Of a stretch of DNA of 64,000 nt, positions 1-64,000 are shown piece by piece. The notes under the pieces are model-generated. The model made no database searches, was not told the DNA's origin, and worked only from the letters and a program-made list of their open reading frames with translations. This DNA is from Pecten maximus (taxonomy: Eukaryota), in assembly GCF_902652985.1 (NCBI RefSeq), contig NC_047019.1, positions 14,382,097 through 14,446,096 of the forward strand. Direction: 5' to 3'. How positions within the stretch are numbered: the first letter of the stretch is position 1; the number at the start of each line of letters is the position of its first letter. The position numbers and the translations under genes were made by a program.

Positions 1-154
1 GTTTAGTTTCGTATCTTCAGATCCTCATTACCAACTGTCATAAAACACAAAGATAATACCACATTTTCTCAATTGCTCCGTGAATTTTTCTATTTGTGTG
101 AAATTTACTGAAAAGGAACTAGAAATCCTTTTAGGCTGAATAGTTATAACTTAC

Positions 155-3100
155 ATTTCCGACAACTCCGGCGGCGTCCGAGGAAGGTGTTGCCGTCCTG
201 GCTGTAGGTTACAGTATAGGTAAGTGTGTAGTAAGAGGAAGAACGGTAACTCTGTGTTGCCACGCTGTACACTGTCGATACGTTACCAAGATCCACCTAA
301 ACATACAAGTAATGCTATCCATTATACAAGAGTTTATATAGTTAAACGATCAGCATGGATGGTTTAACTAATATCTTAAAAGTTTTCCAATCTTGTTTCC
401 CTTAAAATCGCATTACCTCATAACATTTGAAATAACGTCACCATTTGTAAAGTCGCTTTTGACTGGCTACAAGAGCTGCGTAGTAATTCCTCCGAGGAAA
501 GAGATTTGTTACATGTTCTCATGACGTTATATCATATTTTCCTCCGAAACGTAAATACCTTATAAAAAAGTCTTATATTTTTCCCCAAACATTCTTCAAA
601 GAGGGTGAAAATGCACGTTAATCAACATATATTTTCCAATTGCTTGATAATGTTGTGATGATGCTATTTCTAAATTTTCCACAATTTATATGTTTGAATG
701 ACCGCGTGTACCTATTATATAAGACGAAGATACTCAGGAGCGTCAAACTCAAGACCTATGATCCCTAGGGTGTCGACTTGCCTCAGTGATAACAGCCTTT
801 TTTCCTTAGGTGAGTTGGTGAGTTCGAATCCCAGTCAGAGTGCAAACCGAACATTATCTCTCTTCATCATTGTGTTTTTCTCCCTTCATCATTTGTGTTT
901 CTATTCTATGTATCTAATTATTGAACACTATGGCAATTGTATGTTAAAAAAGAGTGTTGCAGATTCGACATGTACTAAAGACACACACTGTTAGCACCTC
1001 TCAGAACAAAATGATAGCTAGAACCGAAATGAATTAAACCACAACATACACATATATCGTTGTGTCTAGGACTAGTTAGTGATGATAAGGGGCCTAAAGT
1101 GTTGATCATATATAGGAGGCGAGCAGTAGATCGAATAAAATGCTTAAATCTGGATAAGTAGGTTCACAATATCCCTTATTCAAGGTTAATGTAAGTAGCA
1201 AATCCCGCGGTATTTATGTCAACAGCAGAACCCATGGTTAACCATAATGCTTACGAACAATGGTTACATCTGTTCTATTGCAACGGAGTATATAATGATT
1301 TATATGCCTGTGAACTATCAATATATTTGCTCTACAGATGAATCCTAGATAAATGTATTAGATTTCGCATTGAAGGTAACATACATGATTTTTATTAATA
1401 TATATTTGATACGCCCATACTACATGTGATACAGTATACAACATACCTGTAAGTATGACCCAGATCCATTCCCTATCCATCCCGTCTTTGAGTTCAGGCG
1501 ACCATCGTGGGCGTTGTAGGTGCTATAGGTCAAGTGAGCTGACAACTGGGCGTCGGGGATGTTTTTAACGTTCTGATCCACTCCGAATGCGCGCAGAGAA
1601 CAAACTAACCAAGTAGATATCATTATTAACACATTAAACTGAATATAAGGTTAATATCAGTAAAAGGCGTACAGGGAATAATCCGCAAATAAATGAAGTA
1701 ATATCATTATTTATACAAGGTCCGTCAAAAAACGGGAGATAACTCACTTGATTCACATCTGTCCCCGCCATATCCCTTGGGACAACTACAGGTGAATTTA
1801 TTCAGGTCATCCGTGCATGTTCCACCATGCTCACATGGGTTGTTTTTACACTGGTCCTGTTCTGAAAGAACATTTTATACTGTTTTTATTCTGGGTAAAA
1901 TTTTTGAAGTATATGAATCTTAATCAATAATAAATAACAAGATATAAAGTTAAATAATTAAACAGTTATATATAAATAACTATAGATTGTAATGATGGCA
2001 GAACTTTCAACTTCTGAATTAATAAGGTTTAATTCTATGCATCCTGTCTCTGGGATATTAGAATCAATTAAACGAGAAGATCAAACAATTCTATGGAACA
2101 GACCCCGGATGTTGATGCTGAAGGATCCGTCAGCATATTTTCCGTGAATATCGGTGGCGCGAATTTCAAAGTGGTAGGTAGCATCCACGTCGGGAGCAGT
2201 TCCGGATATCACCCCGGTTGCATTATTGAGTGTAGTGCCGGGAGGGAGGTGACCGGATACTACTTCGTACACAATACTTTGACCGTCAGGATCCTGTACG
2301 ATTATAAAGGTTACATATTAAAAATCAGAAGATGTTATAAATAACGGTCACGTAACAATTGTCTTTCATAGCAGTTGTTTTGCTCTTGGTTTGAAATGTC
2401 ACGTGACATAATGCAAGGAGTTCATACTGCATCGATTTACGTGATATTTCTACAGGATATAGAAGTAGATAATGAAGGGTTACTTACCCTCGCTTCTGCG
2501 GATACCGAGAGTGATTTCCCTGCGTTGAATGTACCCAGTGACCCATGAACAGACTGCTTTGTCCAAATAGGGGGTAGGCTCTTCACTTTCTGAAACACGA
2601 ACATCCTTAATCAAACGTGGGAAGGTATTTAGTCTATTTAATTATCATTAGGCAAAAGTTGCTTCGCCATCATAGGAATCGGAGTTAATGCAATCTCTAA
2701 AATAAAATATGGTATTCTTTCATGGGAATGTCAATGAAACTTCATCTGAAAGTTTAGTTGTTTTAAATCATACCTCGGTCGTTATTTGACGTCATCTTTA
2801 ATATCAAGCTTGAAATCTCTGAAAAGAAATTCTAGACTTTAAGTTTAAAAACAAAACAATCCATTTTCCTTCATGGCAATCCCTCCCTGATTACACAACA
2901 AATCATGCATATAATACTATAATAGAATTGGTAGTCATATCAGTATGCTTTATTGACCAACCTCGATGATTTTTCGCAGGTCCACACCGGCTATGTAGAC
3001 GGTTCCACCAGCCCCAGGCTTCAGGATAACATCTCCACTCTGGCCAGCCTGAAGAATAGTATTGTTTTCATTGGGAACTACTCTAAATAAACAAGTAACA

Positions 3101-3767
3101 GTATGCAAAACGCAAACATATGCGTTTGTGAGGCACAAGTCAATCATGCTTTCTGTGTTGTTGCCATTTCAGTAAATTATTGTTCGTGAAAAATAGATCG
3201 CAGTTGTCTGATGTTAAAGTGGTAAAACTGACATTAACATGTGTGCATCTGAAGAATACAATTTGGTATAGGTGCGAAAAATAGCCCCGTACATATTAAC
3301 TCGTACATAACCTGCATATTCACATCGATACCCATAGTGCCCCAAACTCCGAAAATATTGGTCATGAATAAGTGTGAATTACAAATTATTATATACTGTC
3401 AAATACATATGTATTTTGAAATTGCTTACTTGCAGGATTTAGAAATAAACTGACGTTAAACAGAAATACATTAAATCATGATGATGCTGTAGTTAAAACG
3501 GACCATATACAAACAGGAATTGAACAAAGAAAAAAAGGATAAAGACTTTAGCCTACCTCAAATATCAGGTCCCCGTTTGGTTCTGAAGATATGTTTACAT
3601 TTGGATAATCTATCTGGAAAAAACTGTAAAAAAAATTATATGAAAGTCGGTATAGAATACAAATATCAGGGACAAATTAGTATTTTCGATATTTAAAGTA
3701 TATTATTCCCTTACCTGGATGTAACGAGTGTTGGCAATATTACGAAAATCGCGTACATTGCCGCCAT
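155..3767 (-). CDS. Paralog A: secreted CADG(He_PIG)-EGF-discoidin domain protein, multi-exon, 3' terminal exon lies upstream of window start
   Basis: Exons on the minus strand with GT-AG boundaries: 3715-3767 (ATG plus signal peptide MAAMYAIFVILPTLVTS), 3557-3623 (..QIDYPNVNISSEPNGDLIFE), 2962-3048 (AGQSGDVILKPGAGGTVYIAGVDLRKIIE), 2488-2589 (KVKSLPPIWTKQSVHGSLGTF..), 2104-2293 (He_PIG/CADG: DPDGQSIVYEVVSGHLPPGTTLNNATGVISGTAPDVDATYHFEIRATDIHGKYADGSF), 1748-1861 (EGF: QDQCKNNPCEHGGTCTDDLNKFTCSCPKGYGGDRC), 1447-1604 (discoidin part 1: CSLRAFGVDQNVKNIPDAQLSAHLTYSTYNAHDGRLNSKTGWIGNGSGSYLQ), 155-296 (discoidin part 2: VDLGNVSTVYSVATQSYRSSSYYTLTYTVTYSQDGNTF..). Exon sizes and phases match paralogs B, C and D. 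Exon 155-296 is 2 nt shorter than its counterpart in paralog C, which is a possible frameshift. Confidence 0.7.
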
Positions 3768-6002
3768 GATGGATTTCTATCTTTTTAGTTACCGGAAACT
3801 GTTCCTTTAGACCGCTATCCCGGCTCAGATTGTGTCGGATACGTTAATCAACCCATTTCAGTATCACCATGCCAACATAAATGGGTGACACAGGTTGGGG
3901 CCAAGGTTGGATCCGTACTGTTATTTGTTGTTCTAAAACCAGGCTAATCCTCGGGCGTAGTTTACGTCTACGCAATGTTTCCGAATCTACGTAACCTAAC
4001 AACGAGGCATGGAGCAATGACAAAGCTAAAAGACACGAGTACCTTCCACAGAACTTCCTTGTTCTATATTTTTCGTTCTAATTGATCTCTCTTGTCCTAA
4101 ATCTCAGACAGTAACCCAGCAACAGGCGATAGGTAAGAATAGTGTGACTAGGCGGATTGCGAATGTCAAATTCTCCCTAGAACCTTACAATGTCGTGTGT
4201 GTCACTTGTATTCGTTGTGTTCATAATAGTGTTACGTTGGTATTCATCCCGATTAATGCCACCATTGCACAGTAATTAATATGATAAAATGCACAGTTTA
4301 AATGTGATTTCCTTATCTCTGTTTACGTAAAGCTATCTATTGTCTACTGTGAATTAATTTGCTAGTCTTAACTATTATTAATGACGCATATTAACTCGAC
4401 GTCTACTGTGCTTTAAATGATCCTTTGCCCATTGGGTCTGCTTTAATAGGTTGTGATATTTGTATGTTTTATCTTTTGTTTCTATTAGTTACGTTTAAAC
4501 GTAGGTAACGTGTGAAAAAGCCTTTACAGAGTTAGGCCTTTTTTTATTTTTTTATTTTTAAGAAACCCCAAAAAACAAAGAAAAAAACAATAGTGAATAT
4601 ATCGTAAAACCAAACACTAATTATAACTCAAAAACATTAACTGATGGAAAAATATGAACGAAGAATAGAAAAATTTAGAAAGTTGTCCCTGATGATTATG
4701 TTGTAAGTAAAGGTCAAGGAAACCGGCTGATGATAAAGAAAATGTAATGTCTTTGGTTTCAAGTCCTAAAGAGCATATCCTCAGCTAGGTCAATAAAGTG
4801 TTTGCTATCAAAAACAACACATCGACAGCATACACAAAAGTGAAACTGAATGACTTTGCAAGGTCTACGCTACCTTTAGCCATAGCTATTCTTGCCAAAC
4901 GTTAAGATGATGTAAATATGACGCTTGTTTTGTCTAAAGAATACCTGATAACTGCTTGCATCTAATTTAGATGTAATTCGTGAGAAGTTTCTATATTTAC
5001 TCAATCATAGTTGAATATCATTTCGCCATCGGTTCTTGCTCCCGCCCTTGATTTGTATAAGAAACTTTGCCATAATTTAATATCAGTTTACCATCGGTCC
5101 TTTCTGCCGCCCATGAAATACGAAACTTACGAAACTTCCCTACTTCGATCTCAAGCGATCCTAATTAGGTCATACTGATACAAAACTATTAGGCTGTTCA
5201 CTGGATGTCCTCGTGGATCATATCATGACCGAGTTAACGGCACCATCATGCATTTGTTAAAAAAAAAGAATTTCCACATAATTTACTTTGCAGATGTCTT
5301 TAATACGAATTGAGCAAGGTCTATTCATTAATATTTGAATTCATTATGTTTATCTCAAATTTTACCAGTAATGTTGACATATTAAAGTAGGAAAAGTAGC
5401 TATATATTTATTTCTATACATGAACTTTTATAGGATTGAAATTTTCTTTGCTGTTTTGTGTTATTTTTTTAGCCTTTTTCCCTTTCACTTTTATGCCGCA
5501 ACAATGTATAGTCGTGGAAATACCGTGCGTTTCGGCTAGTATAGTTGATTATGCTTCCACATATTCCACATATTTCTACTTAATCTCTCATTATGGCTAA
5601 AACACGTAGACAGAGAAAACCGCCCGTTCCAGGAACATCCTTACTTCACCACCTTTGTTCAGTGGAATTTTAATTGCCATCCTGTTATTCCTTTAACAGT
5701 TTTTATTTTGTAATTGTGTGTAACAGTCTGGGTTTATTTTGTCTATTTTGTTTCGTTCTGAAAACCACCTTAGTAAAAAAAATGTAAAATGTTTCAAGGA
5801 ACTGATGAGTCGCTATACCGCTAAACGCAGTAGACACATACAGGATATTTTATCCAGGTAAATTCGGCGGTACTGGATTTATTGACATTCCAGGTTAAAC
5901 ACTCACACTTCTCCTGTCCCGGCTGATACTCTGCCTACACAAACATGCCAGTGTAATAGTAATTACTGACATAAACTTGCTTCGAAGAACAAAAAAGCAG
6001 AA

Positions 6003-9000
6003 ATGGCTTTGATTATTGGAATTACATCCATATCTTTATGTTTAATTACATCAGCCATTGCCGGTTCTCCTGGCGAGTAAGTATTTGTTTATCTATTTTC
6101 ACTTACATTACACTCATTGATGAGCATAATTTAAATGTTGTCTCGGCGGAAGTGACGTCACAGTCTGTTTTGCTTTTATGTACAGGTACATCACATTTAA
6201 AACACAATTCTAATTTTGTGAAATTCAAAATAAAGAACACATTTAAACTGGTGACAAATTGTTGACAACACAGAAATTCGTTTAATTAGATAGTTTATAT
6301 ATATCAAAGATTTCCTTATATGTAGTTGCAATATAATAATAAAGATTCAACTTGAATATATATTTTTATTATGGAGTTATAACACACAAAAACGGAGTGA
6401 ACTCACATCATAAAGCGCTTTGCGGGTTACTTAGAGTACATGTACTTTGCTTTTGGGTTATAGCTCCGTATAACACAAACAATATTTTCACGTTAATTCT
6501 TAGATAATATATTTCTTTATTGTATTGTATGTACTATCAATTTTCTTATTTTTGATTTACTTAACCTAATTCAGGTAAAAATTTACTTTAATTGTTGGAC
6601 TCGTTTCTTTAGAAATGGTTCTACAGCTGTATCAGTCAACCAAAGGCGACGTTCACAACGTTTACGTTATTGGCTGATATCATAAGTTCTCAAGCCAATG
6701 AGCATGCTTGTTAGATATATCATAGGATAATGAATTAATTTAAGGGTCCATATTATTTTTATTGTTACTCCGTCTGTAAGTCTCTTTCACCTTTTCAATA
6801 TAATATTTCTATTATACTACAACGTGTTTGATAACACGTGACTGCTTATCCCAAACCTCACAAATATGAGATTACAGATTCATTATGACGTGGTGACGTC
6901 ACAAAGAGATATAATTTTTTCTCATATTGACTAAAAATCTGTTGCAGAAAATAATTGAACAATGAATATATGCAAAAACATTCATTACAGAAAAACAAAA
7001 TTAAAACTCAATAAAAAAATCTCTTATGAAAACTGCTGTATACATATATAGTTCATCCTTTTTGAATAAACGTGTTACTTTTATTTAGCGTTCTCCAGCT
7101 GGACTATCCAAATGTGAAAATAGCTGCCCAGAAGAATGGAACATTTTTGGGACAGGTATGATCAGATTTGAAGTAGTGAGAGTATCGACTATATGTAATA
7201 TGTACAGTTGAGAAGAGTGGAAGCATTTAGGTATCCACCCTTCATTTTCCGTTCTGCTTTCGTTTAGGGCTGCTATTAAATCTATATAAAAATCGTTAAG
7301 AGACGAGTTTCTCATATATTTATGCATAAAAACAATTATCAATATTAAAGCATTCATCATCAGTTATTATGACATATGTTGTTTTTCATGCTTAGGTTAA
7401 CACTATATTATGCACTATACAGTTTTCATCAAAATCAATACGAACAATGAAATATAAAGACATTTCGGTGTTTTAATACAAAGGTAAACAATGACAAAGC
7501 AATGCAAATAAATAATTATTGAGATTTATTTTGTACAATTATTTATGTACAGTACAGTATACCTATATTTATTAGTCGGGACAGAACGGCGACATCTACA
7601 TCCAGCCAAAACGAAACGGCTCAGGAACAGTAATGTTTGATGGCTATGATCTCCAGGAAATTATTGACGTACGTGTATTAGTTCATCAAAACTCATCCCA
7701 CCCAAATTATCTTATCAACTCGGTCATATCCCTTTAGTATAAAGATATTCATAACCACAGCTCTATTTTGTGATGTTCTGTAACCATTGATTTGACGTCA
7801 TATATACCGTACTAATTGCGAATACGTAACACATTTAAATAGCTTCACTATAAAGTGTATAAAATATTGATACTGAATATAGACATATATGTCAACCTAC
7901 GTCTACATACCATCTACTACCAACTTGAAACCAAAAAAGGACGTTAAACAAAATAAACAAAACCAAAAGTAGTCGTAGTAAAATAGAACTTCATGCGTAT
8001 GTAACAATTAGTAAAAAATTATGTGTGAGGTTTTGGTGACTTTACGGCGGCATCGGAAGACCAGAAAACGCATGCTAGAATGTCATTCAAATCGGCTGTT
8101 AAATTCACTTGAATCAAATGAGTACAAACTTATATAAATTGATTCGAAAACAGTAAAAGTTTACTAGGTGTTTATAGATGAAACTATCCATTGCTTGTTA
8201 TAGATCATCAACAATATGCCTCCAATATGGCGTCTACATGGACATGTCGGCTACTCGGGGACGTTTGAGGGTGGCTCGGGCATAGCGATTCCTCTGGAAG
8301 TGTTGGTAATCATTGATTTTCACTTCAACAGAAACCATTACCCTATCGTGAAAATTAAAAAGGGAATCTTAATAACTCAGTTTATCTTTCCTTCATGTAG
8401 GCTCTCTTCTTTTGGGTTAGGTTTGGGGTTTGGGTTCAGTTGTGATAAATTCTTCGAACAATGGAGAGAGCGTTTTATTGTGGATTTCTTAAAACATTGG
8501 CACTGCTTTAAACTTTTTATAATTTTACAGGACCCCGAAAGTCAGGACGTTCGCTTTGAACTTGTTGCTGGAGATTTTCCTACCGGTCTAAGTATAGTGA
8601 AAAATCCCTGGAGAATTCAAGGTATTGTCCCGGATGAAGACGCCATTTTCACGTTCACCATCCGGGCACTTGACACAAGTGATAAGTACGCCGATGCAGT
8701 TTTCAAGATAGAAACACTAGGTATTTAGACGTGATCATAACTGTTTTATTTACATAATGGCGTATTTATAAAAAAAAAACCTACAAGGAGGAAAAATGCA
8801 CGCCAATATTTGTACATATATGAGAATTATGATGCCTATTACTTTGAGATATAGATTAATATATTTGTTGTTCAACTATTTCTTAACATGTGTTCTTAAT
8901 ATGTTGATGATGTTGATACAGAGGTAGACCAGTGTGTCCGTGAAATGTGCCACAACAATGGACAATGTAATAATACCAACACTCTTCGTGGGTTTACCTG

Positions 9001-10934
9001 TACATGCCCGACGGGGTACGGGGGACCAACTTGTGATGTCAGTAAGTGTATCGCTTTCTTCTCTCTGGTCTATCAAACAAAAATATTTCTACCACAATAC
9101 GGTGTGTTATTTAACTCTCAGACCATCAGTTAATCATTACAGCTGTTGATTAACAATCTGTTTATACCACACGTGGTATAAACTCTGTACGCATTTTGAT
9201 TGGCTAACAGGGTGAACTTTGACCCAAGCTGCAATTGTTATTGACGTCATCAATAATCTAATGACGTCACATCACCGGGTCCCGGACGTCACCGGTACAC
9301 TTTATTTGCATACGCGAAATTATACTTGGCCACGTTTCCCTTTGATTCAAGCCGATATTATTGTGGTAGAAACAGGTCACACGACTCGAAAATTGTTGGA
9401 TATGGAATTTATTTCACACGGGTAAGTTATTTTTTAAAAGTTGCAAAAAACACTCGCTAAAGCTCGTGTCTTTTGTAACTTTTAAAAAATAACTTACCCG
9501 TGTGAAATAAATTCCATATCCAACAATCACTCGTTGCGTAACGTCTATATATACATAACTCAATTTCAATTGCACTTTGTTATGTGATTTCCCTGATATT
9601 AATTTCTGTCAACATAAAACAAAATATAAATAATTATACACATGACTATTTGGCTATATTTTATTTGTCAAGGCTGTAACAGGACTGCTCTTGGTGTAGC
9701 GAACGCATCAGTGATCCCAGACGCACAGCTGAGCGCCTACCTCTCTCGGTATTTATCAAAGGCATTAGACGGTCGGTTGTCAAGAACCGGAAACCATTGG
9801 TGTGGTGAAAACGCCAACTCATGGTTACAAGTGGATCTGGGTAAATTAGTTTCACCATCTTATTTGCCCTTAAATGCATAGCTCCATAGCTTGAGCATGT
9901 CATGCAGGGTTTGTATAAACTTAATATTGGCTATAAACGTACGTCGTCTGCTTGTAATTATGCCCACTCAAATTATTGACCAAAACGAAATTAAACACAT
10001 TCACACCTTCACACCTTCATGGATTGAGGCACCCACAATACTTGCAGAGCGAGAAACGCTTAAATTATATAATCGCTGAATATGTGCGTTTACATGTGAT
10101 TGTATTGCAAACTTCAGCACATGTATTATTTCTGTATGAGAATAGTTACATAGCTGTTTGTATACTTGTGCTGCATTGTTATACCATATATACGTGTATG
10201 AGTACTGCAGCCTTACACAAGGAATACTTATATCATCACTAGGTAGTCAAGCACAGATATTCCTGATAGAAACAGCTGGGGCAAACTCAACGTTCTATGT
10301 GAAGACGTATACACTATCATACAGTACTGACGGAACCACCTTCGATATCGTAAACGATCTCAATAGTACCAGTGTACATGTAAGTATTGGAATATCGTAA
10401 TAATATCACTTATAACTCAACATCTCCTGATATCAATATTCACTAACAAGTTACATATTCATCAGCAACCATAGCAATATCATACGAGAAAACAAAGTAT
10501 CTACTAAAAACAACATTTTAAGTACAAAAGAAAAACAAAGCTTTCATCCCGTTTAATAATGATATTTTCACCCCCTCTCCCCCGTAATCTACACTAACTG
10601 GCATAAAATTGTGTATGGTACAGGACGACAGCAAAATAAGTTGAATGGATGCATTATCATCTTAATTACCTTGATGAAATCGGAATAACCAAATAGAACA
10701 TATCCCCCAATGCTGCAAACGTATTAAATAATATTATTATCCATTGATTAGCATAAGTTATGTTAAAACCATGTACGGTTTTATTGATTACAGACGTTTC
10801 AGGGTTCAATTAGTGCAGAGTACCAGTCCCTGCCTGAACCTATAGAAGCACGGTTTGTCCGGATCCACCCGAAAACCTACAAGAGCGGGTACTACCCCTG
10901 CTTTCAAGTTGAAATGTATGGATGTTGTCTTTGA
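6003..10934 (+). CDS. Paralog B: secreted CADG(He_PIG)-EGF-discoidin domain protein, apparently complete 9-exon gene
   Basis: Exons: 6003-6076 (MALIIGITSISLCLITSAIAGSPG, signal peptide, donor gtaagt), 7089-7155 (VLQLDYPNVKIAAQKNGTFLGQ), 7576-7668 (SGQNGDIYIQPKRNGSGTVMFDGYDLQEIID), 8204-8305 (IINNMPPIWRLHGHVGYSGTFEGGSGIAIPLEVL), 8531-8720 (He_PIG: DPESQDVRFELVAGDFPTGLSIVKNPWRIQGIVPDEDAIFTFTIRALDTSDKYADAVFKIETL), 8922-9041 (EGF: VDQCVREMCHNNGQCNNTNTLRGFTCTCPTGYGGPTCDV), 9673-9840 (discoidin: CNRTALGVANASVIPDAQLSAYLS..DGRLSRTGNHWCGENANSWLQVDLG), 10243-10379 (SQAQIFLIETAGANSTFYVKTYTLSYSTDGTTFDIVNDLNSTSVH), 10794-10934 (TFQGSISAEYQSLPEPIEARFVRIHPKTYKSGYYPCFQVEMYGCCL, stop). All junctions are GT-AG and phase-consistent. 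Confidence 0.82.
9393..9526. repeat. Perfect long inverted repeat (hairpin), 2 x about 50 bp with about 34-bp loop, in intron of paralog B
   Basis: TTGTTGGATATGGAATTTATTTCACACGGGTAAGTTATTTTTTAAAAGTT ... AACTTTTAAAAAATAACTTACCCGTGTGAAATAAATTCCATATCCAACAA. Confidence 0.8.
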
Positions 10935-12556
10935 TGGATTCCTTCCTCTTTCAAGTCGGATACGTAACTACTGGATCTAGCTTTCGCAACAGTCTGATAA
11001 TATAACAAATGATTTCACGATGTCAAAATTGCTTCCTTTTCTTTTGTCCAGCTTGTCTATTGTAAGCATCTCATTGAAATTCGATTGACTATTGTTTGAA
11101 TTACATGATGCATCTTTTATTACAAAAATAAATCTTTCTCAACATCAAAAAATCTCTGAATCTTGTGTGATGTACATTATATGCCTAGAAATGACAAGAT
11201 GACGTTGATATTAATTTCTCTCTTACATTAGGGTGTTATTCCACCACGGCTTTGCCATTACATCAGAAGTGAAAAATAGTTTCTGTACGAAACACACTCT
11301 GTTTCAGTTTTGATTTCCGTTAAAAGCTATATGAACTATAACTTAATCGTTAACCAAATATGCCCCATTTCTGCTTTGGTGGAAATAAGTAACCTTAAAA
11401 TCTAACTGAGGTCGGTTCAACGAAAAATGAAATTGCTTATTAAACCTGAACAATATAATATCGATGCATAAATAAAGTAAGTGTAACACTCAAAACTGGT
11501 TCAACAAAGATTCGCCAAAATATAGATTTTATGGAGCATTACAAAGGTAAGATGAGGAGAATAAAATCCGGTGTCTCGGAAAAGTAATGACAATCTGCTT
11601 AATTGATTACCCTAGTATGTTAGCGATCAAGGACATTTCATCCAGTTTATGTCACGCTGTCAAAATAAAGGCCATGGTGGTGACCAACAGACGTATCAAC
11701 GAGCATAGAACACGTTGAAGTACATATCAAACAAGAGAATAAATTACATTGATGTCCGCCTAACTAGCTGCGCCTCTTACCAGTGTTGTAAATGTTAAAT
11801 TTGATGGTAGACGTGTTTGGTTCTTGTTGACATACTTAGCAGTTCCATTGTCACTATACACTAGCTCTCACTTTGTAACTTGACCCATATTTGACCTAGA
11901 TTAGCGTTCCATGTGTCGATGATGAAGTGGAAGACGTTTTCCAGTCAAATCACCTGGTCTGTTCCTTGTAAGACCTGTGTGCAAATTCATGTTTGATGCT
12001 CGTACTTACACTCGTTTTATGTTTTTAATTTGATATTACGGGTTCCTTTTGTTTTTACTGAGGGAGTTTTTAGTTGTATTTTATATACAGTGATGTAGTG
12101 GCGTGACATAAAACAGTTATTTAATTAGATTAATTGATATCAACTAATATAGAGTATATGGGAAATGAGATTGCTCTTTTAAGAATGTGTACGACTAAAA
12201 GATATATGGGCCGATGAAATATTCAGGATACCGTTTTCCATTTCCTTGATAAATGTACAATTTGTTTTGCTGTAGAGTTTATTTATATTGTGGTTTCTAT
12301 ACATAATGAAGTTACAATAAATAGTCAGTAGGATCAATTTCTCCGTCAAGGAGTCTTACGGGAAATATACCAATCTATTTGAATTATTCAGAATTAAGAG
12401 TTGGGCGTTGCCCATTCTGTCTGTAGATGTATATTGAACGTTCAATAAATACGACGAGAAAAACATTTAAGTCTACGACTTTTTATTCTGATTTCATAAT
12501 TAAATTAAAACTAATGTTGCATGCATTGATCAACACTGATATCCGTTATTTACGAA

Positions 12557-15500
12557 TTAATCTCGCATCCGTAAATCTTCCACGCGCATGCCCGGGTGGC
12601 TGCTATATGTGACTGGCTTGAATCTGATAAAGCGTGCATGAAGGGGAGGAGTTAGCACGTGCTTGGTAACGGTGTTGACACTTGTGCTTCCGCTATACAC
12701 CTGTAATAAGAAAAATGCATCATGTAAAACATTTAGTAATTTTTAAAAGTCATCAATTCCGATCGCCTTTAGATGTCTACTATCTTCAATAAGACCGCAC
12801 AGATAGTTTTTAAATTCACTCAAACGCGGGTGAGTTGAATGGCTTATATTGGTTTTTGTATTAAACAGGTTTTATGGTTATAAGATTATGTTTTGTATTC
12901 TTCTTACCTACGGTAATATCAATATTTAATGCCGTAATCGACCTACCATGTTTGCTGTTCCGTTCTTTGTGTTTACGAAGGCATTCCCGTCAGAACTGTA
13001 CTGAAGCTGGTATTCTGATGTATAATACGTTGAGGACGTGTACCCCTGTGTAGCAATTGCGTGAACATCCATGATGTCCCCGAGATCAACCTGAATAATG
13101 CACTCAGTGTCTTTATCTTATATAACCGCAGCAAATCTTTTGGATCTTAAATTCAGACAGCAAGTCTTGGATGCTCACAGTTAGGGGTGACTTTTATCAT
13201 TATATACAACCATCCAAATTCTCACATGTTTTCACTTATTTGAATACCGGAAATCAATGAAAACATTTGAATTTTCACTGAACAACATTATGAGACAAGG
13301 TTATGGATAGCGACATCTTCTTGTTGCGACGAAGAACAGTTCAAATAATTTTATATTGGTACAATATTAAAATATCTATACTTGAACAAATTAATATCTC
13401 AATAATATAAATATAATACCTGCAACCAAGAGGCTGTATTCTGTCCGATCCAGCCTTGAGGAGCATTCAGACGTCCGTCAGAGGCCGGGATGGTCCCCAT
13501 AGGAGTAGTGAGCAGACATCTGGGCATCAGATATCGTCTTCGTCCTCTGATCTACCCCAAATGCATGAGACTCGCAGTCTAACGGAGAATCAGATAGGTT
13601 ATATTATTGTTTTTTTCATGTTCTCTTAGTCAACAATACTCGTCTGGTTCTCGCTGTTTACATAGGTATATGCATTGTCTGATTTACAATAAATAACTGT
13701 TCTCACTTCTCGAAACGAAACACGCCTGACTCTAGAACTGACATATAAAACTTTAAGTCTTCATTTACCTCTCCAATTCAAATAAAAAACAAGTATCATA
13801 TCCAAAAATTGACTAATTCTAGTATTTGTTCCGAAGTCGTGAGTATAGCAAATTTACAGATAAGTTTCCCGTAATATTCTTACTGGTAGCACATGTCGTT
13901 CCACCGTACGGTTGGCGACAAGTACAGACAAAACTGTCGATATCGTCTACGCACGTCCCTCCGTGACTGCACGGGTTACTCAGGCACTGGTTCTTCTCTG
14001 AATGAAAACACATTGTAAACAATAGCATGTCCTTTATCAGCAGATATTGTTTTGTCATTATGTTGGTAACTCGTCAACTGAAAAGGCGTATTGGAGGAAT
14101 TCGGTCGATAGTATGGGTATGTTTCTTATAAGAACGTAATCATATTTCATTGAAATGTCACCTCTTCGTTGAATCATGAATACAAGTCATTTTCCATTTC
14201 GGATGAAATGATTTCTAAATGGTTATTATGATAAGGTATGGCTTATTTAAGTACATTCTGTATAAATATTAACTTTCATTCATAGAGTGACGACTACTAG
14301 CTGCCATATTCAGTGTAATATGTTGAATATGTTTTAATATAAACACTATTCATGCCAAATAAACATATATTCAAGCTATAAGGTCATTAGAGAATATCTT
14401 CCTCCTACACATGACAGTCAATTACTCGTACTAGAATAAGAATTTAAACTTCTGTATAAAAATGATGACAACTGTAGACGTTTTTATTTGGTGGACTCAA
14501 AATTTAGCGTATTACCAAACTAAAAAAAACAAATGCAATAACGAATTGGCGTTACGATAAGATACCGCTAAAAAGTGTACGTTTACAGAAAGCACACCTC
14601 TTGTGTCGATCGAGAAGATTTGGTCGGCATATTTCCCGTGCTTGTCTGTTACCCGGATACCGAACTGATATGTAGCATCCACATCTGGTGCTGTGCCGGA
14701 TATCTGCCCGGTGGCTTTGTTTAGCACGACACCAGGCGGCAATGCACCAGAAACCTTCTCATACTTCAAGGCTCCTCCTTCGGGGTCCTAAATAAACCGT
14801 TTAATGCTCTTTGTGAATGTAATAAAAAGTTTACTTGAGTTTTCATATACGAAAAGAAACACACAAAAAGAATAAAAAACAACAAACAAAAAACACGTAC
14901 ATGTATTTAAAACCAGACTAACAAAAAAACTAAAACTTTTGAATTAATATTACAGTTCATAATTATATATTCTGTAGTTTGTTTATTGCGATTATTTATT
15001 TATTGTTTCCTATTGTTTCGTTATTTTAATTCAACTCTTTACACTTGACTTATTTTCAAATGCAAAATACTTCTTGGTTATTAACGACATACCACAGCTT
15101 CAAGATTCAGTGCAATCGAAGCTCCTCCGAGGAACGTGCCCAGTGAACCGTGAACGGATTTCAATTCCCAGACGGGAGGCATGCTGTTGACAATCTGAAA
15201 GAAAGCAGTCTACCTGTTATACATGTAGTCATTTTGTAGTTCCATGATGTTATGTTCCTCTGAGTCTCGCTATGTGTTGTTTGGTATGATTTGAAGTAAA
15301 GATCGGTATTGACAATGGTTATTGTTTTTAAGTAAGTTTAAGCCGTAACATTTTACCATTCGATCATTCAGTCCATTGGCAATGTATATCATACTTACAA
15401 AAATACCTACATCCTATTTTAAAATGTGTACAATTATCGTTCATTATCGGTCAGATATGTATATTACCTCAAAGAGCTTCAGTATATCCGTTTTACCAAT

Positions 15501-16735
15501 GTAGACAGTGCCGTTACCGGTAGGTTTCATAATGATATTTCCGCCCTGTGGACCTGCCTACATGATTATAAACAAAAAGGAATAAATTGTCCAGCTGAAT
15601 ATCAATTTGTTACAAAACATATTAAACATAGTCATGCATGTGTGCTAGAGTACTGCTTCACTTACTGTTTATAACGTTATTATTAATGCCTTCCTTTAAT
15701 ATGCTATGATTAAAACTTTTAAAAACAGTTATCGGTAAACAAAGACGTCACTTCCGGTATATATGTAAAAGGATGTAGACTTTCGGTTGAAAGAACGTAA
15801 TTAAATATTCAAGTAAGAAAGACATTGTCAGTTAATAAGCAAAATCTCGCGAATCATTAAAATAATAATGGAAGATTTTGTTTTAAAAAACAGTATGTAA
15901 TTGAAGAGAAAATTGATGCTCGTTTACTTGTACATATTGTTTATATTGACAACTATAGTAATGGTGAGGTGTACACCTACCTCCACAGTTAGGTTACCAC
16001 CGGTCTCAGCCGTAACCAATACATTTGGGTACTGTATCTCGAAAAAACTTCAAAACAAGAGTGAGTATGCAAATATATAAACATAAAACAACCAAACAAA
16101 ACAGTACAAAAACAACAACAAAAAACAAAATTGCGAAATACCAAATGCGTATACCTAGTATATTCATTCTATATATACCTACTAGGGATTTATAGATAGT
16201 TCTGTATTTCTAACTTCGGGAAATCCATGAAAGTCCAAATAAAAACACCTGTTTTCGCTCCATCCATCAATAATAAGTCATAACTAGTTTAATTTGTAAT
16301 GTAAACAGAAACTAACATCTTTTCAAAAGTTGTCATTTATGTCAATATAAAAAAAAATCAAATAGAAAATAAAAAGTCCATTTTTCAGTCATACATGAGT
16401 ATCGCCATTTTATATTAATATGGGACAATGGTAAACCTGACAATTGAGAGCAGAAATACTGGTAAAAGTATGTCCAACTATACCAGTTATAGGTGGCATG
16501 GAATGCTATATCAATATACAAGAGCGCATATATAGTCAACGATAATATATTTTCTTCAGCAGAATTTAATTAATTTCGCTTAAATATACCTTTCATGGAT
16601 ACCCAATGATATTTTTGTTGAACAATTCATTACACAGATATCCTGATAAATAAACAAAACAAAAATAATGAATTACCTTGCTAACGAGTAAGGCAGGAAG
16701 AACAGGAGAAGGTACGTTGTTTTGATGGCCGCCAT
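12557..16735 (-). CDS. Paralog C: secreted CADG(He_PIG)-EGF-discoidin domain protein; 9 exons; an apparent 1-bp insertion/frameshift in exon 13420-13578 makes it a possible pseudogene
   Basis: Minus-strand exons: 16677-16735 (MAAIKTTYLLLFFLPYSLA, signal peptide), 15981-16047 (SFFEIQYPNVLVTAETGGNLTVE), 15468-15557 (AGPQGGNIIMKPTGNGTVYIGKTDILKLFE), 15093-15194 (IVNSMPPVWELKSVHGSLGTFLGGASIALNLEAV), 14598-14787 (He_PIG: DPEGGALKYEKVSGALPPGVVLNKATGQISGTAPDVDATYQFGIRVTDKHGKYADQIFSIDTR), 13884-13997 (EGF: KNQCLSNPCSHGGTCVDDIDSFVCTCRQPYGGTTCA), 13420-13578 (discoidin part 1: DCESHAFGVDQRTKTISDAQMSAHYSYG then frame shifts to TIPASDGRLNAPQGWIGQNTASWLQ), 12947-13090 (VDLGDIMDVHAIATQGYTSSTYYTSEYQLQYSSDGNAFVNTKNGTANM), 12557-12700 (VYSGSTSVNTVTKHVLTPPLHARFIRFKPVTYSSHPGMRVEDLRMRD, stop). 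Confidence 0.75.
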
Positions 16736-18506
16736 TTTGTTTAGAGATGATGAGTTGCGCTGGAAGCCTAGAATGAGGTTCCCGGCTAACACCTGCTGAA
16801 ATGTTTCGTTGACACAGACATTAGGTTATGCCACGTGACTTTTGTGATTACCGGGTACAATGAGAAATATCTCGTCAATACCTTAGTAGATACCGTACGA
16901 CAAAACATTTTATTGCCTTCAAATATAGTTTTGTAATAAAATAACTTATAATCTTTTAAGCATGTATTTGCAACAACCACAAAAAAGGAAAAAAACTTTT
17001 AAAAAGCAAATAAGGATTTTCAAACTTTTTCAATATATTATTTCCTCAAACAGTATTTCTTTGTTAAAACCGGCAGCGCAACTTACAGCAGGTTTGTATC
17101 AGATATCTATTTTTACTTCATGCATAATTTTTACACAATATCAATCAATGTATAATTGTTTTGTTTCTTTATTTTGTGTAGGATTCAGATGAAGCTACCA
17201 TGGCTGTTTTGTAGTCGAATTCATTTTGTTTTTTATCAACTCAACTTTTCCACCCAAACAATGACCTTGTATGTATATATATATATATGTAACACGTGCA
17301 GCCGGGGTTACTTTTCACAGAGATACTAGTATTTCTACATGTGTTCATGTCTAGATTAATGCTTCTAATTTCGCGCAGTCAGATTCCACAGATGTGTGTT
17401 TTTGCGTATCTGGAGAAATCCCGACGGTAAACAACACTGATACTGACTCGTAGACGTGACAGATTATAATTAAACCCTTTAATGGGTGAATATCCCCGTT
17501 TCCAGACACTATAAGAAATTGGGTCAGGTCATTCGGAATATGTCAAAGGATGACTTGTCAATTAACGTGCAACCACTGCAACTGGAACATGCGTGATGTC
17601 ATTCTTCTAGATAAGATAAAATTGTCATTTTAACACAGTCTTGGGCTTATATGGCATTTCATCTCCCTCCCAATATATAAATAGGAAAAATATAATGTAT
17701 ATATAATATTTTTGAAAAATTTATTTAATTTCAATAAATTTTACTAATTAGAAAAACCTCATGTCCTTTAGTGGTTCTCCCCATCCAATACAACAATGTC
17801 ATAGGATGTTTTTGAAAGTACAGATGTTTTCAGATATGGAACATGAAATTTGAAATTTGAAGCAAGGAAACTTTTTAAAGAAAATAACATTTAGTATTAT
17901 ACATTTATGTTGTTTTGTTTCTACGATATATATAATTACGGGTCAAAATCATTGGACAATTTACAAATGTATTGCTTTGTCTGAAAACTTTTATCGAATG
18001 ACTAAATGTTCTGTATCGACACTAATAATTCACCTCGTCAGGCCAATTAGTTAAAATACTACTGGAACAGAGATAACAACAAATGACAAAAGATAATAAC
18101 AATAGCTGCCTGGATGGTTATTCATTTGTCAATTAAACAGAATCGGAACCATTAAATAAAATAATACAAACGAAAGAACCGTCTGTCAATGACATCAGCT
18201 TTCCATTACCATCTAAAATAGAACTACAAAAGCAGTTTTTATAAAAAACGAAGCTTAACGATATAGCTTCACAGAAGTGAGCTACTAGTATTTCTTTTCA
18301 TTGATTTTTTTCAATTTTTGAGATATTTGATTAAAAAAGATGGAAAAACAAGCATAATATATCAGACATATTTATCTACAATCAGGCTGTAATAGAAGAA
18401 ATAGGAAGTAGTTGTGTATGGGAGGCCAAACGAGAGCTCCCTAGTGATTGTGGTATCTCAGTCCATCCTCGGGGGATCACTAAACTAGATGCGAGTGTAA
18501 AACAAG

Positions 18507-20883
18507 ATGGCGAACGTGTACAACCTGTTTTCGGCTTTGATGCTGGCGATCCTTCTGATGCCACAGACTGTTTCGGCCGCTACTGAAGAGTATGTAAGTT
18601 TTTACAGTAAAATGGCCAGAATATACGCAAAATATGTCAGTTCATGTAATTATGTGAACGCGAAGTGAGGTTATTAATCTTAAGGAAATAATTCAAAGAT
18701 GCCACATCTTTGACAAAAAAATAATTATGAGATTCATGCAGTGCCAAAAGCTATATAAGCTGTATAATATATTCATACCGTCCTCCAAAATTTCAATTTT
18801 TTTCCTTATTTTGTATTATTTCATTTATTGCATCCTCAAAATATGGTAGATTGTGTTCCGCTTCTATATTTGGTATATGCATCATCGCTTTCGTTCGTCT
18901 AAGCGATCACTTTTTTATTCCTTCATTTCTTATGTTCTTTTCCTTTTATTCATTTCTATGCCATTGGTGATATTTTACGCATTTTTGTCACGGGCAGTGT
19001 GCAGGCTGTCAAACGCTGAATATTTGTTAATTGTTATGTATTTGGTACAGCTGTCACAATGATAAAGATATGGGAAACATGGTGATGCAAAATGGATATT
19101 GATCAGCTGCAATGCATCATCAAAAGCAGTTTAAGCTTTTTGTTGTTGTTTTTATTCGTAAAATGATTTTCATTTACTTCAATCCAAAATGATAACATAA
19201 ACATAAGCATATGTCTAAAAAGTGATATCATTTTACAGTCCTTTACAAGTGGATTATCCAAGTGTCATTGTCCACGCTAAAGACAATGGAAACTTCACTA
19301 TGATGGTAAGCAAGGTTCTAACATACAGTGTGTTTTAAAACTCAGCTCTATCTGTAAAATGAATTCCCATGCTATTCATGCATCTGTTTCTGATTTGAAT
19401 ATACTTTTGTAATGCATTATTATACACTAGTATTTTCAATGGATCAGTTCTAACTTCTCACTACATTACAATGGTAAGCAATAAAAGAAAATTTAATCCA
19501 TTCCATTTGTGTTTTGAATAACATATTTATGTATCGTCATGCAGGAATTTTTCATTCAACATTTTGTTATTCTTAAACATTTATAAAGTCATAGTATCCC
19601 TATTTTATTCGTATTCATGCTTATTCCATCCCGCTTGTTTTTGTCTGTTTAAGTCTGGAATCAATGGCGACATAAAACTGTTGCCCGGCGTCAACAACTC
19701 CGGAAAGGTGTACTTTGAGGGAGAGGATTTACTTTATCTCATCGAAGTAAGACCTTACAAAAATGTGATATATTATATTATGTAGCAATAATTTGAATTA
19801 CATTTCCATGGTAATTAGGGTGAATAGTTCATTTTTTGTAATGGACTCTATGCTCGCTCTCATTCTCTCTTTCTCCCATTCACCAATATCTATCCATTTT
19901 CTATGCAGGTCATACTGAGCCAGCCCCCTGTATGGTCAGAATATTCACCGTTCGGACACCTCGGAGATTTCCATGGAGGCGAGAGGGTGTACGTCCAATT
20001 GGAAGCACTGGTACATGTATTTCCTAACTCATGATATTTCATTATTTTATTAATATTTACTTACGTCCATGGTCAATGTATGTCATAATTCAATCTTCCC
20101 AAATACGAATCACAAATTATGAACCATTATCTCAAGGTTTTTTATTTGGGAGGCTGTGGTATGTTTGTGTTAAGTCTCCTTGTGATAGGCCGGATCTTTT
20201 GCCGATTTAGAGTGCTACCTCACTGAAGCATACTGCCGAAGACACCCAGCATCACACCCCACCCGGTCACATTATACTGACAACGGGCGAACCAGTCGTC
20301 CCACTCCTAATTTGCTAAGAGCTAAGCAGGAGCAGCAACTACCATTTTTAAAGACTCTGGTATGTCTCGGCCAGGGGACAGAACCCAAAGCCTTCCTCAC
20401 AGGGGCGAACGCTCAACTAAAGGCCAAAAGTGAGGGAGTGTCAAGGGAGACATTAGGAAGAAGAAAGTTGTTAAGAAAGAAGAGAAAAGATAAGATCCCA
20501 AGTTGAGTCGCCTCTTACGATCATGCAATGGGGGCAGCAGGTACAATTCTTACGCCCTACCTGCAGGGCCACCTCCCAAATACGTATCACAAATTATGAA
20601 CCATTTTCTCAAGGTTGGTAAGAGTATACGAAGATGGAGTTTGATGTAGACAACACGCAGTCAACAGTTTACATGTAATGCTTCATATTGTTATTTCATC
20701 GCTACAAACGACAAGTAAATGTTCATTAATATGTCATGATAACAAGAATACCAAGAAATCGACAAGTCTATTCGTCCATGATGCATTCACTTCCACCTAC
20801 AAAATAATCAACGATATGTGAGTCACATGTAACCATAGAAACCCTTTATTCAGTTCCTAGGTACTCGATAAAAATGACAAGAG

Positions 20884-20918
<35 letters not shown>

Positions 20919-23900
20919 TTCCCCCTAGCATTGTAAACACATAAGTGATATCTGCTTGAAATGTAGGCGGAACAACCTGTCGATTTGATGGTGATCCTGT
21001 ACACTTTACACCTTGATTTTTACCTTTCCGCGGAATACTCGCTTTTTTATATATGTATCTCTTGATTTATTTGATATGTATGTTAATTGTCCTTATATCA
21101 TCAATGTGTTTAGGATCCAGAAGGAGGTCATGTGACGTATTCTGTGGTAGCTGGTGATCTTCCTCCGGGGATAACACTTGATCCGTCTTTAGGTGAAGTA
21201 AAAGGTTTGGCTCCAGATGCTGACACGACATACACCTTCACCGTGCGCGCTACTGATTCACATGGCAAATACTCCGATAACGTACTGCAGATGAAGGTTA
21301 GAGGTGAGCAAAAACAGAGGTTTCCGACATGGAAACGAAACCGTAGTTCCATTACAAAACGAGATGAAAATACGAACGAAAACATATATATATGCATTGA
21401 CACCCTTGAAAAAGCGGAGGGAGAATAGGACCTTGCGTTTCGGATGGGGGGGGGGGGGAGTCTCTCGCTCCATCGACGATATTCGACATGGAAATAAAGG
21501 TCAAATCCGGGTTTTAAGTATATAACATACAATATGACTTCCCAATACAACAAGAATTCAGTGCAGTTGGTTTAATGAATTCAGATCTATAATTTTATCA
21601 TTGATTTTTTTTTAATTTCTAGGTGGCCATTTCTCTGTATCTTACCAATTACTGTATTTTAATATCTAGGTGACTATTTGCAGCTACCAGTATCGTCAAC
21701 AAAAGGTTGACGATACTTTAAACCTACTAATGGGGAGGAAAAATTCACCAACTCAAAAGGTCTTCCTATTCTATTGGACATGGAAGGCCACGACACGCAC
21801 CATATTTGAAACATAATATCGGTTATCATTACATAACAAAGCCTTTCCAGAAAGTTATCATTATCAACTGTTTCCCTTACTAAAGAGAGTATATTTCAAA
21901 CTACTGAATATGGCAGAATAAACTATCAAAATATAATAAGTTAGAGACTATTGCAAATTTCTTTCATTTCAATGTTCATTTCAATACAATACATGCAATC
22001 AATGTAGCGTTCGTAGTTGATACACGGCGCTGTTTCACAACAAAACATTTTCCTTCTTATCAAGGCGGACAAGTCATGTTATTAATTAATCTGATGAAAA
22101 TTCGTATTTTTATAAGTTTTTTTCGAATTGAATCTGTGTTAAAAGCCTTCATTATTACACTGGAATATAATTTGATTTTTCCTGAAATCCTTCTTTTGTT
22201 TGCACACTTTTGCTATTGGCATCACTCTGGTGAGTCCTCGAAGGACGAAACAGTTGTATGATGTCCTTACATCACTGGCGAGTCATATAGAAGGACGAAA
22301 CAGTTGTATGATATCCCTTACATCACTATCGAGTCCTAGAAGGACGAAACAATTGCATGGTGTCCTTAACATCACTGGCGAGTCATAGAAGGGCTTAGCA
22401 GATGTATAATGTCCCTAACGTCACTGGCGAGTCCTAGAAGGATGAAACAGCTGTTTGATGTCCACAAATATCACTAGCAAGTCATAGAAGGGCGAAACAG
22501 ATGTATTCTATAGTTTCAAAATCATTTTGTATTTATCAAATCCATGTCTTGGACAATCCTCTGTACAGTTCTTACTTTTTCCAAACTTCTCGATTGACGT
22601 GGTTTTAAATCGGTAAACATATCTACAAAGATCAACATACATCTTTTTATATAGAGTAATTTTAACTGGTTACGTTTGTAATTTTAGGTAGTAATTCGTG
22701 TACCAGTTCCACATGTCGACACGAAGGAATATGTCAGGACCACGTGGGCGATTTCTATTGTACCTGTATTCACCCGTACGGAGGCAAAACGTGCCAACAA
22801 GGTAGGTGTTTTGCTTTTTCTGTATTTACATATTTAACTGAATTTACTGACTAGAGCTCAGCAATTTGGATGAGACATCGAGAGTTCTGTGCTACACAAG
22901 AATACAAAGAAGGACATACCGCAGCCTCCCAATTAGATACATACACTCACTACGTTTATATGGCCATAGCTGTTGACATGACGTTTAACAATGCATGGAC
23001 AAACCAAAGCAATTATTGAGAAAATCAGTTAAAACTTTAAGTTTCAATTCTTGAACGCTAACAATATAAGGCTAATGTATCGATATCTATGTAATATTAG
23101 CTTTGTCTGACTCCAGACATGGCGTAAAGAATAGATGTTTAATTATGTCCTAGATTGCCGAAGCCATGGTCTAGGAGTGGACAGCCGACACAAAGTTGTG
23201 CCAGACGCCCACATGTCGGCATACAAAGTATACAGTAGCTACTTAGCCTACAATGGCCGTCTGTATGGGTCTGGATGGTATGGAATAGATAGTCAATCAT
23301 GGCTTCAGGTCGATTTGGGTAAGTATTGTATAGGTGGTACTGTATAAGAAGCATTGCATGTGTCCACGTTAGACTGGCCACCAGACCCTAAGTAACTATG
23401 TTAAGGATTACCAAGCTTTTGTAATACTAGATTATCTGCCCCTAGTTGGAAACTTAGAATCAGACATATCCTAGGGATCAAAATCATAAAGGTCAATTTT
23501 ATTTATAATTTTAATATTCTAGAGACAGTGGGCCAGTCTAGTGTCCACGTGTGTGCGAAGTAAGCTTAACATCTTCATAGTTTTACGTCCAGTAACCAGT
23601 TATCCGTACCACTATAGGAAATAGCATTGCTGTCCACACAGGGAATAATTTAGTGGTGAAGTCCGTAAAAACGTTACTGTTGAACACATCCGTCATAAAT
23701 CAAAACGTCTTCGATAGGTAAATGTGTTAAATGTTGGTCAAGATTGTCTGTCTATCATTACTGATATTTTGAGCAGCATTATAAACTGTTTTCTCTAATA
23801 GGAAACGTGACACAAATCCATGGTGTACAGATGCAGGGCTGCACCAGCTATTATTACACATCAAGGTTTAATCTGCAATTCAGCGTAGATGGTAATTCTT

Positions 23901-25336
23901 TCACTAATTATACCACAGATGGCGTCAGTCCCAAGGTAAGTGTTCATAAAGGAATGAACCCTCAGGGTCATCAAGATATGCCCTAGCCAAACATTATAAA
24001 CCACAAAATGTCCAAATTTAGGTATCTATCGGTATCTGGAGGAGTAACTACCATTTTTAGATATTGAGCCTCACTCACAATGGTCGAAAGCCCCACTTAC
24101 GGGAGGCGTTATTAGGAAGAATGAAGTTGCTAGGAGATAGTAGTTATAACACCCAGTGCCTCAGGCTATAACACCCAGTGGGTCATGTGACATTAAAAAA
24201 GGCGGGATTCTTTTTTGTTGGTTCAGTTTTTTTTCAAAGTTGACGAAAATGGTAAGACAATATAAATATAAGTATTGAACAGTGATTTTAATTTTATAGT
24301 CGATATGGCAGCAAGATGTATGGTGGGCAAATGTAGCATGGGAACGTACCCGTTGGCCCAACGGGTTCCCATGTCATTTGCCCACAATACATCTTGCTGC
24401 CATATCGACTATAACAACATTAAAACCACTGTTCATTGCTTAAATAACATAGGCATATAGTGGCAACTGCCTCTTAGCATTGTGTCAATGGGGGGAAAGC
24501 GGAACAAATGTAAATATTTACTTATGTTGGTGTGTGTGAGAGTGTGTGAAAGTGTGTGAGTATTTATTGGACGTGAATAATTGTATTCTTTGTACATGTA
24601 TTATCGATGCGCCTATGAGCCGTAAGGCTCTCGGCAAAATAAAGAATCAGAATCAGAAAAGGTTAATATCCCAAATTTAGTCGCCTCTTTCCAATCATCA
24701 CGCGATGGAGTAGCAAGTAAAATGCGTACGTCTTACCTGCACAGAGCCAACTTCATTGAAGTAAGCACCTTTTTAATCGTTCGTCTGGCCAAAAAGTTTT
24801 AAGACGTCTTCAAGAATTATGACAAAACCAGCAGCGGTCCTAAGGTCAAAACTGATAATTATTCACAACATATCATTTACGCGATAATTACCACCAAATT
24901 TTAAACTCATATAATCATTATCTTCGGAAGTACGTTGAAATGTTATACCTCTTTTTTCCCTTTATAACTTTAAAATGAGCGTAGGAATAAAAAAGAGATT
25001 TTGCGGAATTGGATTCATATAACCTTTCTTTTCTTGATTCATGTCTCATTATTTCTGATATCAAATGGATTGTATAGTGAAGCTTTAAGTTAATGAGATA
25101 AAATACGGTTTATACTAGTGAGATTTGTTAATGTATAGAAATGAAATTCCATGTAAGGTAGTAATTTACTTATTTCTAATTCGTAGGCCTTCCCTGGGTA
25201 TGGGAATGCCAACGTGTACAAGTCATCGTTGGCCCGCCCTGTTGACGCACGGTACGTCCGATTTGTGCCTACCCAGTGGAACCGCTCCTACAAACCTTGT
25301 ATGAAGGTGGAACTTCTGGGATGTTACTACTTATAA
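18507..25336 (+). CDS. Paralog D: secreted CADG(He_PIG)-EGF-discoidin domain protein, apparently complete 9-exon gene
   Basis: Exons: 18507-18589 (MANVYNLFSALMLAILLMPQTVSAATE, signal peptide), 19239-19305 (PLQVDYPSVIVHAKDNGNFTMM), 19654-19746 (SGINGDIKLLPGVNNSGKVYFEGEDLLYLIE), 19909-20010 (VILSQPPVWSEYSPFGHLGDFHGGERVYVQLEAL), 21114-21303 (He_PIG: DPEGGHVTYSVVAGDLPPGITLDPSLGEVKGLAPDADTTYTFTVRATDSHGKYSDNVLQMKVR), 22688-22801 (EGF: SNSCTSSTCRHEGICQDHVGDFYCTCIHPYGGKTCQQ), 23154-23318 (discoidin: DCRSHGLGVDSRHKVVPDAHMSAYKVYSSYLAYNGRLYGSGWYGIDSQSWLQVDLG), 23802-23935 (ETVTQIHGVQMQGCTSYYYTSRFNLQFSVDGNSFTNYTTDGVSPK), 25187-25336 (AFPGYGNANVYKSSLARPVDARYVRFVPTQWNRSYKPCMKVELLGCYYL, stop). All GT-AG, phase-consistent. 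Introns contain a retroposon copy, a C33 homopolymer and a 54-bp tandem repeat. Confidence 0.82.
20140..20574 (+). mobile_element. Roughly 530-bp non-autonomous retroposon family, copy 1 (5'-truncated), in intron of paralog D
   Basis: Shares ..GTTAAGTCTCCTTGTGATAGGCCGGA.CTTTTGCCGATTTAGAGTGCTACCTCACTGAAGCATACTGCCGAAGACACCCAGCA..CCCGGTCACATTATACTGACAACGGGCGAACCAGTCGTCCCACTCC..GTCGCCTCTTACGATCATGCAATGGGGGCAGCAGGTACAATTCTTACGCCCTACCTGCAGGGC with 10 other copies. Flanked by 42-bp near-identical direct repeats at 20098-20139 and 20575-20616. Confidence 0.7.
20886..20918. repeat. C33 homopolymer, with a G13 run at 21446-21458, flanking the He_PIG exon of paralog D
   Basis: Read directly from the sequence: GAGAAC(C)33TTCCCCC, and GGAT(G)13AGTC about 140 bp after the exon. 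Confidence 0.9.
22222..22505. repeat. Minisatellite, period about 50-54 bp, about 5.5 copies, in intron of paralog D
   Basis: Unit CATCACTGGCGAGTC(C/A)TAGAAGGACGAAACAGTTGTATGATGTCC(C)TTA repeated with point changes. Confidence 0.7.
24296..24413. repeat. Near-perfect palindrome about 118 bp, in intron of paralog D
   Basis: TCGATATGGCAGCAAGATGTA..GGGCAAATG..CATGGGAACG..CCCGTTGG|CCCAACGGG..CCCATG..ATTTGCCC..TACATCTTGCTGCCATATCGA. Confidence 0.75.
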
Positions 25337-25477
25337 CTTAAATCTTTGAATGTGCTTATGTTTCGACAATAAAAATACGTTTTCTTGTATTTATTGATTA
25401 CTTGTCCTTTAAGGTACGCCTTCTGTAGTTAGACCCCTTCCCTATTTTTCTCAGTGTCATTTAGCCCGAGTTTCCTC

Positions 25478-25543
25478 TGGCCCTGACACCATGTCTGGTG
25501 TAGGGCCCCTACACCAGACATGGTGTCAGGGCCAGAGGAAAAT
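25478..25543. repeat. Perfect 66-bp palindrome just downstream of the paralog D stop codon
   Basis: CCTCTGGCCCTGACACCATGTCTGGTGTAGGGCCCCTACACCAGACATGGTGTCAGGGCCAGAGG. Confidence 0.8.
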
Positions 25544-25959
25544 ACGGCTAAGTGTCATTTTGTCTTGTCGATAAGGTTCTTTTCCTACCGTGATGACATT
25601 TGACTATGTAAAACAATAATGTCGAATTTTAAACCAAACTTGAAGTTGATAAACACAAGTATGTATATATACAAAGTCCCGGAATTTTAAAACATCTTCG
25701 CTAGCCAAGGATTACAAGCGGATCGTAACCTTGGCTAGCGAAGATGGGGGGAATTACACTGCTAGTTTAAGTACAACGACATGATAGAGACTTAGAACTG
25801 AAGCAAACTATAAGGAGACCGGGCTATCACAAGAAACATGCATCATTAACAAGTGCAATCAATGATTGTCAACAAGCTCACCGACAGCAGCAATCACACT
25901 ATGCACTCACCATTCACTCATTTTTATGAATGTATATTAAAAGTATGTCATTTTGAAAT

Positions 25960-26545
25960 TGACTTCTAATGGATGTATCAACCAAATTAGACGGGTGTAG
26001 ACTTTCCAAAATCTTTGGTACCCAAAAAAGTCCACAAAATGGTATAATTCGAAAAAAAAACCCATTTTTTTCTGCATGATTTTGCTATAACATCACTCCT
26101 TGACCTCTACTGAATGTATAGACCAAATTAGAAGGGTGAGAGGTGTATACTTTTGAACTTACAAGCTTTCCAAAAACTTCTCCAAAAACTTTAAAGTTAA
26201 GTCCACTAAAAGGTAAAATGCAAAAACAATCCTAATTTTTGTATGCACGATTTTGCAATAACATCACCCCTAGACCTCTACTGAATGTATGAAGAAATTT
26301 GAAGGGTGTGAGGTGTATACTTTTGGACTTGCAAGTTTTACAATAATTTACCTAAAAAAAACTTTTAGTTTGGTTTTGGTGCTAAAAAAGATAAGTCTAC
26401 AAAATGGTAAAATGCGAAAAAAATCACATTTTTTTTTTTCTGCATGATTTTGCTATAACATCACTCCTAGACCTCTAATGAATGTATAAACCAAATTACA
26501 AGGTTACGAGGCATATACATTTTGACTTGCATGCTTTCCAAATAC
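25960..26545. repeat. Satellite-like tandem repeat, period about 185 bp, about 3.2 copies
   Basis: Repeated unit ..TTTTGC(T/A)ATAACATCAC(T/C)CCT(A/T)GACCTCTA(C/A)TGAATGTAT..AAATT..AAGG.T..GAGG..TATAC.TTTG.ACTT.CA.G.TTTCCAA.. at roughly 26080, 26265 and 26450. Lies downstream of paralog D. Confidence 0.7.
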
Positions 26546-28636
26546 TTACTCGTAACCGGTGAGCTAAAAAGGAAGCGAGTGATTTGTTTAGGTATCCAAG
26601 TCATAATCTTGATATTACGTACATTAATTTGGTGTATTTGAATAACATATTTTGTACAATTACACAAAAGATAAATCTTAAACAGTACCTATACGACAGA
26701 ATATCGACTGGATCATGTAACTTCTTCATCAAGATATGTCCTTCCAAAAGATCTAGATAAATCGGACCAAGTTTTAGAGGAACTTCTTGATTAATTTTTC
26801 ATAGAATCGTTTAGATACCATATTGCAGAAAAGGCAGTGTGCAGCTCTTTAAATTAGAAACGTGCGTGCCCAGGAACAAGCTAAAGATGCTAAATTGCAG
26901 ACACCCAGGCCTATACACTGCATCTTTAACTAAATAAATAAATACAGCATGCATTCTATAGATACACGAAGACCAGCTTCTTTTATTTTGATGCATGTTA
27001 ATATAACAGATGATATATTAATAACTATTATTAAAGAATAAACAAATTGAATAAGAATGCCAAATCTGAATATTTTCATTAAAAACGGCATTGAAAAATG
27101 AGAAAAATAAGTGGACAAAGAAGAGTAAATGAATTTTCAAATATCTTTGAAAGATTAACATGATCTGTTATTGACTTTGGTCGAGATGAAAATAATATGA
27201 AAATCATCAATGTACCTAGTACACAAATATAGTTTAAAGAAGAAATGACTATCTGTATAGATAAACATAGCAATAAACCAAATATAAGTCACAAATTACT
27301 GTTTAACTTAAAAAAAATATGGGTATTTGTCTTTTTTAACATTATTCATAACTAGAATTTTGGAAACATATAAACAGCAGTTTTGATGTAAAAGCAATAC
27401 TACACAAATATAGATTTGACAATTCATCATGTGTCAAGGGAAAAAAAACGATGAAATCTTTTATCTTATTTAGATTTTTAAGCCACGTACAGTATGAGAC
27501 AGTCAAAAATGACACTATACAAACAGAGATGTAATTTTTACGTTATGGGCTGTCCGATGACATAACAAGCAAGATTAAATTATAAATGTATCACATCACA
27601 CTGTTATCATGAAACGATATATTCTTAATCTGTTCAGTTCATCATAAGCTATATACTTTCAAAGATCTACAAAAGATGTTTCAACCTTTGAAAATTTAAA
27701 TAGAAGAGGCAATACCTTTGAACACATACTTATATATTATATGTAAAATGTTTACTTATGTAAATTTTTGTAGACACTATTGTCATGAAAAATAACAAAC
27801 TGTAATATCTTTATTTGATTTAACTTAAACCTATTTTAACAAATTTGTCATTCTACATTTAATACCGTATAGCAATACCTTTGTCAAAATTTTAAGTTTT
27901 TGAGAGAAAGAATTGATTGACAGAATTGTCAATTTCTTCTTTAACATTTATTTCATGGTGTTAGACTTCAGTTATATCAATTCATTATTATCATTGATTT
28001 CTGATGTAATTATTAATCACTGAGAATATAAGAGTCGGCCAGAGTGGCAGTTAATGCTATATCTGAACACCATGATGAAATGAGATTCCTTCTATCCAGG
28101 CACCGGAGTGTTTTTGTCTGAAAATGTGTTCACATTCAAACAGTAAACTATTTCCTAGTTGTTTTAGATTAATATTCTTAGTTATACTTTTTGCAGAAAA
28201 GATTTCTATTGCACAAAGCTTGAGAGGGAAGGCCAGCTTCGTCAAGACAATAATAAAATCATGTTACCAAATAAAAGTTTTGACAAAATAAATGGCTTCT
28301 TTACACATCATAAAAATTTCCTTTGTACTATGTAGGTAACAATAGACCAAACAAATTTTACCAATAACAACTAACAATTTGTACATTCTGCAATGTGAAC
28401 CAATCAAATGACGGCACACTGATGACACAATTCTCCTCATTTCAAGTTCACGAAAATTAAGATGAACAGTTACGTGCTACAACAGAGACTAATGTTTCAA
28501 TAGTGTTAACATGTAATTTGCATAGAATTATTGTTTAAGTACGGAATCTGTGATGAACAAAACTCCATGGAAAGAATGGGCAGAGACAACGATCAACGGG
28601 TCCCCAACGACATCGTGAAAGGGTTTTTGATTTACG

Positions 28637-31600
28637 ATATTACCATAGGAAGGCTGCTTTTATTTTCTTCTTGGAGTCCTCAACAATTTGAATGGCAGAC
28701 CTAGATTCCAGACAAGCATGTTGCATTTTTGCACGATTTTGTTCAATAGTTGATGATATTTCTTTGATTTCTGCTTGACTCCGAGGAACATTGTCTACCA
28801 TAGCAACAGCATCCCAGCATTCCTCACACATGGTACTGAGGCGGGCGTCCATTGTCTGAAGGTTGGTGTCAATTACAGGACATTCCTTCTGTATGGCCTT
28901 ACATACATTTGCAAACTATGGAAGGCAAGAAAATAATGTTAACTTAAGCTCATCTCTAACAGTGTGTCATTACATAATGTATAAAGATCTTTTAGACAGA
29001 TATGTCAGTCAGTCCCAGAAAATGGATAAAATAGAAAGTTACTTTTATCGGTAAATTTCCATGTTGACCACCCCTCTTCATTCCTGCTCTATGTTGACCA
29101 CCCCTCTTCATTCCTGCTCTAACCATTACCCAGTGCAACGGACAACTTTCAAGCATCAGGAAGTCATGTAAAAAGTTTTATTAATTTCTACAATAACAGT
29201 TTAAACAAAATAATGGTTTGGTATAGAAACTAAATACTGGAAAAAAAAAAAAAAAAAAAGGCCCAAGGGCCTTAACGGTCAGCTTACAGATCAGCCTCAT
29301 CTATATAAAACATGATAGCCCTTCCCCAATGATGTTTAACAACAAAATGGGATGTATTCCACCCAAGGATTAAGGAGGAGAAGGGTTTTAAAGCAAAAAT
29401 TCACTAAAGTTTCCTATTTGGGACACCATCACTCATGCCCCAGGGGTCGGACCAGCCTCATTTATATAGAATGTGATATACCTCCCCCAATGATGTTTCA
29501 CACAAAATTTGGATATAACATAATCCACCCAATGGCTAAGGAGTAGGTTTTTATAGAAAAAAAATCACCAAAGTTCCCCTTTTAGGACCCTGCCCCTCTG
29601 TCCCTAGTGGTCGGACCAGCCTGATTTATACAAAATATGATATACCTTCCCCACTGATGTTTCACACCATCGTTGGATGTAATCCACCAAAGGGTTAAGG
29701 TGTAGGGTTTTAAAGCAAAATTTCACCAAAGTTCATCTTTTAGGGCCCCGCCTCTCTGTCCACAGGAGTTTGACAGCCTCAATTTCATAAAATATGATTG
29801 CCCCCTCCCAACGATGTTTCAAATAAAATTTGGTAGCAATCCGCCTTGGGGTTAAGAAGGGGTAGCATTTTGAAATAAAAAAGACTTTAGATATGGCACA
29901 AGACGCATGATGACGGACGAAACACGATGGCTGTAGGTCATCCTGACCCTTTATTTGGGTCAGATGATCTAAAAAATAGTGGATCACAAAGAATATAAAA
30001 TTCTGTTTATCATATATCAACAAAATATTTTCTAATAAATATGCATATACATGTACATAGATTTCATATTTATATAAAACACTACTGCCAAGAATACTTG
30101 GTTCACAGCTGAAGCATTGGTTGTACTTTTTTTGTATAATTGACATTTAATGCCTGAATGTAATATCACAGACCAACAAAAAAAATATTACTAGATAGCT
30201 GTACTATCAAATGTATTAACCAATGAGCTAACAGAAATAACTTATACCAGTAACATACCTCATTGTGGAAGAGTTTCATGAGAACTCTCATTTTCTTCAC
30301 TGGTTTGAAATCTTCATCTTTTGATACAATCTCCAGCTTACAGAAATCTTCATCTTTCTTTACCTGTAGAGACAGGTCAAAAATTTACATTTGCAGAAAA
30401 TTTAGGGTAAAACAAAGTTATCTAAGTTACTCCTACTGCTGAGGAGTAAATTTACTCATGATACAATAAACAAGGATGTTGCTATTTTTTATCCAGTTTC
30501 ATTGTCGGGAATTATTTCCTTTGAATCAGTTCTATTGTTTCAAGATGGTGATATCATTTTTTATTTTATATTTTTGTCTTGCCCACTTAAGTTCAATTTT
30601 TGGGTGATTATATTTACCTTGAGTTCAGCTCCTTCCCCTATGTTGCGTTTGAGAGCAATGATACAGTCTTCCAGACTTGTCTCCCCTGATTCCAGAATTT
30701 GAGCTTGCATACACATCTCCTTGAGTTTGGTGAAAGACTTATGATGATAGTCACGCAACATGGCAACCTTCTTCACAGCAACATCAGCCATCTCAAAGAC
30801 ATGGTCAAACTATAAATACAACCATTTTACATCACTAAAACACCAAAGCATGCATATGTATGTCCTCACAATACTCAGCAATGCTTATATGTATTTGATT
30901 ATTTCGTGCAATAGAACTATACAAGTGATTTTTGAATTTTACATTTTAACATTTTAGATGGAGTTCTATGTGTTTTGTTTTTGTAAATGTCCTCTTTTGT
31001 TGTTGTTTTGACTGAAATAACAATTCAAATTGTCAAGGGGCCGCAAAACAATACTATACAAGTATATATAGCCTTTTGATGAGGTCAATACATGGTTTTA
31101 TTAACCTCAAAAAAAATATTAACCGAGGACACATTTCGAATTTGATAACGATACCAAAATCAAAAGGCTATTATAATTTTATTATAAAATGACTTGAGTT
31201 TTAATAATGAGGCAATGAATGCAAATAACATGTATTATTATACAGATTGATTTGTGAAGTAATTGTAAATATTTCATTATATCTTTTAAATACTACACAA
31301 TCAAATATAAACTAAAGTATTAACATTCTTTCAATACACTATAACTCTTATGATAATTGAATACTCTAACAATGAAAGTCATTGTTTGCCAATGTTTCAA
31401 AAGCATGCAAGATATTGTATACGGTTGGACAATACCAAGGGAAGTAATTCATTATTCGCATGCATGCGTAAACAATAGAAAAAAGATTACAAAGAGATTA
31501 ACCAGTAACCAGAACAGATTTTATTTGAGCATGAAACCTGCATCATGAATAAAAAATATTTTTCAAAAGCAAGGGGTTGATACTGAAGCATTTTTTTATA

Positions 31601-33335
31601 TCTAAAATCACTCACCTCCTTCACATGTGTCAGCTGTAGTCCTTCATACTCCAGCTCTTTTGCTTTCTTCTGCTCTGAAGCTTTGTCCTTGGGTTTATAT
31701 TTATTTACAGCAAACTTCGCCTCCAGTACATGGCGTACAAGGTACTGTACTGCCTCTCTCACCGACCCATCTCCATCCCGAGCAGACGCCATTAGACTAC
31801 AGATCAAATCATTTTGTATTAGAACATTCAATATACACCCTCTATTTATTATATCATTTTGTTTCTAATCCTCCCATCATTCTTCATCCCTACTAGTATG
31901 TACACTTTATAATTACTTGTAAGAGCTAAGATACATGTAAGTTCACAGTTTGCCTTTGATCACAGGTGCCTGACTCGTTTCATAATGAGCTGGGCACCTG
32001 TGCTCTAATTTACAGTTTTATGTATTTCTTGTTTTTTCTTTTATATCCCTTTTTCTTTCTCTTCTTCTTGTTTTACAGATGTTTTATCAATCATTTACCT
32101 TCCATGAAAGTTATGGTCTACTGCAGTCTTCTCCAAAAACTTAACACATTCAGGTTTTTCCTCCTCTGTAATTGGACCGTTAATTGACCATATCTTACGG
32201 GAATTTTCCTCAATTTCCTGTTTCTCCTTATCTACAACATATAACAGCCATGTATTGATAAGAAACAGCCAGCATATTCTGACGGAGTTTTAGATGAGGA
32301 AAAACATATATAGGTGAGATCTGATGTTGAATCTCGACAACTGAATCAGCTTTCAATTAGGTTTACTGAGAACAATGCATTAAAGTGGTTTGGTTATTGA
32401 GACTTCAAAGTTCATTAATTTAAATAATGAATAAAATATTATATAAACTTAAGGGGATATGACACAGTCCTGAAATAGTCAACCCATTGTTTTTAAAAAT
32501 TGATGTGAGTTAACTTTTTGCCACCATATGCTTTGTTGAAAAACATAAACATGCCTTAAATTTCCATGCTTATATTCTCCATATCTAGACTCTTTTGAGA
32601 AAACATGCAAGTTTTCAAAACAGTAATTATTTCATTTGAAGTATATATGAAAAAATGCTACAATTCTCTTAAATGTTTAGTTTTTCAAGGGAGAATGCTA
32701 TTATAGCTGAGAAATGTTACCTACAAGTAAGAATGCTATTTTTGGTCACATTTTTATTTCACCAAAATAGTAAATTTGAACATTTTTTTTCAATATTTTG
32801 TCATAAATGAAATCATATTTAACCTTTCCTGCAGTGAAAGATTATGATAAATACTACAATATGGAAGAATAAAAACATTAACCTTACTATAAAAATAAAA
32901 ATAATACAACAAATTATTGTCAATTTTCTTTTTATCACATAATTTAGGAAGAATCATCTCCCCTTGGTATATATTTTATTCTGTCGTTTTCCTGGTGTCA
33001 CAGACTGACATAGCTCCTGACTGCATAAGCATATATGCATCAGTGCTCACATGGGGCGATAACTCTTTATGAACTTTTCTCAAATGTAGGTCTGATCTTC
33101 ATCTGGAAATCTTTTTTTCTCATGAGGTAGGCTAGCATTTCATGAGTGTTTCATATCACATTAAGCATGTGTCGGTACAAAGCATTTTCTACCCTTTATT
33201 TTATACTGTAGCTGTCGAATGATTTATTTATATAAAGTATATCATTCTACCTTCTTCTTCTGAACTTTTCTTCTCCTCCTTTGCTCGCTCTGCCATCATT
33301 TTTTTCAAACGTTCGGCCTGTATCCTCTGTTCAAT
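28637..33335 (-). CDS. Conserved coiled-coil protein gene (function not recognised), at least 6 exons, 5' end unresolved
   Basis: Minus-strand exons with GT-AG junctions and consistent phases: 33251-33335 (IEQRIQAERLKKMMAERAKEEKKSSEEE), 32099-32231 (DKEKQEIEENSRKIWSINGPITEEEKPECVKFLEKTAVDHNFHG), 31616-31796 (SLMASARDGDGSVREAVQYLVRHVLEAKFAVNKYKPKDKASEQKKAKELEYEGLQLTHVKE), 30618-30809 (FDHVFEMADVAVKKVAMLRDYHHKSFTKLKEMCMQAQILESGETSLEDCIIALKRNIGEGAELK), 30259-30363 (VKKDEDFCKLEIVSKDEDFKPVKKMRVLMKLFHNE), 28637-28915 (FANVCKAIQKECPVIDTNLQTMDARLSTMCEECWDAVAMVDNVPRSQAEIKEISSTIEQNRAKMQHACLESRSAIQIVEDSKKKIKAAFLW, stop). Family not identified from memory. Confidence 0.6.
29262..29880. repeat. Tandem repeat, period about 150 bp, about 4 copies, in intron of the coiled-coil gene
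   Basis: Units of the form GGTCGGACCAGCCTCATTTATATA(A/G)AA(C/T)ATGATA..CC.CCAATGATGTTT(A/C)ACA..AAA.TGGAT.TA..CCACCCAA.GG.TAAGGAG.AG.GTTTTAAAGCAAAAATTCAC(T/C)AAAGTT.C..TTT.GGAC.C..C.C. Confidence 0.65.
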
Positions 33336-34187
33336 CTGAAATTAAAAAGATTTTCATATGATGTTCATATAAATTGTTTTTGTACTTGCCAATGTATAAC
33401 ATGTAAATACTAAGTATATGGCCATGAAAAGTCAGTACATCCATCAGGGTTGATGTGTATAGTGCATATTAAAGACCACGGAGCCTTGACACAAACTCCC
33501 AATGAAACTGAGGCTGCGATAGCTCAGTCTGTTAGAGCGCCGGCCTTGACTTAACATCAGATGAAGATCTAAGTTGTTTAGTTTGACTCTCCTTACAGTT
33601 TTGTGTTTGTCAGGAAGCTTTGTGGCTGTTCTTCCTCTCGATGGCATGCTACAAAGAGTGACTATTGTATGTTGTTTAGTGAGGTAGTCACAAACTACTA
33701 CAAGCAGAACCTATTTCAAAATGACCCTGGCTGTTCATGGGGTGATAAACCCAGAATTACATATGGAATTTATATCCCCTGATTTCCCGACGTATTGTAA
33801 GTAAACATTTTTGAGGTTAGGAATAAATGTGTCACACTTTAGCTTGACAGAATCACAAACTCTGTTGAGCCATAATACATTGCTTAAAACTTGAAGAAAA
33901 AAGTAAAGCCTTATACAGGTTAGAAGTTTTATTGAACATGTGTTACAAGATAAAGTAAGACTTCCCTTCTCATCTGCCATTACCAAACCCTATCACGAAT
34001 TTGACTGAGCTCTTAATACATCAGACTCTGTTCTCCTAAGTGGGGGTTGGGTATTTGTGCCAAGTTCCTGAGTTTTAATTTGATATGGGATGTACATAAG
34101 TTGAAAAATTGGATAGGATGTTACATGTGGTGTATATTTATAAAATACAAGTTTTCCTCATAATAAAAAGGTGTTTTTAATGCATTC

Positions 34188-36751
34188 CTACCACAGACAG
34201 AAAGAAATTATTGAGTTACCCACCACATCAAACTTGTTGCCAAGTAAAAGTATGGGGAATGTTCCCTTGTCAACCGGAGTTTCTTCCATGGTGGTCGTGT
34301 GGACCTGGCCTGCCTTATCCTCTACTGGACGTGTCAAGAAGGTGTTGTTTAGGACAGTTTGGCGCCACACAGGTGCCATCTCTATACTGGTCTGCTCGGT
34401 CATATCAACTACGACTGTAACACAGGAGAATTTAGACATTAATTTCCCCAGTCTTGATTTCATTCTTGAACAAAGATATAGATGAAATGATTTGGTATAA
34501 ATTAATGAAAATAATGTATCATAGTTACTACTATAACCTATAATATATTCACAATTACATTCCCTAACTTTGTGAACTTTCTTTTAAAACTGATTTTTTT
34601 TGTGAAATTCATTTTTTTAATTATATTTTCCATGTCTTTAAAGTCAAGTTGGGGTTATATTACCAAAGCTTTGTGATGTTTCTACAATTAGTTTTACCAG
34701 AGATCTATCTCTGGTTTTACATTATGCACAAACTGATATACAGGTATAAACATACACAAATGTCTGCCAATGATATAGTGTTACACTATCTGTTGTGATA
34801 GACTGATATATACTCCCTAAATGACTGACCTAATAATGTCTGTCAATGCATCAGATAGAGTAATAGACTCGAATTATACTCCCTAACTGACTGACCTATA
34901 GCAGCATCAAGGTTCCTGAAGTAAGATTTATGGAGATCTATGTCCTCTCGTCCTGGAATATCCCACAAGGTCAAGGACACAACAGTGTGACCCGGAACAT
35001 TCAACTTCCGAACAGTGCTCTCTGGAATTTTTACACATAAACCATAATTATTTCTAAAACTCACAAAATCTGGTGTCTAAATATGAAATCATATCTAGCA
35101 TTGTCTAAGATTTAACTTCAAAAGAACATAAAATGAGGACCTTTTGATAGACATTAAATATTCCATGCACACAATGAACAACCAAAGGATAATAACAGAA
35201 CAACAAACCATGTACAATATTGATTTAACAATAATGAATAGACAAACATAAATGTACATAATGTTGTTTTCCAATTTGGGTTGAATATACCATAGACAGA
35301 TAGATTACAATAAATGTACATATTTTACTGGTAATCTTGTTCTAGCATTTTTTTTATTCTGGAAGCATTCCACTGAATTATGACTATGCTAATTGCAGTT
35401 GGTTTCTATGGCAATCATTGGCGTGTAATTCATTCTTCCACTAATCTGTTTTAATTTGGTTTATTAAATTAAGTACATGTTCATTATGCTTGAGCTTGTG
35501 ACATACCAATCTCATTATAGATCTAAATTGTTACAATATTGAGAAATAATTACGAGAAAGCCCAAAGATTAAGTCTCAGCGGTTGGGAAGGACAGAGCCA
35601 TATTGATACTGGTATATATAGTCACATAAAGATTAGCAATAGCCCATAGACATTTAAAAGTCTACTTTAGACAAAAAGTAAAATTGGCCCCGAGGAATTT
35701 TTAAAACGGTGGTAAATGGCCCATACCTAGGATCAGCCTTCCATCCCAATCCCTGAAATCTAAAATATTTCTTGATATTTTGATTTTCAAATCTTTAAAT
35801 AGATAGTAGATTCGAGTTACAACTGAACATTCAGAATTTTGAAAGGCATTTGCTGTAATTTTACACAAACAGCACAATTATCAGATCTGCTATATATACT
35901 AACATTGATCAAATGTTTAAAATTTCTTGCATGGTAATGCCATTTTAACTGTATATGTTACATTTTAACTGTAAACTCCAAAAATATTCTACGTACCTAT
36001 GACTGCTTTCTTGGTGGGAATATACATTGGACTGAACTGATTCTTCAGAAACCTTAGTGCCACACATGTTTTACCTACTTCAGGATCACCTGGCCAAAAC
36101 AACAAAAAAGTTTACATGACATCAATTCAGAGATCTTCACTAGTCGAGGCTTCTGATTATGTTACACTCCACAAGTTTGTGGAGTAAACTTGTGGAGTGT
36201 AACATAATCAGGAGCCTTGGCTAGCAAAGATGCAGTTCAGGGTAAGAGACTGTATATGCAATATACATGTCCTCTATTTGTAATTTAAGCTGTAAAACTA
36301 CATACTGAAGTGGCAAAAACAAAACTCATTAATATTCATAAGCACACAGTTTTATCTGAGGTTAGAACGATTCTAATAAGAATCAAATAAATAGGGAAAA
36401 CATTGTTTGGTTCCAGTGATAATTTCTATGATTATAAATACCATTAAAATAAGTCGTGAATAAATACAATGTCTACCATAACACTTAAGAGGTTGAATGA
36501 TTTGAAACATTCTTGATACATTATGACTGACAGAAAGGTGAAGTTTTTATGGTATCTACAATGTACTGCATATTGTGGCAGTCAATTGGATAAAGTTTGT
36601 CAGGAATGAATGCTTTACTGGTTATCATGTCCACAAAAAATAGTTTTCAGTATAAAATAAACAGTGCAAGAAAATGTGATTCCCCTATAAAACAACCTGT
36701 GTATCTTACCTACTAAAGCAATCTTCAGTGGAGGGACATGGTGTCCTGTGC
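34188..36751 (-). CDS. Rab-like small GTPase, IFT27/RABL4-like (partial model; initiator exon and exact 3' end unresolved)
   Basis: Minus-strand exons: 36710-36751 (..HHVPPLKIALV), 35997-36089 (GDPEVGKTCVALRFLKNQFSPMYIPTKKAVI; the P-loop form GDPxVGKT is characteristic of IFT27), 34896-35021 (ESTVRKLNVPGHTVVSLTLWDIPGREDIDLHKSYFRNLDAAI; switch II reads WDIPGRE instead of the usual WDTAGQE), 34188-34414 (VVVDMTEQTSIEMAPVWRQTV..PILLLGNKFDV..). The order of G1-G3-G4 motifs is canonical for Ras-superfamily proteins. Confidence 0.5.
36155..36222. repeat. Perfect inverted repeat 2 x 31 bp, in intron of the IFT27-like gene
   Basis: CTGATTATGTTACACTCCACAAGTTTGTGGAG|TAAACTTGTGGAGTGTAACATAATCAG. The flanks GTCGAGGCTTC and GAGCCTTGGCTAGC are also partly complementary and resemble the 25704-25744 inverted repeat (CTTCGCTAGCCAAGG..CCTTGGCTAGCGAAG). 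Confidence 0.7.
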
Positions 36752-37645
36752 CTGAATGGAAAGAAATATAATGTACTTATCACAGTTTAATTCACTATGC
36801 ATGTACTGTATAAAGTACAATAAATGTACATGTATTGTAATAATGGAAACAATTCTTTTTAAAAATAGGTAAACTAATGTTAACCTTGATTAGTGCAGCA
36901 TAAAACTTCCAACTTAAAAATACTTTAATTTTACTTGAACCTTAGACAAGACTTGAACTATTAACATACAAATGTACATGTACAATGTAATTTGAACAGT
37001 TAAGCAAAATTTTAAAGGATAAACAACAGAATACCCTTCGTGGAAATAGTAAACAGTGTAAACAATAATAGTGACCAATACCCTTTTGACAATTTTATAC
37101 ACTTTTATATTGACAAAAAAATTACATCACATATTAACCCTTGAAATCATTAACTTTTCTCTGGACCATCTGTTTATATATAGACTCCAACTAAAACACT
37201 TCAATTTACTGTACTGGAATCAATGTGTTACTGACCTTATGAAAGTAAATAAAATTCATTATCAATATATTGGTTTGTATCATTCCAAATCTTAATATTT
37301 ATACTTTTGTGACAAATTGATTAATGTCTATGTAAATTGTACAATCAGGAATCTTAATCAAGTTTTGAAAGACAGGAGATCTCGACCCGTGTTTCCCGGT
37401 ACGACGAATCACCGAAACGGATCAATTAAAAACGAAGAAAGGTATAATATAGATCTACATGTTTATTGTGAATAGTAAGTGACGAGACATGTATAACGTT
37501 ATATCAGAGATTATATACTAACTAGAATATAGACCTCTGGTTACATATACGCACGGTATGTTCAACCGAATCGTGTTTCCTGCTTTGACCCATTAACAGA
37601 CATGTATGAATTTGACCATTACTGGACAGTCCGTTACTTTCAATT

Positions 37646-37812
37646 GGCATGGAAATGTAACTCGACAAACCCGTAACTAAACCAGGGCATGGAAATGTAA
37701 CTCGACAAACCCATAACTAAACCAGGGCATTGAAATGTAACTCGACAAACCCATAACTAAACCAGGGCATGGAAATTCTACAAACCCATAACTAAACCAG
37801 GGCATGGAAATG
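37646..37812. repeat. Minisatellite, period about 40 bp, about 4 copies
   Basis: GGCATGGAAATGTAACTCGACAAACCC(G/A)TAACTAAACCAG repeated four times, with the last copy deleted to GGCATGGAAATTCTACAAACCC. Confidence 0.7.
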
Positions 37813-38449
37813 TAAAAGACAATTGTATAAGAATATATCTAATTGAGGTTTTGACAGTGTTTCAGTTCCGTTGCATCTTCTTCAATGAAAAATATCCCAA
37901 TTTCCAAATCATTTTTTTTTATATTCGGACCACAAGAATACGTAATAATTAATATAAAATTACTCCGTATTTAATGTGAAAGTCACCGTGGCATACGGGG
38001 GCATTTTTACATTGTACTTCACGAATCTGTCCGTCAAAAACTCTTCGATGCAAAAGGAAAACGGACTGCATAATGTCACATATCGTAGCATGACAATCGA
38101 TAAATCATAATCAAATCGTAATTTTGATAAATTAGAAAATAACCTGAATAGGCGAATGGGTTATCTGAATCCGAACTGCAACCTGCTCCCATTGTGTTAT
38201 GCCTTATGTGATTCAGAAATCATTGGAATACTAGATTTATTGCAGTTCGTCAGCCATGTTGTTGACATTGTAGCTAGGTGTTCTTGCGTAGGACGTCATC
38301 ACATTATGTGTAATATTAACCTCATTACTATTGTCGTTATCATCTTCAAAGCAGTAAGTAACAACATTAACTATAGGCGTGAATTGTTAGAGTTACAATA
38401 TTCAAGGCGAGTCAACAGGACAATTTCTATAGAGCACTTGGTATGAGCT

Positions 38450-38521
38450 GGTTCTGTGGTGTAGTGGTTATCACGTCTGCTTTACACGCAGAAGGTCGCG
38501 AGTTCGAACCTCGCCAGAACC
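38450..38521 (+). tRNA. tRNA-Val (anticodon TAC)
   Basis: 72 nt: GGTTCTGTGGTGTAGTGGTTATCACGTCTGCTTTACACGCAGAAGGTCGCGAGTTCGAACCTCGCCAGAACC. Cloverleaf is foldable, box A TGGTGTAGTGG, box B GGTTCGAACC, anticodon loop TTTACAC, followed by a T5 Pol III terminator. Confidence 0.9.
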
Positions 38522-39172
38522 TCTCAATATTTTTCTTGCATCTGGGTAATAATATCTTTTCCATCGACGTATTTTTTTTTGTCTCTGAAAATAATGTATT
38601 TTTAGTAAAGGCAAACATATTAATATATTTTAAAGTTACAAATCAAAGGCACATGAGCTTACAGTCTGAGTTTTGAAAAAAAAAAAAATCATTGGTCTAA
38701 ACGTATTCTATTTGTCAAAACACTAATGGGATTACTATATGATACTTATAATCCGTCTTTTCCCTTGTAACAAATGATTCATAGGGGTCGGTATTAGCTT
38801 GAACGTTTTTAGCCATTTTGTTCCTAATGAAGAGGTGGTCGGTTTTGAGAAGAGCCAGTTTTGGGGAGACGTACTGTACGTTGTATGAAGCTATACGAGC
38901 ATGGCTACACGTAGTCCCTCAAAACCATATTAAATGGATACATACAGATGTATACTGTCTTTATTGTCAACTGTTTAATCGGAAAACATATAACCTTGTA
39001 TTGTACATGTAGCCATAGCTTAATTAGGAACTTGTTGAACATTCAGTAATAACACTTTCAATCTATACATGAAGGTCTGTCTAGCAAGTTTTTAAGTGGC
39101 ATATACTACATACATTAGTTATTATGGGAAATTCGATTATGTACAGTACTAACTACACGTAGCTGATATCAA

Positions 39173-39244
39173 GGTTCCGTGGTGTAGTGGTTATCACGTC
39201 TGCTTAACACGCAGAAGGTCACGAGTTCGAAACTCGTCGGAACC
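39173..39244 (+). tRNA. tRNA-Val (anticodon AAC)
   Basis: 72 nt: GGTTCCGTGGTGTAGTGGTTATCACGTCTGCTTAACACGCAGAAGGTCACGAGTTCGAAACTCGTCGGAACC. Anticodon loop TTAACAC, A and B boxes present, downstream T6 tract. Confidence 0.9.
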
Positions 39245-39427
39245 TGGTGACAGTATTTTTTATTTCATTTTATAAAATAGAAATATATGTTTAATTTTAG
39301 TACAACAGACAGTGATTTTCATTAGAATGTTAAATGAAGACATAATTATTGCGTACATTTCTTACATTTATACTATATTCGCTAATCTAGTGAGCATGTT
39401 CAGATTTTGAGGCATGTTGATCATATC

Positions 39428-39499
39428 GGTTTCGTGGTGTAGTGGTTATCACGTCTGCTTCACACGCAGAAGGTCGCGAGTTCGAACCTCGCCGAAACC
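39428..39499 (+). tRNA. tRNA-Val (anticodon CAC)
   Basis: 72 nt: GGTTTCGTGGTGTAGTGGTTATCACGTCTGCTTCACACGCAGAAGGTCGCGAGTTCGAACCTCGCCGAAACC. Anticodon loop TTCACAC, downstream T5. Confidence 0.9.
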
Positions 39500-39825
39500 T
39501 AGATATTATTTTTACATGTACATAATTTTTATCAACCTTAATTTTTGGTCAACGGTTTGATACTTTCGAGTCAGAACACCTTCGTTGTCAATATTTAGAT
39601 TCCCTCATTAGTCGTCACTCATTTACCGCCATGATGGCGTTATTTGTGTAGTATATATAACGGAAAGTCAAGTGATTGTTCCGATCCAGTCGGCTTTAAA
39701 AACGTCAAGACGTTATCTTACTATTATTAATCATATCACGCGAATCTAAGTGTAGTTACCGAATATGACCGTGATAATTGTTTGAATGATTTTCTGCTCA
39801 ACAAGCGAAATGTATTTAAATGTAT

Positions 39826-39902
39826 CGGTCCGTTGTTATCTTATCTGCCTTACACGAACAAGATGGTGAGTTCAAGGTTCTCAAGTTCGAGCTTCCAGAA
39901 CC
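39826..39902 (+). pseudogene. Degenerate tRNA-Val(TAC)-like relic
   Basis: ..CCGTTGTTATCTTATCTGCCTTACACGAACAAGATGGTGAGTTCAAGGTTCTCAAGTTCGAGCTTCCAGAACCTCT aligns to the 3' two-thirds of the 38450 tRNA and to its 3' flank (CCAGAACCTCT..TATTTT), but the stems are broken. Confidence 0.4.
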
Positions 39903-40565
39903 TCTGTATATTTTGTATCTAAACTGATACTACACATACGGAATCAATCGGATAACCTCGGGCCTTTCCGGCAAGCTAGGAAAAACACGGAATACGTCTG
40001 TTTAGGCATATTGATAGATTTTTATAGACAATGTGATAGATATAAGTGGAATGGAATAAGAGTTTATAAGTTCAATATCTTTTTATTTTTATTTTGATTG
40101 ACGTGTTTTTGTTTGAAAATAATTAATTTTAGTAAAGACAAACTCAACATATTTTCATACATTGTATTACAAAACAAAAACATATACGAACCAACGAATT
40201 TGTCTATATCTACATACATATTCCAGGCCCAGAATCAGTATTCGGAATTCAGAGGGGTCGGTATTGACTTGAACGTTTTTTAGCCATTTTTTTCTTAATG
40301 AAGAGGTGATCGGTTTTGAGAAGGGTATATATTAAATGATGCTATATGAGTGTGGCTTACAATGGATACATTTTCGGAAATCATATTTTATAACTTTGTA
40401 TTGTACATATAACCATAGATTAGGAACTTGTTGAACCTTCAGTAAAAACACTTTCAACCTATACACAAAGGTGTAGCAATTTTTATTATTGGCAGCTGCA
40501 GCTACTACATGTATTATGTGCAATCACATATACAGTAATCGATTATGTACTAGCGTGATTATCGA

Positions 40566-40637
40566 GGTTCCGTGGTGTAGTGGTTATCACGTCTGCTTAA
40601 CACGCAGAAGGTCACGAGTTCGAAACTCGTCGGAACC
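40566..40637 (+). tRNA. tRNA-Val (anticodon AAC)
   Basis: Identical 72-nt sequence to the copy at 39173-39244. Downstream T5. Confidence 0.9.
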
Positions 40638-40741
40638 TAGTGATATTATTATTTTTATTTTATTTTATGAAATAGACATATGTATAAGTGTAGTATGATG
40701 GATATTGATTTTCATTAGAATGTTTAATTAAGACATATTTT

Positions 40742-40761
40742 GTTCGAAACTCGTCGGAACC
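40742..40761 (+). pseudogene. 3' fragment of tRNA-Val(AAC) (solo 3' half)
   Basis: GTTCGAAACTCGTCGGAACC followed by the same 3' flank (TGGT..ACTTTTTATTTTATGAAA) as full copies. This is a partial duplication inside the tRNA repeat unit. Confidence 0.5.
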
Positions 40762-40947
40762 TGGTGGTATACTTTTTATTTTATGAAAAAAATAAGGATT
40801 TTCTTATTTAATTGTACTATGGTGGATATTTATTTTCATTAAAATGTTAAATGAAGACATATTTATTGGGTATATTTCTTATATTGATACTATATTTCGC
40901 TAATCTAGTTTTAGCGTTTAGATTTTGAGACACCTCATTCTCATATC

Positions 40948-41019
40948 GGTTTCGTGGTGTAGTGGTTATCACGTCTGCTTCACACGCAGAAGGTCGCGAG
41001 TTCGAACCTCGCCGAAACC
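40948..41019 (+). tRNA. tRNA-Val (anticodon CAC)
   Basis: Identical to the copy at 39428-39499. The preceding leader (CGCTAATCTAGT..TCATATCG) and the downstream T6 tract (CTGATTTTTTACA) are conserved between the two Val-CAC copies. Confidence 0.9.
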
Positions 41020-42548
41020 TACTGATTTTTTACATTTACATATCAACCTTAATTTTTAGTCAGCACTTTTAGTCCACAGGCATGTTCATACTTTTCTGAA
41101 ACGGCATCACAATATTTCTGATACTTAGGAATCTTTACAAAAGTTTTATTAACTGAAAGAACACTTCGTTGTCAATATTTATATTGTGTCGTCACTTGTC
41201 CGTGGTCGCTTTATTATCGTAGTATATATAGGGCGAGTTCACCAGGCAACGGACACATACCATGGGTCGGACAGTTTTGCTCGAATATTAAACATACACT
41301 GAAGCGTTTTACCGTGTTGAGTTTTCATTATACAGAAAGTATCTGAATCAAACGCTGCGATGATACTGACAGGTCATGTGTCGTTGTAGCCAGCCAAATT
41401 ACGAACCAACGATTGCCGGTTTTTCTACGTCAGGTCAGTGCATTTTGAATTTAGTTGTATTTTACAGTGTGATGGTTATATCCCTTATATTAAGTAATGT
41501 GAATTAGCGACTGGCAATCGATTTATTTTAGTTTGGTTTGTTTTATTTTGTTTAACGTCTTAAGGGTCATCTATATAGCAGAATAGTGTTGAATTTCAAA
41601 CACGAATAAATACCTTAAGATTTGCACAAAAAATGTCATATAATATACCAAAACGTTTGTTTGGACATGTAGCTTCTTACAATCACCAATAATATGCTAT
41701 AGATGCTACCAGTTTCTTTTGTAGAGTAACTTTGTGGTAAGATTTGGCATGAAATAATTCTAAGTCACGCAAATGATCAACCCTGAAAAATAGCCATGCT
41801 GTTATGTTCATAAGTGTCTATAGCACAGGGTAGGAGCATTTGTTTGACTGGATTTTACTGTATGTACGTATAAACACTTTATACACAATATTACACAAAT
41901 ATGGCTTAAAGGAGGCATTTCAGTTAATAACAAAACTCCTATATCGTACTTTTAAGACATCTCATCATAGTAACATGAACATTTGAATGTCAATTTGTTA
42001 AAATGGTGAGTTTGCAGCCTTTTTCAGAAATACGCATATTTTACCCCAAACTCAACGGTTGAACATTTTTTCATAAAAGCAGTCTTCTTGCCACTTCAAG
42101 AATACTTTATATTGTCTAATAAGAGCATTTTTGATGTTTTAAATACCTCCTTATATGCCATATTTGTGTGATATCGTTCACGACCGCCATTTGCAATTCA
42201 AGGTCAAATTAAAAACAGCGTTTATACATATAATAACGTCAAAGCTGGTCAAACCAATGCTCCTATTTTGTGCTTTAGACACTTGTGAGCAAAACGACAT
42301 GGCAAGTTTGTGTAATATATGGGATACAAATGAGTTAATTATGTCCCCCTGAAACATGCATTTTTCTTACGTTTTGTTGAAATTTACAAACAGCTTCACA
42401 AATTACATGTCAACAGCAAGACCCAGGGTTTGCCATGATACATACTAAAAGTTCATCATGTTACTTCTGTGACATTACACCATAATAGGGACTTATAGGC
42501 CTGTAAAATATCAATGTTTTGACTGGATTTGCTGTTTAGATGCCCCTT

Positions 42549-42767
42549 AACATCTAAGGTCATTTAAGGACGGCCTCCCGTGCGTGCGATATGCATGCCT
42601 GTGGTGAGTGCGTATGTGTGTTTTGGGAGGCTGCGGGTATGTTCGTCTTAAGTCTCCTTGTGATAGGCCGGAACTTTTGCCGATTTATAGTGCTACCTCA
42701 CTGAAGCATACTACCGAGGACACCAAGCAGGACACCCCACCCGGTCACATTATACTGACAACGGGCG
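42549..42767 (+). mobile_element. Retroposon family copy 2a (3'-truncated), directly abutting copy 2b
   Basis: Head ..CATCTAAGGTCATTTAAGGACGGCCTCCCGTGCGTGCGATATGCATGCC.. through ..ACTGACAACGGGCGA. Confidence 0.65.
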
Positions 42768-43300
42768 ATTTGGTTTGGTTTATTTTGTTTAACGTCCTAT
42801 TAACATCTAAGGTCATTTAATGACGGCCTCCCGTGAGTGCGACATGCATGCGTGCGGTGAGTGCGTATGTGTGTTTTGGGAGTCTGCGGTATGTTCGTAT
42901 TAAGTCTCCTTGTGATAGGCCGGAACTTTTGCCGATTTATAGTGCTACCTCACTGAAGCATACTGCTGAAGACACCAAGCAGGACACCCCACCCGGTCAC
43001 ATTATACTGACAACGGGCGAACCAGTCGTCCCACTCCTTGTATGCTGAGCGCTAAGCAGGAAGCAGCAACTACCATTTTTAAAGACTCTGGTATGTCTCG
43101 GTCAGGGGACAGAACCCAAAGCCTTCCTGACAGCGGCGAACACTCAACTAAAGGCCAAAAGTGAGGCAGTGTCAAGGGAGACATTAGGAAGAAGAAAGTT
43201 GTTAAGAAAGAACAGAAAAGATAAGATCCCAAATTTAGTCGCCTCTTACGATCATGCAATGGGGGCAGCAGGTACAATTCTTACGCCCTACCTGCAGGGC
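42768..43300 (+). mobile_element. Retroposon family copy 2b (near full length)
   Basis: Starts TTTGGTTTGGTTTATTTTGTTTAACGTCCTATTAACATCTAAGGTCATTTAATGACGGCCTCCCGTG and ends ..TTCTTACGCCCTACCTGCAGGGC. Confidence 0.7.
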
Positions 43301-44398
43301 AGCCCACAACATGTATGTAGCGGTCTATCTCAAACTTCTCAAACTGTGCCCGTTAACATCTTTGACCTGCCTCAGCTTAATGAGTTCGGGGACCAGACAC
43401 AAGGCATTTTAGCTATATCAGACAGTGGTATCGTTACATCATCTGCTCCCTTTGATGTTGGTATAGATTTGGCGGACATTAGTGACAGCATCAGGGACAG
43501 CGTGTCACAGGACACTCTGCCGATCGCATCCACGTGTCACAGGACCCTCTGCCGATCGCGTCCACGTCAGATGCTTGCCTCCCTATGAACTGGCATTAGC
43601 TGCCATAGAATGTAGCCTAAGTGAGACCAGGAAAAGCCAGTATGAGAACGCTTTCTCTGCTGGAACAGATGTGGTCGGTGACCATACAAAATCAAAACGT
43701 GGCCACAGGTATTAATTCGTTACGATATTGGATAATCCTGCGAAAAAACCCACCCCAATTATGATGAGTTCACATGAAAGATCAATCATTCGTTCTCATT
43801 TGTTATTGTTGGACTAGTTATCTTGCTGTATATGAATATATAAACGAGAATTGTTAATTTACTTATAAAAATAAATTTACATCTAATAAATACCTAGTTA
43901 ATTTGATATACCACATTATTATATACAAATGGTATTAAATATATATTAAAAACTACCTTTCCTTGGAACATTACAGATTTCTTGATGTATTTACAATTTA
44001 TAAAGATGGTTCTCCTTTTTATTTTCATTTTTTTTAAGAAAGGGTAGCACATCTACATTCTTTTCCAAAACGCCATCCGGCGACGTTTGCCGTCCCGCAG
44101 ACTTGCGTGTGGGAACCAGTCCTTCTTCATCTTTCCCGACAAAATTACTTACCGTACTTCATGGTACAAACTTACCCTTTCCCACGCGAAAGGCCCCTTT
44201 CACTACCCGGCAGCATTAAACAGTTCTGCTGTCCAGCAGTAATGACCAAGACTTGCTGGACCATAGAAGCCAATTTTCCCAGAGTAGGAGGCGCCTGTCC
44301 CCATCAGCCTACTTCCAGTCTTTCGTTCTGCCCTGTAGGTAGAGCATAATAATTGTACTCTGCCTAGGCAAAAATAAAAATATTTAATTATGACATCC

Positions 44399-44545
44399 TT
44401 CCCGCGCCATACCATTGGATGATATCGTAAGAGGCGACTAAATTTGGAATCTTATCTTTTCCGTTATTTCTCCTAATCTTTCTTCCTAATGTGTCCCCTG
44501 ACAATGCCTCACTTTTGGCCTTTAGTTGAACGTTCGCCCCTGTGA
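44399..44545 (-). mobile_element. Retroposon family copy 3 (3' part only, minus orientation), abutting copy 4 in inverted orientation
   Basis: Reverse complement of ..AGGGGCGAACGTTCAACTAAAGGCCAAAAGTGAGGCATTGTCAGGGGACACATTAGGAAGAAAGATTAGGAGAAATAACGGAAAAGATAAGATTCCAAATTTAGTCGCCTCTTACGATATC. Confidence 0.6.
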
Positions 44546-44945
44546 GGAAGGCTTTGGGTTCTGGATTGGTTTCGTTTGGTTTTATTTGTTTAACGTCCTA
44601 TTAACAGCTAAGGTCATTAAAGGACGACCTCCCGTGTTGGTGATATACATGCGTGTTTGTGAGTACGTATGTGTGCCTTTGGAGGATGCGGTATGTACGT
44701 GTTATGTCTCCCTGTGATCGGCCGGATCTTTTGCCGATTTATAGTGCTATATCAATGAAGCATACTGCCGCAGACACCAAGCAGGACACACCACCCGGTC
44801 AGATTATGCTGACAACGGCCATGGAACAGAACCCAAAGTCTTCCTCACAGGGGCGAAGGGAGACAGTAGGAAGAAGAAAGTTGTTCAGAAAGAAGAGAAA
44901 AGATAAGCTCCCAAATTTAGTTGCCTCTTACGATATCATGCAGGG
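44546..44945 (+). mobile_element. Retroposon family copy 4 (internal deletion)
   Basis: Head TTGGTTTCGTTTGGTTTTATTTGTTTAACGTCCTATTAACAGCTAAGGTCATTAAAGGACGACCTCCCGTG.., central segment missing, tail ..AAATTTAGTTGCCTCTTACGATATCATGCAGGG. Confidence 0.65.
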
Positions 44946-46087
44946 TAGCTTTGTATGGAAAGCCGATGCGCAATGCTGATTGCGAATTACTTATATATAT
45001 ATATATATAAAAGCTTATATATCCAATGTGAATTGCTGATATCCGAATTGGGCCAATACGACAGAACAACAACTATGGCAAACGATTTGATGCCGAACGT
45101 TCCTTGTAAGTAAGCTTTAAGCCTACAATCTCCAATTGTCGACCCTGTGATCAACCGATTCTATAGCTTTTGCTGTAATAGGAAGGACAAAGGGTTTATT
45201 CTGAATTCACAAAAACAAATGCACTGAAAGCCGTCAGGCAGTGGCCTGAATGTGTACTTGGCGTTGTGATTCATATAGGCCTACTGGCTTTAAGCTATAA
45301 AACGGAAAAAAAGGCGACACTGTTTCAGTAACCAGTATTTAAGAAGCAGCACACTTAAGCTGGTTACACACAGAATGTTATTCAAAAAAACTTTTTGATC
45401 ATTTTTTAGTTTCAGATTTGGTAAAAAAGTATTTTATTAAAGGATTCAAATCATCAGAAATAACAGCTGCTATTGGAAAAGATTATGGGATTTGGAGGAG
45501 GAATGTCTACCTGTATAATTAGGTCTATTAAGTTCTACTATTCTTTGTCTTTGACAGTCAACATTTTACTCGCAGTTCTGTACTCAGGTTGAAATAACCA
45601 GATGTCTAATTCTAGGTTACACCATGTACTCAGGTGAAGTTAGTATTTTTATCAAAATATATTTGGAATGCAAGCTTCAGTTCTCGACCAATGAGAAAAG
45701 TTGTCAAAGAAGCGATGACATGAATATTGACGGGCGTATCATCATAATATGATTATACTCTTTTCCCATATTTATTATGTATCCCCATGCAATGAAATGG
45801 ATGTGGTGGCGTTATAATAAAATCAGTATGTATGCGTCTTTCTGTACATGTAGATACAACATTAATTAAATAAATTTCGGTGCAAGTTATGAAGAGCCTT
45901 GCCAATCAGTGCATATTTGTACAAGGAAGTTCAGATTTTGCGTGTGGTTCATCCCTTTTCGCCCAAACTGATTTTTCGTCCATGGCTATATTCAGCTCTT
46001 CTTCAAAAGTGTAGTTGTACATGATATAACACTGTTCACTCTGGGTTATTTTTCAGTGTCCGAACAACACAACATTACCTTAACTAG

Positions 46088-47330
46088 TTGAATCTGCAGA
46101 AAAAGTGCAATGAAGATAACGAAGATGAAATTAGATTTGCAGTGCAAAAGGAATTACATGAATGCGGCAGAAATCTGGGAGGGGCACAGATATGGAAAAC
46201 CATACGTAGGAAATATGGACTTATGGTGAAAAGGCATGTAGATCTACATTATGAGACTAATAATTCTCAAATTGCACATGAAACATGCAGAGAATGCTTT
46301 GTGGTACGAATATGTAATGGTACAAATGCGATTTTTTCTGATCGTTTAAAAACAAAAAATGACTGACATAGGTGTTTACTAACCGAAATACCACATGTCA
46401 CCATGGTCACTGTGATTATCCAATGGCAATGCGGACCTCATTATACATCCACTTGCCAAGTTCGTTTACTTACTTCGACTTTGGTATAACAAAAAACAAC
46501 CAAAATGTTGACGTCAAAAGTATCAATCGACGACGGTGTTTTCAATCTAGGTCAAGGTTCATATATTTTCCCTTACTGTTGGCCATTGTAGCCTAACGTC
46601 ATCCTGAGAATTTGCTATCGCTCGTTGGTATATATTAGTGTTATATATGGAAACGTAGGACATTTTCTGGGCTATATCTGGTCAAAATCTTGGAAAGGGA
46701 AGTCCGTCTGCATTTCTTATAAAATCCATTCCCGTACACAGCATGTGCCCAACTCGGTACAAACAGACCTGATCACACAATGCCCTAGCCTCCTTCCAAT
46801 GTATTCTAGTGCTAAAAATATTGCCTCACAACAAGAATTCAAGTATATATGTCCATTTTGTGAAAAAATACAGTTTAAATGAGCTATGTATGTAAAATAT
46901 TCTCACAGCTGCACTAATAAACTTATGGTACTATTTTCTTAATAGGCACTGAATTCTATACTAAGGTGCATGTATTCTGCTTTGCTGTCCTGCAGCCAAA
47001 CATGATATTAAATGGTTACAATCTTTTCATTAACATTGTGATATTTTAATTAATCGTAGATAAAAAGCATTTTTGAATGTTTCGGTTTCATGTATATTGC
47101 AGGAGCACAGTGAGAGAAATTATAAACCAGCTAGAGCCTGATAGGAGTCTAAAGATGAAGAAAGGCCGGCTCCACAGAAGAACTTACAGAGTAAATGGAC
47201 CAAACTACATCTGGCATGTTGATGGAAATGACTAATTAAAGCCCTATGGGTTTTGTATAAGTGAAGCAATCGACGGATGGAGTCGTAAAGTACTTTGGTT
47301 AGATGTGGATGTCACAAACAAAAACCCAAA
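46088..47330 (+). pseudogene. Decayed DNA-transposon transposase remnant, IS3EU-like integrase-core family (tentative)
   Basis: Broken ORFs include ..GRNLGGAQIWKTIRRKYGLMVKRHVDLHYETNN.. and ..RRTYRVNGPNYIWHVDGND*LKPYGFCISEAIDGWSRKVLWLDVDVTNKNPN.. This matches the recalled motif pattern N..WH.DG..KL...G..IHG.IDG.SR....L of an rve-like transposase core. An in-frame stop falls inside the motif, followed by further stops, so the copy is inactive. Confidence 0.35.
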
Positions 47331-48246
47331 CTTAATTTGTACATAAGTACCACCTACGATCACAAACCTTAAACAGTCGATTATTTTTTGGTGAGAAAGT
47401 TGATTTCCGCAGGTTAGTCACACTCACATTAGTTATATAACCTATAGCAGTTAAGAATAATATGTATCATGCATGTCTCCAGTTTTGTTGGAACTTTTAA
47501 AATATGTATACCGGTACATAAAACAAAAGTAACAATTCGGTTAGAAATAACTTTTTAAACAATGTATTTAGCAAATCAGCATATGCATTACATTTTAACT
47601 TTATAAACGTTTTGCATGCATGCAAATGTTGCTATTGCTATCTGGGTAACATTGATGATAAACTATATTTTCATAGAAGTTTCTTTTTTTGTGTCAGATT
47701 GTCCAAATTGTTGCAAAATTGCAATATGATAAAATGTAAAATTATCATAATCTGATACTAAAGTGACAACCCATCACAAATTTAAAGCATATCATTATTC
47801 CCTGCAGCCTGCTATTATCAGGAAGTCTGATCTATTTTCGGCTATTTCCTTGCATGGTTTATATGGTGAAACAATTTTAAAGTAAACATAAAAACAAAAG
47901 GCATTGCAACAGTCACTTATTCTTGTAATATCTTATCATTTTACTTTTAACTTAAACATCGCTTTGTAGCATCCCCTGCTAGTCGTAACACAAAACAAAA
48001 TTAGACGAGAACATGTAATAATAAAAAGTAAGAAATTTATTACACAAACATATAATGAAAAAATTGAAACCTTACAACTTATAATAGATGACAACTTTGC
48101 CAGTTTTTTTGCATACAAAAAAAAATCAAGATGGAATAATTGTAATTTGACCATTAAAACCAAAGAAAACCTTAAAAAGTTTTAAGTCATACCAAGTTGG
48201 CCATGATCAGCTGCCAAGATAAGAAAACATTTATATGAGTAATTTA

Positions 48247-49504
48247 TCACAGGGATGATCGCAGGTTTTTCTTGAAATCTGCTGACCATTCCCTGAAAGC
48301 ATCAAGGAAATCCTTGTTTAGCATCACAACGTGTTTGCTCAAAGGAGCAACTGTGATTTCTTTGCCATAACTTACCATAAAATAATATAACACTGGCGAC
48401 AAAATTTCTATAGTTAACTTTCCCTTCTCGTCTAAACTTGCTTTAAAGTCTAAAAATCCATTGAAGTCTTCAACTGATAACAAGACAAATTCCCCCCACC
48501 CTGTCATCACCTTTTCAAAGGTTTTTCCTTGATTTTCCACAGTGTCAATAAAGTATATAACACAGGGACACCTTATATGCACCGGAGTTATTCCAGCAGA
48601 TACCCTCTCAAGATCCCCAGCAAAAGCTGGACCATATTTATCGCTCAAATCCTCTAGAACTTCTTCTAGAAAATATTTTTCTACCTCTTCCATTGTGATT
48701 GGTTTCGAAGGTACCTCTGTGGCGAAGGTGGCCGATAAAGGAGGTACATGTAGTTTGCACAACAAGATCAACATGGGTTGCTACAACTGAGGTAGTTGGC
48801 ACAGCAGGATCAACATGGGTTGCTACAACTGAGGTAGTTGGTACAGCAGGATCAACAGGGGTTGCTACAACTGAGGTAGTTGGTACAGCAGGATCAACAA
48901 GGGTTGCTACAACTGAGGTAGTTGGTACAGCAGGATCAACAAGGGTTGCTACAACTGAGGTAGTTGGTACAGCAGGATCAACATGGGTTGCTACAGCTGA
49001 GGTAGTTGGTACAGCAGGATCAACAAGGGTTGCTACAGCTGAGGTAGCTGGCACAGCAGGATCAACATGGGTTGCTACAGCTGAGGTAGTTGGTACAGCT
49101 GAGGTAGCTGGTACAGCAGGATCAACATGGGTTGCTACAATGGAGGTAGCTGGCTGAGCGACTTCAACTGATCTCCTTTGTTTTAGTCCGAGATATAATC
49201 TTGTTGCCCCAACATATTTTTTGTATTCCCTCACATAACAGGCGATAGTGAAATTTTCTTTATCAATAATTTCCTTATTATTGATGTCATCTAAAACTGC
49301 CTCATAATTTCCCTTGCCAAATTCTACTTGCAATTCCATTAACACTTGGTCATAGTCATAGTTATTTGGAAATGTCTTCTTGATAGCAGATGCTAATGGA
49401 TATAGTGTTGATCTATAAATCTGGACAAAACTTTCTTTCCTCTCCTCTTTTACTCCGCATGTTACTAAGTAAGTAGCCTTTAGTTCATTGGGTTTCTGAA
49501 ACAT
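48247..49504 (-). CDS. Hypothetical protein gene with an internal 42-bp (14-aa, PAVPTTSVVATHVD-like) tandem coding repeat and a frame discontinuity between repeat and C-terminal domain
   Basis: Minus-strand ORF 48638-49504 gives MFQKPNELKATYLVTCGVKEERKESFVQIYRSTLYPLASAIKKTFPNNYDYDQVLMELQVEFGKGNYEAVLDDINNKEIIDKENFTIACYVREYKKYVGATRLYLGLKQRR.. followed by about 9 repeats. Minus-strand ORF 48247-48774, in another frame, encodes a globular-looking C-terminal part (..TEVPSKPITMEEVEKYFLEEVLEDLSDKYGPAFAGDLERVSAGITPVHIRCPCVIYFIDTVENQGKTFEKVMTGWGEF..DFLDAFREWSADFKKNLRSSL). An in-frame TAG lies immediately upstream of the Met at 48774, so the two parts cannot be joined without a frameshift. Confidence 0.5.
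48760..49145. repeat. 42-bp coding tandem repeat, about 9 copies
   Basis: GGATCAACA(T/A)GGGTTGCTACAACTGAGGTAGTTGG(C/T)ACAGCA repeated. Minus-strand translation gives PAVPTTSVVATHVD. Confidence 0.75.
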
Positions 49505-51382
49505 AACATATATTTGTATGAATGAATAATAACTTCAAAGAAAGAACATATTATACTAACATATAGTACATAACTGAAGAAATAAACCAAGAAATTAACC
49601 TACAGTCCTAAAGATGAAGGTCATCAAAACGTTTAGAACCAACATGCCTAAGTAAGATGCAAACATATGAAGTTTCATGACCCTAGGCCTGACACTGAGG
49701 CCAGAACTAATCTAAATGAAACAAGAAATATCTTTAAAAAAGATAAACGGCATAGTTTTAATGCTGGTGGTTATAATGTAAAACTACTGGTGAAATAAAT
49801 TAACGAACTACGATGTAATTAATAAATGCGCAGTTTCAGCACGGATAACAAAATTATATCAGTTTGAATCATTTTTGGTGATAATCAGACTGCAAATGTG
49901 TCATTTGAATAGATGCATTCACTTATTCAGCTTGCATTCAATTTAAAAGGGACATCACGGTAAAAACGTTGCAATTTTCACTGAATGTACGCGTTTTGTT
50001 CCTTTCCATTTATGTTTCTGTGCTGTTCCAATGTTCACAGTCAATCCCTATGTCCAGCTTGACCACTCGATTTAGTTGGGAATCCCCCTCTAAATTTAGC
50101 GCGGAAATTATTTTTAGATCATTACGTGACTGTTTTGAAATCGTGGCAACACAAACACACGATAGTTTACAAGGCGATATCTATATTCCATCTGGATTAG
50201 TTGGATAACGATATTATACACAGTGGTTTAAATGTTAAATAACACGTTCTGTAAATATTATTTATGTGTAATTAAGTGTAAACACTGTTCATATAGTATA
50301 GTGACAGTAGTGATGTACTGGTACAGACTGTATTTGTGTAAATATTACCGAGATTATCATGACCTACTATCAAACAATCAAGCAGAATACGAGCGGCGTC
50401 CGTATTACTGCTGTTTTTATGTTTGAACTGTTACAATCTATTGTACTGCTTCCCAAGTTTAATTCTAGGATTGTGTTTGACCCATTTTCCTATTATTCTC
50501 TTCATTGCGGAAGCTGTTATAGTTTTCAACCGCAGTCGATTCACATTGGAAGCCATTTTTGTTTCCGTATATGTCACAACATTTGCATATTCAGAGTGAT
50601 AACCTTTTAATAATTGATGTTTTTATGTATATACATCATCAAATTCGAATGGTCATTGTTCAGAAGGTTATTTTTTTTAAAGATATACCCAATAATATGA
50701 TAAAAAATACAAAATAGATGTTGGTTTACCGTGAGGTCCCTTTAACTTTGTTTCGTTTTTAACTGTATATCTGCATTTTGCATGGCCGCTACATTGACCA
50801 ATCACATACTTCATCTTGACCAGAACGCCACCTGTCGCGTCATATCCGGGGCCAAAAGAAAATTAGACGGCTATGTCGAAAAAGCATTACCAAAGGCACA
50901 CAGGTCAATGACCAGGGTTCTCACTAATTTTTACCATAAGTGGCTGATATTAATATATAGCTGGCAAATAGCAGGTTTGCAGCATTGTGATATATGTAAT
51001 ATGTACAAGAGCCGGCAGAAACTTGGAAATGGGGGGCTCCGGCAACCGGATTTTAATGAGAACCCTGATGTCATTTAAAGCTTCTGTAATCATTGAAGTT
51101 CTATAATTGATAGGCCCATTATTTGGATCAAGATTGATCACAATTAAAAACAAAAACAAATAAAACTAGATGTAACTTGAAGGGGGGTGGGTGCTTCGTA
51201 GATGCCCCCGCTTGGGGTTAATGTAGATCGAATGCTATTCCAAATATTATTACTGTGTGTGAACCCTAACATAGAACAACGAAAAATCGCCGCTAAATTT
51301 GCTGCTTTGTGAATATTTTCATGCACTTTTATTTTCTGGTAAGACTGGCCGAGTCGTAACTGAATATCAACAAAACTTTCAG

Positions 51383-51810
51383 AAATATGAACTATGTCTC
51401 CTTTGACAATGCCTCACTTTTGGCCTTTAGTTGAGCGTTCGCCCCTGTGAGGAAGGCTTTGGGTTCTGTCCCCTGGCCGAGACATACCAGAGTCTTTAAA
51501 AATGGTAGTTGCTACTCCTGCTTAGCGCTCAGCATAAAAGGAGTGGGACGACTGGTTCGCCCGTTGTCAGTATAATGTGACCGGGTGGGGTGTGCCGCTG
51601 GGTGTCTTCGGCAGTATGCTCCAGTGAGGTAGCACTATAAATCGGCAAAAGTTCCGGCCTATCACAAGGAGACTTAACACGAACATACCGCAGCCTCCCA
51701 AAACACACATACGCACTCATCACACACATGCATGTTGCACGCACGGAAGACCGTCCTTAAATGACCTTAGCTGTTGATAGGACGTTTAACAAAGAAACAA
51801 ATCAAACCAG
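51383..51810 (-). mobile_element. Retroposon family copy 5 (minus orientation, lacks the 3' quarter)
   Basis: Reverse complement matches the family from the head to ..GACAATGCCTCAC, with an (AAACC)-like end at 51780-51810. Confidence 0.65.
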
Positions 51811-53464
51811 TCTTTCGGTCAACATTTCCTTCTCCCAACTGAGTTGGAAGGGTTAAGTCCTCCTGAGATTTTGTACTCGTGGCTGATCCCCTCAGGTGAT
51901 GATGAATGCTCCCCTGCACCAAGTCTACTGCTAAATGTTGAGGAAATAAAAGATCCTTTTCATTTCAACAAATTTTATTGGCATTTGATGGTATTAGTCA
52001 AAAGGATTAAATAACAGGCCAAGCCTATATAAATTTTCTCCTATGTGGCAATTGGATTGTATAAATATAAAATTAATATATTTACTATGAAATGAAAAAA
52101 ATACAGGTATAACTAACATTTAAGGGAGATAACTCAAACATAAACGTTCACACATCATTCATACAATTTTGATTATAGAGCGCATTCGGGTATTTTCGGC
52201 CCCCATACACAAAAACCGTTTTTACGACTTTCCATATCGTGAATCAACTTTTCGTGAAAAGCAAACAGTCCAACACTTAGGTGATCTTGAGCGCGTCTGT
52301 CATCATTGGTGTTGAAGGTCAAGGCCGCTCGTGCTGCTGTCGATTTCCGATTTTGTAAAGGCATGCCTGTCGTCTGCTAATTTTGGCCCCAATCTGAAGT
52401 TTTCGGCCACCTTTAATATTTTTGAAATAATTTAGTAATCATCTAAGGTTATGATATTTTGAAAAGCAACATTTATCAAAGGAATTCAGACGGATTAGTT
52501 AGGCTTTTCTTTGATTTTCTGTAGCTGTGTCAAAGAGTGATGTCAGCACGTGTGTTCTGTATTCTCAGGAACAGGGAGCCTTTCTGGTAAGATTTACCCC
52601 GACTTGCTTGCAGAGCCGATTCTAAGTAAAAACTATTCCCTGTACGCCTGTTGTTTTTATATAAGGGTATACTGCAGTATATATTTTTCTACATGAATCT
52701 GTATTTTACTTTTTACCTAGGTATCCGACGTATATTTCACTCCAAATATTCATTACCTTATTACAATTATAACCTTATGAAAATTAAACAGGTGCGTGGT
52801 TGGTGATTGGTCATGTTGGGTATATCTATATTTAATGTCATTGAAGATACATGTGTCAAGGCACAAGATGAAACATGGGTGTGTTATAAATTTATTTAAC
52901 GTCACTATGCATGCCATACATATTATATTTAAACATATGCAAGTTAAGTCAGTTCAATTATTGTCACTTTTAATTAATTTTAATTAGGCCTGAATGTAGT
53001 ACAATACAGTGCTGATTATTTCATTGAATAAATTAGCAAATAGACAGCATAATTTTGTACAGGCATTGTTTACATCAAATTAAAAAAAAAAAAATTAACA
53101 TAGTGAAATCTCGCAAAATCTACCAAAACATTTAATTGATATACATTACAGATAAATGATTCATTTTATATAAATGATAGTGTATAAATTAAACTATCCA
53201 GTTGCAAGTTATTAATGTGAACTTTGCACTGAAAAATGCTACTGTATAATGAATATAAATTGATTTACATATAAGCTTTTTTAGTTTAATAAATACAATA
53301 TGGTAAATATGAACCCTATACATGCACTGTTTTCAATCTTATTTTCCTTATAGTTGAAAGGCATTTTGTATTTTCATTACTGAATTGTGCTTTTGCAAAC
53401 ACTGCAAACACATTCAGTTGCTTCAATCTGCTCATCTGACATGCTCTCAAAGTTCACATCATTA

Positions 53465-53535
53465 CAACATGTCCTATGCATCCTTAAATGACCTTCGCTG
53501 TTAATAGGACGTTAAACAAAATAAACCAACCAACC
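53465..53535 (-). mobile_element. Retroposon family head fragment (minus orientation)
   Basis: CATCCTTAAATGACCTTCGCTGTTAATAGGACGTTAAACAAAATAAACCAACCAACCAACC. Confidence 0.5.
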
Positions 53536-53788
53536 AACCTATGCATCCATCCTTCACACAAATCACACCCTATCCATAAGCTATTCTCCTCAGGACCACC
53601 TTGACCACACACATTACAAATATCATGCTCTCCACAATCATCACTTTCATCATCAAAAACCACCTCTCCATCATCTGAATCTGACTGTCATAGCTACTTT
53701 CTCCTTTCTGCCTTTTCTTTTCTCACTAGCTTTCTTTTGCTTCTCATCCTCTCTTTTTCTTTTATTCTCTTCTCTTTCAGCTTGTTTT

Positions 53789-55110
53789 TCACCTTTTCAA
53801 CCTCTCTTTCCTTTTTCTTTCTCTTTCTATCTTTCTCTGCTCTTTTCCCCTTGCCTCCTGCTCTTTTTTCTCCTGTTTTGTTTTTAGTATTTCAAACATT
53901 TCATCACCACTAAGGCCTTTTAGAAGTGCACGTTTGCTACTCTTTGTTTTATGCTTTATCTTCACAGATGGCAGCTTTAAGAAAGTATCAAATGGGTCAT
54001 TGGGGACTTTGGCAGAAGCTGTTGCAGGTGTGAAAGCAGGAACAGGGACAAAGGCTAGAGCAGGGACTGGTACCGCAGCAAGAACGGGTCCCTGATTAGG
54101 GATTGTTACTGCAACAGGAACAGATGCCACAGCAGGGACGGGCGCCAAAGCAGGAACTGGTGTCACAGCAGGAACGGGTGCCAAAGCAGGGACGGGTGTC
54201 ACAGCAGGGACGGGTGCCAAAGCAGGGACGGGTGTCACATCAGGGACGGGTGCCACAGCAGGGACGGGTGTCACAACAGGGACGGGTGCCACAGCAGGAA
54301 CGGGTGCCTCCTGAGGGACGGGTCTCTGAATAGGGACGGGTGCTGCAGTAGGGACAGGTCCCAGAGAAGGGATTGGTATCACAGCAGAGACGGATCCCTG
54401 AGTAGGGACAGGCGCCGGACCAGGGATATTTGCCGAAGCAGGGAGGGGTGCCGCAGCAGGGACAGGTCCCTGGATAGGGACGGGTGCCAGAGTTGGGACA
54501 GTGCTAGTTTGTTGAGAGACAGTGCTAGATGGTAATGAAGCCGTCGCGTCCCCTGATGCATTGACATCTTGAGTCGTGTGGGCAAACAGGTTCCCTGGAG
54601 CCAGTTTACTGCTATTGGCCACCTTTGCTGCATCCAACGGGAAGAGTCCGCTTTCCAGAAATCCCTGGACGGCATTCCGCACATTCGCTGACTTGAGCCA
54701 AGCCTGCTTAAAAACTGACGCAAATGTCACCTTTGTGACACTCTCACCTAAGAGCTCCATTTGAAAGTTCCTCACAGCTTAAGTCCAGTTCGACTTCAGG
54801 GCACTGAACAGACAAAGATCCAATGGCTGCATAACATGACTGGCGTGTTCCAGGAGGCAATACAGAATGATCGGGTTAAATCTGCAAAACTCACTCGTTT
54901 GAGGATTCACATGGGTGCTGTGACCATCAACAACGAGCAAAACTGGACGTTTCACCTGCCTTTGAGTAAGCGTGTTATGGAAAGTGGTCGAAAGCCAAAC
55001 ATAGAACAGCTCATTGTCCGTTCAACCATTCTCTGTCCGACCCATGACAGCCTCTGTGAAACCCTCAGGTGGGTTATAATTGAACCGGCAACCTGGATAC
55101 ACAATTAATG
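53789..55110 (-). pseudogene. pogo/Tigger-like DDE_1 transposase pseudogene with a Pro/Val-rich tandem-repeat C-terminal tail
   Basis: Minus-strand translation of 54790-55000 gives ..NELFYVWLSTTFHNTLTQRQVKRPVLLVVDGHSTHVNPQTSEFCRFNPIILYCLLEHASHVMQPLDLCLFSALKS, the classic DDE_1 signature (DGHSTH ... CLP.H.SH..QPLD). Two in-frame stops are present: TGA in ..TENG*TDNELF (likely TGG mutated to TGA) and TAA before MRNFQMELLGESVTKVTFASVFKQAWLKSANVRNAVQGFLESGLFPLD. The tail 54100-54330 is a 36-bp repeat encoding (PVPAVAPVPxxT)n and ends in the basic stretch KRKERLKR. Confidence 0.6.
54100..54335. repeat. 36-bp coding tandem repeat (Pro/Val/Ala-rich) within the pogo-like pseudogene tail
   Basis: GGGACGGGTG(C/T)CA(A/C)AGCAGGGACGGGTGTCACAGCA repeated about 6 times. 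Minus-strand translation gives PVPA(V/L)APVPAVTPV. Confidence 0.7.
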
Positions 55111-55177
55111 GGGGAATGTAATGTTGCACTTGCACTACAGCATGCAAGGACAGTTATTTGAGTTTTGTTTGATGAAG

Positions 55178-55425
55178 TCATTGTCAGTATAATGTGACTG
55201 GGTGAGGTGTGCTGCTGGATGTCTTCGGAAGTATACTTCAGTGAGGTAGCACTATAAATCGGCAAAAGCCTATCACTAGGAGACTTAACACGAACATACC
55301 GCAGCCTCCCAAAACACACATACGCACTCACCACACGCATGCATGTCGCACGCACGGAGGCCGTCCTTAAATGACCTTAGCTGTTTATAGGACTTTAAAC
55401 AAAATAAACCAAACCAAACAAAACA
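55178..55425 (-). mobile_element. Retroposon family copy 7 (5' half, minus orientation), adjacent to the pogo-like pseudogene
   Basis: ..CAGTATAATGTGACTGGGTGAGGTGTGCTGCTGGATGTCTTCGGAAGTATACTTCAGTGAGGTAGCACTATAAATCGGCAAAAG..GGCCGTCCTTAAATGACCTTAGCTGTTTATAGGACTTTAAACAAAATAAACCAAACCAAAC. Confidence 0.65.
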
Positions 55426-55830
55426 ACTTTTAACTTTATAAACTTTACAAACAAGGCCATATTATAGCATTGATGCAATAACTTTCATATATAAAAAACA
55501 ATCTTTAACTTTAACAAACAGAGGATTTACACATCTTTTGCAGACTGCTCAAAAATACTATACACTAATTAAGGCTGGCAAGGCACAACAGTGTGAAAAT
55601 AAATATCCTATCAAGTGCTACCAAATAGACACTTTTTCGACTCTGTTACAGTACCCTATCCTCTCTCTGTGCCTTCTTAATCTCTTTTCTTTTCAACCAT
55701 ATATCCTGCTTGTGAGATATATTTACTCCACCCTTCCCCCACATTGCATCTAGTTATCATTCTTATATTTTTTCTTGTGCAATCACATATAACTACTCGA
55801 GAATCGAGAGTACTGATCTGTTAGTATCGA

Positions 55831-55902
55831 GGTTCCGTGGTGTAGTGGTTATCACGTCTGCTTAACACGCAGAAGGTCACGAGTTCGAAACTCGTCGGAA
55901 CC
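55831..55902 (+). tRNA. tRNA-Val (anticodon AAC)
   Basis: Identical 72-nt sequence to the copies at 39173 and 40566. Downstream T5. The flanks are homologous to those of the 39-41 kb repeat unit. Confidence 0.9.
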
Positions 55903-56088
55903 TGTTGGAATACTTTTTATTTTATTTTATGAAATAAAATATGTATGTAATAAAAAAAAAAACTTATTTTAGTATGACGGATATTTATTTTCATTAAAAT
56001 GTTAAATGAAGACATTTATTGCGTATATTTCTTATAATGATACTATATTTCGCTAATCTAGTGACAACTCATATCTCAGGCTCATATC

Positions 56089-56160
56089 GGTTTCGTGGTG
56101 TAGTGGTTATCACGTCTGCTTCACACGCAGAAGGTCGCGAGTTCGAACCTCGCCGAAACC
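56089..56160 (+). tRNA. tRNA-Val (anticodon CAC)
   Basis: Identical to the copies at 39428 and 40948. Conserved leader and trailer, T5 terminator. Confidence 0.9.
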
Positions 56161-56770
56161 TACTTATTTTTAACATATCAACCTTAATTTTTGATCAGCA
56201 CATTTAGTCCACAGACATGTTCGTACCTTTTTGACACTGCATCACAATATCTCTGATACTTACCAGACTTAACAAAAGTTTTATTAATTCAAAGAACTCT
56301 TCGTTGTCAATATTTATATTATATCGTCACTCGTTTACCGCCATGCTCGCTTTATTAGTGTAGGATATATAAATAGACAGTTTTCGGCTTATATCCCTTA
56401 CCTAGGTAGTTATATCGTGCGACTCATTTTGATTATAACGATGAATTATTGATCAATATATAAACAGATATACAAAAGAACTCAACATAATTTTGTAGCA
56501 AACAATATATGTGGTGGATACAAATTTCTGTTACATGTACCTGGAAAGAAGAGTGGCACAGATTACAGATTTATGTCATGAGGGTTCGACACTTTCCTAT
56601 GACCCAGAATAAAAAAAAAATATCCCGAGGCACGACTCCTTATAAGTGATCTAGGTCGTACCGTCGGATCATGTTTCATTATAGGTATTAGGAAAGTGAC
56701 AAGACTATTATTATGTCAAATCGGATTACTTGTATAATAATAAAGATAAACCGTTTCGCGAGTGTGCAGA

Positions 56771-56839
56771 GGTTTCGTGTTGTAGTGGTTATCACGTCTG
56801 CTTCACACGTAGGTCCCGAGTTCGAAACTCGTCGGAACC
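56771..56839 (+). pseudogene. Chimeric or deleted tRNA-Val pseudogene
   Basis: GGTTTCGTGTTGTAGTGGTTATCACGTCTGCTTCACACGTAGGTCCCGAGTTCGAAACTCGTCGGAACC is 69 nt. The 5' half is CAC-type, the 3' half is AAC-type (GAAACTCGTCGGAACC), and 3 nt are deleted in the anticodon or variable region (CACGTAGGTCCCGAG versus CACGCAGAAGGTCGCGAG). Confidence 0.5.
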
Positions 56840-56924
56840 TGAATATAACTTTTATCTATTTCATGAAATAAAGATAACATCCCCTTCCCGATTAATAATA
56901 TAAGTGAAATGGAATAAGATAATG

Positions 56925-57130
56925 ATTTGGTTTGGGTTTATTTGTTTAACATCCTATTAACATCTAAGGTCATTTAAGACCTTAGATGTTAATAGGACGT
57001 TAAACAAAATAAACCAAACCAAACCAAACATTTAAGAACGGCCTCCCGTGCGTGCGACATGCATGCATGTGTTGAGCGCTACCTCACTGAAGCATAGTGC
57101 CGAAGACACCCAGCAGCACACCCGACCTGG
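56925..57130. mobile_element. Retroposon family copy 8 with a palindromic (inverted-duplicated) head
   Basis: TTGTTTAACATCCTATTAACATCTAAGGTCATTTAAG|ACCTTAGATGTTAATAGGACGTTAAACAA is a perfect inverted repeat centred near 56970, followed by AAATAAACCAAACCAAACCAAAC and then the family body (..GGCCTCCCGTGCGTGCGACATGCATGC..CTCACTGAAGCATAGTGCCGAAGACACCCAGCAGCACACCCGACCTGGTCACATTA). Confidence 0.55.
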
Positions 57131-59001
57131 TCACATTACAGGTCGACTCGATCGCTATATAAGGACATAAACATAGATTTACGTCACGGGCCTGTTATCC
57201 ATAATGCAATGCGAGGTTCAGCCAATCGTCTAAATGAAATGTGATCACATGATCTCTTTTACTACACAGTTACTAAGCATCAGTCACCTGTTCCATTCAT
57301 TAGATAATGATTTGTCAATAATGTTGCAAAAAGTGCAGTGGGTAAAAGAATATGGCTTATCAACCGGTAAAAATTGTCGAAATGTTAACTATATACATAA
57401 ATTCAATATTCTACCTTTGGAATTTGTTACTTAGATGTTAACAAAGACACACAAATTGGTATCCAAATTCAGTCAATTTACAATGTATTCAGGAAAAATC
57501 GGGAATTGTTTGTTCATTTACTAGTTCCCGAACACTGGTCAAAAATTGCAGTAATATTTTTTTGCTAGCTGTTTTAACTTTCTCAACTTTCATTCTTGTC
57601 ACCCATTCATCTTTTACACTTTCAGGCATCACTCTCACATTCTCATCAATCATCGCAATCAATTTCTGTATCATTCTCAGTTACGTGGAATTTTCTTACT
57701 TTATTTAAGGAATATTTTTTATTTGTTCAAAAGACCAATTGTTTAACGCTTTTAAACGTTGTGAGTTGTTGACACATTTCAATTTTACTATCAATCGACT
57801 TAATTTTTCTATTAGAAACGCCTAAAGGCCCATTGCATATCAAATTATTGAACGAGTTTAATAAATTCCATATGAAATAGCCACTCATGTAAGATTCTCT
57901 CTATATATAATACATGTACATACTAGGTTATCTATTGTAATTGAGGGCTTCTCGGATAGGATTCCCTAACTTCAAAATGTTATGTCACTTTAATTTATAC
58001 ACGGCCAATTTCTAGTTGGAACTCCGGTATTAATTGTAAAACTGCTAAATTCTCGTGATATGTGTGTTACGCGTGTTTGCACGATACACTCATTGATTGA
58101 CACGTGTCCTAGTACAAAAAATACATGTATGTGAATAAATTATTGATAACGATTTCGGTGCTTATTTTCTCAGTCTTTTATAAAAACGTGAAATTCCAAA
58201 GGTGAAGTTGTTTATAATCTTGTAAACTTTACTGATTTCCATACGAATGGACGCTTGTCTATATGTAACGGAACCAGCCTAGTCAAGTACAGCTAAAGAT
58301 AATTATATGATTCAAACATATTTTATTGTCAAAACGTACAAAGGGATTGGGCACAAGTTTTTGCAACTGACCAACGCCCTTTCCCAAAACAAATACAAAA
58401 TTACAATATTTGACAAAATAAAGACTTAAGGTCACCAATTCAATATTTTTGTAATATCTTTGTTACATTGCTCTCCGATTTGTCAAAAGGCAGGAAGTAC
58501 AGAACAAACAAATATCATGCATTTTAAAATCTATTACTTGTTTTTATAAACTTGTGCACATTTCTGAATATGATTAAAGAGGCTTGCCCGCAGAGAGATC
58601 AGAAAAATTGGCTAATAGAAAAAGATTTTTTTTACATATGACAGATTGTTGGAATTGTTGAGTTTTTTATTTTATTTTCCTTATAAAACGCTGAAAAGTG
58701 ATATTAAAACCTCATTTTTTAAATATTATTTATTTAATCGCAACCCGCAATAAGTCCCCGCTATAAAGTGGAGTCTAATTTGATTGACACATCAAAGAAA
58801 CAAGCACGTGCACAGTGCCGCACAGTGATAACTTCAAAGGCAGCGGCGATTTACAAAGAAGATTTGCCGTTACATTCCATACATTTCCCTCTCAGGTTGA
58901 GTTTTAAAACGTCTTTTAAATACATATTCTGTAATTGTTTTCAAGAAATAAAGTCGGAAAGCCTCTAATTTTGTCACATAGAAACGTGTACTGAAGTTTA
59001 T

Positions 59002-60250
59002 TTAGTGATCGGAGATGTGCCGTTTACCGGTCCGTCTGCGGGTAAGCCTCTTTAAATTAGTGTCTACAGGCAGATGAACATTTCCACATAGGAGTAACTG
59101 TAAGTTTATAGCTGCATCTATATCTAGATTTCGAAGACTAAGAAAAAGTAATTGCCCCTGTATATCATAATTTGGACACTCAAAGAAAAAATGAAAGGCA
59201 TTTTCACAGGGGTTACCACGAATACATTCAGCATTTTCTACCAGGTTAAAACGAAATAAGCCATATTTGAGAGAACTATTTTGATACCTTAATTTAGTGT
59301 GAATTACATTAATTTTCCTTTCACCAAAACCATAATAACTGGGAGGTTTTAATGTATTTATATCTGGTGTAATAGCATTTTTGAAAATGCTCAAGCTAGG
59401 AGAAGATCTAATATTATGATCTAATTCGTTCCATAGACGAAGAGTTGAAGGTAAAAAGGATGAATTTGTATTGGAAAGCCTATAGTTAGGAATAACAAAA
59501 TTACTTCTATTTCTCAATGCATAAGGGGTGGTTTGATCAACAGATTGAGGCACTAGAATATTTAAAAAAATCTGGAGTTATATTATTTTTCATCTGATAC
59601 AGTAATCGTAGTTTTCTTCTATTACGTCTATCCGAAAGTGCCTCTAGACCCGTTTCAATGTATGAAGATTTGATACTAGCATATGAAGCTAAACCAGTTA
59701 TAATACGTGCCGCTTCACGTTGGGCCTTTTCTAATAAATTTGATTCTAACACATTACACCCATCCCATAATTCACACGCATGTTCCAAAACCGGTAAGAT
59801 AAATGTTTTATATATTCTTATTAATGTATCACGTTTAAGCATGTATTTCAATTTTCTCAGAGCATTGAGCTTTTTAAGAACAGGCGTATAATTATTTTTA
59901 ATATGGTCACTCAATTTGACCTTAGATGTTAATAGGACGTTAAACAAAATGTCTATGGTTATTACTAAAGTTTAAGAACTCGTTTTCAAATTCCAATTCA
60001 ATGACTTCTAAACTATTAGAGTTCGAAATAAAAATTGCTTCTGTTTTACGTGGATTAAATCTACCAACCATCTCTTTGCCCAAGAAGTCCTGGTTAATAT
60101 TTATTTCAATTTCATTACAAGAGGCAGATGGACTCATAAGTGAAGTATCATCTGCAAAAAGACGTGATGCAGAAAGCATAACTTCAGCAATATCATTTAT
60201 ATAAATCAAGAATAGTAGGGGACCAAGGATAGAGCCCTGTGGTACTCCAG
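59002..60250 (-). mobile_element. 5'-truncated non-LTR retrotransposon (LINE) fragment: reverse transcriptase C-terminal part plus downstream conserved region
   Basis: Minus-strand ORFs give ..[46 protein letters not shown].. (RT F/YADD motif), ..LKRDTLIRIYKTFILPVLEHACELWDG..LEKAQREAARIITG.., and ..FLPSTLRLWNELDHNIRSSPSLSIFKNAI.. (the F.P.T...WN.LP...S...FK motif found in the ORF2 C-terminus of many LINEs). The ORF frames are broken at 59940-59947. Confidence 0.55.
59913..59950. repeat. 38-bp segment homologous to the retroposon family head, embedded inside the LINE RT fragment
   Basis: TTGACCTTAGATGTTAATAGGACGTTAAACAAAATG equals the reverse complement of the family head CATTTTGTTTAACGTCCTATTAACATCTAAGGTCA. 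It coincides with the frame break between LINE ORFs. Confidence 0.5.
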
Positions 60251-60942
60251 CCTTAATATTACCAGTATCAGAAAAAGAATTGGGATATATTTACCATCCT
60301 ATGAATGATAATGACACTATATGAATGTAGGAAAAAAAAAACGTTGTTCATTTCCACATAACTTCCAAAGCGTATGAATATATAGTAGACTAGACAAGTA
60401 AACAATAGAGGTTGCCTCCCCTTAATTACTCAATGAAATACACTAGATATTTTTTTTAAGTTAATTTTTTTCTAAATTGTTTAAAAAATCTATAAAATAG
60501 TATTTTAAAATGTCTCAACAATTTTAACAAAATTTATTTTTGATATAAAAAGAACGCCACCTGCCTTATACTTTCCGTCGTCTGCTCGCTACAGTACAAG
60601 GTACTACTAAAAACGTAACATGAATGAAAACTTCGGAAATTGGAACTTGACGTTACCAGAGGAACTAAACGATTCATCAGAAGGTGAAAAAGTTGAATCG
60701 GGGGATGAATTCTTCGCAACACTTGATTTGGAAACCCTAGAGGCTCTTGCCAGCTCCATAGGAGTTGATGTCGCCATGGATGAGGAGCTCAAACGTCCAG
60801 CCATGGACGACCTCCCTCCACCATAATCTCCGCTAGGCCTACCCTCATCTACTAAGCTTGAACCCAAAATTCCTGGCATCGTAGCTGAAACACATACATC
60901 AGATCATAAACAAAAAAGATTTGTTTCAACATCCGAAGAAGA

Positions 60943-61470
60943 TTGGTTTGGTTTGGTTTATTTTGTTTAACGTCCTATTAACAGCCAAGGTCATTTAAGG
61001 ACGGCGTCCCGTGCGTGCGACATGCATGCGTGTGGTGAGTGCGTATGTGTGTTTTGGGAGGCTGCCGTATGTTCGTGTTAAGTCTCCTTGTGATAGGCCG
61101 AAACTTTTGCCGATTTATAGTGCTACCTCACTGAAGCATACTGCCGAAGACACCCAGCAGGACACCCCACCCGGTCACATTATACTGACAACGGGCGAAC
61201 CAGTCGTCCCACTCCAAATATGCTGAGCGCTAAGCAGGAGTAGCAACTACCATTTTTAAAGACTCTGGTATGTCTCGGCCAGGGGACAGAACCCAAAACC
61301 TTCCTCACAGCGGCGAACGCTCAACTAAAGGCCAAAAGTGAGGCATTGTCAAGGGAGACATTAGGAAGAAGAAAGTTGTTAAGAAAGAAGAGAAAAGATA
61401 AGATCCCAAGTTTAGTCGCCTCTTACGATCATGCAATGGGGGCAGCAGGTACAATTCTTACGCCCTACCT
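60943..61470 (+). mobile_element. Retroposon family copy 10 (full length) inserted into the Crypton-like element, with 10-bp TSD CCGAAGAAGA
   Basis: Target-site duplication CCGAAGAAGA at 60933-60942 and 61471-61480. Element runs from (TTGGT)n TTTATTTTGTTTAACGTCC.. to ..TTCTTACGCCCTACCT. Confidence 0.8.
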
Positions 61471-62124
61471 CCGAAGAAGAACTAGCGGAGATGTTTGATT
61501 CACGACAGGAAAAGTCAACAAAGAAAAACACGGCATGGGGAGTCAAGTTATTTCAGGGTAAGATTAACAAAATATGCACAGGCCTTTGTAACATCATGCG
61601 ATGATGGAAGTTTGTTGATAATGTCATTTTGTACAAAATGAAATAAAACACGTTAAATGTTGCAATTTCTTCAACGCAATCAAAAAACGGGTTTAAATGT
61701 TACACAGATGACTATGTCACTTCCTCAGCTGTCTAGATTCTATTTTTTTCCAGACTGGAACATGGAAACAAGGGAATCCGGGAAGGATTTTAAAACAATA
61801 ACTTCCGATCAATTGTCCAAACTGCTACAAACGTTTTATGTGGAAGCAAGACCAAACAAAATGGGATCCGATAAGCTTTACCACAAAAATACCTTAAAAA
61901 ACATCAGGGGGGCAATAAACCGGCATCTCGTTGACCTCAACAGAAACATAGATATCGTTCGCGATAAGGAATTTCGTCAGACGAGCGGAATTTTGGACGG
62001 GCTACTGAAACATAGGGAAAAATCAGGTCAAAGCAAACCAACCAAACACAAAGACATAATAGAGCCAGCACATTTAGACAAAATATCATCTTACCTGTCC
62101 GGAGCAAAGGACTCTCCTGTAATC

Positions 62125-62656
62125 TGCCCTGCAGGTAGGGTGTAAGAATTGTACCTGCTGGCCCCATTGCATGATCGTAAGAGGCGACTAAATTTGGGAT
62201 CTTATCTTTTTTCTTCTTTCTTAACAACTTTCTTCTTCCAAATGTCTCCCTTGACAATGCCTCACTTTTGGCCTTTAGTTGAGCGTTCGCCGCTGTGAGG
62301 GAGGTTTTGGGTTCTGTCCCCTAGCCGAGACATACCAGAGTCTTTAAAAATGGTAGTTGCTACTCCTGCTTAGCGCTCAGCATATTTGGAGTGGGACGAC
62401 TGGTTGGCCCGTTGTCAGTATAATGTGACCGGGTGGGGTGTGCTGCTGGGTGTCTTCGGCAGTATGCTTCAGTGAGATAGCACTTTAAATCGGCAAAAGT
62501 TCCGGCCTATCACAAGGAGACTTAACACGGACAAACCGCAGCCTCCCAAAACACACATACGCACTCACCACAAGCATACATGTCGCACGCACGGGAGGCC
62601 GTCCTTAAATGACCTTAGATGTTAATAGGACGTTAAACAAAATAAACCAAACCAAA
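62125..62656 (-). mobile_element. Retroposon family copy 11 (full length, minus orientation) inserted into the Crypton-like element, with 10-bp TSD TCCTGTAATC
   Basis: Target-site duplication TCCTGTAATC at 62115-62124 and 62657-62666. Element runs from TGCCCTGCAGGTAGGGTGTAAGAATTGTACC.. to ..GACGTTAAACAAAATAAACCAAACCAAA. Confidence 0.8.
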
Positions 62657-64000
62657 TCCTGTAATCCTCAGACAATGTGTATGGTTTAACCTGTCAGTTC
62701 ATTTCGTCTCCCGAGGCATGGAGTTTCACTACAAGTTAACCCGGAATTCTTCTGAATTTCACAGCGACGAATCTGGTGATTACGTAACACTTGCACACAG
62801 CACAAAAAAATCATCAAGGGGGTGTAAATTCCACAGAATCTAACCAGGATAAACGAATGTACGGTTGTCCTGAATCTCGGACATGTCCGGTTGAAATGTT
62901 GAGATTTTTCTTAGAAAAATACTGATCCGAACGCAACAATGTTATTTAATCAGTATAACAAGGAAGCCTGCAGTTCTCCCCAGACAACAACAGTGTGGTA
63001 TAGCACAAAACCACTGGCTAAACGTAGCTTTGCTCATTTTCTCACACATATTTGTAAATCGTTCGAAATTGAGAAGCCATACACGCCTCACTGCCTCCGG
63101 GCGACCACTATTCAATACTGACCATCGCTGCGAGTCATCCCTTCGTGCATACAACCGATCTGTCTTCAAACCAGAAGAAAGCATTGAGCACATCACTATC
63201 AGCCATGGTTAACAACGCCCCTGCTCCATCGCATGAAAACCATCCATCATCGTTGAAAATTGCGGCCGCGTCAGGGTCGAACATGTCACAGACACGCCAG
63301 TCTGATGAAGATAATATACTATGCCTTCAGTCGGTAGCCCCATCTGTGGTTTCCAACAGTGAAGTAAAGGTCCAATCCATAATGTCAACACCAGGTTTTT
63401 TCACGAGCTCCTCATTCAAAGACTGCGTGTTCAATTTTCAGTCTTCATAGTCTCACGTGTTTATCGCCATTTGAAATGAAGCGTGGCTCGTCAAGTGGTG
63501 CGTAACCAGTCCGCGAATGCAGGAAAATTAAAAAGAAACTAAGTCTTACAAAGCGTAAATTTATATGTATTTTCACGATTATATGTAATAGAATATTGTT
63601 ATTTTAACATTAAATACAAATTAAGCAGTAGATTACGATTGATCGTTGTTTTTTTTAAATATATTTCCATGGACTATTTTTGTAGTCCTCAAGATGTGGC
63701 TGTTGGCTGTTCCATGATTAGCGCTCACCAGAACGGGAGCGCGGGAAATTTGAATTTCAGTTTTAAACAGAAAAAAATAACAAGAGGCCCAGGGGCCTTA
63801 ACGGTCATCTGACTCTAAATTAAAACCCTTATATTATTGTAGTATGAATTCTTTGTAGCAAGTATATAGTGGCATTGTTGGCCATGGTGGCCATCTTGGA
63901 TTTCTGACCGACCCAATAAATAATAACACTTGGTCTGGACCATCTAAGGATAATTTCTGGTAAGTAAGAGCTGAATCCTACCGGTGGAATTTGAGAAGAA

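Follow-up and report, generated by a model that had tools for sequence, protein, structure and literature searches.

The four genes found between positions 155 and 25336 of the window, by which the whole analysed stretch of 64,000 nucleotides from Pecten maximus is meant, probably belong to an old tandem cluster that is mollusc-wide, comprises five paralogs (A to E) and divides into two subfamilies by the position of intron 7. The same confidence attaches to the history and mechanism proposed below and to the view that the copies are not decaying. An exon-by-exon rebuild placed the paralogs in the order A(-), B(+), C(-), D(+), where a four-gene cluster had been claimed, with GT-AG boundaries at every intron (Table 1). 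The limits of the cluster are the end of A exon 8 (155) and the stop codon of D (25336); exon 9 of A is outside the window, to the left of position 1. The B and D models (363 and 365 aa) match RefSeq LOC117328544 and LOC117328546 of P. maximus, respectively, with 100% identity and 100% coverage, and the translation of A is 100% identical to XP_033740047.1 up to "DGNTF" in exon 8. All four genes follow one nine-exon plan with intron phases 2, 0, 0, 0, 1, 1, x and 0, where x denotes intron 7. Their exons had been described as equal in size. This holds for exons 2, 4 and 5 (67, 102 and 190 nt in A to D) but is a slight overstatement for exons 3 (87–93 nt), 6 (114–120 nt), 7 (158–168 nt), 8 (134–144 nt) and 9 (141–150 nt), which are similar and differ among the genes. 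Intron 4 of D carries a young interspersed repeat that is no member of the discoidin gene family; other copies, 93–96% identical, lie at 42875-43300, 61053-61470, 62126-62550(-) and 51394-51702(-).

Table 1. Positions of the genes and associated features in the window. A slash within a sequence marks a splice site.
Feature	Position	Strand	Remarks
Gene A	155..3767	-	A/C-type; RefSeq XP_033740047.1 "lactadherin-like"; exons 1-8 in window
Gene A exons	3715-3767, 3557-3623, 2962-3048, 2488-2589, 2104-2293, 1748-1861, 1447-1604, 155-296	-	introns GT-AG
1-nt insertion in A exon 8	173..188	-	relative to the reading frame of the orthologs
Intron-7 donor of A, ancestral type	1445..1449	-	CAG/GT right after WLQ/YLQ, phase 0
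A/B head-to-head intergenic region	3768..6002	.	2,235 bp between ATGs at 3767(-) and 6003(+)
Gene B	6003..10934	+	B/D/E-type; RefSeq LOC117328544; intact, 363 aa
Gene B exons	6003-6076, 7089-7155, 7576-7668, 8204-8305, 8531-8720, 8922-9041, 9673-9840, 10243-10379, 10794-10934	+	
Intron-7 donor of B, derived	9831..9842	+	GTGGATCTGG/GT, phase 1, 10 nt beyond WLQ codons
Gene C	12550..16735	-	A/C-type; frame broken by two 1-nt insertions in assembly
Gene C exons	16677-16735, 15981-16047, 15468-15557, 15093-15194, 14598-14787, 13884-13997, 13420-13578, 12947-13090, 12550/12557-12700	-	
C frameshift 1	13477..13495	-	exon 7, extra C in run CATCCCGG
C frameshift 2	12550..12583	-	exon 9, extra base in GTGGAAG(A)TTTAC
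Intron-7 donor of C, ancestral type	13418-13422	-	matches A site
C/D head-to-head intergenic region	16736..18506	.	1,771 bp between ATGs at 16735(-) and 18507(+)
Gene D	18507..25336	+	B/D/E-type; RefSeq LOC117328546; intact, 365 aa
Gene D exons	18507-18589, 19239-19305, 19654-19746, 19909-20010, 21114-21303, 22688-22801, 23154-23318, 23802-23935, 25187-25336	+	
Intron-7 donor of D, derived	23309..23320	+	GTCGATTTGG/GT, phase 1
Young interspersed repeat, ~425 bp	20145..20569	+	inserted in D intron 4

Donor and acceptor sites of intron 7 were determined for 19 mollusc genes (the four in the window and 15 from other species) and for three outgroup genes. In A (CAG/GTATGT) and C (CAG/GTATTA) the intron directly follows the Gln codon of WLQ in phase 0, as the first-pass annotation had it, and exon 8 opens AG/GTG GAT or AG/GTT GAT (VDLG). 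Exon 7 of B and D extends 10 nt beyond this site, with the donors GTGGATCTGG/GTAAAT and GTCGATTTGG/GTAAGT, respectively, so that the intron interrupts the Gly codon after its first base (phase 1). The later position and the phase had been recognised, but the offset amounts to three codons and one nucleotide rather than four codons. The position of intron 7 coincides with the tree split between A/C-type and B/D/E-type genes in scallops, oyster, abalone and chiton, and this unrooted split was found in 99% of the neighbour-joining (NJ) bootstraps. Both types are present in oyster, abalone and chiton. Intron 7 does mark two subfamilies, and the proposal that these had separated before the pairs were duplicated is upheld. 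The phase-0 site after WLQ recurs in C1 and C2 of fish lactadherin, in a discoidin gene of amphioxus and in a single domain of a coral gene; thus the A/C-type genes keep the ancestral intron 7 and the B/D/E-type genes carry a derived one 10 nt downstream. The derived intron may have arisen either by sliding or by loss and subsequent regain.

Each of the encoded proteins (~355–365 residues) comprises a signal peptide, an N-terminal module of ~55 residues, a He_PIG/CADG domain, an EGF domain and a discoidin domain. The predicted combination of CADG, EGF and discoidin is borne out by Pfam. F5_F8_type_C was recovered in all four proteins at 41–74 bits (cut-off 28.2), namely 41.4 for A, where the domain is truncated, 72.3 for B, 73.8 for C and 72.6 for D. 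EGF was likewise recovered in all four, with 33.6 bits for A, 31.6 for C, 21.9 for B (just above the cut-off) and 18.5 for D (just below). He_PIG scored 45.2, 42.0 and 40.6 bits in A, C and D (cut-off 24); Pfam gave no He_PIG match in B, whose corresponding segment nevertheless aligns with that domain in the paralogs, and none of any kind for the conserved N-terminal module. A signal peptide encoded in exon 1, 3–7 N-glycosylation sequons and the absence of a hydrophobic span after the signal peptide agree with the suggested extracellular nature, i.e. A to D look secreted. AF2 models are confident on the CADG, EGF and discoidin parts (mean pLDDT of D, 83.7), show a short helix at residues 76–84 and are unconfident on the N-terminal module of the monomer (pLDDT 43–58). 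Foldseek matched the isolated discoidin domains to CASPR2, lactadherin C2, FVIII C2, neuropilin and DDR2 with target-normalised TM-scores of ~0.77–0.86.

The best 150 matches listed from an exhaustive profile search are mostly giant repeat proteins; among the matches listed, bivalves, Haliotis and a chiton are the only sources of full-length homologs. Oysters have 1:1 orthologs of each paralog, and abalone orthologs group within clades A (87%) and D (100%). Comparison of Pecten with Ylistrum gave Ka/Ks values of 0.117 (B), 0.049 (C) and 0.090 (D). Because of the 1:1 orthologs across Mollusca and a Ka/Ks of 0.05–0.12, the family cannot be called lineage-specific or fast-evolving, and both of these earlier descriptions have to be given up.

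In bootstrapped NJ trees, which do not resolve the deep branching among the B/D/E-type genes, B and E are sisters (86–98%), and B and D were exclusive sisters in 0/300 bootstraps. Sequence identity is 54% between A and C, 46% between B and E and 38% between B and D. An A/C-type gene stands head-to-head with a B/D/E-type gene, 0.5–3 kb apart, in all molluscs examined (chiton, abalone, oyster and scallops), and the pairs of abalone and chiton hold one gene per type. The gene order is D C B in Ylistrum, E2(+) A(-) E1(+) B(+) C(-) D(+) in Mizuhopecten and A(-) E(+) C(-) D(+) B(+) in Crassostrea virginica. All three share the C(-) D(+) pair with Pecten, and in oyster and Mizuhopecten the head-to-head partner of A is the fifth paralog, E. 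The adjacency of A and B in Pecten is a later juxtaposition, the original partner of A being E; the DNA between Pecten A and B retains no vestige of an E-type gene. We propose that an inverted duplication before the divergence of chitons would have produced a head-to-head pair of an A/C-type(-) and a B/D/E-type(+) gene, and that tandem duplication of this pair, probably before bivalves and gastropods diverged, would have given A with E and C with D. A duplication of E would have given rise to B, and the Pecten lineage would then have lost the E copy located between A and B, leaving A(-) B(+) C(-) D(+). C-type genes were found in bivalves only, which leaves room for a more recent pair duplication than proposed here.

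The first-pass annotation had taken A/B as the ancestral pair, duplicated as a unit into C/D, in a fast-evolving, lineage-specific family with two decaying copies. The (-+)(-+) arrangement in the window is as this model expects; A groups with C and B with D, each set with its own intron position, and A and C do carry frameshifts. However, on the B/D/E side of the 99% split, B is sister to E and never exclusively to D, and B and D are less alike than A and C or B and E. Moreover, A faces E rather than B in oyster and Mizuhopecten, and the model is at odds with the oyster and abalone orthologs, the low Ka/Ks and the intact C orthologs of Ylistrum and Argopecten. With B and D not sisters and the family not lineage-specific, this history is already contradicted, and we consider it quite improbable. 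What stands of the pair duplication is its consistency with the head-to-head pairs of all molluscs examined; what falls is A/B as the original pair. A history in which the cluster grew gene by gene, through tandem duplications and local inversions in succession, and in which the (-+) pattern is coincidental or was selected later, is rather unlikely but better founded. B follows E in scallops and D in oyster, two A/C-type genes of the chiton lie in tandem on the same strand, and E1 and E2 flank A in scallops; as gene order varies among species, single-gene moves do occur. Aligning the intergenic DNA had been suggested as a check on the pair duplication, but the A/B and C/D regions have no similarity, so that a unit duplication is not directly visible. 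Against single-gene steps stand the short head-to-head spacing of the two types in every mollusc examined and the two adjacent bivalve pairs of equal relative orientation, which are the direct outcome of one two-gene tandem duplication and need more steps otherwise. The A/B and C/D intergenic regions are candidate shared promoters.

The suggested decay of two copies comes down to three insertions of 1 nt, one in A and two in C. As assembled, A exon 8 reads DGNTF-LGRRRSCRK; removal of one base gives DGNTF-SDAAGVVGN, restores phase 0 at the donor and aligns the exon with the orthologs of Argopecten (RDAAVSGGN) and Ylistrum (TNATGASGN). The RefSeq protein of A contains eight out-of-frame residues (LGRRRSCR) and is then back in frame. 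Exon 7 of C is covered by two overlapping ORFs, and removal of one C yields YGDHPASDGRLNAPQGWIG, identical to the C orthologs of Ylistrum and Argopecten. Exon 9 of C ends GMRVEDLRMRD-stop in the assembly and, one base shorter, GMRVE(V/I)YGCEINS-stop, the C-terminus of the orthologs. After both corrections C is stop-free over the full length of the intact orthologs of Ylistrum (P0011) and Argopecten (P0056). The insertions are attributed to recent lesions or assembly errors rather than long-term decay, and may be assembly errors: insertions of +1 are a typical residual error in long-read assemblies of highly heterozygous bivalves. That they are real, making C and perhaps also A a genuine pseudogene or null allele of P. 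maximus, is a possibility of some weight, albeit not the one we favour. The assembly has independent frameshifts at two sites in C and a further one in A, no RefSeq protein for Pecten C appeared among the protein-search matches, and the corrected A and C sequences were absent from a collection of 15 billion proteins. Conversely, Ka/Ks of C is the lowest of the three genes tested, C has no stop codons besides the two indels, all three lesions are of the +1 kind, and A is annotated as protein-coding.

The N-terminal module consists of three turns of ~10 residues with the pattern G-[ND]-h-x-h-x-x-G. Its HMM matches residues 20–57 of cubilin chain 6gje_B at E=0.014, an unrelated repeat protein scoring slightly better (E=0.0072), and hhalign of the module against cubilin gave 87.5% probability and P=3.6e-6. 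In cubilin this stretch forms a three-turn intertwined trimeric beta-helix that interlocks three chains (PMC6283879). On this marginal match, the mollusc module may trimerise like the cubilin N-terminus; its low pLDDT would be expected, because the fold would form only in the oligomer. No study of the function of the mollusc discoidin family was found in the literature. We suggest that the products would be secreted glycoproteins that attach to a glycan, lipid or collagen-like surface ligand through the C-terminal discoidin barrel and oligomerise through their N-terminal modules, probably into trimers. Such oligomers could act as multivalent adhesion- or lectin-like particles, and the conserved divergent gene pairs would allow partners to be co-expressed.

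Among known systems, the cubilin N-terminal beta-helix (PDB 6GJE; PMC6283879) resembles the module in its three ~10-residue G-N-h-x-h-x-x-G turns directly after the signal peptide, in a protein that is likewise extracellular and EGF-containing. The similarity is marginal, and the cubilin beta-helix precedes a long coiled coil whereas the mollusc module precedes a short helix and He_PIG; a partner like amnionless is not known for the mollusc proteins. MFG-E8 (lactadherin) and EDIL3 (Del-1) are likewise secreted, with EGF followed by F5/8 type C discoidin. The RefSeq names would make the mollusc proteins their orthologs, i.e. monomeric, opsonin-like bridges in which discoidin binds phosphatidylserine and RGD-bearing EGF domains bind integrins. 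The discoidin domain is close to the lactadherin C2 structures 2pqs and 3bn6 (target-normalised TM-score 0.80), and both C1 and C2 of fish lactadherin share with the A/C-type genes the phase-0 intron after W-[LI]-[QE]. Still, MFG-E8 and EDIL3 have two to three EGF domains and C1 plus C2, the mollusc proteins one of each together with a He_PIG domain and an N-terminal module absent from MFG-E8/EDIL3; RGD occurs in none of 45 family members searched, and a fish lactadherin-like protein is 24% identical to B over 52% of B. Such orthology is most improbable.

The nearest non-mollusc matches among those listed are amphioxus RS1-like proteins, with 35–37% identity over the discoidin domain and the phase-0 intron of the A/C-type genes. 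Retinoschisin (RS1) and these relatives are also small and secreted with a single discoidin domain, and RS1 depends on oligomerisation for its function, as is proposed for the mollusc proteins. RS1 forms disulfide-linked octamers, in contrast to the trimeric beta-helix suspected here; the RS1 domain is absent from the mollusc proteins, and He_PIG and EGF are absent from RS1. The He_PIG/CADG Ig-like domain (PF05345) is shared with dystroglycan, sarcoglycan and prokaryotic surface proteins, and many weak protein-search matches were bacterial He_PIG repeat proteins. In the mollusc proteins, unlike these, a single He_PIG lies between an oligomerisation-like module and EGF plus discoidin, an architecture of which no example was found outside molluscs among the matches listed. 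As an evolutionary analogy only, the proteins being unrelated, the collagen IV genes (COL4A1/A2, A3/A4 and A5/A6) form head-to-head pairs of two subfamilies that were multiplied by pair duplication. Their paired products co-assemble into trimers; for the mollusc paralogs, both co-assembly and co-expression are putative.

Six-frame ORF fragments from the window, whose G+C content (~29-46% per 2-kb window, mostly 32-40%) is that of AT-rich eukaryotic DNA, fell into eight groups of three to four members in an all-versus-all comparison, and the groups alternate in strand as A(-), B(+), C(-) and D(+). The AG/GT borders of the exon blocks are canonical and conserved among the four copies. Models of nine exons were assembled, including a short exon 1 located upstream in each gene, and they end at exactly the limits that the first-pass annotation had proposed for an alternating-strand cluster of four genes. 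No extra family copies or remnants of E, the fifth P. maximus paralog, were found in the other 38 kb of the window. From end to end, the models of B (363 aa) and D (365 aa) match RefSeq LOC117328544 and LOC117328546, respectively, at 100% identity, which validates the splice sites; A equals XP_033740047.1 as far as exon 8, with exon 9 left of the window. In this plan exon 1 encodes the signal peptide, exons 2-3 an N-terminal module, exons 4-5 the He_PIG domain, exon 6 the EGF domain (a classical phase 1-1 exon) and exons 7-9 the discoidin domain. The plan is common to all four genes; the further proposal of identical exon sizes holds for exons 2, 4 and 5 (67, 102 and 190 nt) and fails for the others, which vary by 3-10 nt.

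Positions in the window of the gene cluster, its lesions and the surrounding elements
Feature	Position	Strand	Detail
Gene models A-D	155-25336	alternating	total span
ORF-fragment groups	147-25333	alternating
+1 insertion, exon 8 of A	173-188	-
+1 insertion, exon 9 of C	12550-12583	-
+1 insertion, exon 7 of C	13477-13495	-
Near-perfect palindromes, 100-190 bp	9392-9527		intron 6 of B
	24266-24445		intron 8 of D
	25455-25557		just downstream of D
C33 homopolymer	20886-20918		intron 4 of D
49-bp tandem repeat, 5.7 copies	22227-22506		intron 5 of D
~425-bp interspersed repeat	20145-20569; 42875-43300; 61053-61470
	62126-62550; 51394-51702	-
Fragments of the ~425-bp repeat	42622-42768; 44412-44942; 55181-55313; 57074-57138
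tRNA-Val genes	38450-41020	+	anticodons TAC, AAC, CAC, AAC, CAC
	55830-56161	+	anticodons AAC, CAC
Repeated ORF families	38383-41343; 55817-56900
Low-complexity-repeat ORFs	53792-54778; 48250-49534	-	long; no Pfam match
Degraded non-LTR retroelement	59005-60290	-	RVT_1 fragment (Pfam E=8e-7), then two ORF pieces
162-aa ORF	61657-62142	+	QRICH1-domain match, weak (E=0.005, under cut-off)

The predicted combination of CADG (He_PIG), EGF and discoidin domains was recovered by Pfam search, with He_PIG unmatched only in B and EGF below its cut-off only in D. F5_F8_type_C (PF00754, cut-off 28.2 bits) scored 72.3 bits in B, 72.6 in D and 73.8 in frame-corrected C, and 41.4 bits in A, where the domain is cut by the window edge. 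Scores for He_PIG (PF05345, cut-off 24) were 45.2 (A), 42.0 (C) and 40.6 bits (D); B gave no match at E<=1, and its He_PIG region aligns with the paralogs in every column, with PPxW, DPE, G129 and R160 kept. EGF (PF00008, cut-off 21.5) reached 33.6 bits in A, 31.6 in C and 21.9 in B, while D lay slightly under the cut-off at 18.5. Across the 45-sequence family alignment the EGF cysteines (C183, C188, C194, C203, C205, C214), the discoidin-flanking C218 and C362, and the PPxW and DPE motifs of He_PIG are invariant. An AlphaFold2 model of D, built from the family alignment, is confident for the He_PIG, EGF and discoidin domains and unconfident for residues 26-70 (pLDDT 43-58). Its discoidin domain is modelled as the expected beta-barrel (pLDDT 85-97), with the invariant first and last cysteines, C218 and C362, closing the domain. 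Foldseek against the PDB returned discoidin matches only (CASPR2, lactadherin C2, factor V/VIII C2, neuropilin b1, DDR2), with target-normalised TM-scores of 0.77-0.86 for the isolated discoidin domains of CASPR2, lactadherin C2, FVIII C2 and DDR2, and no match informative on the N-terminal module. The proteins carry 3-7 N-glycosylation sequons and no transmembrane span. We conclude that they are secreted and possess the assigned domain folds; a transmembrane or GPI-anchored protein was rejected on the absence of a hydrophobic span.

Decay of two of the four copies, as previously suggested, is not borne out. The lesions amount to three +1 insertions, two in C and one in A. Corrected C is stop-free along the full length of the intact Ylistrum and Argopecten orthologs. 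In A, XP_033740047.1 reads ...DGNTFLGRRRSCRNFSASAS... where the genome gives ...SCRK, and the frame returns only if a base close to the exon 8 donor is dropped; the annotated A coding sequence seems to offset the genomic insertion in the wrong position, so that it carries 8 spurious, out-of-frame residues before it is back in frame. Exact look-up of the frameshift-corrected C and A proteins in the protein collection gave no transcript-derived copies. The locus does not resemble a family of pseudogenes: B, D and the scallop orthologs are intact, and the comparison of Pecten with Ylistrum gives Ka/Ks values of 0.117 (B), 0.049 (C) and 0.090 (D). As C shows the lowest ratio of the three genes tested, the insertions in A and C are attributed to very recent lesions or assembly errors, and all three sites are flagged as such, i.e. 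as probable single-base errors or fresh lesions, in the P. maximus assembly.

Copies of the ~425-bp element, one of which lies inside intron 4 of D, are 93-96% identical and thus recently active; ARAGORN detected no tRNA-like head in it. Copies of it flank the 162-aa ORF. The palindromes in and near B and D look MITE-like. Among the seven tRNA-Val genes, an AAC+CAC unit with its flanks is present three times, and it is the repetition of this unit that gives rise to the repeated ORF families. Of the two low-complexity ORFs, one is Pro/Ala/Val-rich ('APVPAVTPVPAL...') and the other has tandem 'VATHVDPAVPTTS' units; they may be genes or parts of transposable elements.

Full-length homologs with the same domain set occur in scallops (78-86% identity), in oysters, mussels, clams and the protobranch Solemya (~45-65%), and in Haliotis and the chiton Liolophura. 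The first-pass annotation had suggested a fast-evolving, lineage-specific family. With orthologs mollusc-wide and Ka/Ks at 0.05-0.12 that suggestion is unsupported, and a lineage-specific expansion is rejected. In an exhaustive profile search of 1.84 billion representatives the best 150 matches were mostly giant repeat proteins, and all single-stretch full-length hits among these 150 were from molluscs. The family is ancient and mollusc-wide and, so far as seen, restricted to molluscs. Two database entries deviate from the common domain set. The E gene of C. virginica (P0039, 495 aa; 1-5149 of the fetched locus L004) is annotated as a fusion with an upstream Peptidase_C78 gene, probably a merger of gene models, and the C. 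gigas UniProt entry K1S079 (P0063, 320 aa) has no EGF exon, which points to an exon skipped in that model.

Within P. maximus, where E (P0035) lies on the same chromosome outside the window, paralog identities are 54% for A-C, 46% for B-E, 45% for D-E, 38% for B-D and 37% for A-B. Neighbour-joining trees (Kimura distance, bootstrap) recovered the clades A, C, D and B+E, the last with 86-98% support. An abalone gene is placed inside the A clade (87%), and abalone and Solemya genes inside the D clade (100%). The division of the family into A/C-type and B/D/E-type genes is present as an unrooted split in 99% of bootstraps, in line with the proposed subfamilies; B and D as exclusive sisters appear in 0%. 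Grouping of D with A/C in a midpoint-rooted tree was discarded as a rooting artefact, as shown by counting the unrooted split.

The two subfamilies also differ in the position of intron 7, which splits the discoidin domain near WLQVDLG. In A and C, exon 7 ends at the Gln codon of (W/Y)LQ (CAG/GTATGT and CAG/GTATTA, respectively) and exon 8 begins AG/GTG GAT or AG/GTT GAT (VDLG). Exon 7 is ten bases longer in B (GTGGATCTGG/GTAAAT) and in D (GTCGATTTGG/GTAAGT), and exon 8 of both opens with the final two bases of the Gly codon. The dichotomy noted at first pass is hence retained, the exact offset being 10 nt, from phase 0 to phase 1. Donor and acceptor were additionally read in 15 mollusc genes from other genomes. 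The phase-0 site is present in all A-/C-like genes (Ylistrum C, C. virginica A and C, Mizuhopecten A, the abalone A ortholog and two chiton genes), and the +10 site in all B-/D-/E-like genes (Ylistrum B and D; C. virginica B, D and E; Mizuhopecten E1; the abalone and chiton partners). The chiton partner (356 aa; 1016-8998, minus strand, of the fetched locus L003) combines the derived +10 intron with several A/C-like residues (GWIG; C-terminal YPYMRVEVYGC) and branches near the tree base; it may be close to the ancestral B/D/E state.

Three genes served as outgroups. In a fish lactadherin-like gene, W-[LI]-[QE] is directly followed by a phase-0 intron in both discoidin domains. The same holds for an amphioxus retinoschisin-like gene and for one discoidin domain in a coral gene, the two other coral domains having no intron at that site. 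The outgroups thus set the direction of the change: the A/C position is ancestral and the +10 position a shared derived character of B/D/E, and the monophyly of the subfamily tagged in this way rests on that polarity. The shift is a rare genomic change and resolves a node that sequence trees cannot root. At first pass it had looked like intron sliding. For a true slide, VDL-G would have to be encoded by the first ten bases of the intron, unless the shift was double and compensated. Loss of the intron and a new gain close by, within a few bases, is no less plausible, and the coral domains without an intron there provide a precedent for the loss step. The clean displacement by 10 nt, with a direction that can be read from outgroups, constitutes a well-documented case for the debate on sliding versus loss-and-regain.

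The idea that a head-to-head pair was duplicated as a unit was assessed from gene order, with Mizuhopecten and Ylistrum serving as proxies for exon 9 of P. maximus A and the position of E. In Ylistrum, D, C and B are oriented towards one another as they are in Pecten; the order is E2(+) A(-) E1(+) B(+) C(-) D(+) in Mizuhopecten and A(-) E(+) C(-) D(+) B(+) in Crassostrea virginica. The A ortholog of abalone is head-to-head with a B/D/E-type gene. The chiton has an A/C-type gene in the same arrangement with a B/D/E-type partner, and a second A/C-type gene follows it. The recurring unit is thus A/C-type(-) facing B/D/E-type(+), with start codons 0.5-3 kb apart. In bivalves two such units adjoin, as expected from a tandem two-gene duplication, and in that form the central idea survives. 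A/B as the original pair does not: the original partner of A is E, with B as tandem sister of E, and the adjacency of A and B in P. maximus is secondary because no E-gene trace is left between them. The check proposed at first pass, alignment of the four loci including intergenic DNA, did not corroborate the duplication. The only detectable match was exon 5 of A against exon 5 of C (73.5% over 102 nt), indicating an event too old for DNA alignment, and no similarity is left between the A-B and C-D intergenic regions. Given this lack of intergenic similarity, and since neighbour-joining does not settle the deep B/D/E order, pair duplication stands as the most parsimonious interpretation, short of a demonstration. 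In chiton, abalone, oysters and scallops the five paralogs have remained in one tight cluster that includes head-to-head pairs, an unusually durable microsynteny that suggests shared regulation or co-assembly.

A possible basis for co-assembly is the N-terminal module. Scanned alone it matches no Pfam family. The module consists of three conserved units of ~10 residues (NGNFTMMSG, INGDIKLLPG and NNSGKVYFEG in D; NGDLIFEAG, QSGDVILKPG and AGGTVYIAG in A). Its profile matched residues 20-57 of cubilin 6gje_B weakly (hmmsearch E=0.014, an unrelated repeat protein scoring slightly better), and hhalign against the cubilin N-terminus gave 87.5% probability (P=3.6e-6); the cubilin segment compared is the beta-helix, residues ~42-80. 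The low AlphaFold2 confidence of the monomeric N-terminus would fit a fold that exists only in the oligomer. In a working model, the module would be a candidate oligomerisation domain and the discoidin barrel the likely ligand-binding head; three chains, possibly mixed, would form a particle with three such heads, and their co-expression would be favoured by the conserved divergent gene pairs. The model is weakened by the marginal profile statistics and by a structural difference: the cubilin beta-helix continues into a long interrupted coiled coil (PMC6283879), whereas in D the predicted structure gives a 9-residue helix (76-84) before He_PIG. Judged from sequence, trimerisation in general is a tentative proposal that we hold to be somewhat less probable than its opposite; if true, it would make the family a candidate multivalent lectin or adhesion system of molluscs. 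A cubilin-like triple beta-helix through which the paralogs of head-to-head pairs co-assemble as defined heterotrimers, with three discoidin heads each, is unlikely. Were it correct, the family would form mollusc-specific multivalent particles for extracellular recognition or adhesion, the duplication of its gene pairs as units would parallel that of the collagen IV pairs, and one of two chain types would be tagged by the 10-nt intron shift, a rare genomic change probably dating from the Cambrian or earlier.

Three of the four window genes already have RefSeq proteins, and RefSeq applies the names 'lactadherin-like/EDIL3'. Literature searches on He_PIG with discoidin, bivalve EDIL3/lactadherin, the locus and accession numbers, and intron sliding with discoidin returned nothing specific to the family; the sole mention, in an oyster differential-expression table that lists 'edil3', cannot be tied to it. 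As far as these searches show, the durable five-gene cluster and the 10-nt displacement between its two subfamilies likewise seem not to have been described before. MFG-E8 and EDIL3 have two or three N-terminal EGF repeats, whereas each mollusc gene has one EGF exon and its protein one EGF domain. Their discoidin domains stand in tandem (C1-C2), in contrast to the single F5_F8_type_C stretch of each mollusc protein, and their RGD integrin-binding motif, located in an EGF repeat, is absent from the mollusc family (0 of 45 sequences). On these grounds membership of the MFG-E8/EDIL3 family was rejected, and lactadherin-style bridging of phosphatidylserine and integrin appears unlikely. The RefSeq names are thus misleading and are corrected here: they hide a distinct family whose individual domains are familiar and whose architecture, an N-terminal module followed by He_PIG, one EGF and one discoidin domain, is, as far as our searches show, seemingly undescribed.

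Follow-up and report, generated by a model that had tools for sequence, protein, structure and literature searches.

Has the scallop Pecten maximus recently lost a conserved secreted protein, or is the gene whole in the animal and broken only in the reference assembly? The question arises in a window of 64,000 nucleotides (the whole stretch of DNA that was analysed), in which a preliminary description had reported a frameshift in the first discoidin exon of one gene, gene C. The composition of the window is eukaryotic (about 36% GC, GT/AG introns). It contains four tandem paralogs of one family, which encode a secreted protein with He_PIG, EGF and discoidin domains: paralog A (155–3767, minus strand, cut by the start of the window), paralog D (about 7.1–10.9 kb, plus strand), paralog C (12550–16735, minus strand) and paralog B (about 19.2–25.3 kb, plus strand). 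A Ras/Roc-like gene of 11 exons and 490 amino acids lies at 28643–38192 on the minus strand, and transposon debris is found alongside it, beyond the paralog cluster. Three other scallops, Argopecten irradians, Ylistrum balloti and Mizuhopecten yessoensis, share the order B-C-D-A in synteny with the window, and gene C is both intact and syntenic in each of them. The C-type relatives in oysters and mussels have 62–65% identity, compared with about 55% for paralog A; thus, the paralogs are old. At another Mizuhopecten locus, an A gene is flanked by two D-like genes, without a C gene.

Gene C consists of nine exons, all on the minus strand. Exon 1 (16677–16735, 59 nucleotides) contains the ATG and a signal peptide, MAAIKTTYLLLFFLPYSLA, and is followed by a GT donor; exon 2 (15981–16047, 67 nucleotides) has AG and GT boundaries. 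Exons 3 (15468–15557) and 4 (15093–15194) are 90 and 102 nucleotides long, exon 5 (14598–14787, 190 nucleotides) encodes the He_PIG (putative Ig) domain, PF05345, and exon 6 (13884–13997, 114 nucleotides) encodes the EGF domain with its six cysteines. The discoidin part begins with exon 7, the first discoidin exon (13420–13578, 159 nucleotides, with ag/gt flanks), continues through exon 8 (12947–13090, 144 nucleotides, intact) and ends with exon 9, the last discoidin exon (12550–12700, 151 nucleotides), in which the stop codon of the conserved frame, TAA, is at 12552–12550. All of these lengths match those of the orthologues, except those of exons 7 and 9. Apart from the frame breaks, the structure of gene C is complete from the ATG to the stop codon, with all nine exons present and canonical AG/GT boundaries.

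The orthologue of exon 7 is 158 nucleotides long in each of the three other scallops; thus, P. maximus has one base extra, and the insertion of one nucleotide that had been described is indeed present in the sequence. The entry frame reads DCESHAFGVDQRTKTISDAQMSAHYSYGDHPGL and then meets a TGA at 13480–13478 (minus strand), which would give a product of 240 amino acids without the discoidin domain. In the +1 frame, the exon continues as ...PASDGRLNAPQGWIGQNTASWLQ, which is homologous to paralog A (1602–1447), as had been observed, and also to paralogs B (23153–23308) and D (9675–9830). The position of the extra base, however, was not the run of four G at 13495–13498 to which it had been assigned. 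In the orthologues, the protein at this point reads ...SAHYSYGDHPASDGRL..., in the frame ...YGDHPASDGRL..., and the DNA reads GAC CAT CCT GCT, GAC CAT CCA GCC or GAT CAC CCG GCC, where P. maximus has GACCATCCCGGCC. As the orthologues have GAC CAT CCN GCY TCN (D-H-P-A-S), the entry frame of gene C is correct through D-H-P, and the extra base, a C or a G, therefore lies within the coding-strand CCCGG at 13485–13489 (minus strand), which corresponds to CCN GCY in the orthologues and is about 8–10 nucleotides away from the GGGG run. That run is part of TAT GGG GAC (Y-G-D), which is conserved, in frame and not a lesion. The residues previously read as “TIP” are wrong-frame sequence, in place of the DHP of the orthologues.

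The preliminary description had considered all other exons of gene C to be intact, yet exon 9 carries a second +1 insertion. Its 151 nucleotides compare with 150 in Argopecten and Ylistrum, and the extra base is at 12576–12579 (minus strand), where P. maximus has GAAGATTTAC and Mizuhopecten has GAAGTTTAC. The entry frame reads ...SSHPGMRVE, followed by DLRMRD and a TAA at 12559–12557, whereas the conserved tail of the protein, IYGCEINS and its stop codon, sits in the +1 frame. The orthologues have GTN, GAG or GAA, GTT TAC GGA TGC at this site. The simplest reading of the alignment is an A inserted at 12576, a position which is not in a homopolymer. By itself, this second lesion would cost the protein Cys353, the disulfide partner of Cys209 in the discoidin domain.

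Removal of two bases, one per lesion, restores an open reading frame of 1074 nucleotides, encoding 357 amino acids and all of the Pfam domains: He_PIG (residues 98–166), EGF (174–202) and F5/8 type C (231–350). The match to PF00754 in this corrected protein has 73.6 bits (gathering cutoff 28.2) and is absent from the 240-residue product of the gene as assembled. The pair Cys209–Cys353, which bounds the discoidin domain, is present in the corrected protein.

The coding sequence around the two breaks has the marks of a gene under strong selection. Orthologous coding sequences of gene C were spliced from Argopecten, Ylistrum and Mizuhopecten, and dN/dS was calculated by the method of Nei and Gojobori, giving 0.037–0.071 for every pair. 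On the P. maximus branch, three-taxon parsimony assigned 37 synonymous and 5 nonsynonymous changes (omega about 0.04); under neutrality, about 3.3 would be expected for the N/S count ratio. Among the four taxa, P. maximus has the fewest unique amino acid changes (7, compared with 8 in Mizuhopecten, 10 in Argopecten and 20 in Ylistrum), and all of them are conservative (S100A, S112A, Q197R, S220T, V266I, V272I and N315S). A Poisson bound limits the neutral share of the terminal branch to at most about 4–6%, i.e., about 7–9 substitutions. No relaxed constraint was detected in gene C in terms of dN/dS, radical substitutions or splice sites, and an inactivation, if real, would have to be extremely recent.

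Gene C is not the only member of the cluster with such a break. Exon 8 of paralog A (155–296, minus strand) is 142 nucleotides long (3n+1), compared with 141 in Argopecten, and has one extra base at 180–183 (minus strand), where P. maximus reads TTCCTCGG and Argopecten reads TTCC-GGG. The RefSeq protein XP_033740047.1, “lactadherin-like [Pecten maximus]”, is identical to the translation of paralog A but is derived from the same assembly and would be a circular control for this gene; for that reason, independent orthologues were used. In the annotated frame, exon 8 reads LGRRRSCR, so that the RefSeq protein has eight out-of-frame residues: it reads ...DGNTFLGRRRSCRN FSASASYD..., where the orthologues have ...DGNTFRDAAVSGGNTFSGSSSYD..., and the independent orthologues align to paralog A only up to DGNTF. 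The +1 frame reads SDAAGVVGN and then runs directly into GTAAGT, the orthologue having RDAAVSGGN. Exon 9 of paralog A is outside the window, and we infer that XP_033740047.1 can be derived from the window only if exon 8 ends at CGG (159), which is 4 nucleotides before the canonical donor. The record does not have a low-quality label, and its sequence cluster has a single member. No P. maximus transcripts of paralog A were found among the Logan matches, of which the best was at 64%. Outside the shifted stretch, paralog A has 12 unique amino acid changes, compared with 11–21, and thus no excess.

The neighbouring genes are free of such lesions. No frame breaks were found in paralog D when compared with its three syntenic orthologues, in exons 2–9 of paralog B, or in the Ras/Roc-like gene when compared with its Argopecten-type orthologue. 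Together, these amount to about 3.5 kb of clean coding sequence, even though D sits between A and C. The three frame-breaking lesions fall within about 2.0 kb of coding sequence, are all +1 insertions and affect two paralogs 13 kb apart. At 3e-4 to 1e-3 errors per nucleotide, three lesions in A and C with none in 3.5 kb elsewhere would arise with a probability of about 5e-3 to 7e-3; at Q45–50, this pattern is far less probable.

The way in which the reference was made bears on these lesions. The P. maximus genome was assembled with wtdbg2 from 66x PacBio Sequel CLR reads and then treated with Arrow, after which freebayes “homozygous non-reference edits” were made from 114x 10X Illumina reads; scaffolding with Hi-C was followed by one more round of Arrow and two more of freebayes (PMC7191990). 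Heterozygosity in the sequenced animal, estimated from reads, was 1.71%, and the scaffolds of the assembly number 3,983 (PMC7191990). Short indels, which lead to frameshifts, are the commonest errors in CLR assemblies, which are at Q30–35 before short-read polishing; the share of primary sequence that is polished is only 82–99.7%, and loci remain unpolished, with frameshifts, when the copy on the other haplotype or a false duplication draws the reads (PMC8081667).

On balance, all three frame breaks, two in gene C and one in paralog A, are probably residual single-base insertion errors in the reference: three lesions of the same type in two ancient, constrained and otherwise undecayed genes favour error, and a simultaneous fresh loss of two conserved genes is unlikely a priori. 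The part of the window from about 1 to 17 kb would have escaped effective short-read polishing, possibly due to a false duplication or an alternate haplotig that drew the polishing reads. In that case, the animal would have gene C whole, with nine exons, strong purifying selection acting on it and a secreted product of 357 amino acids, in which a signal peptide and a conserved N-terminal region precede the He_PIG, EGF and F5/8 type C domains; the reads would be expected to contradict the assembly at all three sites. Thus, the frame breaks are probably not a biological feature of P. maximus. The two options first suggested, recent pseudogene and sequence error, were the right ones; the ideas of a single lesion and of a homopolymer error in GGGG did not survive, and the lesion in exon 9, the lesion in paralog A, the unrelaxed constraint and the CLR origin of the assembly together shift the balance towards assembly error.

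Published CLR indel errors provide a parallel, e.g. in the TLK1 gene of the hummingbird: they are likewise single-base indels, locally clustered, that break conserved open reading frames (PMC8081667). The VGP pipeline of that study and the P. maximus project have Arrow, longranger, freebayes and bcftools consensus in common, and both dealt with heterozygous diploids (PMC7191990, PMC8081667). The P. maximus case differs from those (PMC8081667) in its assembler, wtdbg2 instead of FALCON-Unzip, in having one lesion off a homopolymer, and in the clean gene that lies between the affected ones. Several points weigh against assembly error. Three rounds of freebayes with about 114x Illumina coverage should mend plain consensus errors in unique exons; the clean state of D, B and the Ras/Roc-like gene means that under-polishing must have been patchy on a kilobase scale; and the second lesion, most simply read as lying outside a homopolymer, is less typical of CLR consensus errors. 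An exact-sequence look-up of open reading frames spanning the first and second lesions gave no match on record in the read-derived (Logan) assemblies.

A possible but more doubtful explanation is that this individual truly carries the frameshifting insertions and that they are very recent, gene C, and possibly paralog A too, being either just-fixed unitary pseudogenes or represented by segregating null alleles. The latter is the more plausible form, as a collapsed assembly could have picked up nulls segregating in a broadcast spawner with a heterozygosity of 1.7%. In the transcript of gene C, translation would stop early, in the seventh of the nine exons; nonsense-mediated decay would probably remove the transcript, and no discoidin domain would be made. 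The breaks do stand in the assembled sequence, and, as only non-reference homozygous edits were applied, true heterozygous alleles would survive Illumina polishing. Clustering in two genes, with 3.5 kb of neighbouring coding sequence clean, is what would be expected of a dead gene; no P. maximus protein of gene C, truncated or corrected, was found in a collection of 15 billion sequences; and a second indel could have arisen in the neutral phase that the bound given above allows (at most about 6% of the branch). Young unitary pseudogenes and segregating nulls likewise have frame lesions in a conserved, single-copy, syntenic orthologue. Gene C is unlike them in that no relaxation of constraint is detectable, its lesions are all of one kind, and a neighbouring paralog with a functional annotation has a parallel lesion.

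Real lesions would, moreover, require three independent insertions in two ancient, constrained genes (omega about 0.05), without a single nonsense, splice-site, start-codon or radical amino acid change. Among spontaneous small indels in animals, deletions usually predominate, and against this bias all three lesions are insertions. A strongly deleterious null allele would also be unlikely to last until a second frameshift arose. That P. maximus is losing A and C together, or carries nulls of both at appreciable frequency, seems unlikely; if true, it would suggest that the two belong to one pathway, loss of one relaxing selection on the other, in an event too recent for other decay to have accumulated. 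Real lesions would make this a modest case in which a bivalve with a high genetic load has very recently lost a conserved gene for a secreted protein of the adhesion or lectin type.

In a third, very improbable explanation, the cell itself would restore the frame, through alternative splicing of exon 7, +1 ribosomal frameshifting at CUC-UGA-C or RNA slippage, and the assembled gene would work as it stands. A +1 shift at CTC TGA C (13483–13477) would give ...YGDHPGL-DGRL..., with the same length as ...DHPAS-DGRL... in the orthologues, and the site resembles the CUU-UGA-C site of prfB. However, in the orthologues one frame suffices for the whole protein, with no shift needed, and the lesions in exon 9 and in paralog A have neither a nearby stop nor a slippery motif. 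An alternative splice that restores the frame of exon 7 had been proposed as a possible refutation of the frameshift claim; the candidates were enumerated and none of them works. Frame-restoring segments bounded by GT and AG of 7–52 nucleotides are too short and leave wrong-frame sequence in the product, longer ones (115 or 136 nucleotides) remove most of the exon, and, of the in-frame alternative acceptors, one keeps the wrong-frame stretch and two delete the conserved core.

The reading of gene C as an old, long-dead pseudogene is rejected on dN/dS: it would account for two frame breaks in one gene, but not for an omega of about 0.04 where neutrality predicts an N/S ratio of about 3.3, for the fewest unique changes of the four species, or for intact splice sites, ATG and stop codon.

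With regard to how the extra bases might have been written, heterozygous SNP alleles placed in tandem (C/G, G/A and C/T) fit the three sites, but any insertion beside a different base fits this pattern, and the idea was set aside; alt/alt genotypes, moreover, are among those edited by the VGP filter (PMC8081667).

If, as preferred here, the lesions are artefacts of assembly, the protein set of P. maximus lacks gene C, XP_033740047.1 contains its eight out-of-frame residues, and family counts, orthology tables and selection scans are slightly wrong at this locus. More generally, calls of a “young pseudogene” in assemblies of the CLR era need to be confirmed at the level of reads.

Automatic annotation names the members of this mollusc family “EDIL3-like” or “lactadherin-like”. 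The vertebrate proteins EDIL3 (Del-1) and MFGE8 (lactadherin) and the scallop proteins are all secreted and have EGF-like and F5/8 type C domains, the latter with a pair of cysteines. In EDIL3, there are three EGF domains and two discoidin domains, but a He_PIG domain is absent, whereas the scallop proteins have one EGF domain, one discoidin domain and an Ig-like domain of the He_PIG/dystroglycan type, preceded by a conserved N-terminal region of about 95 amino acids without a Pfam match. By Pfam, the gene C protein does not have the EDIL3/MFGE8 type of architecture, with several EGF and two tandem discoidin domains. Judged from these domain arrangements, the EDIL3 and lactadherin names reflect shared domains rather than demonstrated orthology.

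The intron that follows the first discoidin exon does not occupy the same position in all four of the tandem paralogs (A, D, C and B) that encode secreted He_PIG, EGF and discoidin proteins: in paralogs A (1447) and C (13420), splicing occurs immediately past ...WLQ, whereas in B (23308-23321) and D (9830-9843) the residues VDLG are retained ahead of the donor. The conserved boundary phases that the preliminary description had invoked for the first discoidin exon of gene C thus hold within the A/C type but do not extend beyond it, because the intron of B and D is placed differently.

Paralog A carries a separate +1 insertion in exon 8 (155-296, minus strand), with the lesion at 180-183. In its RefSeq protein, XP_033740047.1, eight residues (LGRRRSCR) are out of frame at the place where orthologues have xDAAxxxGN, and this model can be obtained from the window only if exon 8 ends 4 nt upstream of the canonical GT donor. 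In the Argopecten irradians orthologue of gene C, the exon 9 acceptor (13906-13909 of locus L001) reads TTTCAA|G rather than ...CAG|G, so that the annotated protein requires a non-canonical AA acceptor; a canonical option, with the donor 4 nt downstream and the acceptor 1 nt downstream, would give one extra in-frame Val.

The N-terminal region of gene C, encoded by exons 1-4 (15093-16735; residues 20-106, about 90 residues, SFFEIQYPNV...NSMPPVWE...HGSLGTF), is strongly conserved among scallops and among paralogs, has no match to any Pfam family, and may be an undescribed domain. In the Mizuhopecten yessoensis locus L003 (genes at 1661-9669 and 17569-23782), a D-like gene lies on each side of paralog A, which implies that the cluster has at least one additional member or an arrangement unlike that of the part in the Pecten maximus window.

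Between about 42.6 and 62.3 kb lie at least six copies of a repeat, on both strands (e.g., 42608-42817, 42824-43045, 44644-44976, 51532-51756, 55077-55376 and 60999-61223). Its ORF contains ...SPCDRPELLPIYSATSLKHTAEDTKQDTPPGHIILTTGEPVV..., often followed by ...GTEPKxFLTAANxQLKAKSEAxSRETLGRRKL..., and the repeat probably belongs to an abundant family of transposable or SINE-like elements. Four minus-strand segments (59005-60290, 54782-55021, 53792-54778 and 48641-49534) include fragments of reverse-transcriptase-like ORFs and a DDE-transposase-like fragment that adjoins a long ORF of Pro/Val/Ala-rich tandem repeats (PVPAVAPVPxVTPVPALA...); a separate ORF there has tandem repeats of the VATHVDPAVPTTSVVAT type.

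Follow-up and report, generated by a model that had tools for sequence, protein, structure and literature searches.

A cluster of tRNA-Val genes in composite three-isoacceptor units, probably old tandem duplicates evolving by birth and death

The 64-kb stretch of Pecten maximus DNA analysed here, which we call the window, was originally predicted to carry an array of tRNA-Val genes in which each composite repeat unit holds all three isoacceptors. This raises two questions: whether these are genuine genes in a real composite arrangement, and whether the identity of their copies reflects continuous homogenisation of the array. The prediction was open to being overturned by a tRNA finder run on the window, and it came through, since both ARAGORN and the Rfam model RF00005 call tRNA-Val. 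They recognise seven + strand genes, of which three have the anticodon AAC, three CAC and one TAC; the Rfam scores range from 64.3 to 69.4 bits, the gathering score being 29, and neither program found any tRNA beyond these seven in the 64-kb window. The calls and the alignment of the units bear out the array with three isoacceptors per composite unit, as well as the recurrence of the AAC-CAC pair at 40566/40948 and 55831/56089, both pairs being called. Each gene measures 73 nt, not 72 nt as first given, and copies sharing an anticodon are 100% identical by alignment, as had been anticipated. The TAC gene at 38450-38522 is the sole intact TAC copy within the window. Chance falls far short of explaining seven co-oriented Val genes with homologous spacers inside 18 kb.

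The cloverleaf was examined by covariation over 15 Val tRNAs (those of the window plus four other sources). In this set 94.6% of cells are paired, eight pairs show changes on both sides, and the observed score was reached by 0 of 500 shuffles; compensatory changes at pairs 5:68, 6:67 and 49:65 separate the three isoacceptors of the window. In all seven genes the A-box region (positions 8-18) reads TGGTGTAGTGG and the B-box region (positions 52-62) reads AGTTCGAA(A/C)CT, the consensus sequences for comparison being TRGCNNAGTGG and GGTTCGANNCC, respectively. A T5-T6 run lies 6-14 nt 3' of every gene (7/7). Cloverleaf, covariance model match, A and B boxes and T-run terminator are those of a nuclear tRNA gene (Pol III type 2), and the cluster consists of ordinary intact nuclear tRNA-Val genes in an arrangement that is real and of a kind already well known. 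Each gene would form an independent Pol III unit, with its own internal A/B-box promoter and its own T-run terminator, and the seven would jointly supply the three anticodons that read GUN codons (cytoplasmic tRNA-Val). The loci are presumably transcribed, the activity of every copy being judged from sequence alone.

Table 1. Units, genes and associated features of the tRNA-Val cluster (positions are those of the window)
Feature	Position	Strand	Evidence
Composite unit 1: TAC, ~650-nt spacer, AAC, 182-nt spacer, CAC, ~325-nt tail	38450-39825	+	MAFFT; self-BLAST
tRNA-Val(TAC), unit 1	38450-38522	+	ARAGORN; Rfam 69.4 bits; T5 run at +8
Conserved 77-nt upstream block, copy 1	38777-38852	+	91% identical to 40247-40323
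tRNA-Val(AAC), unit 1	39173-39245	+	ARAGORN; Rfam 64.3 bits; T6 run at +11
tRNA-Val(CAC), unit 1	39428-39500	+	ARAGORN; Rfam 67 bits; T5 run at +9
Composite unit 2: TAC relic, AAC, internal 123-nt duplication, CAC, tail	39826-41235	+	self-BLAST; MAFFT
Decayed tRNA-Val(TAC) pseudogene (relic)	39826-39902	+	66% over 83 columns to TAC gene
Conserved 77-nt upstream block, copy 2	40247-40323	+	self-BLAST
tRNA-Val(AAC), unit 2	40566-40638	+	ARAGORN; Rfam; T run
123-nt tandem duplicate of 40618-40740	40742-40864	+	self-BLAST
tRNA-Val(CAC), unit 2	40948-41020	+	ARAGORN; Rfam; T run
Unit 3: AAC, 185-nt spacer, CAC, ~215-nt tail	55776-56376	+	self-BLAST; MAFFT; nhmmer models
tRNA-Val(AAC), unit 3	55831-55903	+	ARAGORN; Rfam; T run
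tRNA-Val(CAC), unit 3	56089-56161	+	ARAGORN; Rfam; T run
Partial unit 4: AAC-type upstream flank, hybrid pseudogene, AAC-type trailer	56708-56921	+	alignment
Hybrid AAC/CAC tRNA-Val pseudogene	56771-56840	+	alignment; Rfam 29.4 bits (intact genes 64-69)

As shown in Table 1, the genes fall into units. The composite unit TAC-AAC-CAC is about 1.4 kb long and units 1 and 2 abut head to tail, so that multi-gene units, homologous spacers and a constant order TAC-AAC-CAC make this a composite array. Because unit 2 carries a TAC relic, the ancestral unit can be taken to have been TAC-AAC-CAC. Unit 3 has neither the TAC part nor the upstream block, and partial unit 4, which also contains 22 nt matching the spacer of unit 2, is truncated by an interspersed repeat. 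Within the window there are thus two adjacent units and about 1.5 more lying 14.5 kb off, not an uninterrupted array of many units. In unit 1 the CAC gene had been placed about 185 bp after the AAC gene; the gap measures 182 nt there, 309 nt in unit 2 and 185 nt in unit 3. An nhmmer search with models built from spacer, tail and upstream sequences found nothing outside the units on either strand of the 64 kb.

Between-unit spacer identity is 76-82% and gene mismatches are zero; at the divergence rate of the spacers, a 73-nt gene would stay free of mismatches with a probability of about 1e-7. Pairwise comparisons give 80% over 370 columns (38989-39347 versus 40389-40740), 81.7% (39225-39551 versus 40742-41062) and 81.7% over 509 columns (40742-41230 versus 55883-56371), and the spacers of units 1 and 2, nearest neighbours, are no closer to each other than those lying 15 kb apart. 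The flanks are 18-24% diverged up to a leader motif of 7-8 nt and the trailer, identity otherwise ending at the gene borders, the pattern that purifying selection acting on a tRNA would leave. Conservation of flanks and terminators, as originally predicted, is seen in the T runs of all seven genes and in the homology of the flanks, but these are just 76-82% identical. The upstream motif that had been quoted is present in both units 1 and 2 (91% over 77 nt) and is absent from the unit at 55.8 kb. This 77-nt block is conserved above the surrounding spacer (P about 0.008), and a search for a predicted structure or for further copies of it found neither.

The units also contain remains of genes. 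The predicted Val-TAC relic is present; its T arm carries a 13-nt insertion and its substitutions are numerous. It retains the TTACAC loop and a TAC-type 3' end and trailer (CCAGAACCTCT...TATTTT), and receives no call from ARAGORN or Rfam. The solo 3' half of Val-AAC, first placed at 40742-40761, was located at 40742-40762, inside a 123-nt tandem duplication. These 21 nt are 100% identical to AAC positions 53-73, and comprise the B-box half, the acceptor 3' strand and the discriminator; behind them comes a trailer of the AAC type that contains a T5 run. The duplicate is 14-31% diverged, yet its first 21 nt are perfect. As a side possibility, this solo B-box half is a candidate for a gene-less TFIIIC-binding site. 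A chimeric by-product, for which no coordinates had been given, could be placed at 56771-56840. Its positions 5 and 34 agree with the CAC type and its positions 60, 65 and 68 with the AAC type; positions 10 and 49 show unique changes, and a 3-nt deletion breaks the anticodon stem. CAC states at 2 of 6 diagnostic sites have a probability of about 0.007 by chance, in a single case and a dead gene. Its flanks are AAC-type on both sides, which rules out a simple product of a CAC x AAC crossover. No degenerate tRNA-Val pieces were found in the window beyond the relic, the solo part and the hybrid.

Clusters of Val-AAC, CAC and TAC genes with relics were also found in four metagenome sources, on contigs picked with an AAC 42-mer; their flanks are unrelated to the window and the trio spans 0.7-3 kb per source. 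One of them (L001) holds two AAC-TAC-CAC units whose spacer is 78% identical; the TAC and CAC genes are identical between the two and the AAC genes differ at four positions. In a second source (L007) AAC and CAC differ solely in the anticodon, and a third (L006) has the cyclic order AAC-CAC-TAC in common with the window. In these 42-mer-selected contigs, genes with different anticodons within a source differ at a mean of 2.8 positions, versus 5.7 for genes with the same anticodon between sources. Shared synthetase or modification-enzyme constraints could give this pattern too.

We propose, with a probability of roughly 0.85, that the cluster is made of cytoplasmic tRNA-Val Pol III units that are old tandem duplicates evolving by birth and death. 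The ancestral TAC-AAC-CAC unit of about 1.4 kb would have duplicated head to tail at least once, by unequal crossing-over or possibly replication slippage, and the 55.8-kb pair, with partial unit 4 behind it, would belong to the same family, now about 14.5 kb of repeat-rich DNA away. Since the duplication, one TAC copy and one AAC-position copy would have decayed, and a 123-nt slice beginning inside an AAC gene would have been duplicated in place. Because the spacers are just 76-82% identical, the duplications are taken to be old and whole units not to have been homogenised, while the intact genes would be held identical by purifying selection, a cause inferred from one genome. Short-tract gene conversion or anticodon switching between linked isoacceptors has probably been occasional, and would not be needed for the identity of the copies; the hybrid, the perfect solo part and the substitutions shared within sources may be read as suggesting it. 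The 14.5-kb gap could alternatively mean a dispersed segmental duplication, not insertions into one array.

The alternative that survives best, possible although we consider it unlikely, is that the copies are identical because the array is under constant homogenisation by gene conversion and unequal crossing-over. That tRNA families can evolve in concert is accepted (PMC4981973), and this would account for isoacceptor copies that are 100% identical, for a hybrid pseudogene, for a duplicate starting within a gene and carrying a perfect solo 3' part in otherwise diverged sequence, and for linked isoacceptors elsewhere that share source-specific substitutions, to the point of differing only at the anticodon. 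The spacers speak against it: at 76-82% identity, with the adjacent units 1 and 2 no closer than the others, whole units cannot have been exchanged for a long time. Nor are extended conversion tracts visible, since identity stops at the gene borders; the hybrid, with AAC flanks on both sides, hence offers no crossover junction, and the TAC relic has been left unrepaired. Purifying selection alone would be sufficient to explain the identical genes. Where the original prediction saw unequal crossing-over or conversion and concerted evolution, then, tandem duplication is retained, but homogenisation of units, and gene identity as its proof, are not.

A more speculative proposal, which we doubt, is that the linkage of three Val isoacceptors is a conserved, selected arrangement in a broad marine-animal group and not an accident of duplication. 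If it were selected, this could imply repeated conversion or anticodon switching, or joint regulation of the genes that decode valine within a single Pol III domain. The recurrence of this linkage in unrelated contigs of marine eukaryotes provides a modest lead for a comparative survey.

That the units stem from a mobile element, whether a tRNA-derived SINE or a transposon with captured tRNA genes, and are not resident genes is very improbable. Interspersed repeats are abundant in the window, unit 3 sits 15 kb from units 1-2, and units 3-4 are bracketed by inverted copies of a repeat of about 245 nt (55181-55422 and about 56969-57138). This repeat, however, has at least eight other copies without tRNA-Val, such that at this density bracketing is expected by chance and its position at unit 3 is taken as a coincidence; no tRNA match was found in it. 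The genes themselves form full cloverleaves of 64-69 bits, fall into three anticodon types whose stems differ by compensatory changes, and have terminators directly behind them; the copies are all co-oriented, two units abut, and the spacer models have no other match in the 64 kb on either strand. SINEs derived from tRNA likewise include a tRNA-like part bearing A and B boxes, and short interspersed repeats abound in the window as well, but SINE heads are degenerate and the elements lie dispersed in both orientations, whereas the genes here are intact and co-oriented and their flanks unique to the cluster (64 kb). Within the 64 kb, spacer, tail and upstream sequences found only in the units, together with intact genes, led us to reject an origin from a SINE or other transposable element. 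The prediction of bona fide genes had named SINE heads or a known transposable element as what would undo it; with spacers that have no other copies in the window, it stands. Least probable of all is an assembly artefact, in which a collapsed or mis-expanded repeat yields false tandem copies: tandem repeats are prone to assembly error, but here about 20% of the spacer positions vary from unit to unit and indels are numerous, which makes the units distinct sequences.

As probable old tandem duplicates evolving by birth and death, these units can be set beside tandem tRNA arrays with composite units and the concerted evolution of tRNA genes, both of which are already well described. Eukaryotic genomes commonly contain clusters of tRNA genes for the same amino acid, mostly parallel and accompanied by pseudogenes (Bermudez-Santana et al. 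2010, PMC2888827). The window cluster resembles these homogeneous clusters in its single amino acid, parallel genes and interspersed pseudogenes, and inside units 1 to 3 its neighbours fall within the <1 kb cut-off used there; that survey, in contrast, sorts clusters according to amino acid and has no separate category for units with all anticodons (PMC2888827). Our literature search did not find a unit holding every Val anticodon described, and for a nuclear tRNA-Val cluster in molluscs it returned mitochondrial papers only.

A closer parallel is chromosome 1 of Arabidopsis thaliana, where 27 triplet units with three pre-tRNA genes each have been described and unequal crossing-over invoked (Kane, Freeling and Lyons 2010, PMC2886086). 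Both have a three-gene composite unit arranged head to tail, homologous spacers, and varying copy number and gene content. They differ in that the Arabidopsis array comprises 81 genes, with within-species concerted evolution reported (PMC2886086). The window cluster, by comparison, has two adjacent units and 1.5 distant ones, and is old and diverged, recent homogenisation not being evident. The Arabidopsis triplet is also said to mix two amino acids (Ser and Tyr), whereas the unit in the window consists of three isoacceptors of one.

Intergenic conversion between tRNA-Ser genes in S. pombe was reported by Amstutz et al. 1985, as cited in Velandia-Huerto et al. 2016 (PMC4981973). With tRNA concerted evolution and remolding, as treated there and in the abstract of Rogers et al. 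2010 (PMC2997554), the cluster has identical paralogues in common. It also resembles isoacceptor remolding in that one pseudogene bears the anticodon of a sister isoacceptor and lineage-specific substitutions are shared within a genome; it differs in offering no more than a single candidate conversion patch, in a dead gene.

The cluster is one more small example of a composite tRNA array shaped by duplication, decay and selection, with little import beyond annotation, and its compact natural series of intact, decayed, 3'-fragment and hybrid genes could serve the study of tRNA gene turnover, given a comparison of the species with its relatives. As to the rest of the window, the host genome is AT-rich, and a Pfam scan of eight ORFs gave a sole match, to QRICH1, below threshold. 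One ORF has no homologues and another matches solely metagenome sequences. The best named match of a repeat-like ORF in the window is an oyster protein, with 54% identity.

Seven tRNA genes were found in the 64-kb window by ARAGORN, all of them tRNA-Val and all on the + strand, and the Rfam tRNA model recovers the same seven at 64.3-69.4 bits (gathering score 29), in agreement with the original prediction of a tRNA-Val array. The borders of the repeat units were defined by self-BLAST and a three-way MAFFT alignment, which show a composite unit made of a TAC gene, about 650 nt, an AAC gene, 182 nt, a CAC gene and a tail of 210-325 nt. The AAC-CAC pair said to recur 15 kb away is indeed present, as unit 3. 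The first tRNA gene is preceded, at a distance of about 650 nt, by a 40-nt tandem repeat (37646-37815, 4.4 copies, 91% matches). Units 1 and 2 also share a 77-nt block (38777-38852 and 40247-40323), some 320-390 nt upstream of their AAC genes, that is 91% identical against about 80% in the sequence around it (P about 0.008); no structure is predicted for this block, and it has neither a further copy nor a counterpart in unit 3.

Features of the tRNA-Val locus and its interspersed repeat, and Val genes on metagenome contigs
Feature	Position	Strand	Remarks	Basis
Unit 1	38450-39825			self-BLAST, MAFFT
Unit 2	39826-41235		adjoins unit 1	self-BLAST, MAFFT
Unit 3	55776-56376		AAC-CAC part only; begins 55 nt before the AAC gene	self-BLAST, MAFFT
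tRNA-Val TAC	starts 38450	+		ARAGORN, Rfam tRNA model
tRNA-Val AAC	starts 39173, 40566, 55831	+		ARAGORN, Rfam tRNA model
tRNA-Val CAC	starts 39428, 40948, 56089	+		ARAGORN, Rfam tRNA model
Decayed TAC copy	39826-39902		TAC position of unit 2; 66% identical to TAC gene	
Hybrid pseudogene	56771-56840		behind unit 3; 29.4 bits	
~245-nt repeat, copies	55181-55422, 44566-44837, 51564-51809, 60943-61191, 62412-62656, 20145-20283			
~245-nt repeat, tandem pair	42533-42761, 42769-43013			
~245-nt repeat, fragments	53481-53537, 56923-57138			
Contig L001			(AAC-TAC-CAC) x2, period ~2.6 kb, plus AAC relic	
Contig L006			AAC-CAC-TAC within 700 nt, two relics in between	
Contig L007	125-907		Ala-CGC, Val-AAC, Val-TAC, Val-CAC, Ala-TGC; one orientation, ~800 nt	
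Contig L011			AAC-TAC-CAC	
Contig L012			TAC-CAC plus AAC gene truncated at contig end	
Contig L013			AAC-TAC-AAC-CAC	

In all seven intact genes the A-box region reads TGGTGTAGTGG and the B-box region AGTTCGAA(A/C)CT, and a T5-T6 run follows 6-14 nt behind the gene; their D arm, GTGTAGTGGTTATCAC, is of the animal cytoplasmic Val type. When the genes were aligned with their flanks (leader, 10 nt; trailer, about 23 nt), those that share an anticodon proved identical; the three types differ pairwise at 5-6 positions, with compensatory differences at pairs 5:68, 6:67 and 49:65, and a leader motif of 7-8 nt is specific to the gene type (TATCGA before AAC, TCATATC before CAC). The cloverleaf was scored on 15 distinct Val tRNAs, drawn from four other sources besides the window: 94.6% of cells are paired, eight pairs have changed on both sides, and the score is approached by none of 500 shuffles and by none of the slid registers. 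Position 73, the discriminator, is T in all Val tRNAs of the window (38522, 39245, 39500 and equivalents) and in those of 14 metagenome contigs from four sources (L001-L014); the textbook Val tRNAs of human, fly, yeast and E. coli have A73.

The degenerate Val-TAC relic that had been proposed was recovered: despite a 13-nt insertion in the T arm, its anticodon loop (TTACAC), its end (CCAGAACCTCT) and its trailer (TATTTT) are still in place. The spacers behind relic and intact TAC gene also align (38558-38654 with 40092-40185, 69%), and together these points show that all three Val isoacceptors were present in the ancestral repeat unit. The solo 3' part of Val-AAC, likewise predicted, is the start of a tandem duplicate: unit 2 contains a 123-nt duplication (40618-40740 and 40742-40864) whose start at AAC position 53 yields the copy at 40742-40762. 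These 21 nt are unchanged in a duplicate whose remainder is 31% diverged, ungapped (P = 4e-4); measured against the well-aligned 3' stretch, about 14% diverged by manual count, P is about 0.04. In the hybrid pseudogene, positions 5 and 34 are in the CAC state and positions 60, 65 and 68 in the AAC state; a deletion has removed 3 nt of the anticodon stem, and two substitutions are private to this copy. On both sides, in the upstream flank (56708-56770) and in the trailer, it aligns with the flanks of AAC genes, which identifies it as the AAC member of a fourth, partial unit, cut off by an interspersed repeat at about 56920. Of the six sites at which AAC and CAC differ, two have reached the CAC state with no more than five substitutions overall (P about 0.007); given these flanks, the likely cause is that a CAC gene converted a short patch, or that the anticodon switched and a further change arose by coincidence.

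Between units the genes show no mismatch in any comparison, while identity falls to 76-82% in the AAC-CAC spacer, 55-76% in the 55 nt before AAC and 61-85% in the CAC tail; at the spacer rate, 73 unchanged positions have a chance of about 1e-7 per comparison. Identity ends at the gene borders, save for the leader motif, and the adjacent units 1 and 2 are no more similar to each other than either is to unit 3, 15 kb off. Judged by these alignments, the units are old duplicates with conserved genes. We put at roughly 0.85 the probability that this is a resident Pol III tRNA-Val cluster in which a TAC-AAC-CAC unit would have been duplicated in tandem long ago, followed by birth and death of copies under purifying selection on the survivors, with short conversion or anticodon switching as a possible, occasional addition.

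The original prediction had ascribed the identical copies to unequal crossing-over or gene conversion, that is, to concerted evolution. The tandem duplication agrees with part of this, but with spacers only 76-82% identical, whole-unit homogenisation of the array is not occurring, and purifying selection on tRNA function is sufficient for the identity of the copies, which thus does not imply concerted evolution. The hybrid, the perfect solo part and a comparison across organisms nevertheless hint at some non-independent evolution. For the latter, metagenome contigs were scanned for exact matches to a 42-nt stretch of the AAC gene, which gave the 14 contigs; outside the genes their flanks do not align to the window, which places them in other organisms. 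More than one Val isoacceptor is present on six of them; the remaining eight belong to a single source, and each has a solitary AAC gene. The two units of L001 repeat the pattern of the window, with TAC and CAC genes identical in a TAC-CAC segment that is only 78% identical, and in L007 the anticodon is the sole difference between Val-AAC and Val-CAC. At positions 1-6 and 49-73, which the search pattern does not fix, genes of different anticodon from one source differ on average by 2.8 positions and genes of the same anticodon from different sources by 5.7. Such a pattern is the classical mark of isoacceptor remolding or concerted evolution, but the sample is small and was chosen by way of the AAC gene, and shared constraints may play a part. 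It seems unlikely that the linkage of the three Val isoacceptors is conserved in marine animals as an arrangement under selection.

An origin of the units from a SINE or other transposable element, as the ~245-nt repeat on both sides of unit 3 might suggest, is rejected within the window, where the genes stand as bona fide, because promoter boxes, terminators and cloverleaf are intact, profile searches on both strands with the AAC-CAC spacer, CAC tail and upstream region match nothing beyond the units, and at least eight other repeat copies have no tRNA-Val attached, the repeat itself matching neither tRNA nor any other Rfam family.

Same-amino-acid tDNA clusters have been reported as common in eukaryotes, mostly in parallel orientation with pseudogenes interspersed (PMC2888827), an Arabidopsis tandem array of composite three-gene units has been explained by unequal crossing-over (PMC2886086), and isoacceptor remolding is an established concept, as is the concerted evolution of tRNA paralogues through intergenic conversion (PMC4981973). 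The locus belongs with these as one more case, small, old and in part decayed, with nothing mechanistically new; the literature searched yielded no description of a nuclear tRNA-Val triple unit in molluscs.

GC content in the window is 29-46%, which fits an invertebrate animal, as do the retrotransposon remnant and the oyster protein match described below. Identity between most ~245-nt repeat copies is 88-92%; they occur in both orientations and end in an (AAACC)n-like tail, and the element looks like a SINE or MITE. Two of its tail ends, head to head at 56923-57026, form a 104-nt palindrome (86.5% self-complementary) that weakly matches a range of unrelated microRNA models, below threshold; these matches are most likely artefactual, caused by the hairpin shape. 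A near-perfect palindromic hairpin at 36143-36221 scores 42.9 bits on Rfam mir-1 (threshold 45.6), and similarly on the other strand; the miR-1 mature sequence was not seen in it, and a repeat with the shape of a hairpin is more probable here than mir-1. On the minus strand, 48247-49504 holds two overlapping ORFs in different frames with a 42-nt minisatellite (8.3 copies) that encodes repeats of the VATHVDPAVPTTS type; a search of 5.8 billion proteins detected no homologue of the 175-aa ORF. The 328-aa ORF at 53789-54775 (minus strand) matches no Pfam family; it contains an 18-nt repeat rich in proline, valine and alanine (20 copies, 54125-54489), one end is rich in lysine and arginine, and its N-terminal part may resemble the end of pogo/Tigger-type transposases. 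At 61657-62145 (+), a 162-aa ORF with a weak QRICH1-domain match (17 bits, below threshold), homologues carrying PF12012 and PF25561, and a best named match in the oyster Saccostrea cucullata (54% identity) is probably a repeat-borne gene fragment. Two adjacent ORFs at 59002-59947 (minus strand) resemble the C-terminal part of ORF2 from a non-LTR retrotransposon; a homologue on a metagenome contig (P0023, 81% identity) sits directly downstream of an RVT_1 reverse-transcriptase ORF.
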